From: a bacterium
Lineage (GTDB): Bacteria > UBA8248
DNA length: 64,000 nt
Direction: 5' to 3'
Assembly (NCBI GenBank): GCA_965261085.1
Contig: OZ253442.1
Coordinates: forward strand, 1,600,001-1,664,000
The notes under the pieces are model-generated. The model was not told where the DNA came from, made no database searches, and was given only the letters and a program-made list of their open reading frames with translations. This document shows, piece by piece, positions 1 through 64,000 of the stretch (position 1 is its first letter; every line of letters begins with the position of its first letter). The translations under genes and the position numbers were made by a program.

Positions 1-991
1 TTCTGCCGGGTTCGCCGGTGAGGCAGAGGCCGACCCTGACGAGTTCATCGATGGAAAGACGATAAAGATTCGTGCCCGACGCCCATGTCTTGGCGAACAA
101 ATCGGCAATTTCTTCTTTTTCGGGTGGATTCGCGCCGGGCGCATTGAACAGCAACTCGCGTAAGGAGGCCTTTCGCGCTTTAAACACCGCGCTTCTCACG
201 TCCGCAAGCGTCACGTTTCTTTCCTTCACCTCTATTGCGAGTCTCAATTCTCCGTCGCCGCCGATGCACTCGATATCTCCGGCCATACCCGTCGCTTGAT
301 CGGCAGCGTTTATCGCGTGGCGCTTCACCTCCCTGTAAATTCCAAAATACCTGCCGAACGTCTCGAACAAGGCCGCCGCAACGGAAAGCCCCCGGTCGCC
401 TCCGCTGCTTTCGGACAAAAATTCACCGATGAGCTTTTCCGTCTGCTCGATGCTCACTCTCTCCGGCACGATGTATTCGAAAACGAGTTCGGCGAATTTC
501 CCGTGAATGCTCCGTAACGTCTGCGACATGCGCAGGCGCGCGTATTCTTGCGAACCTCGCCGTTCGACCTCATCCAGAACCCGATACAGTAAAACCCACT
601 CTTCTTTTCCTTTGACGTTTTGGGGATTTTCTTCAAGGCGCGCCTTGCGGAGGGGCTTGCTTACATACGGGTCAGGGCTCGTACCCAAGACGGACTGGTT
701 TTCCGCTGACCATGGAACGATTACTTTGTTTGAAAAACTTCTGGGGTCCCACTGCGAATCGGAATCGCCACTGCCCTTTTGCAGGCAAAGGCAATCCAGC
801 TTGGGGTCGGTGAGTTTTCCGAGCAACTGGGTCGGCAAACAATATCGAATCGAAACAAAGCGGCTGCCGACGAGTTTGGCGATATCCTGGTTTATTTCCC
901 CACTTTCTTCTTGAGTTACTATTTCCCAAAGTTCATCCAGCAACTCACGCGCCGATTCAACATCCGGGGAGATTTTCTTCTCCGCCACCAT
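1..991 (-). CDS. Type II restriction endonuclease, SacI-like family (3' end runs off the window)
   Basis: Absent from the ORF track. My translation from ATG 991 (GGAG upstream) stays open to the window edge: MVAEKKISPDVESARELL...RYCLPTQLLGK...WDPRSFSNKVIVPW...DPYVSKPLR...SGGDRGLSVAAALF...INAADQATGMAGDIEC...AIEVKER, which includes a PD-(D/E)xK-type motif. Overlaps the MTase stop codon. Confidence 0.75.
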   Translation of the reverse strand, partial: MVAEKKISPDVESARELLDELWEIVTQEESGEINQDIAKLVGSRFVSIRYCLPTQLLGKLTDPKLDCLCLQKGSGDSDSQWDPRSFSNKVIVPWSAENQSVLGTSPDPYVSKPLRKARLEENPQNVKGKEEWVLLYRVLDEVERRGSQEYARLRMSQTLRSIHGKFAELVFEYIVPERVSIEQTEKLIGEFLSESSGGDRGLSVAAALFETFGRYFGIYREVKRHAINAADQATGMAGDIECIGGDGELRLAIEVKERNVTLADVRSAVFKARKASLRELLFNAPGANPPEKEEIADLFAKTWASGTNLYRLSIDELVRVGLCLTGEPGR

Positions 992-1931
992 TATCTCCCG
1001 GATGAAAGTTCAACCACAAAGATTCCTGTCTTTGCCCCTTCGATGAATTACACGTCTTGGTCGGCGCATCGATTCTCACCCAATCGGCGAACAGCCTGTC
1101 GTAGAGAGCTGTCCTGTACCCCGATACGACGGCCCTGCCGCGAATGGAATGCAGCATATCGGCGAGCTCCGCGTGTTCCTCGTCCGTCATCTCGTATCCA
1201 TAGGCATTGGAATCGTTGCGGCTTTCGTGCACATACGGGGGGTCCATGTAAAACAACGTATCTTCCGTGTCGTAGCGTTCGATGAGTTCCAACGCGGGGA
1301 CATTTTCAATCTGCACCCGCAGAAGTCGCTGGACTATCTCAGGCAGCCCGTCGATGGCGCCTAGCCAGCGCGAAACCGCTCCGGCCATACCCGCCCGGGA
1401 GGTGAGCACGCAATGGGCCCAGCGACCCTCGCTGCTCGTTTGGGCCAAGCCGGTGCGCGTTTGTCTGGCTCTTACATAAAACCTTCTCGCCCTTTCCAGA
1501 CTGGGCAAGTCGGGTTCGAAACGACACGCCTTGACGAGTTCTTCCCGTGAAAACGGCGTGAGGCTGATCGCCTTGATCAGTTCCTCCCCGTGGTTCCTCA
1601 ATGTTTCGAAGAAATTGACCAGTTCCGAATCGAGGTCGTTGTATGTTTCCACCAAACTGGGTTTTCGGTTGATCAAAATCGCCGCCGATCCGCCGTATAC
1701 ATCACAAAAATGCACGGCGTCGTCCGGCAAATGCGGCAAAATGAAATCGAGGTGCGAGAATTTTCCGCCATACCAGCCAAAGGCGATCATCTTCTTCCGC
1801 CTTCGGCTCGCGTTCTTCACTATCCGCCTGCGGTTAATCGACCTTTGCATTTCATGTCCTTTTGACCCATTTGCTTCTGTGGGTACACTAGTAGCCTCAA
1901 CAGACGTCATTTCGCTCTGTTTCGCTCTCAA
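957..1931 (-). CDS. DNA adenine methyltransferase, Dam/D12 (alpha) class; true start probably downstream of 1931
   Basis: WYGGK, DVYGGSAA (SAM motif), YNDLD, FYMDPPY catalytic motif; directly upstream of the REase. Confidence 0.92.
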   Translation of the reverse strand: MRAKQSEMTSVEATSVPTEANGSKGHEMQRSINRRRIVKNASRRRKKMIAFGWYGGKFSHLDFILPHLPDDAVHFCDVYGGSAAILINRKPSLVETYNDLDSELVNFFETLRNHGEELIKAISLTPFSREELVKACRFEPDLPSLERARRFYVRARQTRTGLAQTSSEGRWAHCVLTSRAGMAGAVSRWLGAIDGLPEIVQRLLRVQIENVPALELIERYDTEDTLFYMDPPYVHESRNDSNAYGYEMTDEEHAELADMLHSIRGRAVVSGYRTALYDRLFADWVRIDAPTKTCNSSKGQRQESLWLNFHPGDNGGGEENLPGC

Positions 1932-2036
1932 TCGGGGTCTCGTTCGGGCGTGGAATGATCCTGTTCACCCATACTAATGGGGATTTGGTTTTTCGTCAAG
2001 CATTTTCGTTAAATTATCGTCTTGTCCCCTAGCTCC

Positions 2037-2558
2037 CTAAAAAGGCAGCCAGCCGAATCCTGTAATGAATCCCCGGAGATAGCAAATTTGTCCGCCGTGC
2101 TGGATGTTGTCGGCGGCCACCCTGCCCAGATAGTCCCCGATTTTGATGGTCTGGCCCATCGTGGCGGAGATTTCCTTGTCCAGATCCTCGGGCGAGAGGT
2201 TCTCCAGCACCGAAGACGCACGCGCCCGAACGGCGTCGGCGTAGCCAAGCAGGTTTTCTTTCTTGCACTCGAGGCTTATCACTTGTTCGAGTGAATCCCC
2301 AAAGCCCATTTGCCCCGGGTTCGGTTCCATGCCGAATTTCTCGTGCCACTTATCTGAAATCCAGAACTGCTCCTGGCCTGAGGCGTCCGCAAAGGCGATG
2401 TCCTCGACCCTCGTCTTGTGCCAGATCAGCCAGCCGATGGTGTTGTCCTGATCGCTCGGCCGCTTGATGAGGTCCGCATCCTCCAGCCCCTCCAGGGCCC
2501 GCCTGACGAGGCTGTCGCTCATCTCCAGCATGCCGGAAAGTATTTTTGCGCCGTTCAT
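2037..2558 (-). CDS. DinB family protein
   Basis: WLIWHKTRVED and NIQHGGQICYLR His motifs; GGGGAG RBS before ATG 2558. Confidence 0.8.
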   Translation of the reverse strand: MNGAKILSGMLEMSDSLVRRALEGLEDADLIKRPSDQDNTIGWLIWHKTRVEDIAFADASGQEQFWISDKWHEKFGMEPNPGQMGFGDSLEQVISLECKKENLLGYADAVRARASSVLENLSPEDLDKEISATMGQTIKIGDYLGRVAADNIQHGGQICYLRGFITGFGWLPF

Positions 2559-2753
2559 GAAAAACTCCCCTTTTCGAGTAGTGCGCCTGATGAATTTCAT
2601 AACAAACCGTATGCGCAGGCATATTCCTCTTGCGCTCCGCCGTCAAGGTTGCATGGGAGTGGATTTGCGCTCGTCCGCCTTGTCGGGGAGCAGGATATGG
2701 GCCATGCTTGCGGGTGTTCGCCTTGCCGCCCGAGGACCGAGACGGGTGAGTTC

Positions 2754-3470
2754 ATGAAATCGTTTTTGTACCGGCCCCTGGCCTGGATGATCGCCATATT
2801 CATGCTGCCCGCCTGTTGGGCGGCGGCGTTTTCGTTCGGAATAAACCTCCCGGCTGCTTTTCTCACAGGCGGCGCGGGCTCGTTTATGCCTGCGCCGGAG
2901 GGCTGGGCCTTCATCGCGGGCGTTATCGCATACGCCCTCTGGCATCGCTTGCGTCCCCCTGAGTTTCTCTACGCCTTCGTCCATGAGTTCACGCATATGG
3001 CCTTCGCCCTGCTCACTGGCAAGAAGGTGAGTTCCTTTGAAGTCAACCGGGGGAGCGGGAAGGTGGGCTTGAGCGGAACGAACCCCGTCATCACCCTGGC
3101 GCCTTATTTCTTCCCGCTTCTGACGATCGTGGTCCTGCTTCTGGGCGCGACGCTCGACTGGATTTTTGGTTACCCGCAGATTCGCTGGGCGACGGCGTTT
3201 CTCGCCGGCCTCACGCTCTGCCTGCACGTCCTCATGACGTTCCGGGCCCTGGGCGCGTCGCAGCCCGACATTGCGCGCGGCGGGCGGGTTTTCTCCTGGG
3301 CCTTCATCTTTTTCTTCGGATTTGTCTTTATCGGAGGCGCCGCGCTCGTCTCGACGGGGGGTTGGGGGGTGGCGGCTTCATACGGCGCGTCGATTTGGCG
3401 TGAAAGCTGGAATGCGTATGCGCTGCTCTTTGGCTGGATGGAGAGAATCGCATGGGGTGTCGGCTCTTGA
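2754..3470 (+). CDS. M50B-like membrane zinc metalloprotease
   Basis: Several TM segments, FVHEFTH (HExxH), ITLAPYFFP; start chosen at ATG 2754 within the longer ORF 2418-3470. Confidence 0.7.
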   Translation: MKSFLYRPLAWMIAIFMLPACWAAAFSFGINLPAAFLTGGAGSFMPAPEGWAFIAGVIAYALWHRLRPPEFLYAFVHEFTHMAFALLTGKKVSSFEVNRGSGKVGLSGTNPVITLAPYFFPLLTIVVLLLGATLDWIFGYPQIRWATAFLAGLTLCLHVLMTFRALGASQPDIARGGRVFSWAFIFFFGFVFIGGAALVSTGGWGVAASYGASIWRESWNAYALLFGWMERIAWGVGS

Positions 3471-4084
3471 AACGCAAGGTTTTCGCACCGAGGTTTCGAT
3501 ATTGCTTGATGGTGATATCACTCCTCGTGGTTTCATCCTGCGCCTATGAGGTATCGACGATACAGGGCGTCGCCAGGCCGGGGAAAATACGAACGCTCGA
3601 GCGCATCGCCGTCGCCCCTTTTCACTATCCGAGTGACTGGACGGGACTTTTCCGGGACGTCTACGCGCAGGCGGGGCTCAAGGCGCCCGAGGGGAAGAAA
3701 ATCGAGTTGATCCAGGGCGCCTTTCTGGTTCGAGACGCCCTCAGCGCCAAGGGGTATATAGTTCTTCGCTGGCCGAAGGAACTCGAAAAAACAAAAGCGG
3801 ACGATTTGCTGAACGCGGAAGGCGAAATCGCGGGCGCCCATTTGGAGAGGTTGAGAGATTCGGGCGCGCAGGCGGTGGTGTTGGCCCGTGGCGGCCGCAC
3901 CTGCGCAGACGTCGAAGTGTGTACGGCGAGGGTCGAAATACGCCTGCTGGACTTAGGCTCCCAAGAGGAGTTGTGGGAATCAGAAGCCGGCGCAACGACG
4001 GCGCTATCCCAGGGAGATGAGATGAAAGCCGCCGTTTCCGAGGCGCTCGACGAATTTCCCAGGCAATCGTCCGATTCGGGTTGA
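3452..4084 (+). CDS. Putative lipoprotein (start possibly 3509)
   Basis: Hydrophobic leader ending LLVVSSC; IAVAPF and C-terminal LLDL..ELW pattern reminiscent of CsgG/LpoB-like folds. Confidence 0.55.
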   Translation: MGCRLLKRKVFAPRFRYCLMVISLLVVSSCAYEVSTIQGVARPGKIRTLERIAVAPFHYPSDWTGLFRDVYAQAGLKAPEGKKIELIQGAFLVRDALSAKGYIVLRWPKELEKTKADDLLNAEGEIAGAHLERLRDSGAQAVVLARGGRTCADVEVCTARVEIRLLDLGSQEELWESEAGATTALSQGDEMKAAVSEALDEFPRQSSDSG

Positions 4085-4129
4085 ACCAGGAAAATTCCGT
4101 CCATATAGCCAATCCCACCCATGACGATT

Positions 4130-4164
4130 TGTCGTTTTGCCGGGCATAGTGTGACAAAATGACA
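4130..4164. promoter_or_regulatory. Candidate enhancer (UAS) for a sigma54 activator
   Basis: Inverted pair TGTCGTTTTG ... CAAAATGACA (1 mismatch), about 65-100 bp upstream of a -24/-12 promoter, with an AT-rich IHF-like tract between. Confidence 0.45.
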
Positions 4165-4227
4165 ATTTTACCAATCGTATTAATTCTTATCTCATTGATA
4201 AATAATGAGTTTTTTGTTTTTGATAAA

Positions 4228-4244
4228 TGGCACGGCACTTGCAT
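4228..4244 (+). promoter_or_regulatory. Sigma54 (RpoN) -24/-12 promoter
   Basis: TGGCAC-GGCAC-TTGCAT matches the TGGCAC-N5-TTGCW consensus exactly. Confidence 0.8.
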
Positions 4245-4253
4245 ATTATATGA

Positions 4254-4408
4254 GCAGTGCTAGTCGCGGCGTTCTTAGGCGGCACGCCTCGGTTAGCCGG
4301 CGCGGGGAGTAGCTGATTGGGTCGGCGCTCCTCCGCCACGCAATTATCCATCTCGCGTCTTTTACCCCTCGCGAGAGCCTCCTCCCCGCAAGGGGAGGAG
4401 GTTTTTTT
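4254..4408 (+). ncRNA. Putative sigma54-dependent small RNA (~155 nt, three stem-loops)
   Basis: Lies between the sigma54 promoter and an intrinsic terminator; no ORF starts after the predicted +1; stems at ~4278-4337, 4351-4376 and 4377-4402. Confidence 0.6.
4377..4408 (+). terminator. Rho-independent terminator
   Basis: GCCTCCTCCCC-GCAA-GGGGAGGAGGT hairpin followed by a T-run. Confidence 0.85.
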
Positions 4409-4555
4409 ATTCGTCCGTTTTTCTCGGGTGTAATTTCCCCCTGCATGGTTTTCAAGCGGGCGATATTGGTTTATGGTGCTTTTCGTATGCAATCATGCGG
4501 TGTCTAGTCTGCAGGATGCCGAGAATTCACCCATTCAGGAAATGAGGAGTCGAAA

Positions 4556-5554
4556 ATGGCTACGGGTAAAGTGCGTCTCGCCTCTGTCGGGCTTGGCTGG
4601 TGGGGCGGTGTTCTGGTGGACGCCGTGAACCGCGGTGGTTCCGGCGAAGTGGTTTCGGGTTTCGCGCGCAGCGAGGATGCCCGAAAAGCGTTTTCGGAGA
4701 AATTCGGCTGCCGGACGGCGGACAGCCTGGACGATCTCTGGAACGACCCGGAGGTGGAGGGCGTCATCGTCGCGACGCCTCATTCGACGCATCTGGATAT
4801 AATTTCCGCGGCCGCGTCGGCGGGTAAGCATGTTTTTGTCGAAAAACCACTCACCCTGACCGTCGATGAAGCCAAAAAGGCGATCGAGGCGACTTCGAGC
4901 GCGAATGTCACCCTGCAGATAGGACATCACCGCCGCCGCCTCGGCGCGAACCGCAAGATCAGGGAGATGATAGACAGCGGCGAGTTGGGCGTGTTGCATC
5001 AACTGGAAGCCAACCTCTCGCTCCCCATGGGGTTCGAACCCAAGCAGGGCTGGCGCAACGACCCGGCGGAATGCCCCGCGGGCTCGATGACGGGCTTGGG
5101 CGTCCACATGATCGACAACCTCCAGTATCTGGCCGGCCCCGCGAAAAAGGTGGCCGCGTTCAGCAAGAAGGTGCTGGGCAAAACGAACCTGGACGACACG
5201 ACGAGCATCATCATCGAATATGAAAACGGCCCGCTGGGCTATATCGGGTCCACCTTCGTTATTCCCAAAATCTGCGACACTGCGGCTTTCGGGACGAAGA
5301 TGAGAGCCTATAGCGAAGAGGAAGGCGGAAAACTCTACGTGGCGAAAGTCGGCGAGGAGGCCCGGACGGAGGTTGACGTCGTGGGTGGAGACGCCCTGGC
5401 GGATGAGATGAATGAATTCTGCAGGTGCACCCGGGGCGAGGCGACTCCCGAAACGGGCGGGCCCGAGGGGCTCGAAGTCGTCGCCGTCCTCGAGGCGGTC
5501 GTGCAGAGCGCGACCACGGGTCAGGTGGTGGATGTCGCATCCCTTCGCGGATAG
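4556..5554 (+). CDS. Gfo/Idh/MocA family oxidoreductase
   Basis: VGLGWWG Rossmann motif, ATPHSTH, HVFVEKP, GHHRR, GVHMID. Confidence 0.92.
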   Translation: MATGKVRLASVGLGWWGGVLVDAVNRGGSGEVVSGFARSEDARKAFSEKFGCRTADSLDDLWNDPEVEGVIVATPHSTHLDIISAAASAGKHVFVEKPLTLTVDEAKKAIEATSSANVTLQIGHHRRRLGANRKIREMIDSGELGVLHQLEANLSLPMGFEPKQGWRNDPAECPAGSMTGLGVHMIDNLQYLAGPAKKVAAFSKKVLGKTNLDDTTSIIIEYENGPLGYIGSTFVIPKICDTAAFGTKMRAYSEEEGGKLYVAKVGEEARTEVDVVGGDALADEMNEFCRCTRGEATPETGGPEGLEVVAVLEAVVQSATTGQVVDVASLRG

Positions 5555-5581
5555 CTTGCGAGTCTTATTCTGGAGGAAAAG

Positions 5582-7828
5582 ATGGTTCAGATGACGCATG
5601 TCGGCACGTCGCCGACGAAAGACGACGCTTTGGCGAAAGCAGTCGGCGATACCGTTTACGGCGATGATTTCCATTTGCCGGGCGAGATATACGGGCGAGT
5701 CGTACGCGCCTCGATGACGCCGGCGAAGATCAAGGAGATAGACGCGAGCGCGGCGCTCGCCCTGCCGGGCGTGCACTGTGTTTTGACCGCAAAGGACATT
5801 CCCGGGAAAAACGAGGGCCGCTATCCCGATTTCCCGGTGCTGGCCGAAGATGTTGTGGCGGACATCGGCGACGCCGTGGCCCTGGTGGCCGCCGACACCC
5901 GTGATCTGGCCGAAGAAGCGGCCTCGCTCGTGCGCGTCGCCTACGAGCCGTTGCCCGGGGCGTACGACTTCGCCGGCCTCGAGGAGGGCGAGGTGGTCTG
6001 CGACTGGAAGACCGACAAGGGAGACGTGGAGGCCGGCTTTGCGGCGGCGTACGTGGTCGTTGAGAACACCTATTTCTCCGCCTGTCTGGATCACGCCTTC
6101 ATCGAGCCCGAAGGCGGCGTGGCCTGGGTGGACGAGCGCGGGGTGGTGAACATCCGCGTGCCCACCCAGATGATCGAGAACTACCAGAACGTGGCGAGGA
6201 CGCTTGATTTGCCGCTCAGCCGTGTCCGCTACGAGTGCCCGATGCTGGGCGGCGCCTTCGGCGGCAAGGAGCACCCGCTGCTGGGCGCCTTCATGGCGCT
6301 TCTGGCGATCAGGACGGGGCGGCCCGTGCGCATGGCCTACTCGCGCGAGGAGACCATGAACACCGGCAGCAAGAAGCACCCCTTCCTCATGAAGTACAAA
6401 ACCGGCGTAACGAAGGACGGAAAGCTCACCGCGATAGAAGTCGACATCATCGGCGATGCGGGCGGGTATGCAGCCAACAGCAAGGGCCTGCTCCTGGGGG
6501 CGCTCGTGGTGAGCGGAGGCCCCTATGATATCCCCAACGCCCGGGGCCGCGCGCGCGCCGTCAAGACGAACAACCCCTTCACCGAGGCGATGCGCGGCGT
6601 GGGCGCGAACCAGGTGTGCTTCGCCTATGAGGCGCAGATGGATGAACTCGCGGCGCGCCTGGGGATGAACCCCCTGGAGTTTCGCGAGATGAACTTCATC
6701 ACCAAGGGCGAAACCCTCATGCAGAACCAGCCCGTGCCCTCCCGGGTGATGCTGCCCGAACTGGCGGCGGAGACCAAGAGGCTCATCGGCCGCCCGGCGG
6801 GCCGCGTCCCAGAGAAGGACCACGGCCCCTGGCGCGTGGGCGTCGGGGTCGTCGCGAACATGGGCGGATACGGCAGGCCCAGGAACGAGGGCGAGGTCTA
6901 TGTGTCCATCGACGAGGACGGCAGCGTGAGCGTGCGCACCGGCGCCTCGGACGTGGGCGCGGGCCAGACCCAGACGAATCGCCAGATTGCCGCCGAAGCC
7001 TTAGGGATCGCACTGGATGACGTGACGGTGACGATGTCGGATTCCCACGTCACCCCGCTCGTTGGGGTTACGGCCGGCAGCCGCCAGACGATGATTTCGG
7101 GCGGTTCGTGCTACCGCGCGTCAAGCGAACTGAGGGATAGAATCCTGAAAGGCGCCGCCGAGTTGCTCGAAGCGGATCCTGAGGATCTGGATATTCAAGG
7201 CGGAAGAGTTTTCGTCAAGGCCGCAGAGGAGCGCGGGGTCGCCTTTGCGGAAGCCGCGGCCCAGTGCAAGAAGATGGGGGTCGACCTCCACACCGTGGGC
7301 AAGACGAAAATCGGCGTCCACGAGTTCGAGGGCCACGAGCAATACGGCGACGCGGGCGGCTGGATGGATTACGTGTTCGGGGTTCACGCGGCGGAAGTCG
7401 AGGTGAACGTCGATACGGGCGAGCTTCGCGTGCTCAACTACTGGTCGGGCCACGACGTCGGCCAGTCCATCAACGTGCAGCACGTGGAAGGACAGTTCGA
7501 GGGCGGCGCGATGATGGGCGTCGGCCACGCACTGGCCGAAGAAGTTCTGACGCAAAAGGGCGCGCTCCTGAACAACGAGTTCCACGGCTACCTCATCCCC
7601 ACCTCGGTGGATACGCCCGAGTGGGACAACGTCATCCTCGAATCCGGCGAAGGCCTCGGTCCCTACGGGGCGAAGGGAATCGGCGAGCCCCCCTGCACGG
7701 CGGGAGCCGCGGCGGTGGCCTGCGCGGCGGGCCAGGCGATAGGCGCGCGCATCACGCGCATCCCCATCACGCCGGATCACGTCATGGAGGTCCTTGGCCG
7801 CCTGCGCACCAACGGAGATCAGGCCTAG
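5582..7828 (+). CDS. Xanthine dehydrogenase family molybdopterin-binding subunit
   Basis: HAFIEP, LGGAFGGK, AMRGVG, DVGAG, GSRQT, AKGIGE motifs. Confidence 0.93.
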   Translation: MVQMTHVGTSPTKDDALAKAVGDTVYGDDFHLPGEIYGRVVRASMTPAKIKEIDASAALALPGVHCVLTAKDIPGKNEGRYPDFPVLAEDVVADIGDAVALVAADTRDLAEEAASLVRVAYEPLPGAYDFAGLEEGEVVCDWKTDKGDVEAGFAAAYVVVENTYFSACLDHAFIEPEGGVAWVDERGVVNIRVPTQMIENYQNVARTLDLPLSRVRYECPMLGGAFGGKEHPLLGAFMALLAIRTGRPVRMAYSREETMNTGSKKHPFLMKYKTGVTKDGKLTAIEVDIIGDAGGYAANSKGLLLGALVVSGGPYDIPNARGRARAVKTNNPFTEAMRGVGANQVCFAYEAQMDELAARLGMNPLEFREMNFITKGETLMQNQPVPSRVMLPELAAETKRLIGRPAGRVPEKDHGPWRVGVGVVANMGGYGRPRNEGEVYVSIDEDGSVSVRTGASDVGAGQTQTNRQIAAEALGIALDDVTVTMSDSHVTPLVGVTAGSRQTMISGGSCYRASSELRDRILKGAAELLEADPEDLDIQGGRVFVKAAEERGVAFAEAAAQCKKMGVDLHTVGKTKIGVHEFEGHEQYGDAGGWMDYVFGVHAAEVEVNVDTGELRVLNYWSGHDVGQSINVQHVEGQFEGGAMMGVGHALAEEVLTQKGALLNNEFHGYLIPTSVDTPEWDNVILESGEGLGPYGAKGIGEPPCTAGAAAVACAAGQAIGARITRIPITPDHVMEVLGRLRTNGDQA

Positions 7829-7862
7829 ACGAACATACCGAGCACAAGATTCTACTCGCATG

Positions 7863-7893
7863 AAGCGCCCCGCACGCGCTGCGGGGCGTTTTT
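7863..7893 (+). terminator. Rho-independent terminator
   Basis: CGCCCCGCA-CGCGC-TGCGGGGCG hairpin followed by TTTTT, just after the XDH gene. Confidence 0.7.
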
Positions 7894-7988
7894 GCGTCTC
7901 AAGGCGTGTTGGTGCGGATGCCAGCGTGAGATCGTTTGTATATCTAGGACTCGGGCGCCTGCGCCATCGCCCGGTTTCCGTTTTTAGC

Positions 7989-8514
7989 CGTCATTCCGGC
8001 GAATGCCGGAATCCAGGGAATTTGCTTTTCGCCGCTATTCCCGCTCGATTAGAAAAGTAATGAAATTCCGGAATGTCTCCACCCTCATCGGTTCTGGATT
8101 CCGGCATTCGCCGGAATGACGAACGAAGGCTACAGGGGAGCCTCTGTGAAACGGATAAGTTGCAGAATCACTCCCTGGAGAACTGTTGTCGACCGACGAG
8201 AGTAGAGAATCACTCCCTTGAGGGTCAATCCTGACCGATGAGGGGCTGTTGAAAAAGTCCCGAATTCGTGATTCGGTGTATGTAGCCGACCGGGGAGGGA
8301 GGAGTGTATGGTTGGCGTTCTGCAAGGGGGGTCCGTAGGGACAGGTCACTACGAGGCGGTGCGGTTTTGTTCGTCATTCCGGCGCATGCCGGAATCCATG
8401 TGTTTTGCCTTTGTTTTTTATTTTCTGATTGGTTCCCGCCAATGACGGGGAGATGAAAAGCCGGAGTATTGTCATTCCGCTTGGGAATGGATTCCGGCTT
8501 TCGCCGGAATGACG
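7989..8514. repeat. Four ~28-bp REP-like palindromes (CGTCATTCCGGCGNATGCCGGAATCCA) in two inverted pairs
   Basis: Copies at 7989-8016(+), 8094-8121(-), 8372-8399(+), 8487-8514(-). Confidence 0.85.
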
Positions 8515-8558
8515 GCGGTGGTCAATTCCGAGCGAGGAGGGGCTTTTTCAACAACCCC
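8242..8558. mobile_element. MITE (317 bp) with IS1182-type ends
   Basis: Ends GGGGCTGTTGAAAAA and TTTTTCAACAACCCC match the IS1182 IRs in this window; 5-bp direct repeat GATGA at 8237-8241 and 8559-8563; no transposase. Confidence 0.75.
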
Positions 8559-8727
8559 GATGAGGGAGGGATTGCGGGCGATGGGGGGGGTATTTGTAGG
8601 AGAGCGACTGCAGTTGCCGGAAGATGGGGAAGGGGGTATTTTCTCTGGCGGCCTTTCCATTAAAAGAAACAATCTCGAAATTTTGACTGGCCTTGCCCGT
8701 AGGCGGACTCAAGGGAGATTGCCCTAG

Positions 8728-11595
8728 ATGCAAAGAGCGTCCACGACGGAGCAGTTTTTTAATTCCGTGTTCGGCCAAGTATTGCGCGAAAAACACCCGC
8801 TTTGGAAAGAATCCATTGGTGTTGAGCAAACTCATGTCCTGCAAGGATCTGCGGGAAAACAGCCTGACCTGATACTTTCGCTTCCGGATACCTCTCCGGT
8901 GGCGATAGAGACGGAGTTCATGCCTGCCGCCACGGTTGAGGAGGACGCCGCTTCCCGCCTGGGTGAAAGTTTGGCGAGTGACGCTAGAACGATAGAAAAC
9001 GTCATTGCGCTTCGCATTCCGTCCGAACTGCGGACTGTAGATCAGGGTGGAATTGCAGACGCAATCAGGGAAGCGAATTTCACCTATTGTGTTCTTTCTG
9101 AAACAAAAATTGGGGACACTGAAAGATGGCCCGAGAAGGGCTGGCTGCAAGGAGGCATCGACGACGTGGCGAACTGCCTGGAATCGGTGAGCCTCTCCGA
9201 ATCCCTCATATCAAGAACTACGGACGTTCTTGAAGAGGGAGTTACCCAAGCAGCTAACATCTTGAAAACGGCGGATTTGAGCGTACACCAAAAAATCGCT
9301 GAGCATCTGCACCAGTCTTCAGGAGAGCAGACCAACCGCATGGCGGTCGCCATCATCGCCAACGCCGCCGTGTTTCATACGCGCATCGAGGGACGGCAGG
9401 GGATATCCCCGATTGGTGAATTGAGGGGCCCGACCGGGTTCATCAATATCGAAGTCATCGAATGTTGGCAGTGGATCATCGAAAACGTCAACTACTGGCC
9501 GATCTTCAAGATTGCGTCGGATTTACTGAGCAACATACCGACGGTGCAAGCGAATCGGGTGTTGAACCTGCTTTACAGGACGGCGTCCAAACTGGCGGAT
9601 ATGGGCGCTACGAGCCTGAACGATCTTTCCGGTCGCATGTTCCAGAAGCTCATAGCCGACAGGAAGTTCCTCGCAACTTTTTACACCCTGCCGGTGTCCG
9701 CCACCCTGCTTGCCGAGCTTGCCGCCTCAAGATTGCAAACAGACTGGCGAGACGCGGATGTGGTGAAGGACTTGAGAGTCGCTGATCTCGCTTGCGGAAC
9801 CGGAACCCTCATCGGCGCGCTCTACCACGCCATTTTGACCCGCCATCGCCGAATGGGGTGTGACGACGCGGCGATTCATTCCGCCATGATCGAGGAATCC
9901 CTTTACGCTTTCGACATCATGCCCGCCGCCACGCATCTTGCGGCATCCACATTGTCGAATGCTCACCCCGACATCGTCTTCGGGACCACCAGAATCGTTA
10001 CGATGCCCTACGGCTACGACAAGAACAAGCATCCGCACATCGGTTCGCTGGAACTCATTGACCACATCTACATAACGCCCCTTCTTAGCTTGGGCGAAAA
10101 GAGAATCGTTGGCCGTAGGAGCAAGAAGACGGATAAGAGACTCGGCGTTCCACCTTGGTTGTTTGATATCGTGATTATGAATCCACCCTTCACGCGCCCG
10201 ACCAACCACGAAACGGCGGAAGTTCCTGTTCCCTCCTTTGCCGGCTTCAACACTTCCGAAGATGAACAGAAAGCTATGAGTGCCCGGTTAAAACAAATAC
10301 GCAAAAGCCTCCCTCAACCCTTTGGGCACGGCAACGCCGGACTGGCGTCGAACTTCATCGATCTGGCGCACGTTAAGCTGAAACCGGGCGGCGTGCTGGC
10401 GTTGGTCTTGCCTGCGACCTTCGCCCAAGGCGAATCCTGGAGCAATGCGCGGAATATGTTGGCTGCTCGTTACCAGGACATTACTATCGCCTCCATCGCA
10501 AACGACGGGGCGACCAACCGGGCCTTTTCCGCTGATACCGGGATGGCGGAAGTGTTGGTTATCGCTACCAAGAAGATCGATGCGGACCGTAACCCCACAT
10601 TTCAGTTCGTCAATCTTAGGCGGCGTCCGGCGCATCACGTCGAGGCGGTCGAGTTGGCGAAGTTCGTCGCCGAACTGGATCGTCGACCGGGAGTCGGACG
10701 CATCGCCATCGGAAGTGAAGATAGTAACGGCAATTATATTAACGCCGAGCAATTCAGTTGTGGCTGTGCGGGCGTGGCGGAAGTTAATCTTGCCAGGTTC
10801 ATGCTGTCGCTTTCGGGTGGCGAGTTGTTGGCGATCAGAAGGAACGAAACAACGAAATTACCTGTTACGACGTTGAGTGAATTAGGGAATCGCGGCTTGC
10901 TTAGTCGCGACCTTGACGGACCGCCACCAAGGGGACCGTTCGACAAGGAATCGTTGCGACCGGGGCAAGTTCCAACCTACCCCACGCTTTGGAGCCACGA
11001 TGCGAGGCGTGAGCGGGCCTTTGTAGTTCATGTGGATTGCGAATTGCTGGCGCGAAGGGAATACGAAGAGCAAGCAGCCGACGTCTGGAAGCGCTTTGCG
11101 TCCCGCCTTCACCTGACAATTGATTTTCGGCTTAACTCGCAAAGTCTGGCGGCTTGTCTGACACCGGAAAAAGCCCTAGGCGGCAGGGCTTGGCCGAATT
11201 TCATCCTGGAGGAAGAGGGGCATGAGGGTGTTGTTATGCTGTGGCTGAACTCGACGCTTGGATTGATGAGTTATTGGTGGGGGGGAACCAGACAACAACT
11301 TGGCCGGGCAGTAGTGAAAATCACGGCTCTGCCATCGTTGTTGTCAATCGATCCTCGACAATTCGACAAGGCAATCCTCGCGAAAGCTGACATTTTGTTC
11401 GAGCGATTCCGCGACGTGGAGTTTCTACCCGCAAACGAGAGCTATCATGACCCCAACAGGAAGGCTCTCGATGAAACCTTGCTTGTCGAGTTGCTCGGTG
11501 TTCCAAAGGATATCGTGGACGACTTCGACGTCATACGACGGCAATGGTGCGCCGAGCCGAGCGTCCACGGTGGGAAAAGCACGAAGCCTTACTAA
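8728..11595 (+). CDS. Type IIG restriction-modification enzyme (fused nuclease, m6A MTase and TRD)
   Basis: N-terminal QPDL...AIETE nuclease-like motif, FYTLP, DLACGTG (motif I), IMNPPF (motif IV), LKPGGVLALVLP; 955 aa. Confidence 0.85.
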   Translation: MQRASTTEQFFNSVFGQVLREKHPLWKESIGVEQTHVLQGSAGKQPDLILSLPDTSPVAIETEFMPAATVEEDAASRLGESLASDARTIENVIALRIPSELRTVDQGGIADAIREANFTYCVLSETKIGDTERWPEKGWLQGGIDDVANCLESVSLSESLISRTTDVLEEGVTQAANILKTADLSVHQKIAEHLHQSSGEQTNRMAVAIIANAAVFHTRIEGRQGISPIGELRGPTGFINIEVIECWQWIIENVNYWPIFKIASDLLSNIPTVQANRVLNLLYRTASKLADMGATSLNDLSGRMFQKLIADRKFLATFYTLPVSATLLAELAASRLQTDWRDADVVKDLRVADLACGTGTLIGALYHAILTRHRRMGCDDAAIHSAMIEESLYAFDIMPAATHLAASTLSNAHPDIVFGTTRIVTMPYGYDKNKHPHIGSLELIDHIYITPLLSLGEKRIVGRRSKKTDKRLGVPPWLFDIVIMNPPFTRPTNHETAEVPVPSFAGFNTSEDEQKAMSARLKQIRKSLPQPFGHGNAGLASNFIDLAHVKLKPGGVLALVLPATFAQGESWSNARNMLAARYQDITIASIANDGATNRAFSADTGMAEVLVIATKKIDADRNPTFQFVNLRRRPAHHVEAVELAKFVAELDRRPGVGRIAIGSEDSNGNYINAEQFSCGCAGVAEVNLARFMLSLSGGELLAIRRNETTKLPVTTLSELGNRGLLSRDLDGPPPRGPFDKESLRPGQVPTYPTLWSHDARRERAFVVHVDCELLARREYEEQAADVWKRFASRLHLTIDFRLNSQSLAACLTPEKALGGRAWPNFILEEEGHEGVVMLWLNSTLGLMSYWWGGTRQQLGRAVVKITALPSLLSIDPRQFDKAILAKADILFERFRDVEFLPANESYHDPNRKALDETLLVELLGVPKDIVDDFDVIRRQWCAEPSVHGGKSTKPY

Positions 11596-11604
11596 AGGCA
11601 AACC

Positions 11605-11630
11605 ACGGGTGGCTCGCGAGCCGCCCCTAC
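11605..11630 (-). repeat. GTAG-type REP palindrome
   Basis: Minus strand reads GTAGGGGCGGCTCGCGAGCCACCCGT; related copy at 15738-15763. Confidence 0.5.
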
Positions 11631-11636
11631 GGAATA

Positions 11637-12187
11637 TCTCCCTCTTCGGTCGGGAGGCTGCTTCTCCACGCAGCCTCACCCAGCATTTCCCCGCAATTGC
11701 CGTACACCCTGATATCCCGTACTTCGCTATCGTGCGCGCAGCGCGGAGGAGCAATTTCTTGCTTCCCGGTTTGGTCAATTCCTCCCGCCTTGGTCGGCAA
11801 ACGCTCGCTCCTCACTTGCGTTTGACCCTCCATCATCAGTCGGGATTGACGCGCAAAGGATAAGAGGCTTCCTCATGGAATCAGGCGTTAGGGTGAGAAT
11901 GAAGACGGCAATTCCTCGCTCGGTTTTGATCATCGTGAACCGGGGTGGCGCGCTCATGGACTTAAACGTAACGAGGATAATAAAAATAATCCAATTTCCT
12001 GTAAATATCGATAAATTAACGATGTTTTTCGATAAATACCTGAAAAGTGGGCGCGAGGAAATAACGTGATAATTAGTTATATTTCAGCTATTTATGGCGT
12101 TATATTCAAGCAGAAAACAAACATTTTATCGAATTAAAAAAAATTCTTCGTCCCCCGCATTTACCCGCACCTGCCCGCATTTGCGCA
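11637..12187 (+). repeat. ~550-bp dispersed repeat, copy A (inverted relative to 15008-15510)
   Basis: Long near-identical blocks shared with the reverse complement of 15008-15510, e.g. TCTCCCTCTTCGGTCGGGAGGCTGCTTCTCCACGCAGCCTCACCC and GAAAAGTGGGCGCGAGGAAATAACGTGATAATTAGTTATATTTCAGC. Confidence 0.9.
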
Positions 12188-12195
12188 AGTGGGAA

Positions 12196-13257
12196 TCATT
12201 GAGCGCCGCCGAGACAGGGAGATATCTCCCGGATAAAGCGATCGGCCACGGCGCGCCAGCAGTAAGACGCCGCACGCTCGATTCCGCGGCGGCCCAATTC
12301 ACCACGCAAGGCTTTGTTCCTCAGTAGATTGATGAGCGCATCGGCTAAAGATTCATCACTATCCAGCGGCAGCAGAATACCTGCATCACCCACTATCTCA
12401 GGCGCCGCCGCCACTTCGAGCGCCACCACGGGAAGGCCCACCGCCATCGCTTCCAAGAACGCGATGCCGAAGCCCTCCTGAAGCGAGGGCAGGCAGAAAA
12501 CATCCGCCCCCGCGTATTCATGGCGCACAGCTTCATCCTCGGGTACCTCGCCCAGGAGTGTCACGGCGTTCTCGATACCTAGGCTGCTCACCTGTTTTTC
12601 AAGGTTCTTCAAAGACGGTCCGCCCCCCACGATGCGCAACTTCGCATCGGGCACGGCCGCGAGCACCCTCGGCAAGGCCTGGATGAGGCTTTTGGTGTTC
12701 TTTCTGGGATATTGCCGCGCCACCGATAAAATGATTCGCCCCGATGGGTTCCTCATTTCGCGCACATGCTTCCAATCGGCAGAATGAATTCCGTTTCCCA
12801 CGACGCCGACTTTCTCGGCTGACAACCCATATGCCTCGCAGGCCACGCCCCGGCTGTATTCGCTGGTGACGATGACCCTGTCGGCGCGTTGCGCGTTGGC
12901 GCGCTCGAGATGGGAGAGCGCGCGTAGATACTGACGCGGCGCACCGCGTTCGAATCGCATTTCATCGGCCGATATCCCGTGCAGATACACGATGAAGGGG
13001 ACATTGATGTTCAAATCGAAACCGTCGATGTCGAAACCCACGATGAAGTCGAAATCATCGGGTGATATTCGATCCTTCAACTCCAGATTGTACAGGAGCC
13101 TTTGCAGTAGAAGGCTCGCTGCCCGCTCGTTCGGGCCGATGATCTCCACCATATGCCCGTTTGCTTCCAGCCCGCCCGCCAGGCCCATGATGGCAGCCGC
13201 CGTCCCTGAGCCTTTCGCTATATCGAGGGTCCAGGAGTTCAAAAAAGCGATTCGCAA
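12196..13257 (-). CDS. Glycosyltransferase family 4 (GT-B)
   Basis: VARQYPRKN, DVFCLPSLQEGFGIAFLEAMAVGLPVV. Confidence 0.93.
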   Translation of the reverse strand: MRIAFLNSWTLDIAKGSGTAAAIMGLAGGLEANGHMVEIIGPNERAASLLLQRLLYNLELKDRISPDDFDFIVGFDIDGFDLNINVPFIVYLHGISADEMRFERGAPRQYLRALSHLERANAQRADRVIVTSEYSRGVACEAYGLSAEKVGVVGNGIHSADWKHVREMRNPSGRIILSVARQYPRKNTKSLIQALPRVLAAVPDAKLRIVGGGPSLKNLEKQVSSLGIENAVTLLGEVPEDEAVRHEYAGADVFCLPSLQEGFGIAFLEAMAVGLPVVALEVAAAPEIVGDAGILLPLDSDESLADALINLLRNKALRGELGRRGIERAASYCWRAVADRFIREISPCLGGAQ

Positions 13258-13271
13258 ACCTCCCCTCCCCT

Positions 13272-13305
13272 CAAAATAAAAGAGGGCGTAATTTCACGCC
13301 CTCTT
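13272..13305 (-). terminator. Intrinsic terminator after phhB
   Basis: AGAGGGCGT/ACGCCCTCT stem followed by a T-rich tail on the minus strand. Confidence 0.6.
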
Positions 13306-13334
13306 CGTGGGTCCTCACAATAAGGATGCTCTCC

Positions 13335-13667
13335 TTATAAGGCCTGATCCGATTTGGCCGCGAAGACGAAATCGCTCTCAGTCAATCCGTCTATCTTGTG
13401 CGTCCACACCGTGACCTTCACCTTCCCCCACGCCAGATAGATATCGGGGTGATGGCCCTGCTCCTCGGCCATCTCACCCACGCGGTTCGTGAAATCAAGC
13501 GCCGTCTGAAAATCGGGAAAGCTGTATTCTTTTTCCAGATGGTGCTCATCCACCACGCGCCAATCACCACCCAACTGTTCTTGCAAGGCGGAGAGAGCCT
13601 CTCCCTGAAGCGGGGGCACGCCACCTTTGCACGGCACACACTCTTTGGCCGCAAGCTCGATGCTCAT
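13335..13667 (-). CDS. phhB: 4a-hydroxytetrahydrobiopterin (pterin-4a-carbinolamine) dehydratase
   Basis: CVPC, AEEQGHHPDI, WTHKIDGLTESDF signatures. Confidence 0.92.
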   Translation of the reverse strand: MSIELAAKECVPCKGGVPPLQGEALSALQEQLGGDWRVVDEHHLEKEYSFPDFQTALDFTNRVGEMAEEQGHHPDIYLAWGKVKVTVWTHKIDGLTESDFVFAAKSDQAL

Positions 13668-13767
13668 GGTTTTTTTGCTCCTCTATATTAATGATGAAAT
13701 AACCTGTTGACTCGCCTCGAAAGAACGCTTCATCATCGCGTCTTTCACAAAAAGCCGCAAGACCGTG

Positions 13768-14970
13768 TCATGCGCTCTTGAGTGTGGGCATCACGTCCTG
13801 TGCGAACTTTTCCATGCTGGAGGCAGCTTTCTCCACGCTCAAATTTCCGAAATGAAAGTAAATCACCATACCGCCGAAGCCCATTTGTTCTTTTTGCGTT
13901 ATCAGTTCATCACGCACTTCATCGGCGGTCCCTATGGCCGCCATGCCGTCATTCATGAGTTGCGCAGGGGTTCTCGCTTCCTCCCCGAGCAATCCCAAGG
14001 GTTTCCCCCGCGCAACTTCGGTTTCAGGGTTTGAAGGTTTGGGAGCAGGCAAACTGCCCGGAAAACGGCGTTTGAGTTCCGCCAGAATCTCCGGCTGCGC
14101 GCCGTAGAGATTTCGCCAGTAATACGAGAGCGCAGGCCCCGCCTCATCAAATGCCTGGGAGCGCGAATCCGCCACGTAAACCTGATGTTCGAGCCATACG
14201 TGCTCCGCTCCCGCCTCCCAGCCATGAGCGCGGCAGCGCTCGCGGTAATATGCCGCTTTTTTGAGCAAATCGTTGAAGGGCCTGTGGCTCAGCACCACGG
14301 GTGTTCTCATCCTGGCGCCCCAGTCGAGCGAGGCCTCGGAATCCGCCGGAAAGAGGATCGGTGGATGAGGCTGCTGCCAGGGCCGCGTCCAGAGCTGGCA
14401 GCGCGGGTAGTGGAAATACTCTCCCTCCCAATCAAAGGGATCAGGCTCGCTCCAGGCCTTGAGAATGAATTCCCACGCCTCCTGAAAACGCCCGCGGCTC
14501 TCGGCCGGATCCACGTTGTAGGCCAGATATTCCCTGTGCGCGCCGCGCAGGAAACCGGCTACGATGCGTCCGCCGCTCAGCACGTCGAGCGCCGCAATCT
14601 CCTCCGCCACGCGCAGCGGCTGGGGATAGAGCGGCAGGCAATAGCCGAGTATCGCGATTTTGGCCCGCCTCGTCCTCGCGGCGATGTGGCCCGCATAGAC
14701 GCCCGGCGTGGGCATCGAGCCGAAGTGCGTGCCGTGGTGCTCATTGAGGCCGATGCCGTCGAGCCCCGCCGCCTCCACGCGTTCCCAGAAGCGAAAATGC
14801 GCTTCCCAGAGCGCGTGGGCCTTCTCGGCGTCGAACTCCGACGCATCGTGCGGATAGCGCGTCTTGCCCTTCAGATACGGCCAGGGAATGGTGTCGAACG
14901 AATAGATTTCCAGGAAACCGCCTCCTCGCCGAATGCAATGCCCGTTCACCTTCTTGTAACACCCTTTCAC
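13768..14970 (-). CDS. LLM class flavin-dependent oxidoreductase (start uncertain)
   Basis: NEHHGT, PLRVAEEIAALDVLSGGR, PWQQPHPP. Confidence 0.88.
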   Translation of the reverse strand: MKGCYKKVNGHCIRRGGGFLEIYSFDTIPWPYLKGKTRYPHDASEFDAEKAHALWEAHFRFWERVEAAGLDGIGLNEHHGTHFGSMPTPGVYAGHIAARTRRAKIAILGYCLPLYPQPLRVAEEIAALDVLSGGRIVAGFLRGAHREYLAYNVDPAESRGRFQEAWEFILKAWSEPDPFDWEGEYFHYPRCQLWTRPWQQPHPPILFPADSEASLDWGARMRTPVVLSHRPFNDLLKKAAYYRERCRAHGWEAGAEHVWLEHQVYVADSRSQAFDEAGPALSYYWRNLYGAQPEILAELKRRFPGSLPAPKPSNPETEVARGKPLGLLGEEARTPAQLMNDGMAAIGTADEVRDELITQKEQMGFGGMVIYFHFGNLSVEKAASSMEKFAQDVMPTLKSA

Positions 14971-15007
14971 GCCGCTGCAAACGGAGGCGGGCCTTACGTC
15001 AAGCGCG

Positions 15008-15510
15008 TGCGCAAATGCGGGCAGGTGCGGGGAAATGCGGGGGTCGAAGAATTTTTTTTAATTCGATAAATTTCGATAAAATGTTTGTTTTCTGCTTGAA
15101 TATAACGCCATAAATAGCTGAAATATAACTAATTATCACGTTATTTCCTCGCGCCCACTTTTCAGGTATTTATCGAAAAACCTCGTGAATTTATCGATAT
15201 TTTCAGGAAATTGGATTATTTTTATTTTCCTCGTCACTCCTGAGACCATGAGCGCGCCTCCCCGGTTCACGGTGAGCAAAACCGAGCGAGAAATTGCCGT
15301 CATTACTCTTGTCCCATCGCCTGATTCCATGAACACGCCTCCTTTCCCACAGTAAATTCCGACACGCCCAGAAGGTGGGGCGATAACGGGAATTGTTTTC
15401 CCGCGTCGCGCGCACGATAGCGAAGTACGGGGTTTCAGGGAGTACGGCAAATGCGGGGAAGTGCGGGGTGAGGCTGCGTGGAGAAGCAGCCTCCCGACCG
15501 AAGAGGGAGA
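15008..15510 (-). repeat. ~500-bp dispersed repeat, copy B
   Basis: Reverse complement of 11637-12187 apart from a diverged internal segment. Confidence 0.9.
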
Positions 15511-15616
15511 GTGCGAGATCATCCACCGGTGAGGCTGGCATTTTAGGCGAAGGGGGAGGGAGTGTTTGCGCTTCTCCTCCTCGGGAGGCCCGACGGAAAG
15601 ACGAAAGAGGAAAAAT

Positions 15617-15731
15617 ACTCCCCCCTTGAGGGTCAAGCCCGATTGAAGAATGAGGGATTGTCAGCAAGACAAGGGCGAAGCCCGCAGTCGCGCTGGTGGG
15701 GGGTCAATCGTGACCGATGAGAGAGGGTTTC
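15617..15731 (+). repeat. Left half of the ACTCCCCCCTTGAGGG palindromic repeat family, with two empty 27-bp IS target motifs
   Basis: Similar to 48201-48320; 27-mers at 15634-15660 and 15705-15731. Confidence 0.7.
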
Positions 15732-15865
15732 GTTTTTGTAGGGGCGGACCTGCGTGTCCGCCCGCGCGGTTCGCCGGTCGAGAAAGCCCGCTATTTGATC
15801 CTCACGCAAAAAGCCGATGCCGCTCCGCCCTTGCGCATCCCCGCCCAATCGGCGAAAAGATAGCC

Positions 15866-18800
15866 ATGAGCGCAACGAACCGGAACTTGACGGCGGCAGT
15901 GGAGGGCTACTTCTCCGATCTCGCGCGCACGCGCGCATCAGGCGGGGCGACGGGAGAACTTTCATACCATACCCCGCTTGCGAACCTGCTGAACGCCGTC
16001 GGAGGCGCGCTCAAGCCCAAGGCGTTCTGCGTCCCCGAGCTTGCGGATCAGGGTGATGGTCGACCCGATTTCGGCCTATTTGCAGCGAGGCAGATACAAA
16101 AGAGCAAGCCGCGCGAGGGCCAGACGCCAGAGCGCGGCGTGGTGGAGGTGAAGTCCGCAGAAGACGACGCCTGGCTCACGGCGGAGGGTGAGCAGGTGAG
16201 CCGCTACTGGAACCGCTACCGGCTCGTACTGGTCACGAACACGCGTGATTTCGCCCTCGTGGGAGAGCGGGCGGGCCGACCGATCATGCTGGAGAGATTC
16301 AGGCTCGCCGAAAGTATGGAGGATTTCGAGCGGCGTCTGGAAAGACCCCGCGTCTTCGCCCGCAGCATGGGAGCCGGACTGGCCGAATACTTGACCCGCG
16401 CGCTATCGCATCAGGCGGCCATCGCGGAACCCAAGGATTTGGCGTGGCTTTTGGCGTCCTATGCGCGCGACGGCCTCTCACGCGTCGAGCGCATCGACGC
16501 AAGCGGCGACGCGCTGGCGGCGTTGCGAGGCGCTTTGGAAGAAGGCCTCGGCGTGCGCTTCGAGGGCGAGCGGGGACTTAGCTTTTTCCATTCGACGCTG
16601 GTGCAGACGCTCTTCTACGGCGTGTTTTCCGCATGGGTGCTCTGGGCGAGACAATTGCCGTCGCCTGCTGGCCCGTTCAACTGGCATGAGGCCGTCTGGC
16701 ATCTGCGCGCGCCGGTGATGCGTAGTCTCTTCCAGCAGATTTCTGACCCTGGCCGCCTTCGCTCCCTGAATCTGGTCGAGGTGCTGGACTGGACGGCCGC
16801 CGCGCTGGATCGCGTGGATAGAGAAGCCTTCTTCGCCCGCTTCGCCGAGGGCGAGGCGGTGCCTTATTTCTACGAACCCTTCCTCGAAGCGTTCGACCCC
16901 GCCTTGAGAAAACAACTCGGCGTCTGGTACACGCCGAACGAAGTCGTGCGCTATATGGTCGCCCGCGTGGACAAGGCGCTAAAAGACGACCTCGGCATCG
17001 CGGACGGCCTGGCGGCGGATAACGTCTATGTCTTGGACCCCTGCTGCGGCACGGGGGCCTACTTGGCCGAAGTGCTGAAGCGCATCGCCCAGAATCTTGA
17101 GACCCAGGGCGTGGGCGCGCTCGCGGGCGCGCGGGTAAAGGAAGCGGCGCTCAATCGTGTGTTCGGCTTCGAGATCATGCCCGCTCCTTTCGTCGTTTCG
17201 AATTTACAGGTCGACCTCACAATGCGGGAACTCGGCGCGCCGCTTGCGGAGGAGGAGCGGGCGGGCGTTTTTCTCACCAACGCGCTCACGGGCTGGGAAC
17301 CCAAAGCGAACAAGCCGCTCCCATTTCCCGAGCTGGAAGAAGAGCGCGACCGCGCGGAGAGGGTGAAGCAGGAAACACCGGTTCTCGTGATTCTCGGCAA
17401 CCCGCCCTACAACGGCTTGTCCGGCTTCGACATGGATGAGGAACAGGAACTCATGGTCGCCTACCGAAAGACAAAGCGCGTCCGAAAGCCAGCAGGCAAA
17501 GGACTGAACGACCTCTACTTGCGTTTTTTCCGCATGGCGGAGCGGCGCATCGTTGAGAAGACGGGCCGGGGTGTGGTGTGCTTCATCTCTAACTACTCAT
17601 GGCTCGATGGGTTGACGTCTGCGGGGATGCGGGAGCACTACCTACATGCGTTCGACGCAATCCGCATCGACTGCCTGAACGGGGATATTCGTAGTGGCGG
17701 AAAGACGCCTGATGGAGAGCCAGACGGAAGTGTTTTTACGACGGACAGCGCGGTGGGCATCAAAGTCGGCACTGCAGTCGCGACGCTGGTACGCAAAGAA
17801 GATCACGCTCCAACAGAACGGATCGACTTTCGCCATCTGTGGGGAGGGGCAAAGTTCAAGCGAGAGAAACTTCTGGCGACAGCGGAAGCCAAGCCTGGCA
17901 CGCTCTATAAAAGTGTTGAGCCTGTACTTCCCCTCGGCCTTCCTTTTGTGCCAGTGAGGGTAAGCGAGGACTGGTTCGACTGGCCCGCCCTGCCCGATCT
18001 GTTTTCTACTTCGTTTCCAGGAGTCGTAACCAATCGCGACCCTTTTCTCGTGGATATCGATCTTGACCGGCTTCAAGCGCGTATCGCCGACTATTTCAAC
18101 CCAAGTTTGAGCCACGAGGAGATCGCCCGTCGCTATCCAATCATTATGAATACAGCGCGACATTTTGATGCTCACTCAACGCGCGATGCGTTACTTAAAC
18201 GCGGCGGACCGAACGAGAGCGGCTTCATCCGCTACTCCTACCGTCCCTTCGACAATCGCTGGCTCTATTGGGAAGCCATCGGAACGCTACTTCATCGCCC
18301 GCGTGCAGACTACATGCTCCACCTGTTTGAGGGAAATATGTGGCTATCCGCAGCACCTCACCTGAGGAAAGATGTGACGGAACCACAAGCCTGTTTCGCC
18401 CAACATGCCGCTTCGCTGCACTTGATTGAACGCGGGACGGACATGTTCCCAGCTTGGCTCCGCGATGAGGACGATAAGGTCAAAAAAGAAAAGCGTCGCC
18501 CTAACCTCTCCGAAGCGGCGCAAGGCTACTTGAAACGCATCGGCGCAAACGTGGAGGATTTGTTCCACCATGTTCTCGCCACGCTGCACGACCCCGCCTA
18601 CCGGGCGGCCAACGCGGGCGCGCTCAGAATGGAATGGCCGCGCATTCCCCTTCCGGGCAGGGCGAAAGACGCTGCGGAAATTTTAGCCGAATCCGCCGCG
18701 CGTGGCCGCGAACTCGCCCGCCTGCTGGATACGGACGCGCCCGTTCCAGGCGTAACGCAGGCTCCTTTGAGATCAGAGATGGCCGCCATCGCCGTTCCCG

Positions 18801-19195
18801 CCACGGCGAGGGGAGGCCAGATGATGAGCGATGATTTCGCCGTAACGGCGGGCTGGGGGCATTACGGAGCGGGCGAGGCCGTGATGCCGGGTTCTGGCCG
18901 CGCCGTCGAGCGGGCCTATACGGAAGAGGAACGCGCCGCCCTGGGCGATGCTCGGTCTGTGCTCGGCGAGACGGCTTTCGATGTTTATCTAAACGATCGC
19001 GCCTTGTGGCGATGCGTCCCCGCCGCCGTCTGGCGGTATAAGCTAGGCGGCTATCAGGTCTTGAAGAAGTGGCTCTCCTACCGCGAACAGGCCATCCTCA
19101 AACGCTCCTTGAAGCCTGAGGAAGTCCAGCACTTCACCGACACGGCGAGACGCATCGCGGGGATTTTGATGCTGACGAAAGGGACGCATCCGTAA
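15866..19195 (+). CDS. Fused restriction-modification enzyme, Type ISP/IIL-like (nuclease, N6-MTase, LlaBIII-like C-terminal specificity region; no helicase)
   Basis: RPDFG...VEVK, GVWYTP, LDPCCGTG, GNPPY, YRPFDNRWLY, GGYQVLKKWL; start chosen at ATG 15866. Confidence 0.85.
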   Translation: MSATNRNLTAAVEGYFSDLARTRASGGATGELSYHTPLANLLNAVGGALKPKAFCVPELADQGDGRPDFGLFAARQIQKSKPREGQTPERGVVEVKSAEDDAWLTAEGEQVSRYWNRYRLVLVTNTRDFALVGERAGRPIMLERFRLAESMEDFERRLERPRVFARSMGAGLAEYLTRALSHQAAIAEPKDLAWLLASYARDGLSRVERIDASGDALAALRGALEEGLGVRFEGERGLSFFHSTLVQTLFYGVFSAWVLWARQLPSPAGPFNWHEAVWHLRAPVMRSLFQQISDPGRLRSLNLVEVLDWTAAALDRVDREAFFARFAEGEAVPYFYEPFLEAFDPALRKQLGVWYTPNEVVRYMVARVDKALKDDLGIADGLAADNVYVLDPCCGTGAYLAEVLKRIAQNLETQGVGALAGARVKEAALNRVFGFEIMPAPFVVSNLQVDLTMRELGAPLAEEERAGVFLTNALTGWEPKANKPLPFPELEEERDRAERVKQETPVLVILGNPPYNGLSGFDMDEEQELMVAYRKTKRVRKPAGKGLNDLYLRFFRMAERRIVEKTGRGVVCFISNYSWLDGLTSAGMREHYLHAFDAIRIDCLNGDIRSGGKTPDGEPDGSVFTTDSAVGIKVGTAVATLVRKEDHAPTERIDFRHLWGGAKFKREKLLATAEAKPGTLYKSVEPVLPLGLPFVPVRVSEDWFDWPALPDLFSTSFPGVVTNRDPFLVDIDLDRLQARIADYFNPSLSHEEIARRYPIIMNTARHFDAHSTRDALLKRGGPNESGFIRYSYRPFDNRWLYWEAIGTLLHRPRADYMLHLFEGNMWLSAAPHLRKDVTEPQACFAQHAASLHLIERGTDMFPAWLRDEDDKVKKEKRRPNLSEAAQGYLKRIGANVEDLFHHVLATLHDPAYRAANAGALRMEWPRIPLPGRAKDAAEILAESAARGRELARLLDTDAPVPGVTQAPLRSEMAAIAVPATARGGQMMSDDFAVTAGWGHYGAGEAVMPGSGRAVERAYTEEERAALGDARSVLGETAFDVYLNDRALWRCVPAAVWRYKLGGYQVLKKWLSYREQAILKRSLKPEEVQHFTDTARRIAGILMLTKGTHP

Positions 19196-19634
19196 AGACG
19201 CTTCCAAAATTACCGGGGAGAACACACAGGTTCTCCCCTATAGATCGTTTCCCACCAAGGAGGGCAATCCCCCCTCATCGCCTGCAATCCCTCCCCCTCA
19301 CCCAAAAGGCCGCGCCGCGCAGCCTGCGAATCCATGGAGGGTTCACGCCCGCATTTTCCTGGATATATCCGGGCGACAAACCAAAAGCGAGCCGCGAGGA
19401 TCAATTCCAACCGGGAAGGGGTTGTTGAATAACCCCCTCAAGGGAAAAATGCCTGCGGCGCATTCGCCGCCCTGGCGCGTAATACCTCCCTCGTCCCGAA
19501 CAAGTCCGTCGAACCGCGACGACACTCACCCCTCATCCCGAGTAGGCGCGCTTGCGCGCCGTATCGAGGGAGAGCCGGGGCGCATCGGGAGCGCGTCGAA
19601 GGGGAGCGCCCTTCGATACAAACGCTCCTTTTTC

Positions 19635-21156
19635 GGGGTTGTTGAATAACCCGGTTTCGGGAGCGGGCGGTATGGAGGGTCACGCGGCGGCGGACAGGAA
19701 GCCCACGCAGCTTGCGAGGCCGCGATGGACGCACAGAGGCTCTTCCCGGGCCGACCAGGCCCTCCAGAGGGCGAATAACCTTGCAGCAAGTGCGGCGGAG
19801 AGCCGCTTGAGGTTGATCGCCGCCGCCGTCAGGTAGGACTGTATCTTCATGTTCTCAAGACCGCGCCGCACCGCGCGCGCAAGCCCGTGCCAGGTCTTCG
19901 CCTCGCCGTGGTAGCCCTCCGAGCGCCACATATGACGCCGGTACATCCGCCGCTCCTCCTCCCTCCATCGCGCATGGCGCCGGCGCGCGCGCAACAGCGC
20001 CGGATACGCATGCGGAACCAACACCACCTTGCTCGACCACGCCTTCGGCAGGCAATCCTCGCGAAGCGCGCAGCCCGCGCAATCACGGGTCTTCGAACGA
20101 TAATAACGCCCCCCCTTTGCGGGCCGACGGGGGCTCAGTATCTTGCCGCGCGGACACTTCACGATGTCGTGCCGCGCGTCGTAGCGGAACAGGCGCAACG
20201 GAACACGGCTCTGCGAGGGTTCCCTCTTCGCCGGAATGAGCGCGGCCACACCCCGGCGCTCCAGGGCCGCGTAGACCTTCGAGTAGGCGTAGCCAGAGTC
20301 CGCCGTCACCATCGCGGGCGCGCGCCCCGATACCTCGCATACCGCTTCCACCTGCGATTCGAGCACCTCACGCTCGTTCACCGTACCCTCCGTCACCGAT
20401 ACGTCGAGCACCACCCCGCGCGTGTCGTCCACCACAGCGTGCTGCTTGTAGCTCGGCTCGAATCCCCCGCCCGTTCTCGCCAGCCGCGCGTCCGGGTCCG
20501 TCCGGCTCACCTTCCCGGAACCCCCGCCACGGCGGCCTCCTCCACCCTTCTTCCCGGCCTCCTCCTCGACGGGGTTCTCCGCTATCACCTCGTCCACGTG
20601 ACGCTCCACCAGACTCTCCCAACTCACGTCCGCGCGGATCAATGAGGCGTCCACGTGCACGACTTCGGCCTTGGCCACCTTCGCATCCAGGCACGCACGG
20701 ACCGTGCGGCGGAATATCTCCCGGAACCGGGCCTCCCCCCAGCGCTGCCGTATCCGCGTCAGGCTCGAATGATCCGGCAGCCGATCCTCCAGCCCGTAAC
20801 CGATGAACCACCGGATCGCGATGTTCACCTGCGCCTCGCGCATCAACCGACGGTCGTGCACGAACCCCAGCAGAAGGCCCGCCAACATCAACCGAACCGC
20901 CACTTCGGGGTCGATCCCAGGACGGCCGTTGTCCGCGCAATAACAATCCGCCACTTCCTCGCGCAGCCAACTCAGGTCCAGAACGCGGTTCACGCGGGCC
21001 AATATGTGATCCTCGGGAATCAACCTCTCCAGCGAACCGGTGATGAACAAATCCATCTGGGCGCGGTTCTTGCGTCCCAACATCGCGGATATTCCCTTCT
21101 CGGGCGCGTAATATCCATACATCCAAGCATAGAGTCAGGGGTTTTTCAACAACCCC
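19635..21156 (-). mobile_element. IS1182-family insertion sequence, copy 1 (1522 bp)
   Basis: Ends GGGGTTGTTGAATAA and TTTTTCAACAACCCC; 5-bp TSD TTTTC at 19630-19634 and 21157-21161. Confidence 0.93.
19680..21083 (-). CDS. IS1182-family DDE transposase
   Basis: GRPGIDP...PDHSSLTRIR N-terminal region, HVDAS, SRTDPDARL, ADSGY, CPxG...CxxCxxxxxC, EGYHGEAK; start chosen at MLGRKNR. Confidence 0.92.
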   Translation of the reverse strand: MLGRKNRAQMDLFITGSLERLIPEDHILARVNRVLDLSWLREEVADCYCADNGRPGIDPEVAVRLMLAGLLLGFVHDRRLMREAQVNIAIRWFIGYGLEDRLPDHSSLTRIRQRWGEARFREIFRRTVRACLDAKVAKAEVVHVDASLIRADVSWESLVERHVDEVIAENPVEEEAGKKGGGGRRGGGSGKVSRTDPDARLARTGGGFEPSYKQHAVVDDTRGVVLDVSVTEGTVNEREVLESQVEAVCEVSGRAPAMVTADSGYAYSKVYAALERRGVAALIPAKREPSQSRVPLRLFRYDARHDIVKCPRGKILSPRRPAKGGRYYRSKTRDCAGCALREDCLPKAWSSKVVLVPHAYPALLRARRRHARWREEERRMYRRHMWRSEGYHGEAKTWHGLARAVRRGLENMKIQSYLTAAAINLKRLSAALAARLFALWRAWSAREEPLCVHRGLASCVGFLSAAA

Positions 21157-21189
21157 TTTTCAGTCGCGTTTGACCTTCGGCGGCTACTC

Positions 21190-21266
21190 AGGGTGAGGTC
21201 GATACGGTGGCCATGAGGGTGAGGTCGATACGGTGGCCATGAGGGTGAGGTCGATACGGTGGCCAT
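21190..21266. repeat. Tandem repeat, 3 x 26 bp (AGGGTGAGGTCGATACGGTGGCCATG)
   Basis: Three contiguous copies with no spacers. Confidence 0.9.
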
Positions 21267-21768
21267 ACAAGACGAGGGGAGCGGGCGGTATGGCGGTTCA
21301 CGCGGAAGTTGTTCAGGCAGAGCTTTCGTTTGTCGAGAGGCGTGATGTTCGGTGGCCTCTTCCCCCCGAGACGCGCTCATGCGGGGCGCCGGAGGTGCGT
21401 TTGCTGTTCGAGCGCGAGCGGATGTCGCTGCCGCCCGCGGCGGAGCCCGGTTCGGTCGGCCTGGAGCTCGCACTGCGCCTGCCGGCGCTGCCCCACAGCG
21501 GAATCCATCCAAAATACACGATAACAACACGATATTTCCGCAAATATTCACACTAAGTTCACGAATTTTGTGCTTAAATGGGTTCATGGTTATTTGCAGC
21601 GCTTTGGAGAGCGACCTTGGGGCGGTTCCTGGGTTTGGGCGGTCCACGGGGAGTTTTTGGTGCGCGTGAGCGTTTTGGGGGATTTTCGGGATCCCTCTCT
21701 GAAGAGAACCGAGTTGTGTCCGCCGGGGCGCCCATTGCCCCGGATTCACTTTAGAGAGGAGACATGCC

Positions 21769-21924
21769 GTGCCTGACGATTATTCGGCCACGACGCAGAC
21801 CAGCGGCGCGGTTGCGGTGGGCGGCCCGGCGACGGGCGAGATCGAGACCGGGGGCGACCGCGACTGGTTCGCGGTGACCCTATTTCGGAAACAGCGAGTG
21901 AAACTTGCGGTGGCGTGTATCTGA
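21769..21924 (+). pseudogene. Truncated remnant of a PPC-like repeat protein (probable T1SS substrate)
   Basis: My translation from GTG (AGAGGAG upstream): MPDDYSATTQTSGAVAVGGPATGEIETGGDRDWFAVTL, then unrelated sequence and a stop at 51 aa. Confidence 0.6.
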
Positions 21925-21992
21925 AACCCACTCGATAGGGGATGAGAAATTCCTCCGAGTTGCGGAATCAGCCGGCGGGAGGTGATTTTCAG

Positions 21993-24212
21993 ATGGTTGC
22001 GAGGACGGGGGGCCGAGACGGCGAAAAGGAGATCCGGGCGGTTCTCTCGGAAAGCCGCTGGCTCTTGATTTCGTGCGGTTTTTTCAGTGTGGTGGTGAAC
22101 CTGTTGATGCTCACGGGTCCGCTGTTCATGCTGCAGGTCTACGACCGGGTGCTGGGCTCGCGTTCGATAGCGACCTTGGTGGCGCTGGTCGTCATCGTGG
22201 CGTTTCTGTTTTTGATAATGGGCGTACTCGACCACGCGCGCGGGAGGGTTCTCGCCCGCGTGGGCGCGCGGCTGCAGGCGCGGCTCGATTCGCGCGTGCT
22301 CAGGGCCATCCTCTCCCGCTCGGTCTCTCCCGCAGAACGCGCGCGCCCGGCGACGGGTCTTCGCGACTTGGAGGCGATCCAGCGTTTCGCCTCGGGTTCG
22401 GGGCCTTTCGGCTTCTTCGACGCGCCGTGGACGCCGGTGTTCCTGTTCGTGCTCTTCTCGTTCCACTGGATGCTCGGGTTGCTGGCGGTTTTCTCGGGTT
22501 GCCTGCTCGGCGGAATCGCCCTTCTTAATCAGGCGGGAACGTCGAGCATCCAGATGGAGGTCGGGCAGGCGAGCGCCAGTTCCGCCACCTTCATCGAGTA
22601 GATGCGCGCGGGCGGCGAAACCGTGCAGGGTCTCGGTATGCAGAACGCCATCGTGACGCGCTCGGCCAAATTGCGCGACATTGTGCTTGACAGGACGCTG
22701 GCGGCCTCGGACAGAAACGGCTTCTACAGCGTGCTCTCGAAAACGCTGCGCCTGTTCCTCCAGTCGATGATGCTCGGGCTCGGGGCCTTGCTCGTGATTT
22801 ATGGGGAACTGACGCCGGGCTTGATGATCGCGGGCTCGATCCTCCTGGGCCGGGCGCTCGCTCCCATCGATCAGGCGGTGGGCCACTGGCCGACGCTTCA
22901 GCGCGCGATTGCCGCGTGGCGCTCGCTCGCCGCCCTTCTGGACGATATACCGCCCGCCATCGACCGCACCAAGCTGCCCGCTCCACGCGCGATCCTCGAG
23001 GCGGAGGGCCTCATGGTCGCCGCCCCGGGAGCGAAGGTGGCGGCAGTGCGCGGCGCGTCGCTTCGTCTCGAGCCCGGACAGGCGGCGGGAATCGCGGGGC
23101 GCTCCGCCGCGGGCAAGTCCACTTTCGCGCGCGCGCTCGCCGGGGTGTGGCGGCCGATTGCGGGCTCGGTGCGACTCGACGGAGCGGAACTCGATCAATA
23201 CGGCGATGACATGGGGAAATACGTCGGCTATCTGCCCCAGGAGGTCATCCTGTTCGACGGGACCGTGGCGGAGAACATCGCCCGTTTCTCGCTCGAGGCG
23301 AAAGACGAGGACATCGTCGATGCCGCGAAGCGCACCGGGGCGCACGAGATGATACTCGAACTCCCGGGCGGGTACGATTTCCAGGTGTCCGCGGGCGGCG
23401 CCGCCCTCTCCGGCGGGCAGCGCCAGCGCATCGCGCTGGCCCGGGCGTTCTACGGCTCGCCCGTGGTGGTGGTGATGGACGAGCCCGACTCCAACCTCGA
23501 CGCCGAGGGCACCATGGCGCTCGCGAGCGCGGTGGAAGGTCAGAAAAAACGCGGCGGCACGGTGCTCATCGTGGCGCATCGCCACGGCGCGTTTGCGCAA
23601 TGCGACACGGTGTACGTGATGGAGAACGGACGTCCCGTCCCGGCGACGGGAGGGCAAGGCGGCGCGCAGCAAAGGGCCCAGGGTCGGGGCGCTCCCGAGG
23701 CAGCGGCCGGTCGTCAACCGCCGCGCAGCGGCGGGAGACGTGGCCAGGGAGGAGGACAGCCCGCGCGCCAGGCTCCGCCTGCGCCTGGGCGTGAAGGAAC
23801 TCCGGCGCGCGCCGCGTCTGGCGGGGGAGAAGATCCGAGTCCGCCCGCGCCCCCGGCGCGTGGGCGCGATGAGCAAATCGCCGGCGCCATCGAGCGAGTG
23901 AGGAGTTCGCCACCTCCCGGAACAGATGAGAATCAAACAGTAACTCCGCCTCCTGCGCCGCAGGGAAGTGCACAGGCGCGTCGGCCTGCGGGTGATGGGG
24001 GGCGAGCCGCTGCTCCCGCGTCTGCTGCTAGCGGACAAGCCTCTGAATCCAGGGGTGGCCGCGATGCGCAAATCGCCGCCGCCGTTGAGCGGGTGAGCGA
24101 TTCGGCTCCGGTTCCAGGCGCGAATGACAATGAAGAAACGGGCGCGCCCCCCGCGCCCGAGAGGGGTGAGGCCAGTTCCGGGAATCGCGCGAAACGAGGT
24201 GATGCGTCATGA
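21993..24212 (+). pseudogene. Type I secretion permease/ATPase (PrtD/AprD-like) interrupted by an in-frame TAG at 22599-22601
   Basis: ORFs 21942-22601 and 22602-24212 are in the same frame; MLQVYDRVL, FDAPWTP, GKST, LSGGQRQRIALARA, DEPDSNLD. Confidence 0.85.
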
Positions 24213-25645
24213 ACGAGAGACGATTTTCGGCCCGCAAGGCGCTCTACATGGGGTTCATGACGATGTTGGTGATGGGAGGCGGACTCCTCGGCTGGAGCGT
24301 TTTCGCCTCCCTCTCGGGCGCCGTGATCGCTTCCGGACGCCTCGGGGTCAAGAACCGCAACCAGGTGGTCGAACACATCGACGGCGGCACGGTGAGCCGG
24401 ATTTTCGTGCGAGACGGCGATTCCGTAAAGAAAAACGACGTACTGCTTCGCTTCGACGTCTCGCTTCTGCGCTCCGAGGAGGCGATCTTCGCGTCGGAAT
24501 ACGCCGAACTCGTGGCCCGGCGCAACCGCCTGGAGGCCGAACTCGAGGGTGCGGACACAATTGTGTGGGAGGAAGATATCGCCGCGCTCTCGGGGAGCGA
24601 CTTGCGGGTGCGGAGCATACTCGACGGTCATGAGAGGCTCTTCCGCGCGCGGTTGGCCTCGCGCAACGGCGAGGTGGCTCAGCTTCGCGAGCGTATCGGC
24701 CAGGCGCGCAAGGAAATTAATGGACTCGAAGCGCGGGCCGTCTCGCTTGTGGAGCAAAGAGAACTCATCTTCCGCCAGCTCAAGGCGTATCGCGAATTGT
24801 TCGACAAGGGGCTGACCTCGCTCGACAGGCTTCTCGCACTCGAGCGTGCGGCGAAAAACATCGAGGGCCTGGTGGGAACGAACGCCGCCTCCATCGCCGG
24901 GGCTTGGGGCCGCATCTCGGAGTTGGAGATTCAGATACTCCGGGTCGACGCGCGGCGGATCGAGGAGGCGGAGCAGTTGGTCCACGAGGCGAAGTCCCGG
25001 GAGAACCAGATTCACGAACGCCTCGCAATGGTGCGCGAGCGTCTCAGTCACATGGAGGTCCGCGCGCCGGTTTCAGGCAGGGTGTTCGGCATGAAGGTGG
25101 TCGCTCCGCGCGAGGTCGTGCGTCCGGGCGAGCCGATCCTCTACGTCGTGCCGGAGGATTCGGGCCTGGTGGTGATGGCGCGCCTCAATCCGATTCACGT
25201 GGATCAGGTATATATGGGACAGGAGGCGCGGCTTCGGTTTTCCTCCTTTCCCGCGCGCGTGACGCCGGAATTCCCCGGATATGTGATTCGCGTGTCGGCG
25301 GATGCGGTCACCGACCTGAACAGCGGCCTGTCGTGGTACGAAATCGATCTCGCCATGGGCAAGCCCGATTCGAACGGGACGGTCGCTCCGGCCGCGAAAA
25401 CAGACGATTCGCCCGGCTCGTTCATGGACTTTCTCCGCTGGTTGACGGGAACCGGGCCCGAGGAGCCCGGCGATTCGCTTGAAACGATGAAAGAGCAGCG
25501 GGGGTCGGACGCGTTGCTCCGTGAACTGGCCCTCACGCCCGGTATGCCGGTGGAGGTGCACATACAGACCGGGGAACGCTCGCTGATAAGTTATCTCGCC
25601 AAGCCGCTCACGGACTTTTACAGCCGGTCCATGAGAGAGGAATAG
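24209..25645 (+). CDS. HlyD-family type I secretion periplasmic adaptor (PrtE-like)
   Basis: N-terminal TM, VVEHIDGG, coiled coil, VRAPVSG, LTPGMPVEVHIQTGERS. Confidence 0.92.
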   Translation: MNERRFSARKALYMGFMTMLVMGGGLLGWSVFASLSGAVIASGRLGVKNRNQVVEHIDGGTVSRIFVRDGDSVKKNDVLLRFDVSLLRSEEAIFASEYAELVARRNRLEAELEGADTIVWEEDIAALSGSDLRVRSILDGHERLFRARLASRNGEVAQLRERIGQARKEINGLEARAVSLVEQRELIFRQLKAYRELFDKGLTSLDRLLALERAAKNIEGLVGTNAASIAGAWGRISELEIQILRVDARRIEEAEQLVHEAKSRENQIHERLAMVRERLSHMEVRAPVSGRVFGMKVVAPREVVRPGEPILYVVPEDSGLVVMARLNPIHVDQVYMGQEARLRFSSFPARVTPEFPGYVIRVSADAVTDLNSGLSWYEIDLAMGKPDSNGTVAPAAKTDDSPGSFMDFLRWLTGTGPEEPGDSLETMKEQRGSDALLRELALTPGMPVEVHIQTGERSLISYLAKPLTDFYSRSMREE

Positions 25646-25677
25646 GCTGCGCGCCTCTTTCGCGGGGAGAAGACATC

Positions 25678-26145
25678 TTGGAAGAAGATACCCTTGAAAT
25701 CTCGCTCGTCAACGATCTGAGGGAAATAGCCGGAGTCGCCACGCAGATCGATGAATTCTGCGCGGAGAGGAACTACGCTCCGCAAATCGGTTATTCGGTC
25801 AATCTCTCAATCGAGGAGATCCTCACCAACAGGATCAGCTTCGGGTATGAGGATGACGAACCCCACCGCATCGAGGTCATCCTGCGCGTGGAGGGAAAAG
25901 AACTCGTCGTCGTGTTTGTGGATAACAGCGCGCCGTTCGATCTCTCCTCCGTGGCGGAAACCGATATCGGGGGCGAGGCTCTTGAAGACGACCCTTTGGC
26001 CGGACTGGGCCTTTTCCTCGTGAATCAGATGATGGACAGCGTCGAGTATCGGCGGGAGAGCGGATGCAACGTCCTCATCATGACGAAGGAGACGCATGAG
26101 GCCCTCGAGGCGGAAGCGGACGTCGTGCCGGACCCGGAATCCTGA
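25678..26145 (+). CDS. RsbW-like anti-sigma factor / HATPase_c protein
   Basis: EEILTN N-box, DNSAPFD, GLGLFLVNQMMDSVEY. Confidence 0.8.
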   Translation: MEEDTLEISLVNDLREIAGVATQIDEFCAERNYAPQIGYSVNLSIEEILTNRISFGYEDDEPHRIEVILRVEGKELVVVFVDNSAPFDLSSVAETDIGGEALEDDPLAGLGLFLVNQMMDSVEYRRESGCNVLIMTKETHEALEAEADVVPDPES

Positions 26146-26229
26146 CCCCGGAAGCGCATTCGCCTGTCACGCGCAAATTCCGCCGGAAAAATTTCCTCCC
26201 GTTTTTTGACTTTTGCTCGTGTCAATCAC

Positions 26230-28080
26230 TCAAAAGACGATCCGCAAAGCGAGCGAGAGGCGGTGGCTCCGGCGCGAGTCTTCCCCGAAGCGTCCGGAGT
26301 AGCCCACGAGGCCGCTCGCGCGCTCGCCGAGTTTCGCGCTCACGCCTAAGTCGGCGCTCACGGTGCTGCTCGAAGGGGTGAAGCCCGGGATGCTGAATCG
26401 CCCCGGCATGGTGTTCGAACCCGCCGATACGAGAATGGGGTCATCCTCGAGTTCGTGCTCATAGGCGATGCGGGCGTAGGGGCGGAGCCCGCCGATGCTC
26501 CAGGCGAAGCGATAGCCGCCGCGCGCGATGAGGGAGTTGCGCGAGAAGTCCGAGAAATTCATCGCGGTCGAGGAGTTTCCACTCTCCCGAAAGCCCTTGA
26601 CCTCCTGGTTGAGCAGCGAGAGACCGAAAAACGGCCCATGCCGCAGGCTCTCGGAGGCGCCCAATGTCCACCCCAAATCGAATTCGCCCCCGAACTGGGC
26701 GGCTTCGGTGGAGCCGCGCTCGGTGCGCGTGAACGCTCCGAGGGTGACCGGGCGCTCGACGTCCACAGAGGTCTGCCCCAGGGTAAGGGAGACGCTCACT
26801 TCGAGGCCGCCGCTGCGCCACGCGCCGTGCAGCGAGCCGAGCGCCACGTCGCTGTCCAGGTTCGCGCCCGAGAGTTCGTTCTCGTGGCGGGCGATGCTCA
26901 GCGCGGCGCCCCAGGAGAGGTCCGGCCCGGCGCGGTGGCCGGCGCCCAGGGTGATGACCGTCATGTCGGATTCGATATCCCCGAGACGCGCGAAAGCGCC
27001 CAAATCGCTCCCGCCGAACTGACCCCTCGCATAGCCGCGCCAACTCCCGACGGGCAGCGCGAAGTCGGCGGCCCGCTCCGCAGAAATGACGCCGTCGTGA
27101 GCCACCGCCGCCTCGGCGCCCGCCTCCCCTGCGAGCGAAACCTGCAGCGGAGCCGCGAGCGTGGAGGTCACCAGGCTTGCGAGCATCGCGTGGACGGCGC
27201 CGCTCGGGTGGCTGCGATCCGCGAACAGATAGGTATTGTTGGTATCGGGCGCATAGGTTACGGGAAAAGGAGAACCCGCAGGCCCGCATTGGATGGAGAG
27301 TGCGCTTCCCGCGTTCGGCGCCCCGCAGGCCGTCCCGGTGACGTTGGTAAGGCCGTATCTCCCGGGGTTTGCGGCGAGGGCGGTGAGCGCAACATTGATG
27401 TTGATGGGGACGACGCCCTCCTCATTCTCGCGAATGCCGGCGTAGAGTTTCTTGTTGTATTCGGTGACGAGCGCGGAGAGTCCCGCCTGGGCGGCGGGCC
27501 CCTGGGCGGCGGCGAAAGGCGCCAGAGAGGCGTCGGGCATGTTGAACACCACGACGTGGCGGGCGCCTGCTTCGCGGAGGCGGCGTATCTGCGCGGCGTT
27601 CACGTCCGCGGCCGCGAGAACGTGGCCCAGCGCGTTGAGCGGATCGCCTAGCGCGGAATCGGCGATGTCGTTCAGGCCGCCCCAGATGGTGTAGAGCGCA
27701 TTCGGGTCGAGGCGTCCGCCCCGCAAGGAAAGGTGTTGGCCTATCTGCTCCGTCACCGTCGGCACGTCGTCGAAGTCACAGGGCGTCGCCGGGTTCATGC
27801 ACGCCCCGCCGAAGGCGTAGTTCGGCCCGCGGGAGAGGGAGTTTTGCCCCGATGCGCCGAAGGCCCCTGCGATAATCTCGGCCCAGACGGGGTCGGGATT
27901 CGTGGTGAAGCTGGTGCCCGGGGGCAGCGGCAGTCCCGATGCCGCGGCCGCATTGCCGGAATCGCTCAGGCTGTCGCCGAACACGACGACGTTGCTGAAG
28001 CTCTGCGCCGAGGCGTTTCCGGCGAATCCCAGGGAGAGAATGAGAACAAGGACGCCGATAAGGCGAAGATGATGCGGCAT
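26230..28080 (-). CDS. Autotransporter with GDSL/SGNH esterase passenger (EstA-like)
   Basis: Signal peptide, FGDSLSDSGN, NYAFGGA, FADRSHP, C-terminal beta-barrel ending in Phe. Confidence 0.9.
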   Translation of the reverse strand: MPHHLRLIGVLVLILSLGFAGNASAQSFSNVVVFGDSLSDSGNAAAASGLPLPPGTSFTTNPDPVWAEIIAGAFGASGQNSLSRGPNYAFGGACMNPATPCDFDDVPTVTEQIGQHLSLRGGRLDPNALYTIWGGLNDIADSALGDPLNALGHVLAAADVNAAQIRRLREAGARHVVVFNMPDASLAPFAAAQGPAAQAGLSALVTEYNKKLYAGIRENEEGVVPININVALTALAANPGRYGLTNVTGTACGAPNAGSALSIQCGPAGSPFPVTYAPDTNNTYLFADRSHPSGAVHAMLASLVTSTLAAPLQVSLAGEAGAEAAVAHDGVISAERAADFALPVGSWRGYARGQFGGSDLGAFARLGDIESDMTVITLGAGHRAGPDLSWGAALSIARHENELSGANLDSDVALGSLHGAWRSGGLEVSVSLTLGQTSVDVERPVTLGAFTRTERGSTEAAQFGGEFDLGWTLGASESLRHGPFFGLSLLNQEVKGFRESGNSSTAMNFSDFSRNSLIARGGYRFAWSIGGLRPYARIAYEHELEDDPILVSAGSNTMPGRFSIPGFTPSSSTVSADLGVSAKLGERASGLVGYSGRFGEDSRRSHRLSLALRIVF

Positions 28081-28332
28081 GTGAGCGACTCCTTTTTTTC
28101 GGAAGAGAACGAGTGTGGATATCGCGATATGATTCGCGTGTCGCATGAGAGCAACATAGCAAATTCGCGCCTTCGGAGGCAATGAAAAACCCGCGGCTCA
28201 CGGGTGTTTCTGCTCCGGGGGAGCTTTGTCCTGAAGCGTTTACGCGCGTTTGGGCCGGGGGGAATGAAACCGCCGCGAATAGTGGTATAATGCCGTCTCT
28301 ACTCTGACTACGTCTGAAAAATGGAGCGCGGC

Positions 28333-28596
28333 ATGGCGGATGGATTGTCCGGGTTCAGGGAGCGGATTGATGCGTGCGATGCGGAGATCATCCGCCTGCT
28401 CAACGCTCGGCTCAAAATCTGCCTCGAAGTCGGCGAATACAAGAGCGGACGGGGAATCGCCGTCAAGGACGAAGCCCGCGAGAGCGAAGTCATCGCCAAG
28501 GTTCTGGACGGCAACGAGGGTCCATGCCCGCCCGAGGACCTCGAGCGGATTTACCGCATTCTGATCGACACCGCCGTCCGCCTCGAGGAGGAATGA
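28333..28596 (+). CDS. Chorismate mutase (AroQ, type II)
   Basis: RERIDACD...LLNAR, VGEYK, DEARESEV; TGGTATAAT extended -10 upstream. Confidence 0.8.
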   Translation: MADGLSGFRERIDACDAEIIRLLNARLKICLEVGEYKSGRGIAVKDEARESEVIAKVLDGNEGPCPPEDLERIYRILIDTAVRLEEE

Positions 28597-28910
28597 TTTC
28601 ATACGGGCGGAGCGGAGCGAGGTGCTCAATCGTTTTTGCCGAGCCGTCACCGCCCCACGCAAAGTAGCTTGATACGGGCGGAGAAAAACGAGCGCCTGGC
28701 GCGTTTTCGCCGAGGGGAGCCGCGCGAGGGTGAGAATGGTTTCATGGGGACATCGGAGCGGTTCGCCGTATCCTCAGGAGAGCCGCTTGGAGAGCCCCGA
28801 TCCCGCCGGGAAGCATTTTTGAGCAAATACTGATACAATAAGTTACAAGTCGCTGGAACTTCCGCTACTCGCCCGAACCTTGAAATCATCGCCCCAGGGA
28901 GAATTCCCGC

Positions 28911-30442
28911 ATGGAAGTATGGCACGTCGCCTCGGGAGCCGCCGCTCTCGTTTTATGTTTCTGGTTCGCCATGAGGGCGCGGATTTCGGGCCTGTCCCGA
29001 ATGCTGAGCAACGCCGAGATGGAAAAGGCGGATGCGCAGGCCTCCCATGCCGCCGAGATCGAGAGGAATATGGGCTTGAGGTCGGACGTGGCGCGTCTTG
29101 AGTCCGATTTGGCGCACGAGCGCAAATCGGCGCAAGAGAAAATCGACCTGCTTCGCCGCGCGACGGAGGAGATGCGCGAGAGTTTCGGCGCGCTGAGCGC
29201 CGACGCCTTAAAGAGCAACAACGCCTCTTTTCTCGACCTGGCCAAGTCGACGCTCGAAAAATTCCAGAGCGAGGCCAAAGGCGACCTTGAAGCGCGCCAG
29301 AAGGCGGTGGAGAATCTGGTCGCCCCCATCCGGGAGTCGCTCGACAAGGTGGGGGGCAGGTGCAGGACCTCGAAAAGGCCAGGCGGGAGGCTTATGGCTC
29401 GCTCACCGAGCAGGTCAAATCCCTCGTGACCACACAGAAGGAGCTTCAATCGGAGACGGGGAATCTCGTGAAAGCCCTGCGCGCGCCGAACGTGCGCGGA
29501 CGCTGGGGGGAGATGCAGCTTCGGCGCGTGGTGGAGATGGCCGGCATGGTGGCGCATTGCGATTTCCTGGAGCAGCAGACGCTTGCGGGAGAAGAGGCGC
29601 GCCTGCGCCCCGACCTCATCGTGAAGCTGCCCGGCGGAAAGAACGTGGTGGTCGACGCCAAGGCGCCGCTCGATGCGTACCTCAACTCGCTCGAGGCGGA
29701 GGATGAGGACGCGCGCCGCGTTTTTTTGGGAGAACATGCGCGCCAGATTCGGGACCACATGAGCCGCCTGAGTTCCAAGGCCTATTGGGATCAGTGCGAG
29801 TCCACCCCTGAGTTCGTGGCGATGTTTCTGCCCGGGGAGAGCTTCTTCAGCGCGGCGCTCGAACAAGACCCCGGCCTGATCGAAGAGGGCGTGAACCAGC
29901 AGGTGATACTGGCGACGCCCACGACGCTCATCGCCCTGTTGCGCGCGGTGGCCTATGGCTGGCGGCAGGAGAAGGTGGCCGAGAGCGCCCAGGCCGTAAG
30001 CGCGCTAGGCGGGGAGCTTTACGCGCGCCTCAAGACGCTGGCGAAGCATTTCGACACCATGGGCCGGGGACTGGACCGCGCGGTCGAGTCCTACAACAAG
30101 GCGGTGGGTTCCTATGAATCGCGGGTGCTGGTGTCGGCGAGAAAATTCAGCGACTACGGCAGCGCGCCGGGAGGGGAGATCGACCTCGTTTCCCCGGTGG
30201 AGAAAACCCCGCGCGCGCTTCAGGCGCGTGAGGCGGATGAGGAAGGGAATGTTGTACGGATCTCCTCCGAGGAGGAAACACCGGAGGAGGTTGAAGCGCG
30301 TCAGGTGGATGGGCGGGAAGAGGGCGAGAGCTTGTCTGCTTCGGAGAAGACCCCGCGCCCGGGCGATGTGGGCGGCGTGGATGAGGCGCTCGAGACCTAT
30401 GGTGAAGAGAGTGAGCCGAACTTTCACCGCATCAGTCCCTGA
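28911..30442 (+). pseudogene. rmuC: DNA recombination protein RmuC, frameshifted in a G6 run at 29351-29356
   Basis: ORFs 28911-29429 and 29360-30442 join if one G is added; [34 protein letters not shown]. Confidence 0.85.
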
Positions 30443-30463
30443 TTCGGTTTCTGCTTATACCGA

Positions 30464-30937
30464 CTACAGACGTCTCAAGTATGGGTGTTTTCTGCGCATC
30501 CCGTCCTGGAACCAGCGCGGGTAGCCCGGCCAGCGCGCCTCGATGTGGTCGAGGTCCTCCGCGTCGGGGTCCAGGTCGTTGAGCCTGAGCGTGGGAGGAA
30601 GCCTGAGGGGAAGCGTGACGACCTCGCCTCTGAGCGCCAGGATTTTTTTGGCCCCGACGAGGCGGAGCCTGCCGTCCTCCACCTCTTCGACCGCATGAAA
30701 GCCTTTGACCACCTGGTGGAGATAGACGCTGAAAGCCTCCAGGTTTTTCTGGAATTCCTCCAGGGGCTCCACGCTCTCGTGCTCGAAGTGGAGGTGTCCT
30801 TCACGGATTTTTTCCGCAATTTCCCAGATGGGCATTTGCGCGGTCAGGGGCAGGTATTCGTCCACGATGCAGTCGGCGAGGTTGTATTTGTCCATGCCTT
30901 CGAGTATGAGGTCGAAATAATAGCGGTGCCGGCGCAA
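30464..30937 (-). CDS. Hypothetical protein (start uncertain)
   Basis: Best ORF in the interval with plausible composition; no recognised motif. Confidence 0.5.
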   Translation of the reverse strand: MRRHRYYFDLILEGMDKYNLADCIVDEYLPLTAQMPIWEIAEKIREGHLHFEHESVEPLEEFQKNLEAFSVYLHQVVKGFHAVEEVEDGRLRLVGAKKILALRGEVVTLPLRLPPTLRLNDLDPDAEDLDHIEARWPGYPRWFQDGMRRKHPYLRRL

Positions 30938-31084
30938 GCGGAAATCCCCCCGTCTCGATTATCCCGCAGAGGGTCTGTTTCGTGGTGGATTTTGTCAAGA
31001 GATGGGTTCATAATCTCCTGAGAGTCAGGGTGGGGACCTTCCAGTCGCGCCCGCTTCATATATACGGTATTTGAGCCTACGGCA

Positions 31085-31396
31085 ATGAAGGAGAAACAAA
31101 GAATGCGCATGACCCTCGGCATGGGATTGGCGCTTCTCGCCGTCTTTCTCGTTTTGAGCGGGTGCGGCGACGTGGTGCCGCGCGGCGTGGAGGTGATCAC
31201 GGAGCCTCCGGGCGCCACGGTGAAGCTCGGCAAGGAGAAAATAGGCAAATCGCCGGTCATCATCCCCTGGAAGAAGATAAAGGACCATTACGCGGATACG
31301 TTTACGGTCGAAATTCTCAAGGAAGGGTATCGCCCTCATCATCTGGTGGCCGCGCAATACGGGGGTACGATACGGGTGGCTCTTCAGAAAAAATAG
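31085..31396 (+). CDS. PEGA-like domain lipoprotein
   Basis: LSGC lipobox; TEPPGATV...GKSP...KEGYRP. Confidence 0.7.
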   Translation: MKEKQRMRMTLGMGLALLAVFLVLSGCGDVVPRGVEVITEPPGATVKLGKEKIGKSPVIIPWKKIKDHYADTFTVEILKEGYRPHHLVAAQYGGTIRVALQKK

Positions 31397-31440
31397 TGTA
31401 AACTCTCCTTTTTCTATTTCCTGTTGCCAAAGAAGCAGAG

Positions 31441-32109
31441 GTGTTTGTGCGCACACATGGTATGGGTTTGCTTGCCGAATTGTTCGATTTCACCGAGGGC
31501 GAGGAAGGGGAAGCGCACGCGTGGCTCGATGAGGTTCGCCTCTCGAGGATGCTCGAAGTACCGGGCATGAAGGGAGGGGCGAGCTATGAGGTCATCGGTG
31601 GCGCGCCACGCTTTCTGAACTTGATCGAAGCGAATAACATTCATGTGTTCTACGGCGAGGAATTCACTACTCTCATGAATTCCGAGGAAATGCGCTTTCC
31701 CAAAACTCCCGGGACGCATATCCGACTCGTCTGCGCGCAGGTCTATCCCGGCCTTCCGGCGCGGCAACCCGATCTCCCCTCGGTGGATGTGGCGGGTCTC
31801 GGCCCCATCATTCAGTTCGGTAGAATCAACGTACCCGAAGAGAATCTCGGCGATTTCAACGGCTGGTACTCCTGTGATCGCGGCCCCCTTTGCGAGGAGG
31901 TGCCGGGGGTGAGGCGCCTGCGCCGCTACAACACCGTGGAGGGGCCGAGGCTCATGATCGTGCTCTACGAGATGGAAGATGAATCCGTGCGCGAAACGTC
32001 CGAGTGGAAACACATGAACGCCTCCGAATGGACGGCGCGCGTAAGGAGCTATTATCGCCAGGAGCCCGGCTCCCCCGGCGTCTACAAGCGCAGGGGCTAC
32101 GCCCGCTAG
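31441..32109 (+). CDS. Hypothetical protein, tandem dimeric alpha/beta-barrel (EthD-like)
   Basis: Two internally similar halves (AWLDE..RMLEVPG and FNGWY..LCEEVPGV..RRY). Confidence 0.55.
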   Translation: MFVRTHGMGLLAELFDFTEGEEGEAHAWLDEVRLSRMLEVPGMKGGASYEVIGGAPRFLNLIEANNIHVFYGEEFTTLMNSEEMRFPKTPGTHIRLVCAQVYPGLPARQPDLPSVDVAGLGPIIQFGRINVPEENLGDFNGWYSCDRGPLCEEVPGVRRLRRYNTVEGPRLMIVLYEMEDESVRETSEWKHMNASEWTARVRSYYRQEPGSPGVYKRRGYAR

Positions 32110-32561
32110 CCGCCCGGCGGCTTTCCGCCTGCGTTCTTCTTCAAGTGAAGGGCGCGCCAGACCACCCTGCCGATGATTCTGTCCTCGGGTTTTTCACCCG
32201 CTGCCAACTCGCATATGTCCACGCGAAACTCCGCGCGATTCGCCGGGATGAGGGCGATGCGCCTCGCGTCGATAATCTCGACGTGTTTGACTGCGCACCG
32301 CCCGTCCGCCGTGCGCAAGGCGTATATGCCGTCTTTTCGGGGCGTCTTGTCGTTCGTGTCGATGAGGACGAGGCAGCCTTCCGGAAGCAGCGGCTCCATG
32401 CTGTTCCCGAGAATCTCGGCCCCGGCGTAATTTTCCGTCTCGAAGCCGAACTGATCCCGAGGCAGCAACAGCCAGTCCAGGGCCTCCGCATCCACGAATC
32501 GCGCATTTACGCCCGAATCGTTCCACGCGCGTCCCGGATGCCGCCCGGCCTCCTCGCGCAT
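32106..32561 (-). CDS. S24 family peptidase domain protein (LexA/cI C-terminal-like, no HTH)
   Basis: GNSMEPLL (Ser), AVKH (Lys), LIPAN, IIGRVVW. Confidence 0.75.
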   Translation of the reverse strand: MREEAGRHPGRAWNDSGVNARFVDAEALDWLLLPRDQFGFETENYAGAEILGNSMEPLLPEGCLVLIDTNDKTPRKDGIYALRTADGRCAVKHVEIIDARRIALIPANRAEFRVDICELAAGEKPEDRIIGRVVWRALHLKKNAGGKPPGG

Positions 32562-32684
32562 CTTTCCTTTTCCTCCGATCGGACATCGGATGAGGCGGCG
32601 GCATGATGCGTGAACCGGCAGGCGCGCAGGGTGCGCGCCCGCCGGGTCGTGGAAAGCTCTCCAAGCCTGATTACTCCGCCGTCC

Positions 32685-33467
32685 CTAGCGCGGGAAGCGG
32701 CTGAAGTCAGGTGGCCTTTTCTCCTTGAACGCGTTCATTCCCTCGGCGGATTGCTCGTTGTTCCACACGGCGTTCAGTAGTTCGCTGCCGTGCGTCCAGG
32801 AGGGATAATGGAGGTCGCCCAGGAAGTTCAGGTTCGTCTTCATGTAGCGCAGCGTGGCCGGAGCGTGGGAGTTGATGGTGGCGCACCACTCTTCGGTCGT
32901 TTTTTCGAGTTCATCGTCGGGCATGACCTCGTTGATCAGGCCGACTTCCTTGGCCTCCTGCGCGGAATAGCGCTTGGCCAGGAACAGCATCTGGCGCGCC
33001 CTGCGATCACCCATGAGCAGGGGAAGGTACTGCGTGGCGCCCACCACCGGCAGTGCGCCCACCCGCGCGCCCGATTGCCCGAACGTCGCGTTCTCGCTGG
33101 CGATGCACAAATCGCAATATAACTGCCATTCGTTCCCCCCGCCGATGCACCAGCCGCGCACCATGGCGATGGTGGGTTTGCCCGAGTTTCTGAGCGTCAT
33201 GCACAGCCGGCGCATCTTGTTGTTCCAGATGTGGCCCGTCTGGTAGTTGAGCCCCAGCATCATGTCCATGTCACCGCCCGAGGAGAAGTTCCCGTTCAGG
33301 CCGTACAGGACGCCCACGCCGATGTCGGGGTCCTCATCGAGCCGCGTGAAGGCTTCGATGACTTCGTTGATCATCTGAAAATTCATGGCGTTCAGGGTTT
33401 TGGGGCGATTCAGCCCCACCCAGAGGGTTTTGTCCCTGACCTCTACGACGGTTGCTCTTTCCGACAT
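32685..33467 (-). CDS. Crotonase-superfamily enzyme (MenB/BadI-like)
   Basis: NRPKTLNAM, FSSGGD, GWCIGGGNE, EGMNAFKEKRPPDF. Confidence 0.88.
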   Translation of the reverse strand: MSERATVVEVRDKTLWVGLNRPKTLNAMNFQMINEVIEAFTRLDEDPDIGVGVLYGLNGNFSSGGDMDMMLGLNYQTGHIWNNKMRRLCMTLRNSGKPTIAMVRGWCIGGGNEWQLYCDLCIASENATFGQSGARVGALPVVGATQYLPLLMGDRRARQMLFLAKRYSAQEAKEVGLINEVMPDDELEKTTEEWCATINSHAPATLRYMKTNLNFLGDLHYPSWTHGSELLNAVWNNEQSAEGMNAFKEKRPPDFSRFPR

Positions 33468-33594
33468 GTTCAAAATCTCCTTCTCGTCCGCCGCTCCGGG
33501 TGGACGCCTTGTTGAATGGAATTGTCCAAGTGGTCTTAAACCAGAGGCCGCATTCTCACACACGACGCGCCGATTTGCCAGACCAGCGCGCCAT

Positions 33595-34431
33595 CTACCA
33601 AAACCACTCGCTAGCGCCCTTATAGAGAAGCTGCAAGGAGACGAGCGTCATCAGCACCGCCAGAATGCGCGTGAGCGTGACGGATTTCACCTTGTTCGAC
33701 ATCGCGGCTCCCACTTGCGCGCCCACGATTATCCCGATCGCGAGGGGGAGAATCACGCTCTTCATCGCATAGAGATTTCCGTGGAAGAAATGAACCACCA
33801 CGGCGAGGGCGGTGGTCAAAAGAAGCTCGCACTGCGAGGTGGCGGTAGCGATGTGGGGAGGAATCCGCAGGATACGTATCATCACCGGCACGTGCATGGG
33901 ACCGCCCCCGATGCCCAGAAAGCTCGCCAGAAAACCCACGATGGAACTGATGCAAACGCCGAGTCGGAAGCGGAAGGCGTATTCATAGACGCGGCCCTGG
34001 TAGTCCACGATGCGCCGATGCGCCAGGGCGGCCAGACCGCCGCCGCTCGCCTGCGTCGCCTCGAGGGGAGGCGGCGGGTTGATGATGGAGATGCACAGGA
34101 TGAGCAGAGCCAGCCCCAGAATGATGTCGAACGGCCCGCGCGCGACCTCGCTCGTGGCGTAGACGCCGACGATCACCCAAGGGGCGCCCGCCAGGGCGAA
34201 TGATGCGCTGGTCTTCAAGTCGATTCGCTTTTGGCGGTAATAGGCGACCGAGCCTGAAAGGGCGTTCAGGCAGACCACGCTGAGCGAAGTGGCGGCGATG
34301 ACCTCGGAGGGTTGCTCGGTGAAGATCAGCAAGAGCAGGGGCGTTAAGATGAAGCCGCCGCCTGCGCCCACCAGCGTGCCGAGGAAGCCGACCACTAAGC
34401 CCATGGTCAGGAATTGAATGAAAAAAAGCAT
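33595..34431 (-). CDS. TauE/SafE family membrane protein
   Basis: GAGGGFILTP and GIGGGPMHVP repeats, ATATS, multiple TMs. Confidence 0.88.
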   Translation of the reverse strand: MLFFIQFLTMGLVVGFLGTLVGAGGGFILTPLLLLIFTEQPSEVIAATSLSVVCLNALSGSVAYYRQKRIDLKTSASFALAGAPWVIVGVYATSEVARGPFDIILGLALLILCISIINPPPPLEATQASGGGLAALAHRRIVDYQGRVYEYAFRFRLGVCISSIVGFLASFLGIGGGPMHVPVMIRILRIPPHIATATSQCELLLTTALAVVVHFFHGNLYAMKSVILPLAIGIIVGAQVGAAMSNKVKSVTLTRILAVLMTLVSLQLLYKGASEWFW

Positions 34432-34718
34432 GAAAATCTTCCTCAGATGCAAAAAGCGTCTTTGATGCGCTTTGGGAGGTATGGGGAGGCAATATGTCTA
34501 TTGGACTCGCTTGTCCTGCCTTGCGCTGATGGAGGCTGAGTCTAATACAGGATGAAGGCGAAAGACAATTTCATCCGGCCAATATTACCTGCCTCGCTGG
34601 TTTCACTCCCGCATCGCCGGGTAGGGGGAAATAACCGGGGCATGGTTTCGCAAAATCGGCTTTGGAAGTGTAGAATACTTCGAATAATGGAAACCGATAA
34701 TCATCTTCCTCCGGAGGA

Positions 34719-35804
34719 GTGATAATGATAGTTCCACTCGATACGCCCGTGGCGACGCGGGCCGAGAATTTCAGGAAAGCACTTGATTTCGATGAATCAG
34801 CGGCCTATCGGGTGTTGCAGGAGACGAAACAAGAATACCCCGAAGCGCAGGCCCCGCCGCTTCGCGCGCCGCGTCTGAAGAAAGAGGGCAAGAGCCTCGT
34901 GGCCATGGTTCGGGGGGAGACGCGCGATGAGGCCATACGCCTGGCGGTGGAAAAACTGGGCGGCATTCGGCGTATCATCGATTCGCCTGCGCCTGCGCTC
35001 CTGAAACCCAACTTCAACTCGGCCGATCCTTTTCCGGCCTCGACGCATCCCGATACGCTCGAGACCGTCGTTACGCTCTTGAAAGAAGCGGGTTGTGACG
35101 ATTTGGCCGTGGGCGAGATGGGCGGCCTTCTCTCACTGCCCGCGCGCGCCAATTTCGAGCGCTGGGGGATGAACGATTTTCAGGAGAGAACGGGCGTGAG
35201 CCTCCTGCGCTTCGACGAGGAGCCGTGGGTGAAGGCCCGCGCGCCCGAGGCGATCCGCTGGGGCGGGTGGGTGCACTGCATCGAGCGACTCTTAAGGCCC
35301 GGCCAGCACGTCGTCAACCTGCCCACCATGAAGAGCCACGGCGGGGGGCCGCGCTTCAGCCTCTCGCTCAAGAACGTGTACGGGTTCGTACATCCGAGAG
35401 ACCGCGTTCGCGCGCATTTCGTCTCCCAGATGGCGGAGATGATCATGGAGACGAACTTGCTCTATTCGCCCTCCCTCATCGTGCTCGACGGGACGAAGTG
35501 CTGGATATCGGGCGGTCCCTATACCGGGGAGGAGCGCGCGCCGAACGTGATGATAGTAGGGGATGACCGCATCGCCGTGGACGTCGTGGGGGCGTCGGTG
35601 GTGCGCGCCATGGGGTCCGAACTCCTGCGCGACTATCCGATATGGTCGCACCGGCAGATCAGGCGCGCTGTCGAGCTCGGGCTCGGCGCGTGCGGACCCG
35701 GAGAAGTGGAAGTCCTGACCGAGGATACGACCGGCGGCGCCGATTTCGCGGAACTAGCCGATCAAGTGCAAGCGTTCGTTCGCGAATCCGACCCTGGCGA
35801 ATAA
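34719..35804 (+). CDS. DUF362 domain-containing protein
   Basis: [32 protein letters not shown]. Confidence 0.85.
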
Positions 35805-35900
35805 GGATGTTTCGTCCGGCTCGCGCCCGCGTTGACGAGGGCGCGCGGTTTCCGCTACATTCCTTCGCACCCTTCGGGGATGGAAGGTCTCCTTCTGTAA

Positions 35901-35976
35901 GGGGCTGTAGCTCAGCTGGGAGAGCGCATGACTGGCAGTCATGAGGTCAGGGGTTCGATCCCCCTCAGCTCCACCA
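35901..35976 (+). tRNA. tRNA-Ala (GGC)
   Basis: GGGGCTGTAGCTCAG..., anticodon arm CATGA-CTGGCAG-TCATG, GGTTCGATCCC, 3' CCA. Confidence 0.97.
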
Positions 35977-36154
35977 AAATTCTTCTCCCAATATTCGAAT
36001 TCCAGGCGCGCCGCATCCTGAAGGCTTGATTATTATTCCACAAAGCCGGTGCGTGGCCTCTTCCGTTGCGGTAAACACAAGCGAAAGAATCCCCGACGAA
36101 TCGTCGATTTACCTATTTCTATGCGGTAGAGACCGTGAATGTACTCATAAGTCA

Positions 36155-36182
36155 TTGACATTCGACGCCTTCGCGGTATAAG
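36155..36182 (+). promoter_or_regulatory. Sigma70-like promoter
   Basis: TTGACA-N16-TATAAG, ending 8 nt before ATG 36191. Confidence 0.5.
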
Positions 36183-36190
36183 GATGATCT

Positions 36191-36961
36191 ATGGACATCC
36201 ATATCACCCACGAGTTGCCGAGCGAAGGTCCGGGCTCGGGCCCGGTGAAAATCGGCTGGTTGCTGAACGAAGAGCGCGGCGGAGTCATCTATGACGCGCC
36301 CACGCGCGTGCGCTCGGTGGAGATGAGCAAGAGCCATGCGAAATCGGCTTCGCGGTGCCCGGCGATACTCAATCTCGAGAGTCGCTATTTCGAGGTGAAA
36401 TGTCCTTTCGACCTGCGTCTGGGTTTCGCCCGGGACAAGAACGGCAAACCGACCCTGCGGAACCTCCTGGGCCAGAAATCTCCGGTGCGCTCGAAAAAAC
36501 TCTCTTCTTTTCTTCACCTCACGTCCGAGGCGGAATGGCGTTATCCGGACCGGCCCACGATTCAGATGTCCCTTCCCTACGTGTTCATAGCGGACGAGCC
36601 GGTCTATATGTCCCAGATTGCGCCTTTCATGCACTACCAGGCCGAGCCCTGGCCGGGCACAATCTTCGGTGGCCGCTTTCCGATCGACGTATGGCCGAGA
36701 CCCCTGATGTGGGCATTCGAGTGGCATGACGTCGAGAAAGAGTTGCGCCTCTCCCGCGGCGAGCCCCTCTTTTATTGTCAGTTCGAAACGACGCCCCAGG
36801 ATCGACCCGTCCAACTGGTCGAAGCTGCGCGCACGCCGGAACTCGACGCCTATCTCGAACACATTTCCGGGGTCGTGAATTTCGTGAACCAGACTTTCTC
36901 GCTATTCAAGACGGCGCAAGAACGCCGCCCCGAAACTTTGCTGGTTCCGAAGTCGCGTTGA
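36191..36961 (+). CDS. Hypothetical protein
   Basis: 256-aa ORF with natural composition (RCPA, WPRPLMWAFEW, RGEPLFY); family not recognised with confidence. Confidence 0.7.
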   Translation: MDIHITHELPSEGPGSGPVKIGWLLNEERGGVIYDAPTRVRSVEMSKSHAKSASRCPAILNLESRYFEVKCPFDLRLGFARDKNGKPTLRNLLGQKSPVRSKKLSSFLHLTSEAEWRYPDRPTIQMSLPYVFIADEPVYMSQIAPFMHYQAEPWPGTIFGGRFPIDVWPRPLMWAFEWHDVEKELRLSRGEPLFYCQFETTPQDRPVQLVEAARTPELDAYLEHISGVVNFVNQTFSLFKTAQERRPETLLVPKSR

Positions 36962-37111
36962 CGCTAGCCCAGGAAAATATTCCTAACCCTTTGTTTATCA
37001 GATATTTAAGCTTATCGTTATTTATCGATAAACCTCGTGAATTTATCTAATTTTATGGGAATTATATACTTAAATCCGCAAGAATATTTGCACTTAAAAA
37101 AGGAAACTAAA

Positions 37112-37291
37112 ATGGATGATGAAAAATATATACCAATAGAGTATTTAGAAAAAATAAAACAATCTTTTCGTGATCATAAAAAGACTGGAAATATGCTAAT
37201 TGAGGAAATGTACAGAATGATAGATCGTATAGGGTACTTAGAAGAAAAATTTAAGGACTTACCCATGCATCAGACTGTTGATCCCCGTTAA
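37112..37291 (+). CDS. Small hypothetical protein (59 aa), cassette passenger
   Basis: AAGGA RBS, MDDEKYIPIEYLEK... Confidence 0.5.
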   Translation: MDDEKYIPIEYLEKIKQSFRDHKKTGNMLIEEMYRMIDRIGYLEEKFKDLPMHQTVDPR

Positions 37292-37604
37292 TCTCAGTTT
37301 CAGCGTCTTCATGTAGTTTTTTAATTTCAGAATTATCCGGGTGTTTTTTCTTCAAAGAGTACAGCCACATTAAATGAAAATGTCCAGCAGATATTGATTC
37401 TATCGCTTTTATTTTGGCATCTTCTAATGTCGGAAATTCATCGCCTCGGATATATGAATTTTTAGTACCGAAAACATTACAGGTGTCTTTTAACCATAAG
37501 ACATGAGTATTAGAGTTAGGGTTGAATTCCATGTGCCCCAATTCTTCTTCATTGTTTCCAACTCGTTGAACTATGTGGCCATTTTGCCAATGGATAGAAC
37601 TCAT
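37251..37604 (-). CDS. Hypothetical protein (117 aa), cassette passenger
   Basis: AAGGA RBS, MSSIHWQNGH...; an ORF this long is unlikely by chance in AT-rich DNA. Confidence 0.6.
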   Translation of the reverse strand: MSSIHWQNGHIVQRVGNNEEELGHMEFNPNSNTHVLWLKDTCNVFGTKNSYIRGDEFPTLEDAKIKAIESISAGHFHLMWLYSLKKKHPDNSEIKKLHEDAETEINGDQQSDAWVSP

Positions 37605-38035
37605 TTTTGAAATCCTTAAATGGTGGAAGATAGATAAGAGCGGGGGCAGACTACGAATTATGAGAAAAGGAGTCAAGAATAAAGAAAGAATTGCTGGAAG
37701 ACGTATGCCGACTTGTAAAGAACTTGAGCAGAAGTGAAAACTTGAAAAGAAGTAAGTTTCTTGCGGATTTAAGTATATAATTCCCTATTTTATCGATATT
37801 TTCAGAAATTCCCGCTTGTGCGACCCTGAGTCTCCGGCCGGTCGCCGTCGCGCCACACGCAGGGGTCCGCGCGTTCCTCGCCGGGTGAGGCGAAACTCCG
37901 CCGATTGGTCTTTCGTAGGCCCGCGTTTTTGCGGGGAAACGCTAAAAGTGTTACTAATGTAATCCAACCTGACATTCTTGTTTGCCCCTTGATGAGGGCA
38001 TCTTTCCTTTGATGACGAGATAGGGATTCGATTCG

Positions 38036-39004
38036 ATGAATGAGACGGGAAACTTTCATTTCGGCTATCTGCTGCCCACGCGCGGCGTCGTCGTGGCGGC
38101 GGGGGGTGAGGCGCCGGACACCGAACCCATATTTACTTTGGCGAAAAAGGCCGAGAACCTTGGCCTCGATTCCGTGTGGCTCGGCGACAGCGTGCTGGCC
38201 AAGCCGCGCATGGAGAGCTTCACGACCTGGGCGGCGGTTCTCGCGTCCACCGAGCGCGTTCAGGTGGGCACGGCGGTCATGCTCGCGGCGCTCAGGCACC
38301 CGGTGATGCTCGCCCAATCGATGAGCACGCTCGACTGCATGTTCCCCGGGCGCGTCCTCCCCGGCCTGGGCGTGGGTCGCACGGACCTCAAGTTCGAGTT
38401 CGAGACGATCGGCGTTCCGCTGGGCGAGCGCGCGCGCCGGTTTTCTGAGACGGTGGAGATACTCAAGCTGCTCATGCGCGAATCCCGGGCGGATTACGCG
38501 GGCAAACATTTCTCCTTCGAGGGTGTGGCGCTCGAACCTCGGCCCAAAACCCCCGGCGGCCCTCCGGTCTGGCTCTCGAGCAATCTGGTGGATTCTGGCC
38601 TTAAGCGCGTGGCGCGCCTGGCCGACGGCTGGATTACGAATTCGATTACCCCGGACCTCTACCGGCAGTGCTGGGAGAAGATACTCGTCTATGCGGATGA
38701 GTTCGGCAGGACAGATGAGATTCAAAGCATTCCCCAGTGCCTCTACGTCACCATGAACGTGAATCCCGACGGAGAAAAAGCGGAGGCGCAGTGCGGGGAA
38801 TTTCTCTCCAAGTACTACCACAAGACCTTCGATGAGGTGCGCAAGCAACTGCTCGTCATCGCCGGAGACGGAGATCGCGTGGAGGAGCAGCTCAGAGAAT
38901 ATGCGGGGGAGGGCGCGCGCGTTTTCGTCGTTCGCTTTGCGGGCGGCAGCCAGGAAGAACAACTGGAGAATTTTGTCTCGGAACTTTTGCCGAGGTTCAA
39001 GTAG
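38036..39004 (+). CDS. LLM class oxidoreductase
   Basis: DSVWLGDS, VGTAV, RHPVMLAQ, RVARLADGW. Confidence 0.9.
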   Translation: MNETGNFHFGYLLPTRGVVVAAGGEAPDTEPIFTLAKKAENLGLDSVWLGDSVLAKPRMESFTTWAAVLASTERVQVGTAVMLAALRHPVMLAQSMSTLDCMFPGRVLPGLGVGRTDLKFEFETIGVPLGERARRFSETVEILKLLMRESRADYAGKHFSFEGVALEPRPKTPGGPPVWLSSNLVDSGLKRVARLADGWITNSITPDLYRQCWEKILVYADEFGRTDEIQSIPQCLYVTMNVNPDGEKAEAQCGEFLSKYYHKTFDEVRKQLLVIAGDGDRVEEQLREYAGEGARVFVVRFAGGSQEEQLENFVSELLPRFK

Positions 39005-40189
39005 ATGGTTTTAGAAAACGGAACGGGCGCTTCCAAAGAAGAGATCAAGAAGAGGGTATCGGATTCGCGCGACCTCATGCGCGCAGGAGAACTCGATGTT
39101 CTGCTCGTCATCGGACGCTCTTTTTATGACCGCATGGGAAGCCTGACCTACCTCACCAACCACTTTCCGCCGTTTCCGCCGGGAGCGTTCAGCGAGACCG
39201 TTCGCGGCATGGGCCACGGGGTGCTCGTCCTGCCGCTCGAGGAGGAGCCGCTGCTCTTCGTGGACCACCGGAACTATCGCCGCGAAATGGTGCACGTCGA
39301 GAAGGTCCAGGTGGAGGCGAACATCTCCGCGGGCCTGGTCAATCAACTCGAGCGCTTGGGAGCGCAGGGCGCGCGGGTGGGCATCGCCGGAGAGGACATC
39401 ATGCCGGCCACGATGTACATCGACTTGACCACGGCGTTGCCCGATGCGCAGTTCTCGAACGCGAACGCCCTGGTGGAGCAACTCCGCGCTAGGAAGAGTG
39501 AAACCGAGGTCGCCTATCTCAAACGCGCGGCGGAGATCGTCGAGACGGGCTACACCGCTATTTTCGACGCGATTCGCCCCGGCGTGAGCGAGAGCGATTT
39601 GTGCGCAGAGGGCCACGCGGCGGGAATGCGCGCGGGCGCCGACTTCGTGCGCTACGTCCGCGTTCACAGCGGCCCGTGGGCGAGTTGGGGTTCGCGCTGG
39701 CCGCAGGCGACCCAGAGAAAACTGGAGGCGGGCGACCTGATCCGCTTCGACTACGTGGGCGCGGTGGAAGGCTATGGATTCGACGTCAACCGCACCGCCG
39801 TGGTTCCCGGCAAGAAACTCGAGAAGAGCGTGGAGGAGATGCTGGAGTTGACCATCGCGACTTCCGAGGCGGCGATGGGCGCGGTTCAAGCGGGCGCCAG
39901 GGCTTCGGACGTTCACGAGGCGGCGAGCCGGTTCCTGGATGATAACGCGAACGGGGCGGGGCAGTACCTCTTCCCCATGGCGGGGCACGGCATCGGCCTG
40001 GAAACCGTGGAAGCGCCCATCATCAGGCCGGACAACGCGATGGTCCTGGAGCGGAACATGGTGCTCTGCGTGGAGCCGCAGTTCGTGCTGCCTGAAGTGG
40101 GGGGCACGAACATCGAGCAGATGGTGCTCGTGACCGATGATGGATGCGAACTCCTCACGACGACCACCACGCGCCCGTGGGCGGAATGA
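39005..40189 (+). CDS. M24 (Xaa-Pro) family peptidase/hydrolase
   Basis: RARKSETE, D...GFDVNRT, GHGIGLE, CVEP, NIEQMVLVT. Confidence 0.88.
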   Translation: MVLENGTGASKEEIKKRVSDSRDLMRAGELDVLLVIGRSFYDRMGSLTYLTNHFPPFPPGAFSETVRGMGHGVLVLPLEEEPLLFVDHRNYRREMVHVEKVQVEANISAGLVNQLERLGAQGARVGIAGEDIMPATMYIDLTTALPDAQFSNANALVEQLRARKSETEVAYLKRAAEIVETGYTAIFDAIRPGVSESDLCAEGHAAGMRAGADFVRYVRVHSGPWASWGSRWPQATQRKLEAGDLIRFDYVGAVEGYGFDVNRTAVVPGKKLEKSVEEMLELTIATSEAAMGAVQAGARASDVHEAASRFLDDNANGAGQYLFPMAGHGIGLETVEAPIIRPDNAMVLERNMVLCVEPQFVLPEVGGTNIEQMVLVTDDGCELLTTTTTRPWAE

Positions 40190-40344
40190 GGCGAGCGTCC
40201 GCTCATGACAGGCGGATGAAATCGCCCGATAAGTAAGAATCGATACCCATGCGCTCGTGATGCGCTGGTAATTTTGTGTGAGACGCTTTTGGGTGCGTCT
40301 GGCGTTTGTTTGTGAAAACGCCTCACCAAGGGGACGGAATTTCC

Positions 40345-42216
40345 ATGAAGCGGTTCCTGAACCCGGTCGCCATGCTGGCTATCGTCTGGTCGGTCATCCA
40401 GCTCTACTGGGCCTTTTTCGGGATGTTGCACGTCTTTACCTCCAGGCCGCTTCATCTGAGCTTCGCGCTGGGCATCGTCTTTCTCACAAAACCGTTTCGC
40501 AAGGAAGGCCGCGTCGGCGCCGTCGATTACGTCCTGACCGTCATCGCCATGTGTATCGCGCTGCTCTATCTGTTTGAGTGGAATTTCCTGAACGAACGCA
40601 TCCGCGACGTGGATTACGTTCCCGTGCGCTATATCTACTTAGGGTTAGCCTACATCCTCCTGACCGTAGAGGCCTCGCGGCGTTATCTCGGCTGGGGCGT
40701 CACCTCGGTCGCCGTCGTGGCGCTGGCTTATAATTTCCTGGGTCATTTTATTCCTGGCCCCCTGGGGCACCGCTTCATCGAGTTGCCCGAGTTTATCGAG
40801 TTCCAGATCCTGGGCATCGAGGGCCTGCTGGGCGTTCCGCTGGGCGTGAGCGTGGAGGTGGTGTTCTATTTCGTGCTCTTCTCGGCTGCGCTAGAGGTTT
40901 CGGGCGGCGGACGCATGTTCATCGACCTGGCCATCCGGCTCACCGGTTCGTTCCGGGGCGGTCCGGCCAAGGCGGCTATCGTGAGCAGCAGCCTCATGGG
41001 AACCATCAGCGGCAGCGCGACGGCGAACGTCGTGGGAACCGGCATCTTCACCATCCCGCTGATGAAGCGCTTGGGCTTCGCCCCCCATTACGCCGGCGCG
41101 GTGGAAGCGGTGGCCTCAACGGGCGGGCAGCTCATGCCGCCCATCATGGGAGCGGGAGCTTTCATTCTGGCCGACATGACGGGAACCCCCTACCTGCGGG
41201 TGGCGGGCGCTGCGGCCATTCCGGCCGTCATCTACTACGTCTCGCTGTTCTTCATGGTCGATCTCGAGGCGAAAAAGCTGAATCTCAAGGGATTGAGCAA
41301 AGACGAGATGCCCGTACTCAAGAGCATCATCCTGGAGCGCGGTCTTCTGCTCCTGCCGATCATCCTGCTCTTGGGCTACATGGTCGCCGGTTTTACGCTG
41401 ATGTGGTCGGCCACCTCGGCGGCCATCGGCGTGGTGGTGCTCAGCTGGGTGCGCAGGTCGACGCGTATGGGGCCCGAGAAGATAATCGAAGCGCTCGAGA
41501 AGGCCGGGCGCATGACGGTCCCCGTCGCCGTTCCCTGCGCGATCGCGGGCGTCGTGGTCGGCGTGGTGGACGATACGGGCCTCGGACTCAAATTCTCCGG
41601 CCTCATCGTGAACATTTCGGGCGGCATGATTCTGCCCGCGCTGGTGCTGACGCTCATCGGCTGCGTCATCATGGGCATGGGGATGCCCACGGCCGCCGCC
41701 TACATCATGGCGGGCACGCTTCTGGGGCCCGCGCTCGCTAAGCTCGGGCTTCCCGTTCTGGCGGCGCATATGTTCATCTACTATTTCGCCATACTCTCGA
41801 TGCTGACGCCGCCGGTGGCGCTATCGGCCTACGTCGCCTCGGGCGTGGCCAATTCGGACCTGACCGCTACGGGCTGGAAGGCGTTTCAGCTCTCTTTGGC
41901 GGGATTTCTCATTCCCTTCGCGTTCGTATATAATCCTGCCATGCTGTTCATCGGTCCGCTCGGTGAGACGCTCTGGGTATCGATCACCTGCATCATCGGT
42001 GTGGCGGCCCTGGCGGCGGCGATCACCGGGCACATATCGATCCCCCTGGTGGCTTGGGAGCGGGCGGTTTTCTTTATCTGTTGCCTGGGGCTGATCGTTC
42101 CCGAGAAGTTGACGGACGTCATCGGCTTCGTTTTGGTGGTCATTGTTTTCTGGCGCCATCTGGCGCGCGCCAAGAAAAGCGCCCTCGCTGTAGAATCGGC
42201 GGGTCCGGTCTCTTAG
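40345..42216 (+). CDS. TRAP transporter fused 4TM/12TM permease
   Basis: GGPAK, SGSATANV, ASTGGQLMPPIMGAGAF, GMGMPT, TPPVAL. Confidence 0.93.
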   Translation: MKRFLNPVAMLAIVWSVIQLYWAFFGMLHVFTSRPLHLSFALGIVFLTKPFRKEGRVGAVDYVLTVIAMCIALLYLFEWNFLNERIRDVDYVPVRYIYLGLAYILLTVEASRRYLGWGVTSVAVVALAYNFLGHFIPGPLGHRFIELPEFIEFQILGIEGLLGVPLGVSVEVVFYFVLFSAALEVSGGGRMFIDLAIRLTGSFRGGPAKAAIVSSSLMGTISGSATANVVGTGIFTIPLMKRLGFAPHYAGAVEAVASTGGQLMPPIMGAGAFILADMTGTPYLRVAGAAAIPAVIYYVSLFFMVDLEAKKLNLKGLSKDEMPVLKSIILERGLLLLPIILLLGYMVAGFTLMWSATSAAIGVVVLSWVRRSTRMGPEKIIEALEKAGRMTVPVAVPCAIAGVVVGVVDDTGLGLKFSGLIVNISGGMILPALVLTLIGCVIMGMGMPTAAAYIMAGTLLGPALAKLGLPVLAAHMFIYYFAILSMLTPPVALSAYVASGVANSDLTATGWKAFQLSLAGFLIPFAFVYNPAMLFIGPLGETLWVSITCIIGVAALAAAITGHISIPLVAWERAVFFICCLGLIVPEKLTDVIGFVLVVIVFWRHLARAKKSALAVESAGPVS

Positions 42217-42274
42217 CGAAAAACGCATTATAGGCGGAACAATTCGTGTTATTTCCAACAGAGGAGTTTTCGAC

Positions 42275-43252
42275 ATGAAGCGCACATCCTGGAAAATGGG
42301 TTTCGTTCTCGCGGTGGCCATCGGGGTTTTCCTGGCCGTTCAGGCCGAGGCGGCCGGCCGCCTCACGATGGGCAGTTGGAAAAAAGGCAGCGGCTGGCAC
42401 GTATACTCGGCCACCATGGCGAACATCGTGAACAACGCGAAAGTGGGCGTTCAGATAGACGCCCTCTCCAAAGGCGGCGGCGTGGGCAACCCCAAGCTCG
42501 TCGGCACCGGCAAGTTCAACATGGGGCTTACTTTCAGCGTGGCGGCGGCTTGGGCGTATCAGGGCAAGGTGGCCTACGAGAAGCCCTACACGAACCTGCG
42601 GGGGCTGATCGGCGGCCTGGACCAATACTACCTGGGCATCGTCACCACGAACCCCAAGGTGAACGGCATCCTGGACTTGAAGAAAGTGCCCGTGAACTAC
42701 GTGACGGTTCCGCGCGGAGGGCTGGGCCAGTGGGCCACGCGCGCCATGCTCGGAGCGCACGGCATCACCTATGAGGGCATCAAGAAGATGGGCGGGTCGG
42801 CCACGCACACCGGCTTCGGCGCGATCAAGAGCCGAATGAAGGACGGTCAGGCCGACATGCTGAGCCACACCGTGAACGCGGGCCACCCGGCGCTCACTTC
42901 GATCGCGATCCAGAAGAAGCTGAAATTTTTAGGAGTAGCCGATGAGTTCCGCAACAAGCTTCTGGGCATCGGTTTCCTGAAAGCCACCATGCCGGCCAAT
43001 ACGTTCCCGGGGCAGAAGAAGCCCAAGAACACGTTCGGCTTCACCACCGCGGTCCTCGCCTCCACCGCCCTGAGCAACGACGATGCGTACAAGATCGTGA
43101 AGGCGCTGCTCGACAACGTGAAAGACCTGCGGGCGGGGCATAAGGGCCTCAGGGGCTTCGACCCGGCGAAAACCGGCTGCAAGGAATCGCAAATGGGCAT
43201 ACCGTTTCACGCCGGCGCGGCCCGCTACTGCAAGGAGAAGGGCTGGAATTAG
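42275..43252 (+). CDS. TAXI-family TRAP solute-binding protein
   Basis: Signal peptide, GGGVGN, MPANTFPGQ, IPFHAGAARY. Confidence 0.88.
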   Translation: MKRTSWKMGFVLAVAIGVFLAVQAEAAGRLTMGSWKKGSGWHVYSATMANIVNNAKVGVQIDALSKGGGVGNPKLVGTGKFNMGLTFSVAAAWAYQGKVAYEKPYTNLRGLIGGLDQYYLGIVTTNPKVNGILDLKKVPVNYVTVPRGGLGQWATRAMLGAHGITYEGIKKMGGSATHTGFGAIKSRMKDGQADMLSHTVNAGHPALTSIAIQKKLKFLGVADEFRNKLLGIGFLKATMPANTFPGQKKPKNTFGFTTAVLASTALSNDDAYKIVKALLDNVKDLRAGHKGLRGFDPAKTGCKESQMGIPFHAGAARYCKEKGWN

Positions 43253-43414
43253 TTGATGATTCAAGCGGCGGAAAGAGGATTTTCGTCGGGTGAAGTAACA
43301 AGCAAGAAATAGAATCGAAACTGGTTGATGAAGGTTTCACTCCCGCCGTTCGTCTTTGATGGTCGGCGGGAGCCTTCTATTTCAGAATCTGTTTGCTCCA
43401 ACAGGGGGAATGCC

Positions 43415-44206
43415 ATGCCGTACCGCTTCGTCGATCTCACGCTCACCGTCGACCCGGAGGACACCTACGTTCAGTTTCCGCGCGATGAGATTTACGACAA
43501 ACCGGCTCCGGGCACGACCATCACCCCCATTGCGACGCTGGACGTGGACCACATCTGCAACTTCGGCTTCACCACGACCACGCAGAGCTACACGCACTAC
43601 GACGCGCCCTATCACTTTTTTCACGACGGGCTGAAGAACGACGAGCTGCCGCTCGATCACGTATGCGGCGACGCCTGCGTGCTCAAGGTGCCGGGCAAGG
43701 GCAATTCCGAGACCGTAACGGCTGCGGATTTGGAAGCCACGGGGGTGGAAGTGCGCCCCGGCGACATCGCCATCGTGAGCACGGAATGGACCGACCGCAT
43801 GTGGGGATCGCGCGATTTCTGGGAGCACATGGTCTATCTCTCGACCGACGCGGCAGATTGGCTCATCGGGAAGGGAATCAAGGCGCTCGTTCAGGATTTC
43901 ATGACGTGCGACTCGCCGCTTTATCCTCCCGGGGAGCGCAAATGGCCCGCCCCGAACTGGAGTCCCAACCACATCAAGTTCCTGGAGCGCGGCATATGCC
44001 TCATCGAGTGGTGCACGAACATGGGCGCCATCCAGAAAGAGCGCGTCCTGCTCGTGACGGGCGCGGTGAAGCTCAAGGACACCGAAGGCGCGCCCGCGCG
44101 CGTCATCGCCATTGAATTCTGGGATGAGGAACCGCCCCGCGATGGCGCTCCCCCACTGCCGCCCCTCGAGAATCCTTATACGGATCGCGGCTCCTGGGCC
44201 AAATAA
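43415..44206 (+). CDS. Cyclase family (kynurenine formamidase-like) metallohydrolase
   Basis: VDLT, QSYTHYDAPYH, IEW, EGAPARVIA. Confidence 0.85.
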   Translation: MPYRFVDLTLTVDPEDTYVQFPRDEIYDKPAPGTTITPIATLDVDHICNFGFTTTTQSYTHYDAPYHFFHDGLKNDELPLDHVCGDACVLKVPGKGNSETVTAADLEATGVEVRPGDIAIVSTEWTDRMWGSRDFWEHMVYLSTDAADWLIGKGIKALVQDFMTCDSPLYPPGERKWPAPNWSPNHIKFLERGICLIEWCTNMGAIQKERVLLVTGAVKLKDTEGAPARVIAIEFWDEEPPRDGAPPLPPLENPYTDRGSWAK

Positions 44207-44217
44207 AGAGGCGCAAT

Positions 44218-45600
44218 ATGGTCGACCAAAGCCTGCGCGGCTTCCTGGAGATGGTGGAGAAGAACCACCCCGAAGAACTGGTGCGCATCAAGGAGCCCGT
44301 CGGCAGGGAGGACATCACGGCGGCGGTATTCGAATTCGAGCGCGCGGGCAGATACCCCGTCATCATCTTCGAGCGCGTGGAGGGTTTCGAGGGTTCGGTC
44401 GTCACCAACATCGCGGCCAACCGGGATCTCCTGGCGGCGTGTCTCGACGTGGAGCCGGGCGAATTGCCCACGGCGTACAAGGATCGCTGCCAGAATTACC
44501 GGCCCGTGGAGGTGGTGGAGGACGCTCCCTGGCAAGAAATCGTACTGGAAGAAGACGAGGTGGACCTGAACAAACTGCCCATTCCCTTCCATTTTCCCGT
44601 GGATGCGGCCCCCTACATCACGGCGGGGCAAATCGTGGCGCGAGACCCCGAAACAGGCGTGGACACGACGGGCTTTCACCGCTTACAGCTCAAGGGAAGA
44701 AACAGGCTTGGGCTTTCCCTGCACTCGAGACGGCGCATGTACCATTTCCACAAAAAGGCCGAAGACGCGGGCGAGGCCCTGCCCGCGGCGGTCGTCATCG
44801 GGGTTCACCCGGTTCACTACATGGGTTCGATGGCCTATCACTACCCGCCGGGGGTGCGGAAGTACGAGATTATCGGCGCCTTGTTCGGCGAGCCGTATCG
44901 CGTCGCCAGATGCGGCACGGCGGACTTGGAAGCGCCTGAGGGGGCGGAAATCGTTCTGGAAGGGGAGATTCTGGCCGAGGTGCGCGAACCCGAAGGTCCT
45001 TTCGGCGAGTTCACGGGCTATGCGTCCTACCGCAGCACGCAGAACGTATTCGTCGTGAAGCGCGTACAGATGCGGGGCGACGCGATGCTCCACAGCGTGG
45101 CCTCGGGCATGTCGGCGGATCATATACTCATCTCCTGCGTCAGCCGTGAGGCGGAAATCTTGAACACGCTCAGGCGCAACCTGCCGGGGGTATCGGCCGT
45201 GCACGTTCCCTCGAATACGGCGGGCGCGCTGCTGGCGATCGTGCAGATGAAAAAAACGGCCGAGGGCCAGCCGCAACAAGCCATCATGGCGGCGCTCGGC
45301 ACCGAGTTTTATTGCAAATGCGTGGTGGTCGTCGATGAGGACGTGGACATCTTCAATCTCTCGGACGTCGCCTGGGCGGTCATCACGAGAACGCGGGCGG
45401 ATAAGGACATCAACTTCATCCACGGGGCGATGGGCGCCATTCTGGACCCGACCTCTGACCCCGTGGACCACACCCTCACGAAAATGGGCATCGACGCCAC
45501 CAAGCCCGCCGGGCGTGATTTTGCGGAACGACTCTATATACCCGACGCGCAGCGAGAGCGTGTGCGCGGGATCCTCGCAAGCGCGGGCATTCACCTCTAG
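44218..45600 (+). CDS. UbiD family (de)carboxylase
   Basis: DAAPYIT, FHRLQ, EIVLEG, EGPFGEFTGY, VVDEDVD, KMGIDATKP. Confidence 0.93.
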   Translation: MVDQSLRGFLEMVEKNHPEELVRIKEPVGREDITAAVFEFERAGRYPVIIFERVEGFEGSVVTNIAANRDLLAACLDVEPGELPTAYKDRCQNYRPVEVVEDAPWQEIVLEEDEVDLNKLPIPFHFPVDAAPYITAGQIVARDPETGVDTTGFHRLQLKGRNRLGLSLHSRRRMYHFHKKAEDAGEALPAAVVIGVHPVHYMGSMAYHYPPGVRKYEIIGALFGEPYRVARCGTADLEAPEGAEIVLEGEILAEVREPEGPFGEFTGYASYRSTQNVFVVKRVQMRGDAMLHSVASGMSADHILISCVSREAEILNTLRRNLPGVSAVHVPSNTAGALLAIVQMKKTAEGQPQQAIMAALGTEFYCKCVVVVDEDVDIFNLSDVAWAVITRTRADKDINFIHGAMGAILDPTSDPVDHTLTKMGIDATKPAGRDFAERLYIPDAQRERVRGILASAGIHL

Positions 45601-45608
45601 TTTTTCGA

Positions 45609-46571
45609 ATGAGCGAGAGAAAAGTAAAACTCGGCGTGCTTCTTCCCACGCGCGGGGTGTTGCTCTGGAACGAGGGTGCGCCGGAGGTGGGCCCCATCAT
45701 CGACTTGGCCGTGCGCGCGGAGGAACTCGGCTACGATTCGGTGTTCGTGGGTGATTCGGTCCTCGCCAAGCCGAGGCTCGAGGCGCTCAGCGTGCTCTCC
45801 GCCGTCGCCGTGAAGACGAAGCGCGTAAAGCTCGGCACCGCCGTCTTTCTGCCCTGCCTCAGGGACCCCGTTTTTCTCGCCTATCAGGTGGCGACGCTCG
45901 ACGTCATCTCGGGCGGCCGCGTGGTTCTCGGCGTCGGCATCGGCCCGCCGAAGCCCCAGGAATGCGAACACGAGTTCGAGACTCTGGGCGTTCCGTTCCG
46001 AAAGCGCATGTTCTACATGCAGGAACACATGACGCTCATGCGAAGGCTCTGGACGGAGGAGAACGTGACCTTCGAGGGCAGGTATTATCAGGTCGAAAAC
46101 GTGACGCTGGCGCACAAGCCCATCCAGAAAACCGTGCCCATGTGGATCGCCTCAGCCACAGTGGACACCGCATGGCGGCGTGTGGCGAAGTATGGGGATG
46201 GCTGGTTCCCCAACCGCGTGACGCCCGAGGAGTTCCGCGAAACCTGGGGTAAAATCGTCGGGCTCGCCGAGGAGAATAAGCGCGATCCCGGCACGCCCGC
46301 GTGGTACATGACCACCTGCATCGACGATGATAAGGAATCGGCCATGAAAAACGGCGAGGCGTTCCTGCTCGATTATTACTACACCCCCTTTTGGGGTGAT
46401 TCCATCGAGAAATGGGGAACGTACGGCCCCGCCGAAGACCTGATAGAGCGCATTAACGCCTTTATCGAAGCGGGAGCCGAGCACATCTCCTTGCGCTTCA
46501 CGCACCGGGATCAGATGGGCCAACTGGAGCGATTCACCCAAGAGGTGCTGCCGCACCTGAATTTGGAGTAA
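45609..46571 (+). CDS. LLM class oxidoreductase
   Basis: LLPTRG, DSVFVGDS, ATLDVISGGR; paralog of 38036-39004. Confidence 0.9.
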   Translation: MSERKVKLGVLLPTRGVLLWNEGAPEVGPIIDLAVRAEELGYDSVFVGDSVLAKPRLEALSVLSAVAVKTKRVKLGTAVFLPCLRDPVFLAYQVATLDVISGGRVVLGVGIGPPKPQECEHEFETLGVPFRKRMFYMQEHMTLMRRLWTEENVTFEGRYYQVENVTLAHKPIQKTVPMWIASATVDTAWRRVAKYGDGWFPNRVTPEEFRETWGKIVGLAEENKRDPGTPAWYMTTCIDDDKESAMKNGEAFLLDYYYTPFWGDSIEKWGTYGPAEDLIERINAFIEAGAEHISLRFTHRDQMGQLERFTQEVLPHLNLE

Positions 46572-46640
46572 CGTGGTTTCTCTCCGACCCCGCCGTCCAT
46601 CCCCAAAGAAAGAACAGGTGCAGTCAAACTCGAGTGAAGA

Positions 46641-48162
46641 GGGGTTGTTGAAAAACCCCTGACTCTATGCTTGGATGTATGGATATTACGCGCCCGAGAA
46701 GGGAATATCCGCGATGTTGGGACGCAAGAACCGCGCCCAGATGGATTTGTTCATCACCGGTTCGCTGGAGAGGTTGATTCCCGAGGATCACATATTGGCC
46801 CGCGTGAACCGCGTTCTGGACCTGAGTTGGCTGCGCGAGGAAGTGGCGGATTGTTATTGCGCGGACAACGGCCGTCCTGGGATCGACCCCGAAGTGGCGG
46901 TTCGGTTGATGTTGGCGGGCCTTCTGCTGGGGTTCGTGCACGACCGTCGGTTGATGCGCGAGGCGCAGGTGAACATCGCGATCCGGTGGTTCATCGGTTA
47001 CGGGCTGGAGGATCGGCTGCCGGATCATTCGAGCCTGACGCGGATACGGCAGCGCTGGGGGGAGGCCCGGTTCCGGGAGATATTCCGCCGCACGGTCCGT
47101 GCGTGCCTGGATGCGAAGGTGGCCAAGGCCGAAGTCGTGCACGTGGACGCCTCATTGATCCGCGCGGACGTGAGTTGGGAGAGTCTGGTGGAGCGTCACG
47201 TGGACGAGGTGATAGCGGAGAACCCCGTCGAGGAGGAGGCCGGGAAGAAGGGTGGAGGAGGCCGCCGTGGCGGGGGTTCCGGGAAGGTGAGCCGGACGGA
47301 CCCGGACGCGCGGCTGGCGAGAACGGGCGGGGGATTCGAGCCGAGCTACAAGCAGCACGCTGTGGTGGACGACACGCGCGGGGTGGTGCTCGACGTATCG
47401 GTGACGGAGGGTACGGTGAACGAGCGTGAGGTGCTCGAATCGCAGGTGGAAGCGGTATGCGAGGTATCGGGGCGCGCGCCCGCGATGGTGACGGCGGACT
47501 CTGGCTACGCCTACTCGAAGGTCTACGCGGCCCTGGAGCGCCGGGGTGTGGCCGCGCTCATTCCGGCGAAGAGGGAACCCTCGCAGAGCCGTGTTCCGTT
47601 GCGCCTGTTCCGCTACGACGCGCGGCACGACATCGTGAAGTGTCCGCGCGGCAAGATACTGAGCCCCCGTCGGCCCGCAAAGGGGGGGCGTTATTATCGT
47701 TCGAAGACCCGTGATTGCGCGGGCTGCGCGCTTCGCGAGGATTGCCTGCCGAAGGCGTGGTCGAGCAAGGTGGTGTTGGTTCCGCATGCGTATCCGGCGC
47801 TGTTGCGCGCGCGCCGGCGCCATGCGCGATGGAGGGAGGAGGAGCGGCGGATGTACCGGCGTCATATGTGGCGCTCGGAGGGCTACCACGGCGAGGCGAA
47901 GACCTGGCACGGGCTTGCGCGCGCGGTGCGGCGCGGTCTTGAGAACATGAAGATACAGTCCTACCTGACGGCGGCGGCGATCAACCTCAAGCGGCTCTCC
48001 GCCGCACTTGCTGCAAGGTTATTCGCCCTCTGGAGGGCCTGGTCGGCCCGGGAAGAGCCTCTGTGCGTCCATCGCGGCCTCGCAAGCTGCGTGGGCTTCC
48101 TGTCCGCCGCCGCGTGACCCTCCATACCGCCCGCTCCCGAAACCGGGTTATTCAACAACCCC
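46641..48162 (+). mobile_element. IS1182-family insertion sequence, copy 2 (1522 bp)
   Basis: Same length and same translated ORFs as copy 1; TSD GAAGA at 46636-46640 and 48163-48167. Confidence 0.93.
46714..48117 (+). CDS. IS1182-family DDE transposase
   Basis: Protein identical to 19680-21083. Confidence 0.92.
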   Translation: MLGRKNRAQMDLFITGSLERLIPEDHILARVNRVLDLSWLREEVADCYCADNGRPGIDPEVAVRLMLAGLLLGFVHDRRLMREAQVNIAIRWFIGYGLEDRLPDHSSLTRIRQRWGEARFREIFRRTVRACLDAKVAKAEVVHVDASLIRADVSWESLVERHVDEVIAENPVEEEAGKKGGGGRRGGGSGKVSRTDPDARLARTGGGFEPSYKQHAVVDDTRGVVLDVSVTEGTVNEREVLESQVEAVCEVSGRAPAMVTADSGYAYSKVYAALERRGVAALIPAKREPSQSRVPLRLFRYDARHDIVKCPRGKILSPRRPAKGGRYYRSKTRDCAGCALREDCLPKAWSSKVVLVPHAYPALLRARRRHARWREEERRMYRRHMWRSEGYHGEAKTWHGLARAVRRGLENMKIQSYLTAAAINLKRLSAALAARLFALWRAWSAREEPLCVHRGLASCVGFLSAAA

Positions 48163-48200
48163 GAAGAACGAGGGTTTGCCAACCAACGAGGCGGTTATAA

Positions 48201-48491
48201 AACCACTCCCCCCTTGAGGGTCAATCCCGATTGAAGAATGAGGGATTGTCGGTGAGGTAAGGGCGTAAGCCCGCAAGCGAACCGGTGGGGGGTGAATTCC
48301 GACTGAGGAAGGAGGAATTCTTCCGAGCGAAGGGCGAGAAATTAAGGACTGATGTTTTCCTAATCCGCAGTAAACCCTCCTTCATTTGTCGAGGTTGACC
48401 CCCCACCGCATCAGCCTTCGCGCAAAACGCTCGGCTTCTGCGACAATCCTTCCCTCTGCGGTCAGAATTGACCCTCAAGGGGGGAGTGGTT
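48201..48491. repeat. 291-bp palindromic element with perfect 25-bp TIRs
   Basis: AACCACTCCCCCCTTGAGGGTCAAT at 48201-48225 and its exact inverse at 48467-48491; contains four 27-bp target-like motifs. Confidence 0.85.
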
Positions 48492-48639
48492 GTATTTAAG
48501 TACAGAGATAGACATTCGCACCTGTTTGCATCATTCCCGATTTCGCGTTCTAAAACGGCGCATCCGCGCCTGAAAATTTTTACTGCCGGGTTATTTGAAG
48601 ATTCGCCTGTCTTGCGTGGTGAGAATTTAGTCGAAGCGT

Positions 48640-49968
48640 CTAGAATTCCGCTTCTTCGGCTCCCGGAATCTTGAGAGAGCGGAAATGGCCGTCCAACTCG
48701 CCCAGGGGGGCCGTGGCGTCCATGCCCATCTTCGCCGTGACGCCGCCTTGGGCGGAGGGGTCGAGGCGGCTGCCCCAGGCGCCTGGGACGATGAATAAAT
48801 CCTTATCCGCCTGGAATCGCGTGGCCAGCGCCCAATCGACCTGCGCCGGGTTGTGGATGTCGATGTCGTGATCCACGCAGATGGCGTGCTTGACGTCGTA
48901 ATGCGCCGCGAGCGCCGCCATGAGCGCGCTTTTCGCTTCTCCCTCGTTTGTTTTTCGTATCTGGACCACGCAGTGAAAGCGGCCTGCGCCGGAGAGGGGG
49001 AGTACGACGTCCGTGACGGCCGGGACCGCTTTCCGGAGGTCTCGCAGAAGTCCTGCCTCCCTCGGCACGGCGCCCATCAGCAGATGATCATACCCAGCCG
49101 CCACGATGGAATAAAAAACGGGCTCCTCGCGCATGGCGATGGATTTCACCCGGAAGACTTCCCGCTCTCCCGCCGGACTGTAGTAGCGCGGAAACTCGCC
49201 GAAAGGACCTTCGCGCCTGCGCTCGTCCGGCGGAATTTCCCCCTCGATCACGATTTCTGCGCCCGCGGGCACGGGAATTCCCGACCAGGGGGCGGGGGCG
49301 ACGTCCACGGCGCGGCCCTTCAGGCCGCCTGCCGTTTCCAGTTCGTCCTCCCCGGGGGCGAGCACGAGCTGGCTCGCCATCAGAAGCAAGGGGTCCAGAC
49401 CAACGCAGACGGCCGCTTTAAGGGGTTCTCCACGCTCGGCGGCGCGCCTTATCATCCCCTTCAAATGGCGCGGCAGGACGAGCAGGCCGAAAAGGTCGGG
49501 CTCCAGGGCGTGCATCCTGTGAATCGAGACGTTGCCGACCCCGGAATCGGGGTCCTGCGCGATGAAGACGCCGGCGGAAATATAGGGGCCGCCGTCGAGT
49601 TCGTGGTAGGTGGGCAGGGGGAGAATTTTCTGAACGTCGATTTCTTTCGTGATGACGTTGTGGAGAAATGGCGCTTCGGCGACCACGTTGGGTTTGATCT
49701 TGATTTCCTGTCTTCGTTGAACTTCACGAAGCAATTCCCCGGGCGCCACTCCCATGGCGTCGGCGTACCATTCTCTCTTACACGCGATGTTGGCGATGAC
49801 GGGCATCGGCGCGCCGTCGGTTTGCTCGAACAGGAGGGCGGTTTCACCGTCCGCTTTTTGTGAAAGGGCGGCGACTTCATAGCGAAGGGAAACGCCGCGC
49901 GATACGCGCTTGAGTGATCCCTTCTGCTCGAGGTGTGCAATCCAGCTTTTCAAGTCGTGAGCATTCAT
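48640..49968 (-). CDS. UbiD family (de)carboxylase
   Basis: DGGPYIS, IHRM, EIVIEG, EGPFGEF, VDHDIDI, KMGMDAT; start chosen at MNAHDL. Confidence 0.93.
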   Translation of the reverse strand: MNAHDLKSWIAHLEQKGSLKRVSRGVSLRYEVAALSQKADGETALLFEQTDGAPMPVIANIACKREWYADAMGVAPGELLREVQRRQEIKIKPNVVAEAPFLHNVITKEIDVQKILPLPTYHELDGGPYISAGVFIAQDPDSGVGNVSIHRMHALEPDLFGLLVLPRHLKGMIRRAAERGEPLKAAVCVGLDPLLLMASQLVLAPGEDELETAGGLKGRAVDVAPAPWSGIPVPAGAEIVIEGEIPPDERRREGPFGEFPRYYSPAGEREVFRVKSIAMREEPVFYSIVAAGYDHLLMGAVPREAGLLRDLRKAVPAVTDVVLPLSGAGRFHCVVQIRKTNEGEAKSALMAALAAHYDVKHAICVDHDIDIHNPAQVDWALATRFQADKDLFIVPGAWGSRLDPSAQGGVTAKMGMDATAPLGELDGHFRSLKIPGAEEAEF

Positions 49969-50027
49969 GCGCGTATCATGGCAAATGGGGGGAGGAGCGT
50001 CAAAAGTGCGCGTGGACCGAGGCCGTG

Positions 50028-50924
50028 TCACATTTCTTGCGTCATCAAAGTTTCTCTCAGCATGGTGAGATAATCGTTGGCGTAAGGGGGGAGGTAGATG
50101 TCGTTTCGCCGGAACAGGCCGATGCGCTTTTTCCCGAAAAAATGGGATATGTTGGAAGTTCGCCACTCATTAGCAGATTCGGGTCGGGGCCAGAGCGCGT
50201 TGACGACTGCGATGCCCGCCCCGTTCAGGACGGCTTCGTTGATCAGGGTGTAGGAGGACGTATCGAAGACGACGTTGATTCGCAAATTTTCCTTCTCGAA
50301 GGTGTGCTCGATGTGCTGGCGATCCGCCGTGCCGCGCTCCAGAAGGATGAGCGGGTGTGTCGCGATGGTTTCTAGGGCGATTGGTTCGCTTTTCGCGATA
50401 GCGTGCCCCTCGGGATAGAAGAGGAGATAGTCCGTCTCCGTCCACTCTTCGAAGGAGAAATTTCCGCGCGCCTCGGGCGCCGAACCGAAAGCGAAATCAA
50501 CTGCTCCCTCCGAAACATGCTCGAGCAGGTTCGTCCAGTTTCGCTCCAGCACGGATATCTGAACGTTCGGGTAGCGTTCGCGAAACTTGAGAAGCGCGGC
50601 CCTATGGCCCTTCAAGATCAGCATGGGCGCGGCTTCCGCTACGACGAGCCGTCCGTGCGTTTCTCCGCGCAGGTGCCGCTCGACCGTCTCGAGGGACTCG
50701 AAAAAAGGTTTCACGGCGTCGTAGAGGTACTCGCCGCTCGGTGTCAGTTGAAACTTGCGGCCGACGATTTGGTAGAGCTTCACCTTGAGGTCTTCTTCGA
50801 GTGCTTTCACCCGGATGCTGAGGGCGGGCTGCTGGATGGAGAATGGCAGTTGCCTCGCCGCGCGGGTGAAGCCGCCGTGTTTCGCCACATAGAAGAAATA
50901 CTCGAGTTGTCGTAGATTCAACAT
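50028..50924 (-). CDS. LysR family transcriptional regulator
   Basis: LRQLEYF...FTRAA...QPALS...LEEDL...LTPSG HTH; divergent from the CoA-transferase operon. Confidence 0.92.
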   Translation of the reverse strand: MLNLRQLEYFFYVAKHGGFTRAARQLPFSIQQPALSIRVKALEEDLKVKLYQIVGRKFQLTPSGEYLYDAVKPFFESLETVERHLRGETHGRLVVAEAAPMLILKGHRAALLKFRERYPNVQISVLERNWTNLLEHVSEGAVDFAFGSAPEARGNFSFEEWTETDYLLFYPEGHAIAKSEPIALETIATHPLILLERGTADRQHIEHTFEKENLRINVVFDTSSYTLINEAVLNGAGIAVVNALWPRPESANEWRTSNISHFFGKKRIGLFRRNDIYLPPYANDYLTMLRETLMTQEM

Positions 50925-51234
50925 GAAAACCTCGGGAAACCCTTTGCCGCGGTGTTCGTCATCTCATTATATATTTTGATGGTATGAAACGAACCTCCAC
51001 GGATCTCGTTTCGCCATATTTCCTTCAAAAAAGGGATATAATAAAAATAATCTCCCCAAAAACGAACTAATGATACTGGCAATCCATTAAATTATTCAAT
51101 GGGTTTAATTCTCTTTTTTCTCGTTGCGAATCCGGTGTCTTGCGTTTAATCTACACGAGGGGAAAATCTGTATTTTCAGAAGCCAAGATGAGGATTTCAG
51201 GGCGTTGTGAGCAAGGGAAATCCTCGCCCTCGGC

Positions 51235-52203
51235 ATGATGGAGAAAAACGTGACGCAAGATTATCTTTCGCTCAGGGAGAAAACCCAGTCGCGGGATCGC
51301 AGTTTGAGAGACAAGGTGATGACGCTCGAGGAGGCTTGCGACTTCGTGGGCGATGGCGAGCACGTCAGCCTCGGCGGCTCTACGGCTTCGAGAACACCTT
51401 TCGCGATGATTTGGGCGCTGATCCGCGCGAAGAAGAAAAATCTTTCCTTTTCTCGGAGCATCGTCTCCACCGAGGGCGACCTCATCTTCGCCTCCGGCAT
51501 CGGTGATCACATTCTCACGAGTTGGTTCAGTCAGGGAATCGTGTGGGGCGTCTCGCGCGTAATGCGCCATTTCACCGAAAAAAAACTGGCGCGTTTCGAG
51601 GAATGGAGCCACATGTCCATCGGCCTGCGCTACAGGGCGGGCGCCATGGGTGTTCCGTTCATGCCGATGCGCTCGATGATGGGCTCGGACGTGGCGGGCC
51701 GGCTCGATAATCTGGAGGAAATGACCTGTCCGTTCACGGGCGAGAAAATCCTTCTGGTTCCGGCCTTGAATCCAGACGTCGCTCTGATTCACGTGCAGCG
51801 ATGCGACCCGTTCGGCAACGCGCAGCTCGACGGCCTGACGTTCATGGATATCGACATGGCCATGGCGGCGAATCGCGTCATCATCACCACCGAGCGCATC
51901 ATCTCGAACGATCAGATTCGCAGAAGGCCCGATCAGACGAAAATCCCCTTTTTCACCGTCGAAGCCGTGGTGGAGGCGCCCTATGGTTGCGCGCCGCATG
52001 AATGCTTCGGCGTCTATGAGCCTTTGTTTTCCCATATGGACTATTATGCGGAACTCACGAGGAAAGAACCGATGGACGGCGTGAAGGCGTATCTGGACGA
52101 GTACTTCTACGCGCCGAAGAGTTGGACGGAGTATCTGAATCTCATCGGGTTGGAGAAGCTCTTGGATGCGGCCCGCAGGGGGAGGAGCATTTATGACGAT
52201 TGA
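51235..52203 (+). CDS. CoA-transferase subunit A (glutaconate CoA-transferase-like)
   Basis: RAGAMGVPFMP, CPFTGE, ALNPDVALIHVQ, EAPYGCAP. Confidence 0.9.
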   Translation: MMEKNVTQDYLSLREKTQSRDRSLRDKVMTLEEACDFVGDGEHVSLGGSTASRTPFAMIWALIRAKKKNLSFSRSIVSTEGDLIFASGIGDHILTSWFSQGIVWGVSRVMRHFTEKKLARFEEWSHMSIGLRYRAGAMGVPFMPMRSMMGSDVAGRLDNLEEMTCPFTGEKILLVPALNPDVALIHVQRCDPFGNAQLDGLTFMDIDMAMAANRVIITTERIISNDQIRRRPDQTKIPFFTVEAVVEAPYGCAPHECFGVYEPLFSHMDYYAELTRKEPMDGVKAYLDEYFYAPKSWTEYLNLIGLEKLLDAARRGRSIYDD

Positions 52204-52963
52204 GACGAAAGACTTCACGGCGTCGGAGCTTCTGTGCGTTATGAGCGCGCGCTCGCTCGAGGATGGCCAGGTGGTTTTCGCGGGCGTGGGGATTCCGCTT
52301 TTGGCCGCCACGCTGGCCCAGCGCCTCCATGCCCCGGGCGTGACGATTCTTTTCGAGGGCGGCACCATCGGCCCGCACGTCGTGCCCGGCCAGCTTCCGC
52401 CCACCACGAACGAACAGCGCTGCACGCGCAAGGCGAACATGCTGGTGAGCATCACCGATGTCTTGCTCCTGCTTCAGCGCGGCTACGTGGACGTGGGCTT
52501 CATGGGGGGCGCCCAGATCGATCAGTACGGAAACCTGAACAGCTCCTTCATCGGAAGCGCGGACGATCCGTCCGTGCGGCTGCCCGGCACGGGTGGGGGG
52601 AACGATATTTCGAGCCTCACCAGGATGATCGTGGCGATGCCGCAGGAAAAGCGCCGTTTTGTGGAAAACGTGGATTTCATCACCAGCCCCGGCTACATCA
52701 GAGGCGGGACCTCGAGGCGCGATTCGGGCCTGATAGCCGGGGGCATGTACCGCGTGGTGACCGACCTGGGGATTCTGGGATTCGACGAGACGGGCAGGAT
52801 GCGCGTCGAGGCCTTACACTCGGGCGTGACGCCCGAGCAGGCGCAGGAGAACACGGGCTTCGAGTTGATCATCGACTCCTCCGTTTCGACCACGGAGCCG
52901 CCCACAGAAGAGGAATTGGCCGCGCTTCGCCATCTGGACCCGGAGAAGATCTACACCGCATGA
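52193..52963 (+). CDS. CoA-transferase subunit B
   Basis: FAGVGIP, FEGG, GGAQIDQYGNLN, LPGTGGGND, VDFITSPG. Confidence 0.9.
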   Translation: MTIETKDFTASELLCVMSARSLEDGQVVFAGVGIPLLAATLAQRLHAPGVTILFEGGTIGPHVVPGQLPPTTNEQRCTRKANMLVSITDVLLLLQRGYVDVGFMGGAQIDQYGNLNSSFIGSADDPSVRLPGTGGGNDISSLTRMIVAMPQEKRRFVENVDFITSPGYIRGGTSRRDSGLIAGGMYRVVTDLGILGFDETGRMRVEALHSGVTPEQAQENTGFELIIDSSVSTTEPPTEEELAALRHLDPEKIYTA

Positions 52964-52978
52964 ACACATGGAGTCGCC

Positions 52979-54244
52979 ATGAGCGCTGAGAACAGAGAAA
53001 AAATTCTGACCCAGGTCGACGCCCATCGGGACGAGATCATCTCCCTGCTCACCAAGCTCGTCCAGATACCGAGCGTGACCGGCAACGAGCAAGAGATTCA
53101 AAATTATATCGCGGACTTCGTGCGCGAGATGGATGTCGAGGTGGACGTCTGGGAATCGGACTGGGAGGAGTTGAAAACACACCCCGAATACGTGCCCGTT
53201 ACCAGGGGCTATGAGGGGAGGCCGAACGTGGTCGCCGTGCTCAAGGGTTCGGGCGGAGGTAAATCGCTCCTGCTTAACGGCCACACCGATACCGTCCCGA
53301 ACGGCCCGGATGACGCCTGGGAGCATGGGCCGCTCTCTGCGGACATCGAGGACGGCCGTCTGTACGGGCGAGGCGCTTCGGACATGAAAAGCGGAGTGGC
53401 GGCCATCATGATGGCCGCCAAATGCTTCATGGCGGCGGGGCTTAGACCCAAGGGAAACGTTATTCTCGATTTCGTCGTGGATGAGGAGTTGAGCGGCCAC
53501 GGCACGCTCGACACCATTTTGCGCGGCTATACGGCGGATGCGGGGATTTGCTGCGAGACGAGCGAAAACGCCATCCAGCCCGGCTGCATCGGCAGAATAT
53601 GGTTCGAGATACTCGTGCGCGGAAAGGCGGCGGGCATCCAGCGAAGGTATGAGGGCGTGAACGCCATCGACCTGGGCTACAAGATTGTTCAGGCCGTGGC
53701 CGATCTCGAGAAAAAACGCTTGGAGACGGTATCCCATCCGTTGTATCCTAAAATCATCGACGCGATTCCTTGTATGGTCGGTTCGATGGAGGCCGGGAGC
53801 TTCCCGAGCGCCTTTCCGGATACCTGTGTGCTAAAGGGGAGTCTCGCCACCGTGCCCGGCGAGGATCACGACGCGGCCAAGCAAAGCCTGGTCGATCAGG
53901 TGGCGCAGGCGGCGGAGGAAGATCCGTGGATGAAGGATCATCCGCCGGAGGTGCGTTTCGTGGGGTATTACGCCGAATCGTCCGCCGTAGACGCTGAACA
54001 CCCGATCGTAAAGACGGTGGCGAACGCCTATCAGGAAATATCAGGTAAGACGCCTGAAATATCCGGGCGTCAGGGAGCGGCCGATACACGTTTTTTGAAT
54101 GGCTTCGGAATCCCGACGGTCATCTTCGGCCCCGGCCCCACCACCCAGATGCACGCGAACAACGAGTGGGTGGCGGTGGAGGACGTGATCGACGCGACGA
54201 AAACACTGGCGCTCTCCATCCTGGATTGGTGCGGAGCGGAATAA
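52979..54244 (+). CDS. ArgE/DapE-family M20 deacylase
   Basis: NGHTDTV, GRGASDMKSG, VDEE, GPG...HANNEWV. Confidence 0.92.
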   Translation: MSAENREKILTQVDAHRDEIISLLTKLVQIPSVTGNEQEIQNYIADFVREMDVEVDVWESDWEELKTHPEYVPVTRGYEGRPNVVAVLKGSGGGKSLLLNGHTDTVPNGPDDAWEHGPLSADIEDGRLYGRGASDMKSGVAAIMMAAKCFMAAGLRPKGNVILDFVVDEELSGHGTLDTILRGYTADAGICCETSENAIQPGCIGRIWFEILVRGKAAGIQRRYEGVNAIDLGYKIVQAVADLEKKRLETVSHPLYPKIIDAIPCMVGSMEAGSFPSAFPDTCVLKGSLATVPGEDHDAAKQSLVDQVAQAAEEDPWMKDHPPEVRFVGYYAESSAVDAEHPIVKTVANAYQEISGKTPEISGRQGAADTRFLNGFGIPTVIFGPGPTTQMHANNEWVAVEDVIDATKTLALSILDWCGAE

Positions 54245-54260
54245 GACCGAGGGAATCGAT

Positions 54261-55217
54261 ATGTCAGGACAAGACGTCAACTACGGAATCGCCATGCGGA
54301 ATTTCACCGCGTATCCCGAACTCCCCGACCCGGCGGCGCTCATCGAATATGGCGTCGCCATGGAGGAGTTGGGTTTCGAGTCCCTCTGGGTGTGGGATCA
54401 TATTCTGCTGGGCGTGGAGCCGCACTTCCCCATCATCGAGGCGTTGACGCTTCTGACGGCGGTGGCCGCGCGGACGAGCAGAATCAAACTCGGCACGGGC
54501 GTGCTCGTCTTGCCGCTGAGGAATCCGCTCGTACTGGCGAAGCAGCTTTCGAGCATCGACCAGATATCGAATGGCCGCCTCATCGTCGGTATGGCGTCGG
54601 GTTGGTACAAGCGCGAATTCGATGCCGTGGGCGTTCCCTTCGAAAAACGCGGCAACATCATGGATCAGAATATCGAAATCATCACAAGGCTTTGGACCGA
54701 GGATATGGTGCGCGCGGAATACGGGCAGTACAATCTTAGGAATTCCGTCATGTTCCCAAAGCCCGTGCAGCGGCCAAGGCCGAGCATTCTCATCGGGGGC
54801 TACGTCGACCGCGTACTCAAGCGCGCAGGTACGAAGGGCGATGGCTGGCTCACATATTTTTATACGCCGGAGAGCTTTACGCAGTCCTGGGAGAAGGTGC
54901 GCCGATTCGCCGAGGAAGCCGGACGCGACCCAGCCGAGCTTGAGAGCACGAACCAGCTTCCCATCATGGTGGGCGATTCGCGCGCTGAAATCGAGGGTCC
55001 GATGAACGAGTGGCTCCACACGGAGTGGGACTATGCCTCCTGGAGCGAGTCCACGGCTTCAAGCGCCGTCATGGGAAACGTCGATGAGTGCGTGGCGCAG
55101 CTACAGGCCCATATCGACACCGGGGTGAACCGGCTCATTTTCGTTCCCTACAAATACGAGATGGAGCAGGTGGAAATCGTGGCGAAGGAAATCATCCCTC
55201 GTCTGAGAGCGGGGTAG
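54261..55217 (+). CDS. LLM class oxidoreductase (possibly F420-dependent)
   Basis: LWVWDH, KLGTGVLVLPLRNP, PKPVQRP. Confidence 0.9.
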   Translation: MSGQDVNYGIAMRNFTAYPELPDPAALIEYGVAMEELGFESLWVWDHILLGVEPHFPIIEALTLLTAVAARTSRIKLGTGVLVLPLRNPLVLAKQLSSIDQISNGRLIVGMASGWYKREFDAVGVPFEKRGNIMDQNIEIITRLWTEDMVRAEYGQYNLRNSVMFPKPVQRPRPSILIGGYVDRVLKRAGTKGDGWLTYFYTPESFTQSWEKVRRFAEEAGRDPAELESTNQLPIMVGDSRAEIEGPMNEWLHTEWDYASWSESTASSAVMGNVDECVAQLQAHIDTGVNRLIFVPYKYEMEQVEIVAKEIIPRLRAG

Positions 55218-55255
55218 GCCAATAAAGTGATACGCCGCCTCACGGGAGCAGAACG

Positions 55256-55465
55256 ATGCAAACGACATCGAGAACGTGGGATAGTCTGGCTTCGGCTTCG
55301 GAGACGATCTTCGACGCCGTGGGCTTCACTCCGCTGGTGAAGCTCGGACGAATCGGGTATGGAGGCGGCGCTACAGGAAGTCGTCGAGGGGGACAGGGAG
55401 ATGATGCTCCAAAAGTTCAGGTCCTCATGGGAGATCATCGAATAAGGTATTTCCCTTCTTATTAA
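55256..55465 (+). pseudogene. N-terminal fragment of a cysteine-synthase-like gene
   Basis: RTWDSLASASETIFDAVGFTPLVKLGRI resembles RAWDSYRRYSENIFDAIGGTPLVRLNKV of the next gene, then diverges. Confidence 0.55.
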
Positions 55466-55475
55466 GGCGCAAGAA

Positions 55476-56531
55476 ATGGGTATTCGGAAACGAGCTTGGG
55501 ATTCTTACAGACGCTATTCTGAAAACATTTTCGACGCCATCGGGGGCACGCCTCTGGTGCGTTTGAACAAGGTGGCGGTGGATGTTCAACCCGAGGTTTA
55601 CGCGAAACTCGAGTGGTACTCGCCCTCGGGGAGCCTCAAGGATCGCATCTACTACAACATGCTCTTGAAAGCGGAGGAGCGCGGCGACCTGAGAGCCGGA
55701 ATGACGGTGCTCGAATGCTCCACCGGCAACGCAGGCATCGCCTGCTCGTTCGTCTCTGCGGTCAAGGGTTACTCCTGCATCGTCGTCATGCCCGAGGGCA
55801 TGAGCGATGAGCGCAAAAAGCTTATGCGCGCCTATGGGGCCGATTTGGTATTTACGCCGGGCGGGGAGAGCGACGTCGACCTCGCGCTTGAGAAACTCGA
55901 AGAAATCCGCACGGCTTCGCCTGAGAAATACTGGGTTCCCGCCCAATTCGACAATTTAGACAACAACGAGGCGCATTACCTCACGACGGGGCCCGAGATT
56001 TTCGAGCAGTTGGACGGGCGCGTAGACGCCGTCGTGGCGTCGCAGGGAACGGGTGGCTGGGTGAGTGGCGTAGGGAAATTCCTGCGTGAGGACAACCCGG
56101 ATGTGAGGCTCTACGCGGTGGAGCCTCAGGAATGTCCGCTCCTGAGCCAGCGGGGCTGGGGGCCGCACGGCATCGAGGGTATCGGGGACGGCTTCGTGCC
56201 CAAGGCGCTCGACCTGTCGCAGCTTTCAGGCATCGTGACGACGACGACGGATGAGTCGGTCGAAATGGCGCAACGCCTGGCGCGCGAGGAGGGAATTTTC
56301 TGCGGCATCTCCTCGGGCTGCAACGTGGCGGCCGCCATCAAGCTGGCCCGCAGGCATCCTGAGTTGCTCAACATTGTCACGAACATCAACGATACGGGAC
56401 AGCGTTATTTCACCACCGCCTTATGCGGGGAGGAAAAACACGTCGAGATTCCCGAACGAGACCACCACGTGGACCCATACAGCGCGGCGCAACTCGATCG
56501 GTATTCGAGCGAATGGGAAATCATTACCTAG
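55476..56531 (+). CDS. PLP-dependent cysteine synthase family protein
   Basis: SLKDRI (PLP lysine), STGNAG, GTGG, GIEGIG, GISSG. Confidence 0.9.
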   Translation: MGIRKRAWDSYRRYSENIFDAIGGTPLVRLNKVAVDVQPEVYAKLEWYSPSGSLKDRIYYNMLLKAEERGDLRAGMTVLECSTGNAGIACSFVSAVKGYSCIVVMPEGMSDERKKLMRAYGADLVFTPGGESDVDLALEKLEEIRTASPEKYWVPAQFDNLDNNEAHYLTTGPEIFEQLDGRVDAVVASQGTGGWVSGVGKFLREDNPDVRLYAVEPQECPLLSQRGWGPHGIEGIGDGFVPKALDLSQLSGIVTTTTDESVEMAQRLAREEGIFCGISSGCNVAAAIKLARRHPELLNIVTNINDTGQRYFTTALCGEEKHVEIPERDHHVDPYSAAQLDRYSSEWEIIT

Positions 56532-56552
56532 CATCAACTGTGGGTAGAACAT

Positions 56553-57419
56553 ATGCTTTATGCCCAGATTCTGATTAACAGCATTCTCTTAGGCGGCATA
56601 TACGCCTGCATCGCGGTCGGCTTCTCGCTCGTCTGGGGCGTGATGAACATCTTGAACGTCCTGCACGGCACGTTTTTGATGCTGGGCGGCTACGTTACGT
56701 TCTGGATGTTCAAGCTCTATGGCGTGGACCCGTTTTTGTCCCTTCCTGTTTCCGCCGCCGTCATGTTCTGCGCCGGTTATGTGGTGCAGCGCGGATTGAT
56801 CAACAAAATCGTACGCGCGCCCATGTTCATGTCCCTGATTCTCACCTTTGGTCTTCAGTTAATCGTCGTGAGGCTGGCGATATTTTTCTTCACCGGTGAT
56901 TACAGGTCGGTTCAGCCCTCCTATGCTGGTTTCTCCATTACCGTCATGGGTCTTTCCATACCATTCGTCCGGATTTCCATATTCGTGCTAGGCGTCATTC
57001 TCACGAGCATTCTCTTCTGGTTCATGGGGCGTACACGCACGGGTCGGGCCATACGCGCGACGAGGATGGATTTGGATTCCGCCCAGTTGATGGGCGTCGA
57101 CATCGGAAAAATATACGCCATCACATATGGAATCGGCGCGGCCGTCGCCGCCACGGCGGGTTCCCTTGTGAGCGTGGGTTTCGCCATCTCGCCGGTGAGT
57201 GACGTGGAATTTCTCTCGAAGTCCTTCATCATCTGCACCATCGGAGGCCTCGGGAACATCACGGGTGCGCTTGCCGGGGGGCTGATACTGGGACTCGCCG
57301 AGAATTTCGGGGCCCTGTATTTCGGCCCGGGGCTGCAAAACGCCATCGGCTACGTGCTCTTGATTCTGGTGCTCTTCATCAAACCATCGGGCCTGCTGGG
57401 CAGAAAGGGTTTTGAATAA
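56553..57419 (+). CDS. Branched-chain amino acid-type ABC permease (LivH-like)
   Basis: GFSLVWGVM, TRTGRAIRA, IGGLG, KPSGLLG. Confidence 0.9.
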   Translation: MLYAQILINSILLGGIYACIAVGFSLVWGVMNILNVLHGTFLMLGGYVTFWMFKLYGVDPFLSLPVSAAVMFCAGYVVQRGLINKIVRAPMFMSLILTFGLQLIVVRLAIFFFTGDYRSVQPSYAGFSITVMGLSIPFVRISIFVLGVILTSILFWFMGRTRTGRAIRATRMDLDSAQLMGVDIGKIYAITYGIGAAVAATAGSLVSVGFAISPVSDVEFLSKSFIICTIGGLGNITGALAGGLILGLAENFGALYFGPGLQNAIGYVLLILVLFIKPSGLLGRKGFE

Positions 57420-58404
57420 CATGTTCAAGCCTTGGGCCCACATTCAATGGCTCGGCATGGGAGCGGGCGTGCTCGCCCTCATCCTTTTGCCTTCTTTCGT
57501 GGAGAACGACGAGATTCGCAAGTGGATGGATATCCTGATGGTGGCCATACTGGCGACGAGCTGGAATTTCATCGGCGGCTTGACGGGCTATCCTTCCTTC
57601 GCGCCGGCCGCCTTTTTCGGGCTGGGTGCCTACACGACGGCCGTCCTGATGAACGCGGGGTTCAATTTCTTTATCACCTTAGGGATTGGGGCTAGCTTCG
57701 GCGCTCTCGTGGCGCTCGCCCTGGGCGTTCCCATATTGCGGCTGAAAGGCCACTACTTCGCCATCGCCACGTTCGGTGTGGCGGAATTTTTCCGTGAACT
57801 GGCGGATAATCTGCGCATCACCGGCGGGGGGGACGGGATCAACCTTCCCCAGATTACGGGCGGGCCGGATTATTTCACGCGCTTTTTTTACTTCTCCATG
57901 CTCGGGGTGGCCGTGCTCGCGGTCTTGACGCAGTACTTCGTCACGCGTCACCGCCTGGGTTACGGGCTTGTCGCGATTCGGGAGAATGAGGACGCGGCCG
58001 CCATGACGGGCGTGGATACGACAAAATACAAGATCATCGCTTTTGTTCTCTCATCCATTTTCCCCGCGATGGGCGGCGGCGTGTATGCCTATCGCGCCGC
58101 ATTTTTAGAACCCATCGATGTGTTCGACATCATGTTCTCCATCAAGGCGATCGTGATGTCTATGCTCGGCGGGGTGGGGACGGTGATGGGTCCGGTCATG
58201 GGCGCGTTGATGATGGAATACCTGGCGGATTACCTGTGGGGGGCGTTCACGGAATTCCACAGCGTGTTTTTGGGAATCATCATCGTGCTGGTCGTTTTAT
58301 TCCTCCCGCGTGGCCTGATGGCCGTCTCCCAAGAAGTGAAAAGCCGCGGGTGGGGGTCTTTGGGGGTTATCCTTAAGAGCAACATACAGAGGTTCAAGGT
58401 GTGA
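57412..58404 (+). CDS. Branched-chain amino acid-type ABC permease (LivM-like)
   Basis: LRLKGHYFAIAT, AIRENEDAA, LPRGL. Confidence 0.9.
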   Translation: MNNMFKPWAHIQWLGMGAGVLALILLPSFVENDEIRKWMDILMVAILATSWNFIGGLTGYPSFAPAAFFGLGAYTTAVLMNAGFNFFITLGIGASFGALVALALGVPILRLKGHYFAIATFGVAEFFRELADNLRITGGGDGINLPQITGGPDYFTRFFYFSMLGVAVLAVLTQYFVTRHRLGYGLVAIRENEDAAAMTGVDTTKYKIIAFVLSSIFPAMGGGVYAYRAAFLEPIDVFDIMFSIKAIVMSMLGGVGTVMGPVMGALMMEYLADYLWGAFTEFHSVFLGIIIVLVVLFLPRGLMAVSQEVKSRGWGSLGVILKSNIQRFKV

Positions 58405-59168
58405 GCGAAACACTGTTAGAAGGGAGGGGCGTCACAAAGCGTTTCGGCGGACTCACCGCCGTCTCGGCGGTGGATTTCACCGTGCGGAAAGGAGAGATCC
58501 TGGGCGTCATCGGTCCCAACGGTGCGGGGAAGACGACGCTCCTCAACTGCATTACGGGTCTTGATCCGTTGAATGAGGGGGAGATTCTGTTTCGCGGCGA
58601 ACGCATCGAAACCTTCAAGCCCCATACCATCACGAGAAGGGGGATTGCCCGGACGTTTCAGATTGTTCAGCCCTTTCCGGGTCTCGCGGTGCGCGAGAAC
58701 GTCGTGATGGGCGCGCTGTTCGGCTCCCAGAAGTCGAGAAAAGAAGTGAAGCGCGCCCAAGGCCTCGCGGATGAAATGCTGGCGTTCGTGGGGCTAAGCG
58801 CTAAGGCCACGCAACTCGCCTCCCAACTCACGCTCGCCGAGAGAAAGCGCCTCGAATTCGCCAAGTCTCTCGCCACCGATCCGGAGGTGCTTCTTCTCGA
58901 TGAGGTGAATGCCGGCCTGAACACGACGGAAATCGAGAACGCCATTTCCCTCATCCACAAGGTGAGGGATCAGGGCGTGACCATCCTGGTGATCGAACAT
59001 TTGATGAAGGTGATTACGGGTCTCTCGGATCGCGTCATCGTTTTACACCATGGGGAGAAGATAGCGGAAGGTTTGCCCGGCGAGGTGACGAGCGATGAGC
59101 AGGTCATCAAGGCGTATCTGGGCGAGAAGTATGTGGCGATGATGAAAAAACTGGAAGAGGAGTCCTAG
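58401..59168 (+). CDS. ABC ATP-binding protein (LivG-like)
   Basis: GPNGAGKTT, LLLDE, VIEH. Confidence 0.92.
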   Translation: MSETLLEGRGVTKRFGGLTAVSAVDFTVRKGEILGVIGPNGAGKTTLLNCITGLDPLNEGEILFRGERIETFKPHTITRRGIARTFQIVQPFPGLAVRENVVMGALFGSQKSRKEVKRAQGLADEMLAFVGLSAKATQLASQLTLAERKRLEFAKSLATDPEVLLLDEVNAGLNTTEIENAISLIHKVRDQGVTILVIEHLMKVITGLSDRVIVLHHGEKIAEGLPGEVTSDEQVIKAYLGEKYVAMMKKLEEES

Positions 59169-59170
59169 GT

Positions 59171-59911
59171 GTGGCGACGAGTGAATCGCACGGCGGGGCG
59201 AACCTCCTGGAAGTGCGCGGCCTGGCGGGTGGTTATGACGACGTGCAGGTTCTGTGGGGCGTCGACCTGAGCGTGCGCGAAGGCGAGATTGTCGCCATCG
59301 TCGGCAGCAACGGCGTCGGAAAATCCACGTTCCTGCGAATGCTCTCGGGCGTGCTCCCTCATCGGGCGGGCACGGTAACGCTGGATGGCGAGCCCCTTGG
59401 AGGAATGTCGCCGGAGGGCATCGTCGCCAAGGGGATTTCCCATGTGCCCGAGGGCCGGAGGCTCTTCGCCGCGATGAGCGTGGAGGAGAATCTCTTGATG
59501 GGCGCCTATGCCCGGAAGATGGCCGATCAGGAATTGGCGGCGGATTTAGAGAGGGTGTACGGGTTTTTCCCGAGATTGGCGGAACGTAAATCCCAGCTTG
59601 CGGGAAGCATGTCCGGCGGCGAGCAACAGATGTGCGCGATTGCCCGGGGGTTGATGGCGCGTCCCAGACTCCTCTTGATCGATGAGCTTTCCCTGGGTCT
59701 TGCTCCCAGGCTGGTGGAGGAGTTGTGTGGTTTCGTCCAGCAGATAAACGAGGAGGGCGTCGCCATCATTCTCGTGGAACAGGATGTTCTTACCGCGTTC
59801 GAGCTCGCAGGCCGGGCCTATGTTTTCGAGACGGGGCGTGTAACGATTTCCGGTACGTCGGATGAACTGCTGGCGAATCCGCAGGTGAAAAAAGCATATC
59901 TGGGCATGTAG
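59171..59911 (+). CDS. ABC ATP-binding protein (LivF-like)
   Basis: GSNGVGKST, VPEGRR, MSGGEQQM, DELSLGLAP. Confidence 0.92.
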   Translation: MATSESHGGANLLEVRGLAGGYDDVQVLWGVDLSVREGEIVAIVGSNGVGKSTFLRMLSGVLPHRAGTVTLDGEPLGGMSPEGIVAKGISHVPEGRRLFAAMSVEENLLMGAYARKMADQELAADLERVYGFFPRLAERKSQLAGSMSGGEQQMCAIARGLMARPRLLLIDELSLGLAPRLVEELCGFVQQINEEGVAIILVEQDVLTAFELAGRAYVFETGRVTISGTSDELLANPQVKKAYLGM

Positions 59912-60008
59912 CCTGTTTTCATATACTCTGTCTGGAATCAGGTTATGTGAGAATTGTGGAGAAATCGAGAACGGAAGAGGTAGCGCTCACTTAATGAGGA
60001 GGCGAATC

Positions 60009-61217
60009 ATGAGATATCGGAGTTTGTTGTTTCTCATCGCAGTGGTTTTGTTTTTTGCTTTCGGCGTAACAGGACTTCAAGGCCTGGACGGCGCCCAGGC
60101 GGCGGAGGTCAAGTTCGGCGCCGCCTTGCCGCTCACGGGTCCGCTCGCCACGGAGGGGAAAAAGCAGCAGGCGGGTTATGAAATCTGGCGAGAGCGTGTG
60201 AACAAGGCGGGCGGCATCAACGTAGGCGGCAAGAAGATGAAAGTGAAAATCGTCTACTACGACTATGAGAGCAAGACGCCGACGGCCACCAAGCTCGCCG
60301 AACGACTCATCACCAAGGAAAAGGTGGACCTCCTTCTTGGCCCGTTTGGAAGCGGGGCGACGAAATCCGTCGCCGCGATTACCGAGCGTTATCAGGTTCC
60401 CCTCATCGCGCCCGTGGCGAGTTCCGAGCCGATTTTCGACCAGGGCTACAAATACCTCTTCGGTCTTTTAGCGCCGAATGCGTATTTGCCGAACAACTTC
60501 CTTACGCTCTTGAAAGAGCAAAAGCCGATGCCGAAGACCATAGCGTTCGTGACGCGCAACGACTTCTTCCCGCGCGCCGTCACGAGGATGGTCAGAGCAG
60601 CGGCGAAAAAGCAAGGTTTCACGGATGTTTACTACGCCGAATTCCCGAAAGATTCCAAGGACATGTCCACCTGGCTCACGATCGTGAAGGGCAAGAATCC
60701 CGACGTGCTCATGGTGGCCGGCTATCTTCCCGACACCCTTCTCGCCACCAAGCAGGCGAACGAGTTGGGAGTGAAGCCCAAAATCCTGTTCACCATGGTG
60801 GGTCCGGTTTATGCCCAGTTCACGGAATCTCTCGGAGGCACGGCCAACAACATCCTGACCGCCGCCTGGTGGGGCGAGGCGCTCGATTATAAGGGTGACT
60901 TCATCGGCACGGCGCGGGATTTTGGAAAAATCTGGCGTGACAAGTTCAAGCAGGAGCCGGACTACGTCGCCGCGGCATCGACCGCCGCGGGCATCGTCGC
61001 CCAGAAGGCCATCGAGACGGCGGGAACGCTGGATAAGAAGAAGGTTCGCGACGCGATTGCGAACATCAACTTGCAGACTTTCTTCGGCCCCGTGAAATTC
61101 GACAAGCGCAACATGAACGCGGCGAGCGCCATCGTTTTGTTCCAGGTGCAGGACGGAAAACGCAAAACGGTGGGACCGAAGAGTGTGGCGAACGCGAAGT
61201 TCAGATATCCGAGATAG
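60009..61217 (+). CDS. ABC substrate-binding protein (LivJ/K-like)
   Basis: Signal peptide, LPLTGP, VNKAGGI, LLGPFGS; GAGGAGG RBS. Confidence 0.9.
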   Translation: MRYRSLLFLIAVVLFFAFGVTGLQGLDGAQAAEVKFGAALPLTGPLATEGKKQQAGYEIWRERVNKAGGINVGGKKMKVKIVYYDYESKTPTATKLAERLITKEKVDLLLGPFGSGATKSVAAITERYQVPLIAPVASSEPIFDQGYKYLFGLLAPNAYLPNNFLTLLKEQKPMPKTIAFVTRNDFFPRAVTRMVRAAAKKQGFTDVYYAEFPKDSKDMSTWLTIVKGKNPDVLMVAGYLPDTLLATKQANELGVKPKILFTMVGPVYAQFTESLGGTANNILTAAWWGEALDYKGDFIGTARDFGKIWRDKFKQEPDYVAAASTAAGIVAQKAIETAGTLDKKKVRDAIANINLQTFFGPVKFDKRNMNAASAIVLFQVQDGKRKTVGPKSVANAKFRYPR

Positions 61218-61288
61218 TTTTCAGGCCGGGTTCAGGAGCGCCGCCGAGGTTGAGGCGGCGTTCTTGAACTTGGCGTTTGAGGGTTTTG

Positions 61289-62092
61289 ATGCCGACGATT
61301 CGTCAGTTGGCCGATGATGAGGTGCCCGAAGCGGCGCGCGAGCTCGTCGAGCGCATCAAGACGCGTGAAAAACGCGTTTTCGGCATCGATACGCTCTCGA
61401 ACGTCTGGCGCGCCATGACCCATCATCCCGAATACATGAAGGCGAGTTGGGAACGCTCGCGGGCCACGATGCAGCGCGGGGATGTGCCGCCTTTGGTGAA
61501 AGAGATGGTCGCCTCGGCGGTCTCCATCGTCAACGCGTGTGAATACTGAATCGACTCCCATATCGCCGCGGTCATGCGGATGGGGGTCGATGAGGTGGGG
61601 ATCACGGAATTGGTTGGGTTGACGGATCATGTCTCGGGGATGAACAAGGTCGCTTTCGGGCTACTATTGGAAGATGAGGACGCGAGTGCATCGCCCCTTC
61701 TGCCTTATGCGGAAGAAGAGGAATTCGATCCGGTTGTCCGGGAATTGATGAGTGAAGTGGCGGAGATGGAATCGGCGCGCCTGGGCAGAGATGGCGTTCC
61801 GCGCTATTGGCGTTGTTTGGCGCGAAACCGGCATTATTTCGAATCGACGTGGAACAAGCACAAACTCTTGCTCGATGGGGGCGTTCTCGAAAAACAGGCC
61901 AAGGCGGCGGTGGGTTTGGGGGTGAGCGCCACGAACGGATCCAAATATTTCATACGGTATTTTCACGCGAATTTGGTGAACATGGGCTGGGACCCGGGGC
62001 GGATCCTCGAGATTCTCGGGGTGGTGGACCATTACAACAGCTTTAACTCCCTGGCGACGGGGATGCAGATTGAATCCGACATCAGGCCATGA
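61289..62092 (+). CDS. AhpD/CMD-family tandem-domain selenoprotein (Sec at TGA 61547-61549), 267 aa
   Basis: ORFs 61277-61549 and 61574-62092 are in frame; read-through gives KEMVASAVSIVNAC-E-Y-U-IDSH, so the TGA replaces the second Cys of the AhpD CxxCxxxH motif. Confidence 0.8.
61550..61591 (+). promoter_or_regulatory. Putative bacterial SECIS element
   Basis: Lower stem ATCGACTCCCAT/ATGGGGGTCGAT, upper stem CCGC/GCGG, apical loop GGTCAT starting 20 nt after the UGA. Confidence 0.7.
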
Positions 62093-62163
62093 TTCGCGGG
62101 ATCTTTCGCATTAGCGCCGCATGAGCTTGGTGCTTGCCTAAATGGAAATTTTTGGGGCAGAGA

Positions 62164-63018
62164 ATGGAATTTTTACGCGCTACATCGGTGAATGAGGCGC
62201 TGGCGGCTGCGCGAGATGGCGCCGCTTTTGTGGCGGGCGGCACGAACCTGGTACCGGATGTTCTTTTCGGGCGAAAGCAAATTGCGCGCGCTGTGGATAT
62301 CAGCCGTCTTGATGAGCTCCGTTTTATCGAGGAGGAAGACGGGAAAATAAGAATCGGTGCGCTGGCGACGGTCACGGATTTGCTGGATTCTGAATTGATA
62401 CGCGTCGCCGCCCCGCCTTTGTATGAGAGCGCTCTTGAATTCGCAGGTCCCTTGGTGAGAAACCGCGCGAGCGTAGCGGGTAACCTGATGGATGCCTCGC
62501 CCGCCGCGGATTTGGCGCCACCTCTGTTGGCGCAAGATGGCGTCGTTGAATTGGCTTCGGTGGATGGTGAACGCTCCCTGCCGCTTTCCGAATTTTTCCT
62601 GGATTATCGAAAGACGGCTGTGCGACCAGAAGAACTCATGACGGCAATTGTGATTGAACCACTGCAGAGAGAAGATCGTTGCGCCTACTACAAACTCCAA
62701 CTCAGGCGTGCGATGGCGATAGCCGTTGTAAGTGTGGCGATCTCTCTTCGGATGAGAGGAAACGTTTGTGCGGAGGCCGCCATCGCTCTCGGAGCAGTGG
62801 CCGCGATCCCGTGCCGCGCGCACGACGCCGAGGCGCATCTGCGCGGCAAGGAAATCGGGGAGGCGGAAATCGAGGCGGCGGCGACAGCCGCAGCAGATAG
62901 CGCGCAACCCATTGACGACGTGCGGGCGGGTGCGGGGTATCGGAAAAAAATGTGCGGCGTGCTGGTTCGCCGCTTGTTGAAAAAGGCGTTGGGCATGTCC
63001 CAAGCCGTGGTCGTGTGA
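62164..63018 (+). CDS. XDH/CoxM-family FAD-binding subunit
   Basis: VAGGTNL, IGAL, VRNRASVAGN, ASPAAD, PIDDVRA. Confidence 0.92.
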   Translation: MEFLRATSVNEALAAARDGAAFVAGGTNLVPDVLFGRKQIARAVDISRLDELRFIEEEDGKIRIGALATVTDLLDSELIRVAAPPLYESALEFAGPLVRNRASVAGNLMDASPAADLAPPLLAQDGVVELASVDGERSLPLSEFFLDYRKTAVRPEELMTAIVIEPLQREDRCAYYKLQLRRAMAIAVVSVAISLRMRGNVCAEAAIALGAVAAIPCRAHDAEAHLRGKEIGEAEIEAAATAAADSAQPIDDVRAGAGYRKKMCGVLVRRLLKKALGMSQAVVV

Positions 63019-63034
63019 TGAAATCCTTTGGATT

Positions 63035-63532
63035 ATGGATGACGAGACGATGAGTGCGTATGAAATAAAATTGCAGGTGAACGGAAAGGATGAAACCCTC
63101 GCCGTAAAAGGGAATGAGACGCTCCTGCGCGCGCTCAGGCGGATTGGGTATGTGGAAGTCAAGCTCAGTTGCGAGGGCGGCGACTGTGGTGCGTGCGCTA
63201 TTTTACTTGATGGTGTGGCGGTGAACGCTTGCCTCATGTTCGCTGCTCAGGCGGATGGCTCCGAGATCACCACCGTACGCGGCATCGGAACCGAAAATGA
63301 CCTCCACCCGGTTCAGGAGCAGATTATCGAAAAAGGAGGTGTGCAGTGCGGTTTTTGCACACCCGGGATAGTTGTATCGGCAAAAGCGCTCCTGGATGAG
63401 AATCCCGCGCCTACGCGCGAGGATATACAGCGCGGTCTCGCTGGAAATCTTTGCCGATGCACGGGGTACAAAAAGATTTTCGAAGCCGTCGCGGCCGCTG
63501 CTCGGCAGATGAATGAGGGAGACGACTCATGA
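63035..63532 (+). CDS. XDH/CoxS-family 2Fe-2S subunit
   Basis: CEGGDCGAC, QCGFCTPG, GNLCRCTGY. Confidence 0.94.
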   Translation: MDDETMSAYEIKLQVNGKDETLAVKGNETLLRALRRIGYVEVKLSCEGGDCGACAILLDGVAVNACLMFAAQADGSEITTVRGIGTENDLHPVQEQIIEKGGVQCGFCTPGIVVSAKALLDENPAPTREDIQRGLAGNLCRCTGYKKIFEAVAAAARQMNEGDDS

Positions 63533-64000
63533 ACACGCGCGTCGTCGGCCGGCCTCATCCCATCATCGATGCCGTGGAGAAAGTCTCCGGCGCCACGATA
63601 TTCATCAATGATTTGGAGCTTCCGGGCGCTCTTGTCGGCATGGCCCTGCGAAGTCCTCATCCCCATGCGAAGATATTGTATCTCGATACCTCGGACGCGG
63701 AGCGCCTGCCGGGAGTCGCCGTCGTTCTTTCGAGGAACAATACGCCAAACGCACCTTTCGGCATCAATCACAAGGATGAAGCCGCGTTTTGCCGCGAGAA
63801 GGTGCGCTACGTGGGAGACGAAGTCGCCGCCGTTGCGGCCGTGGATGAGGAGGCGGCGCGCGAGGCGCTCTCGCTCATTCGCGTGGAATATGAGGTTTTG
63901 CCCACGGTCGCGGATCCTTTCGTGGCGCAAGCGCCGGATGCGCTTCTTGTCCATGATTCCGTTGCCGGCAACATCGCGAACGAGTTTCATATCAAGCGCG
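63529..64000 (+). CDS. XDH-family molybdopterin-binding subunit (runs off the window)
   Basis: ATG overlaps the previous stop; MNTRVVGRPHP..DAVEKVSG...LRSPHPHA...KVRYVGDEVAAVAA. Confidence 0.88.
   Translation, partial: MNTRVVGRPHPIIDAVEKVSGATIFINDLELPGALVGMALRSPHPHAKILYLDTSDAERLPGVAVVLSRNNTPNAPFGINHKDEAAFCREKVRYVGDEVAAVAAVDEEAAREALSLIRVEYEVLPTVADPFVAQAPDALLVHDSVAGNIANEFHIKR

Follow-up and report, generated by a model that had tools for sequence, protein, structure and literature searches.

Insertion of an IS1182-family element at the tips of a REP-like hairpin repeat

Introduction

The window analysed here, a 64,000-nucleotide stretch of contig OZ253442.1, carries two copies of one insertion sequence (IS), and the DNA on either side of each copy joins into a similar 27-bp pseudo-palindrome. 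Are these flanks the DNA that the element selected, and if so, what is selected: a sequence, a fold or an orientation? The initial annotation read them as a long intergenic target of a sequence- and orientation-specific DDE transposase, possibly useful as an integration tool. We address the question through the copies of the element in its 4.27-Mb genome, the repeat in which they lie and the targets of related elements.

Results

The two copies, with boundaries read directly from the sequence, a MITE with similar ends, and their target-site duplications (TSDs) are arranged in the window as follows.

8237-8241 and 8559-8563: TSD GATGA of the MITE, inside the hairpin CAATCCTGACC-GATGA-GGGAGGGATTG
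8242-8558: MITE, 317 bp, with IS-like inverted repeats
19418-19435, plus strand: solo IS-type inverted repeat, terminus of an older MITE-like element
19619-19629 and 21162-21172, read on the plus strand: split halves of the copy 1 target hairpin, CAAACGCTCCT and AGTCGCGTTTG
19630-19634 and 21157-21161: copy 1 TSD, TTTTC (GAAAA in transposase orientation)
19635-21156, minus strand: IS copy 1, 1522 bp, IS1182 family
19680-21122, minus strand: copy 1 transposase ORF
46625-46640, plus strand: copy 2 target hairpin, left arm CAAACTCGAGT and TSD GAAGA
46636-46640 and 48163-48167: copy 2 TSD, GAAGA
46641-48162, plus strand: IS copy 2, 1522 bp
46675-48117, plus strand: copy 2 transposase ORF, 480 aa
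48163-48178, plus strand: copy 2 target hairpin, TSD GAAGA and right arm ACGAGGGTTTG

IS1182-family elements have a single transposase ORF between short inverted repeats and span about 1.3-2 kb. The plan of the window element, with 18-bp terminal inverted repeats (GGGGTTGTTGAAWAACCC; 10 matches in the window against 0.06 expected) around one ORF, fits this layout. Its transposase scores 356.1 bits with the IS1182 family model NF033551 (curated cut-off 270) and stays under the cut-offs of the IS5, IS4 and IS982 models; the Pfam matches are DUF772, DDE_Tnp_1_6 and DDE_Tnp_1. Residues D158, D275 and E402/E407 are invariant in eight aligned relatives and make up a putative DDE triad, for which this conservation suggests a catalytic role. 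Four cysteines (C323...C348-x2-C351-x5-C357), preceded by the second aspartate of the putative triad and followed by its glutamate, are also invariant in eight sequences. Structure prediction from the eight-sequence alignment gave a model (mean pLDDT 43.5, pTM 0.25) of insufficient quality for placing the Cys4 segment or checking the triad.

Removing the IS and one TSD rebuilds, in transposase orientation, CAAACGCGACT-GAAAA-AGGAGCGTTTG for copy 1 and CAAACTCGAGT-GAAGA-ACGAGGGTTTG for copy 2. Counted again by hand, these 27-mers are identical at 22 of 27 positions, as the initial annotation had it; the MITE site does follow the shared pattern, and both IS copies, to which the gene check was limited, are indeed intergenic. 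Copy 1 is a nested insertion, lying in an internal hairpin of the older MITE-like element that ends at 19418-19435. A composite transposon formed by the two inverted copies was considered and rejected, since both copies carry a TSD of their own and the 5-mers at the outer ends, TTTTC and GAAGA, differ.

The rebuilt sites belong to a hairpin repeat with the layout (GGT)-7-bp stem-GA-nn-GARRA-nn-GA-stem'. Its fold consists of seven covarying base pairs, tandem G.A/A.G, two further base pairs and a 5-nt GARRA loop, and the loop is the TSD. A strict structural definition finds 74 sites in the genome and none in the reversed-genome control, and a relaxed one 172 against 4. Scanning for the loop only returned 456 sites (129 in the control), among them 105 with at least six of seven stem pairs, where controls gave at most 12, and 73 with perfect stems, where shifting the 3' arm left at most one. 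Taken together, the strict, loop-defined and relaxed counts give the repeat the copy number of about 100 or more that is expected of REP elements. The 105 hairpins have 46 distinct stems around the GA-nn-GARRA-nn-GA core; the repeats are mostly intergenic, often clustered or in inverted pairs, and 41 intact sites are present in the genome. Four empty hairpins lie in the window.

48222-48248, plus strand: empty hairpin, CAATCCC GATT GAAGA ATGA GGGATTG
15634-15660, 48294-48320 and 48444-48470 (minus strand): empty hairpins

Folded as single-stranded DNA, three empty hairpins were of modest stability (-6.5, -3.9 and -3.8 kcal/mol; z-scores -2.4, -2.4 and -1.2), and it is covariation, not folding energy, that makes the case for the structure. 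At gathering thresholds, an Rfam scan of the window returned no family for the hairpin, its sole match being a tRNA at 35901-35973. The RAYT Y1 transposase (PF01797) had no match in the genome (96% complete); as a control, the same profile was positive in 6 of 14 reference genomes. Nor was a replication-linked strand pattern seen on the two replichores, where the split by strand was 42:38 and 14:11 for hairpins and 10:5 and 5:1 for the IS.

A census of the genome shows how closely insertion follows this repeat. There are 21 full-length IS copies, 20 of them at 99.9% identity or more and one at 99.1%, accompanied by several families of derived MITEs. Perfect 5-bp TSDs flank 17 of the 21, 16 of them located in a hairpin with both stem arms kept. 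Together with 23 MITEs, counted on the assumption that a transposase of the window type moved them, this makes 40 inverted-repeat pairs with perfect TSDs, of which 33 sit in the exact hairpin register (26 by the full hairpin criteria in a script, six by partial criteria and one, at 2013560, by eye from its 7/7 CAATCCC stem). The motif described from the window thus recurs, far more than chance would allow, in other insertions of the genome, and the claim of a pseudo-palindromic target of about 27 bp with the TSD exactly central stands. The remaining seven are one IS copy (genome position 15735) and six MITEs, three of which sit in a palindrome of the ACTCCCC type; the full-length copy at 788676 lacks both a hairpin and a clean TSD. 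Because of these seven insertions and copy 788676, hairpin specificity is strong but not absolute. The copies are not all independent: three of them (1069706, 1619635 and 3287388) have identical 40-bp flanks, because each sits in a copy of a single MITE-like repeat.

Orientation and stem sequence behave differently. Sixteen full-length copies have an intact TSD within a hairpin; the purine-rich loop strand is in transposase sense in nine of them and opposite in seven (binomial p=0.80), and the split is 7:7 once the three copies with identical flanks are collapsed to one. The orientation shared by the two window copies is chance, and the orientation-specific half of the initial claim falls. Its other half, sequence preference, survives alongside structure. 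Stems that start with CAA, the ends (CAAWC/GWTTG) singled out in the initial annotation, occur in 29 of 33 filled sites against 50 of 105 empty ones (Fisher p=3.6e-5), and in 16 of 16 when the IS is taken alone (p=4.7e-5). No insertion lies in a hairpin with a GAATTCC, CAGCCCC or CATTTCC stem, a group that makes up 23 or more of the 105 empty sites. ACTCCCC-N5-9-GGGGAGT palindromes number 93 in the genome and none in the control, with 0 of 21 IS copies inside. Target choice is partly sequence-specific, with CAA...TTG stems preferred, and part of this preference could come from the way the stems are distributed among larger repeats.

Relatives of the element make other choices. The 27-mer is present at one mismatch or fewer in 18 of 22 congeners, at 25-91 sites each (control, 0); the seven congeners whose IS relatives were examined hold 39-91 copies apiece. 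Nevertheless, 14 of 15 IS loci read in eight congeners are in C-run/G-run palindromes and none is in the GA hairpin. Congeneric relatives are 78-82% identical to the window element, and users of the C/G palindrome have 74-80% protein identity; the window protein diverges most from the latter group in the Cys-rich segment, where the group itself is 83-90% identical. The 70 wider relatives with identifiable ends include no occupant of a GA hairpin; C/G-run palindromes account for 27, an IS256-family transposase motif for 12, an integrase-like motif for five and other places for 26. Alphaproteobacterial relatives (rhizobia and others) lie in the segment of IS256-family transposase genes that encodes the WQRCR|VHFMRN motif. 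At locus L053 the left flank stops at position 254 of the Pfam Transposase_mut profile and the right flank resumes there; this target is a fixed coding point, not a symmetric hairpin. The ATGAT-type target, whose translated right flank reads ...LLGHNQVETTARYAHL, is probably a tyrosine-recombinase motif (Pfam Phage_integrase, E=0.018, under the cut-off; left flank without a match). In every lineage examined the duplication is 5 bp and the 25-35-bp target is distinct; those targets that were identified all belong to multicopy or 'selfish' DNA. Target class tracks a quick tree of the transposases (6 label changes, compared with 25.3 after shuffling), a statistic that overstates independence since kin share target labels. 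The element itself, and most probably its transposase protein, determines which target is chosen, because congeneric relatives use another palindrome despite having the same hairpins, and distant relatives use motifs in other mobile-element genes.

These observations bear on two explanations in which the hairpin is not a chosen target. The shared flanks might be part of a larger element duplicated together with the IS, a reservation already raised in the initial annotation. The three copies with identical flanks also share their TSD, and copy 1 is surrounded by a MITE-like repeat that recurs in the genome, as this would have it. However, uninterrupted paralogues of the copy 1 site (genome positions 2896955 and 3019576) have a single 5-mer at the matching place, and the position orthologous to copy 2 in two congeners, G008 and G004, is an uninterrupted, diverged hairpin beside the same gene. 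Because these empty paralogous and orthologous sites exist, the flanks are genuine target DNA. Moreover, nearly identical IS copies have flanks that differ at 5 or more of 27 positions and TSDs that vary, both orientations occur, and intact sites are numerous in the genome itself and reach 91 in congeners. Co-duplication is therefore highly improbable. Random insertion followed by selection, with survivors only in harmless intergenic repeats, would agree with the intergenic position of the two window copies and with a repeat-rich host genome. Selection cannot, however, produce a single-base register in which the TSD is the 5-nt loop, loops being a minute share of non-coding DNA, and copies this alike are too young for much purging; we give this explanation almost no credence.

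Two further explanations accept the hairpin as target and differ in how it is found. Recognition might be purely structural, any extruded hairpin or cruciform being sought and its sequence left unread, as proposed for IS1272/TnSha1. There is precedent in the family, for which the relevant passages of PMC4923244 and PMC5678879 describe hairpin targets without a primary-sequence consensus, and here the TSD coincides with the loop while stems of several sequences are used. Against this stand the equivalent hairpins that are never filled, the enrichment of CAA...TTG stems among filled sites, the 93 other palindromes ignored by the IS copies and the relatives that insert at a fixed IS256-family coding point. 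We consider purely structural recognition unlikely; the data fit recognition of duplex DNA and of an extruded cruciform alike. Alternatively, a nucleic acid that the element encodes, and not the protein, might set the target through base pairing, much like the IS110 bridge RNA or the IS608 guide sequences. Targets that are long, lineage-specific and variable between close relatives are what such a guide could produce. Yet in a comparison of 12 elements, in 13 rows because the window IS was scored with both its sites, the longest exact match between element and own target is 7-10 nt, no longer than the 7-12 nt found with foreign targets. We rejected a guide, which is very improbable, and no DDE transposase of the IS5/IS1182 type is known to use one.

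Discussion

Taken as a whole, the evidence is best explained by a recently active IS1182 DDE element that captures the tip of a REP-like hairpin in either orientation, its choice being set by the element, and we hold this reading to be likely. The transposase would take the hairpin as target and make cuts, staggered by 5 bp, that exactly flank its tip, so that the 5-nt loop would become the TSD and the stem arms would end up one on each side of the element. Recognition would be mainly of the two-fold symmetric outer stem (CAAWCSC / GSGWTTG); the asymmetric loop would be ignored, which would account for the observed entry in either orientation. A symmetric transposase assembly may read duplex DNA, and the variable Cys4 segment may carry the specificity.

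More tentatively, the DDE enzymes of this IS1182 branch may form a natural series, retargeted and each highly sequence-specific, with the switch located in the variable loop of a Cys4 insert that resembles a zinc ribbon and lies within the catalytic domain. We regard this as possible but doubtful. If it holds, swapping the loop would redirect integration, and a specificity code of DDE transposases could be read from it. What goes a little beyond the textbook is an unusually clean rule, the loop as TSD in a single register, that combines structure with a readable stem preference, and the finding that close relatives in sister genomes, offered both kinds of site, use different ones and that more distant relatives use one fixed IS256-family codon position. 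The small clade is a convenient natural set for studying the reading of long targets by DDE transposases. The repeat is also worth noting in its own right, as an unclassified family of the genus with 46 perfectly paired stems, a fixed core and no RAYT.

Hairpin-tip targeting is real and well defined, and is a further example of a habit already known for the IS1182 family. The original claim carries little weight as worded: the habit is known and the tool-like orientation claim is wrong. Use as an integration tool was overstated, there being no orientation control and dozens of native genomic sites. So was novelty, as targeting of palindromes or hairpins by IS1182-family members is on record in the relevant sections of PMC5678879 and PMC4923244, each with reference to Siguier 2015, and REP targeting by other families in those of PMC1525189. 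Insertion at the hairpin-repeat centre fits the palindrome targeting reported for some IS1182 members. In the open literature we found no description of an IS1182 member whose TSD in REP-like hairpins is the size of the loop, or of one that targets IS256-family genes, which does not prove that none exists.

Like REP/REPIN sequences, the repeat is a short, abundant and mostly intergenic hairpin. It differs from those associated with a RAYT in the lack of PF01797 from the genome, the unusual diversity of stems among its copies and the conserved GA core. REP elements usually carry a GTAG-type 5' tetranucleotide, in the place of which this repeat has GGT. Among REP-targeting ISs, PMC1525189 describes IS1397 and ISKpn1 (IS3), IS621, ISPpu9, ISPpu10 and ISPa11 (IS110) and ISRm22 (IS4), which likewise use an abundant intergenic palindromic target that is rebuilt by joining the flanks. 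These belong to other transposase families than the window IS; the families listed in that paper are IS3, IS110, IS4, IS256 and IS5, with 0 occurrences of IS1182.

The closest comparison is IS1272/TnSha1 of staphylococci. According to the passages on these elements in PMC4923244 and PMC5678879, they too are of the IS1182 family and enter hairpin or inverted-repeat targets in either orientation, and Fig. 13 of PMC5678879 sketches a 'loop only duplicated' outcome, the one found for the window IS. IS1272 itself is described there as cutting within the stem or at its foot and deleting the stem-loop, with neither a TSD nor a sequence consensus. Such stem-loop replacement is not what the window IS leaves behind. 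In contrast to IS1272, it cuts around the tip, produces a 5-bp TSD, keeps both arms and prefers CAA...TTG stems.

Target sites of the element

The window carries two inverted copies of a 1,522-bp IS1182-family element with 18-bp terminal inverted repeats (GGGGTTGTTGAAWAACCC), together with a MITE, a short derivative with IS-like ends. Junctions of the IS copies and their 5-bp target-site duplications (TSDs) were read from the sequence.

IS copies and MITE in the window
19635–21156, IS copy 1, transposase gene on the minus strand; TSD TTTTC, perfect 5 bp
46641–48162, IS copy 2, transposase gene on the plus strand; TSD GAAGA, perfect 5 bp
8242–8558, MITE, ends as in the IS; GATGA duplication, flanks CAATCCTGACC / GGGAGGGATTG

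The 480-residue transposase scores 356 bits against the IS1182 family model (cut-off 270) and contains the Pfam domains DUF772 and DDE_Tnp_1_6. Rebuilt in transposase orientation, the two sites read CAAACGCGACT-GAAAA-AGGAGCGTTTG (copy 1) and CAAACTCGAGT-GAAGA-ACGAGGGTTTG (copy 2). They are identical at 22 of 27 positions, the count reported in the initial annotation, which had proposed an oriented 27-bp pseudo-palindromic target.

Shared flanks might instead belong to a larger co-duplicated element. Copy 1 is nested within a MITE-like repeat, uninterrupted paralogues of which, at genome positions 2896955 and 3019576, have the same flanks and a single 5-mer. The place orthologous to copy 2 in the congeneric genomes G008 and G004 holds a diverged, uninterrupted hairpin that lacks an IS and lies 3' of the same luciferase-like monooxygenase gene as at copy 2 (94% and 90% identical, respectively). 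The existence of these empty paralogous and orthologous sites excludes the co-duplicated element.

The host genome, a single contig of 4.27 Mb, contains 21 full-length copies by BLAST (20 at least 99.9% identical, one 99.1%) besides diverged or partial ones. A perfect 5-bp TSD flanks 17 of the 21, and 16 of these 17 occupy a site of the type seen in the window. Three of the four copies lacking a matched TSD are flanked by halves of two different hairpins, the expected outcome of recombination between copies; outside the hairpin lie copy 788676 (no matched TSD) and copy 15735 (with TSD). Genome-wide, inverted-repeat pairs with a perfect 5-bp TSD define 40 insertions, 17 IS and 23 MITE, the MITEs being attributed to this transposase by assumption. 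The exact hairpin register is found in 33 of the 40: 26 by full hairpin criteria, six by partial criteria (both scripted) and insertion 2013560, with a perfect CAATCCC stem, by eye. Copies, like congeners, are not independent of one another; the two window copies, those whose position relative to genes was examined, are intergenic.

The target is a hairpin repeat

The target belongs to a repeat family and is not a solitary 27-mer. The repeat usually runs GGT, the first arm of a 7-bp stem, GA, 2 nt, a GARRA loop, 2 nt, GA and the second, complementary arm. Folded as a hairpin, it has seven pairs, a tandem G.A/A.G step, two further pairs and a 5-nt loop, with which the TSD coincides exactly. The 13-nt core alone occurs at 456 genomic sites versus 129 in a reversed-genome control; 105 of the 456 have at least six of seven stem pairs and 73 a perfect stem, and offsetting the 3' arm by 1–3 bases as a control leaves at most one perfect stem. 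The core is enclosed by 46 different stems, the pattern of covariation about a constant centre. A strict hairpin definition returns 74 genomic sites versus 0 in the control.

Hairpin cores also form tandem arrays and lie within the termini of other short repeats. Arrays of GAnnGARRAnnGA occur genome-wide (for example at position 1291771) with a period of ~24 nt, alternating with stem halves, and could form nested long hairpins. No RAYT gene was found in the host genome and no Rfam family matches the repeat; we therefore term it REP-like and do not class it as a REP/RAYT system.

Structure alone is insufficient to explain target choice. A stem starting with CAA and ending with TTG is present at 29 of 33 filled sites versus 50 of 105 unoccupied hairpins (P=3.6e-5 by Fisher's test), and at 16/16 IS sites taken alone. 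The stems GAATTCC, CAGCCCC and CATTTCC, common in empty hairpins, are never filled, and the 93 ACTCCCC-N5-9-GGGGAGT palindromes of the host genome (control, 0) are occupied by none of the 21 IS copies but by three MITEs.

Orientation, in turn, is not fixed as the initial annotation had supposed: the purine-rich loop strand lies in the transposase sense at 9 of 16 copies and in the opposite sense at 7 (P=0.80), a split of 7:7 once three copies with identical flanks count as one. The like orientation of the two window copies is chance.

Relatives use other targets

The exact element was found in the host genome only. Relatives are present in 17 of 22 congeners, the full-length ones being 78–82% identical. 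At 14 of 15 loci examined in eight congeners they occupy ACTCCCC-CTCAA/TTGAG-GGGGAGT or TACCCCCCC-TTGTC-AGGGGGGTA palindromes, in both orientations, and at none of the 15 a GA hairpin. The preferred 27-mer, with at most one mismatch, is present in 18 of 22 congeners; at this threshold the seven genomes with examined relatives contain 39–91 copies (control, 0).

Public genomes yielded 80 relatives; ends are recognisable in 70 and a perfect 5-bp TSD is present in 42. The targets of the 70 are C/G-run palindromes (27), one motif of IS256-family transposase genes (12), a probable recombinase motif (5) and sites elsewhere (26); the GA hairpin is the target of none of the 70. The IS256-family gene is firmly established as a target: at locus L053 the match of the left flank to Transposase_mut stops at profile position 254, where that of the right flank begins; L049 and, in opposite orientation, L055 behave alike. 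The recombinase motif is tentatively assigned. Target class tracks the transposase phylogeny, with 6 changes of label versus 25.3 in shuffles, on a quick tree in which near-copies inflate the effect.

A related IS (79% identical) lies outside the window at genome positions 2401735–2403102, inside a recombinase-like coding motif (...GESLPM|IGKLLGH...) that is also the site of L015, L027, L039 and L070 in other genomes. In each of two further lineages of relatives (L035–L038; L050, L051 and L065), insertions in both orientations recur at a single conserved site, ...GCCGCAACCGTGCACGCCTTCCAG... and ...CGGAACCTCGGAGGAACCCCTTCATTCCG...

Neighbouring features

A three-gene block of the window is bracketed by ~550-bp inverted repeats and possibly represents an insertion or an invertible segment.

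Three-gene block and adjoining genes
8728–11595, Eco57I-like gene, restriction-modification type, on one side of the block
11637–12187 and 15008–15510, ~550-bp inverted repeats, 90–97% identical
12196–13257, minus, GT4 glycosyltransferase
13335–13667, minus, pterin-4a-carbinolamine dehydratase
13768–14970, minus, luciferase-like monooxygenase
15650–19195, Type ISP-like gene, restriction-modification type, on the other side

A ~300-bp MITE-like element (48197–48495) with 55-nt terminal inverted repeats (ACCACTCCCCCCTTGAGGGTCAAT...) has a GA hairpin at each end straight after the motif ACTCCCCCCTTGAGGG, which occurs 133 times in the genome; the target types of both IS lineages thus stand side by side in one repeat. 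Adjoining IS copy 1, within the older MITE-like element that contains it, a 26-bp unit (GGTGAGGTCGATACGGTGGCCATGAG; 21187–21265) is present in tandem about three times. A second palindromic repeat family (GTCATTCCGGCGAATGCCGGAATCC...; 7985–8010, 8060–8121 and 8453–8514), unrelated to the IS target, also adjoins orthologous sites in congeners.

Proposed mechanism and comparison with known systems

Since the TSD is 5 bp, the cuts would be staggered by 5 bp, through ordinary DDE chemistry. A transposase assembly with two-fold symmetry that reads both arms would be consistent with insertion in both orientations and with a preference located in the outer, symmetric stem; no nucleic-acid guide for target choice is apparent. 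Divergence of the window transposase from the C/G-palindrome group peaks in a Cys-rich segment (C323...C348-x2-C351-x5-C357), which lies after the second D and before the E and is 83–90% identical within that group. This comparison of sequences makes the segment a low-confidence candidate for the specificity determinant.

REP targeting is known for the IS3, IS110, IS4, IS256 and IS5 families, according to the excerpted text of PMC1525189, and palindromes are the target of some IS1182 members (Siguier 2015, as quoted in passages of PMC4923244 and PMC5678879). In those passages IS1272/TnSha1, of the IS1182 family, targets hairpins with loss of the stem-loop and no duplication, whereas the element described here keeps the hairpin and duplicates its loop. 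It is a new, clean example of hairpin targeting, already known in the IS1182 family.
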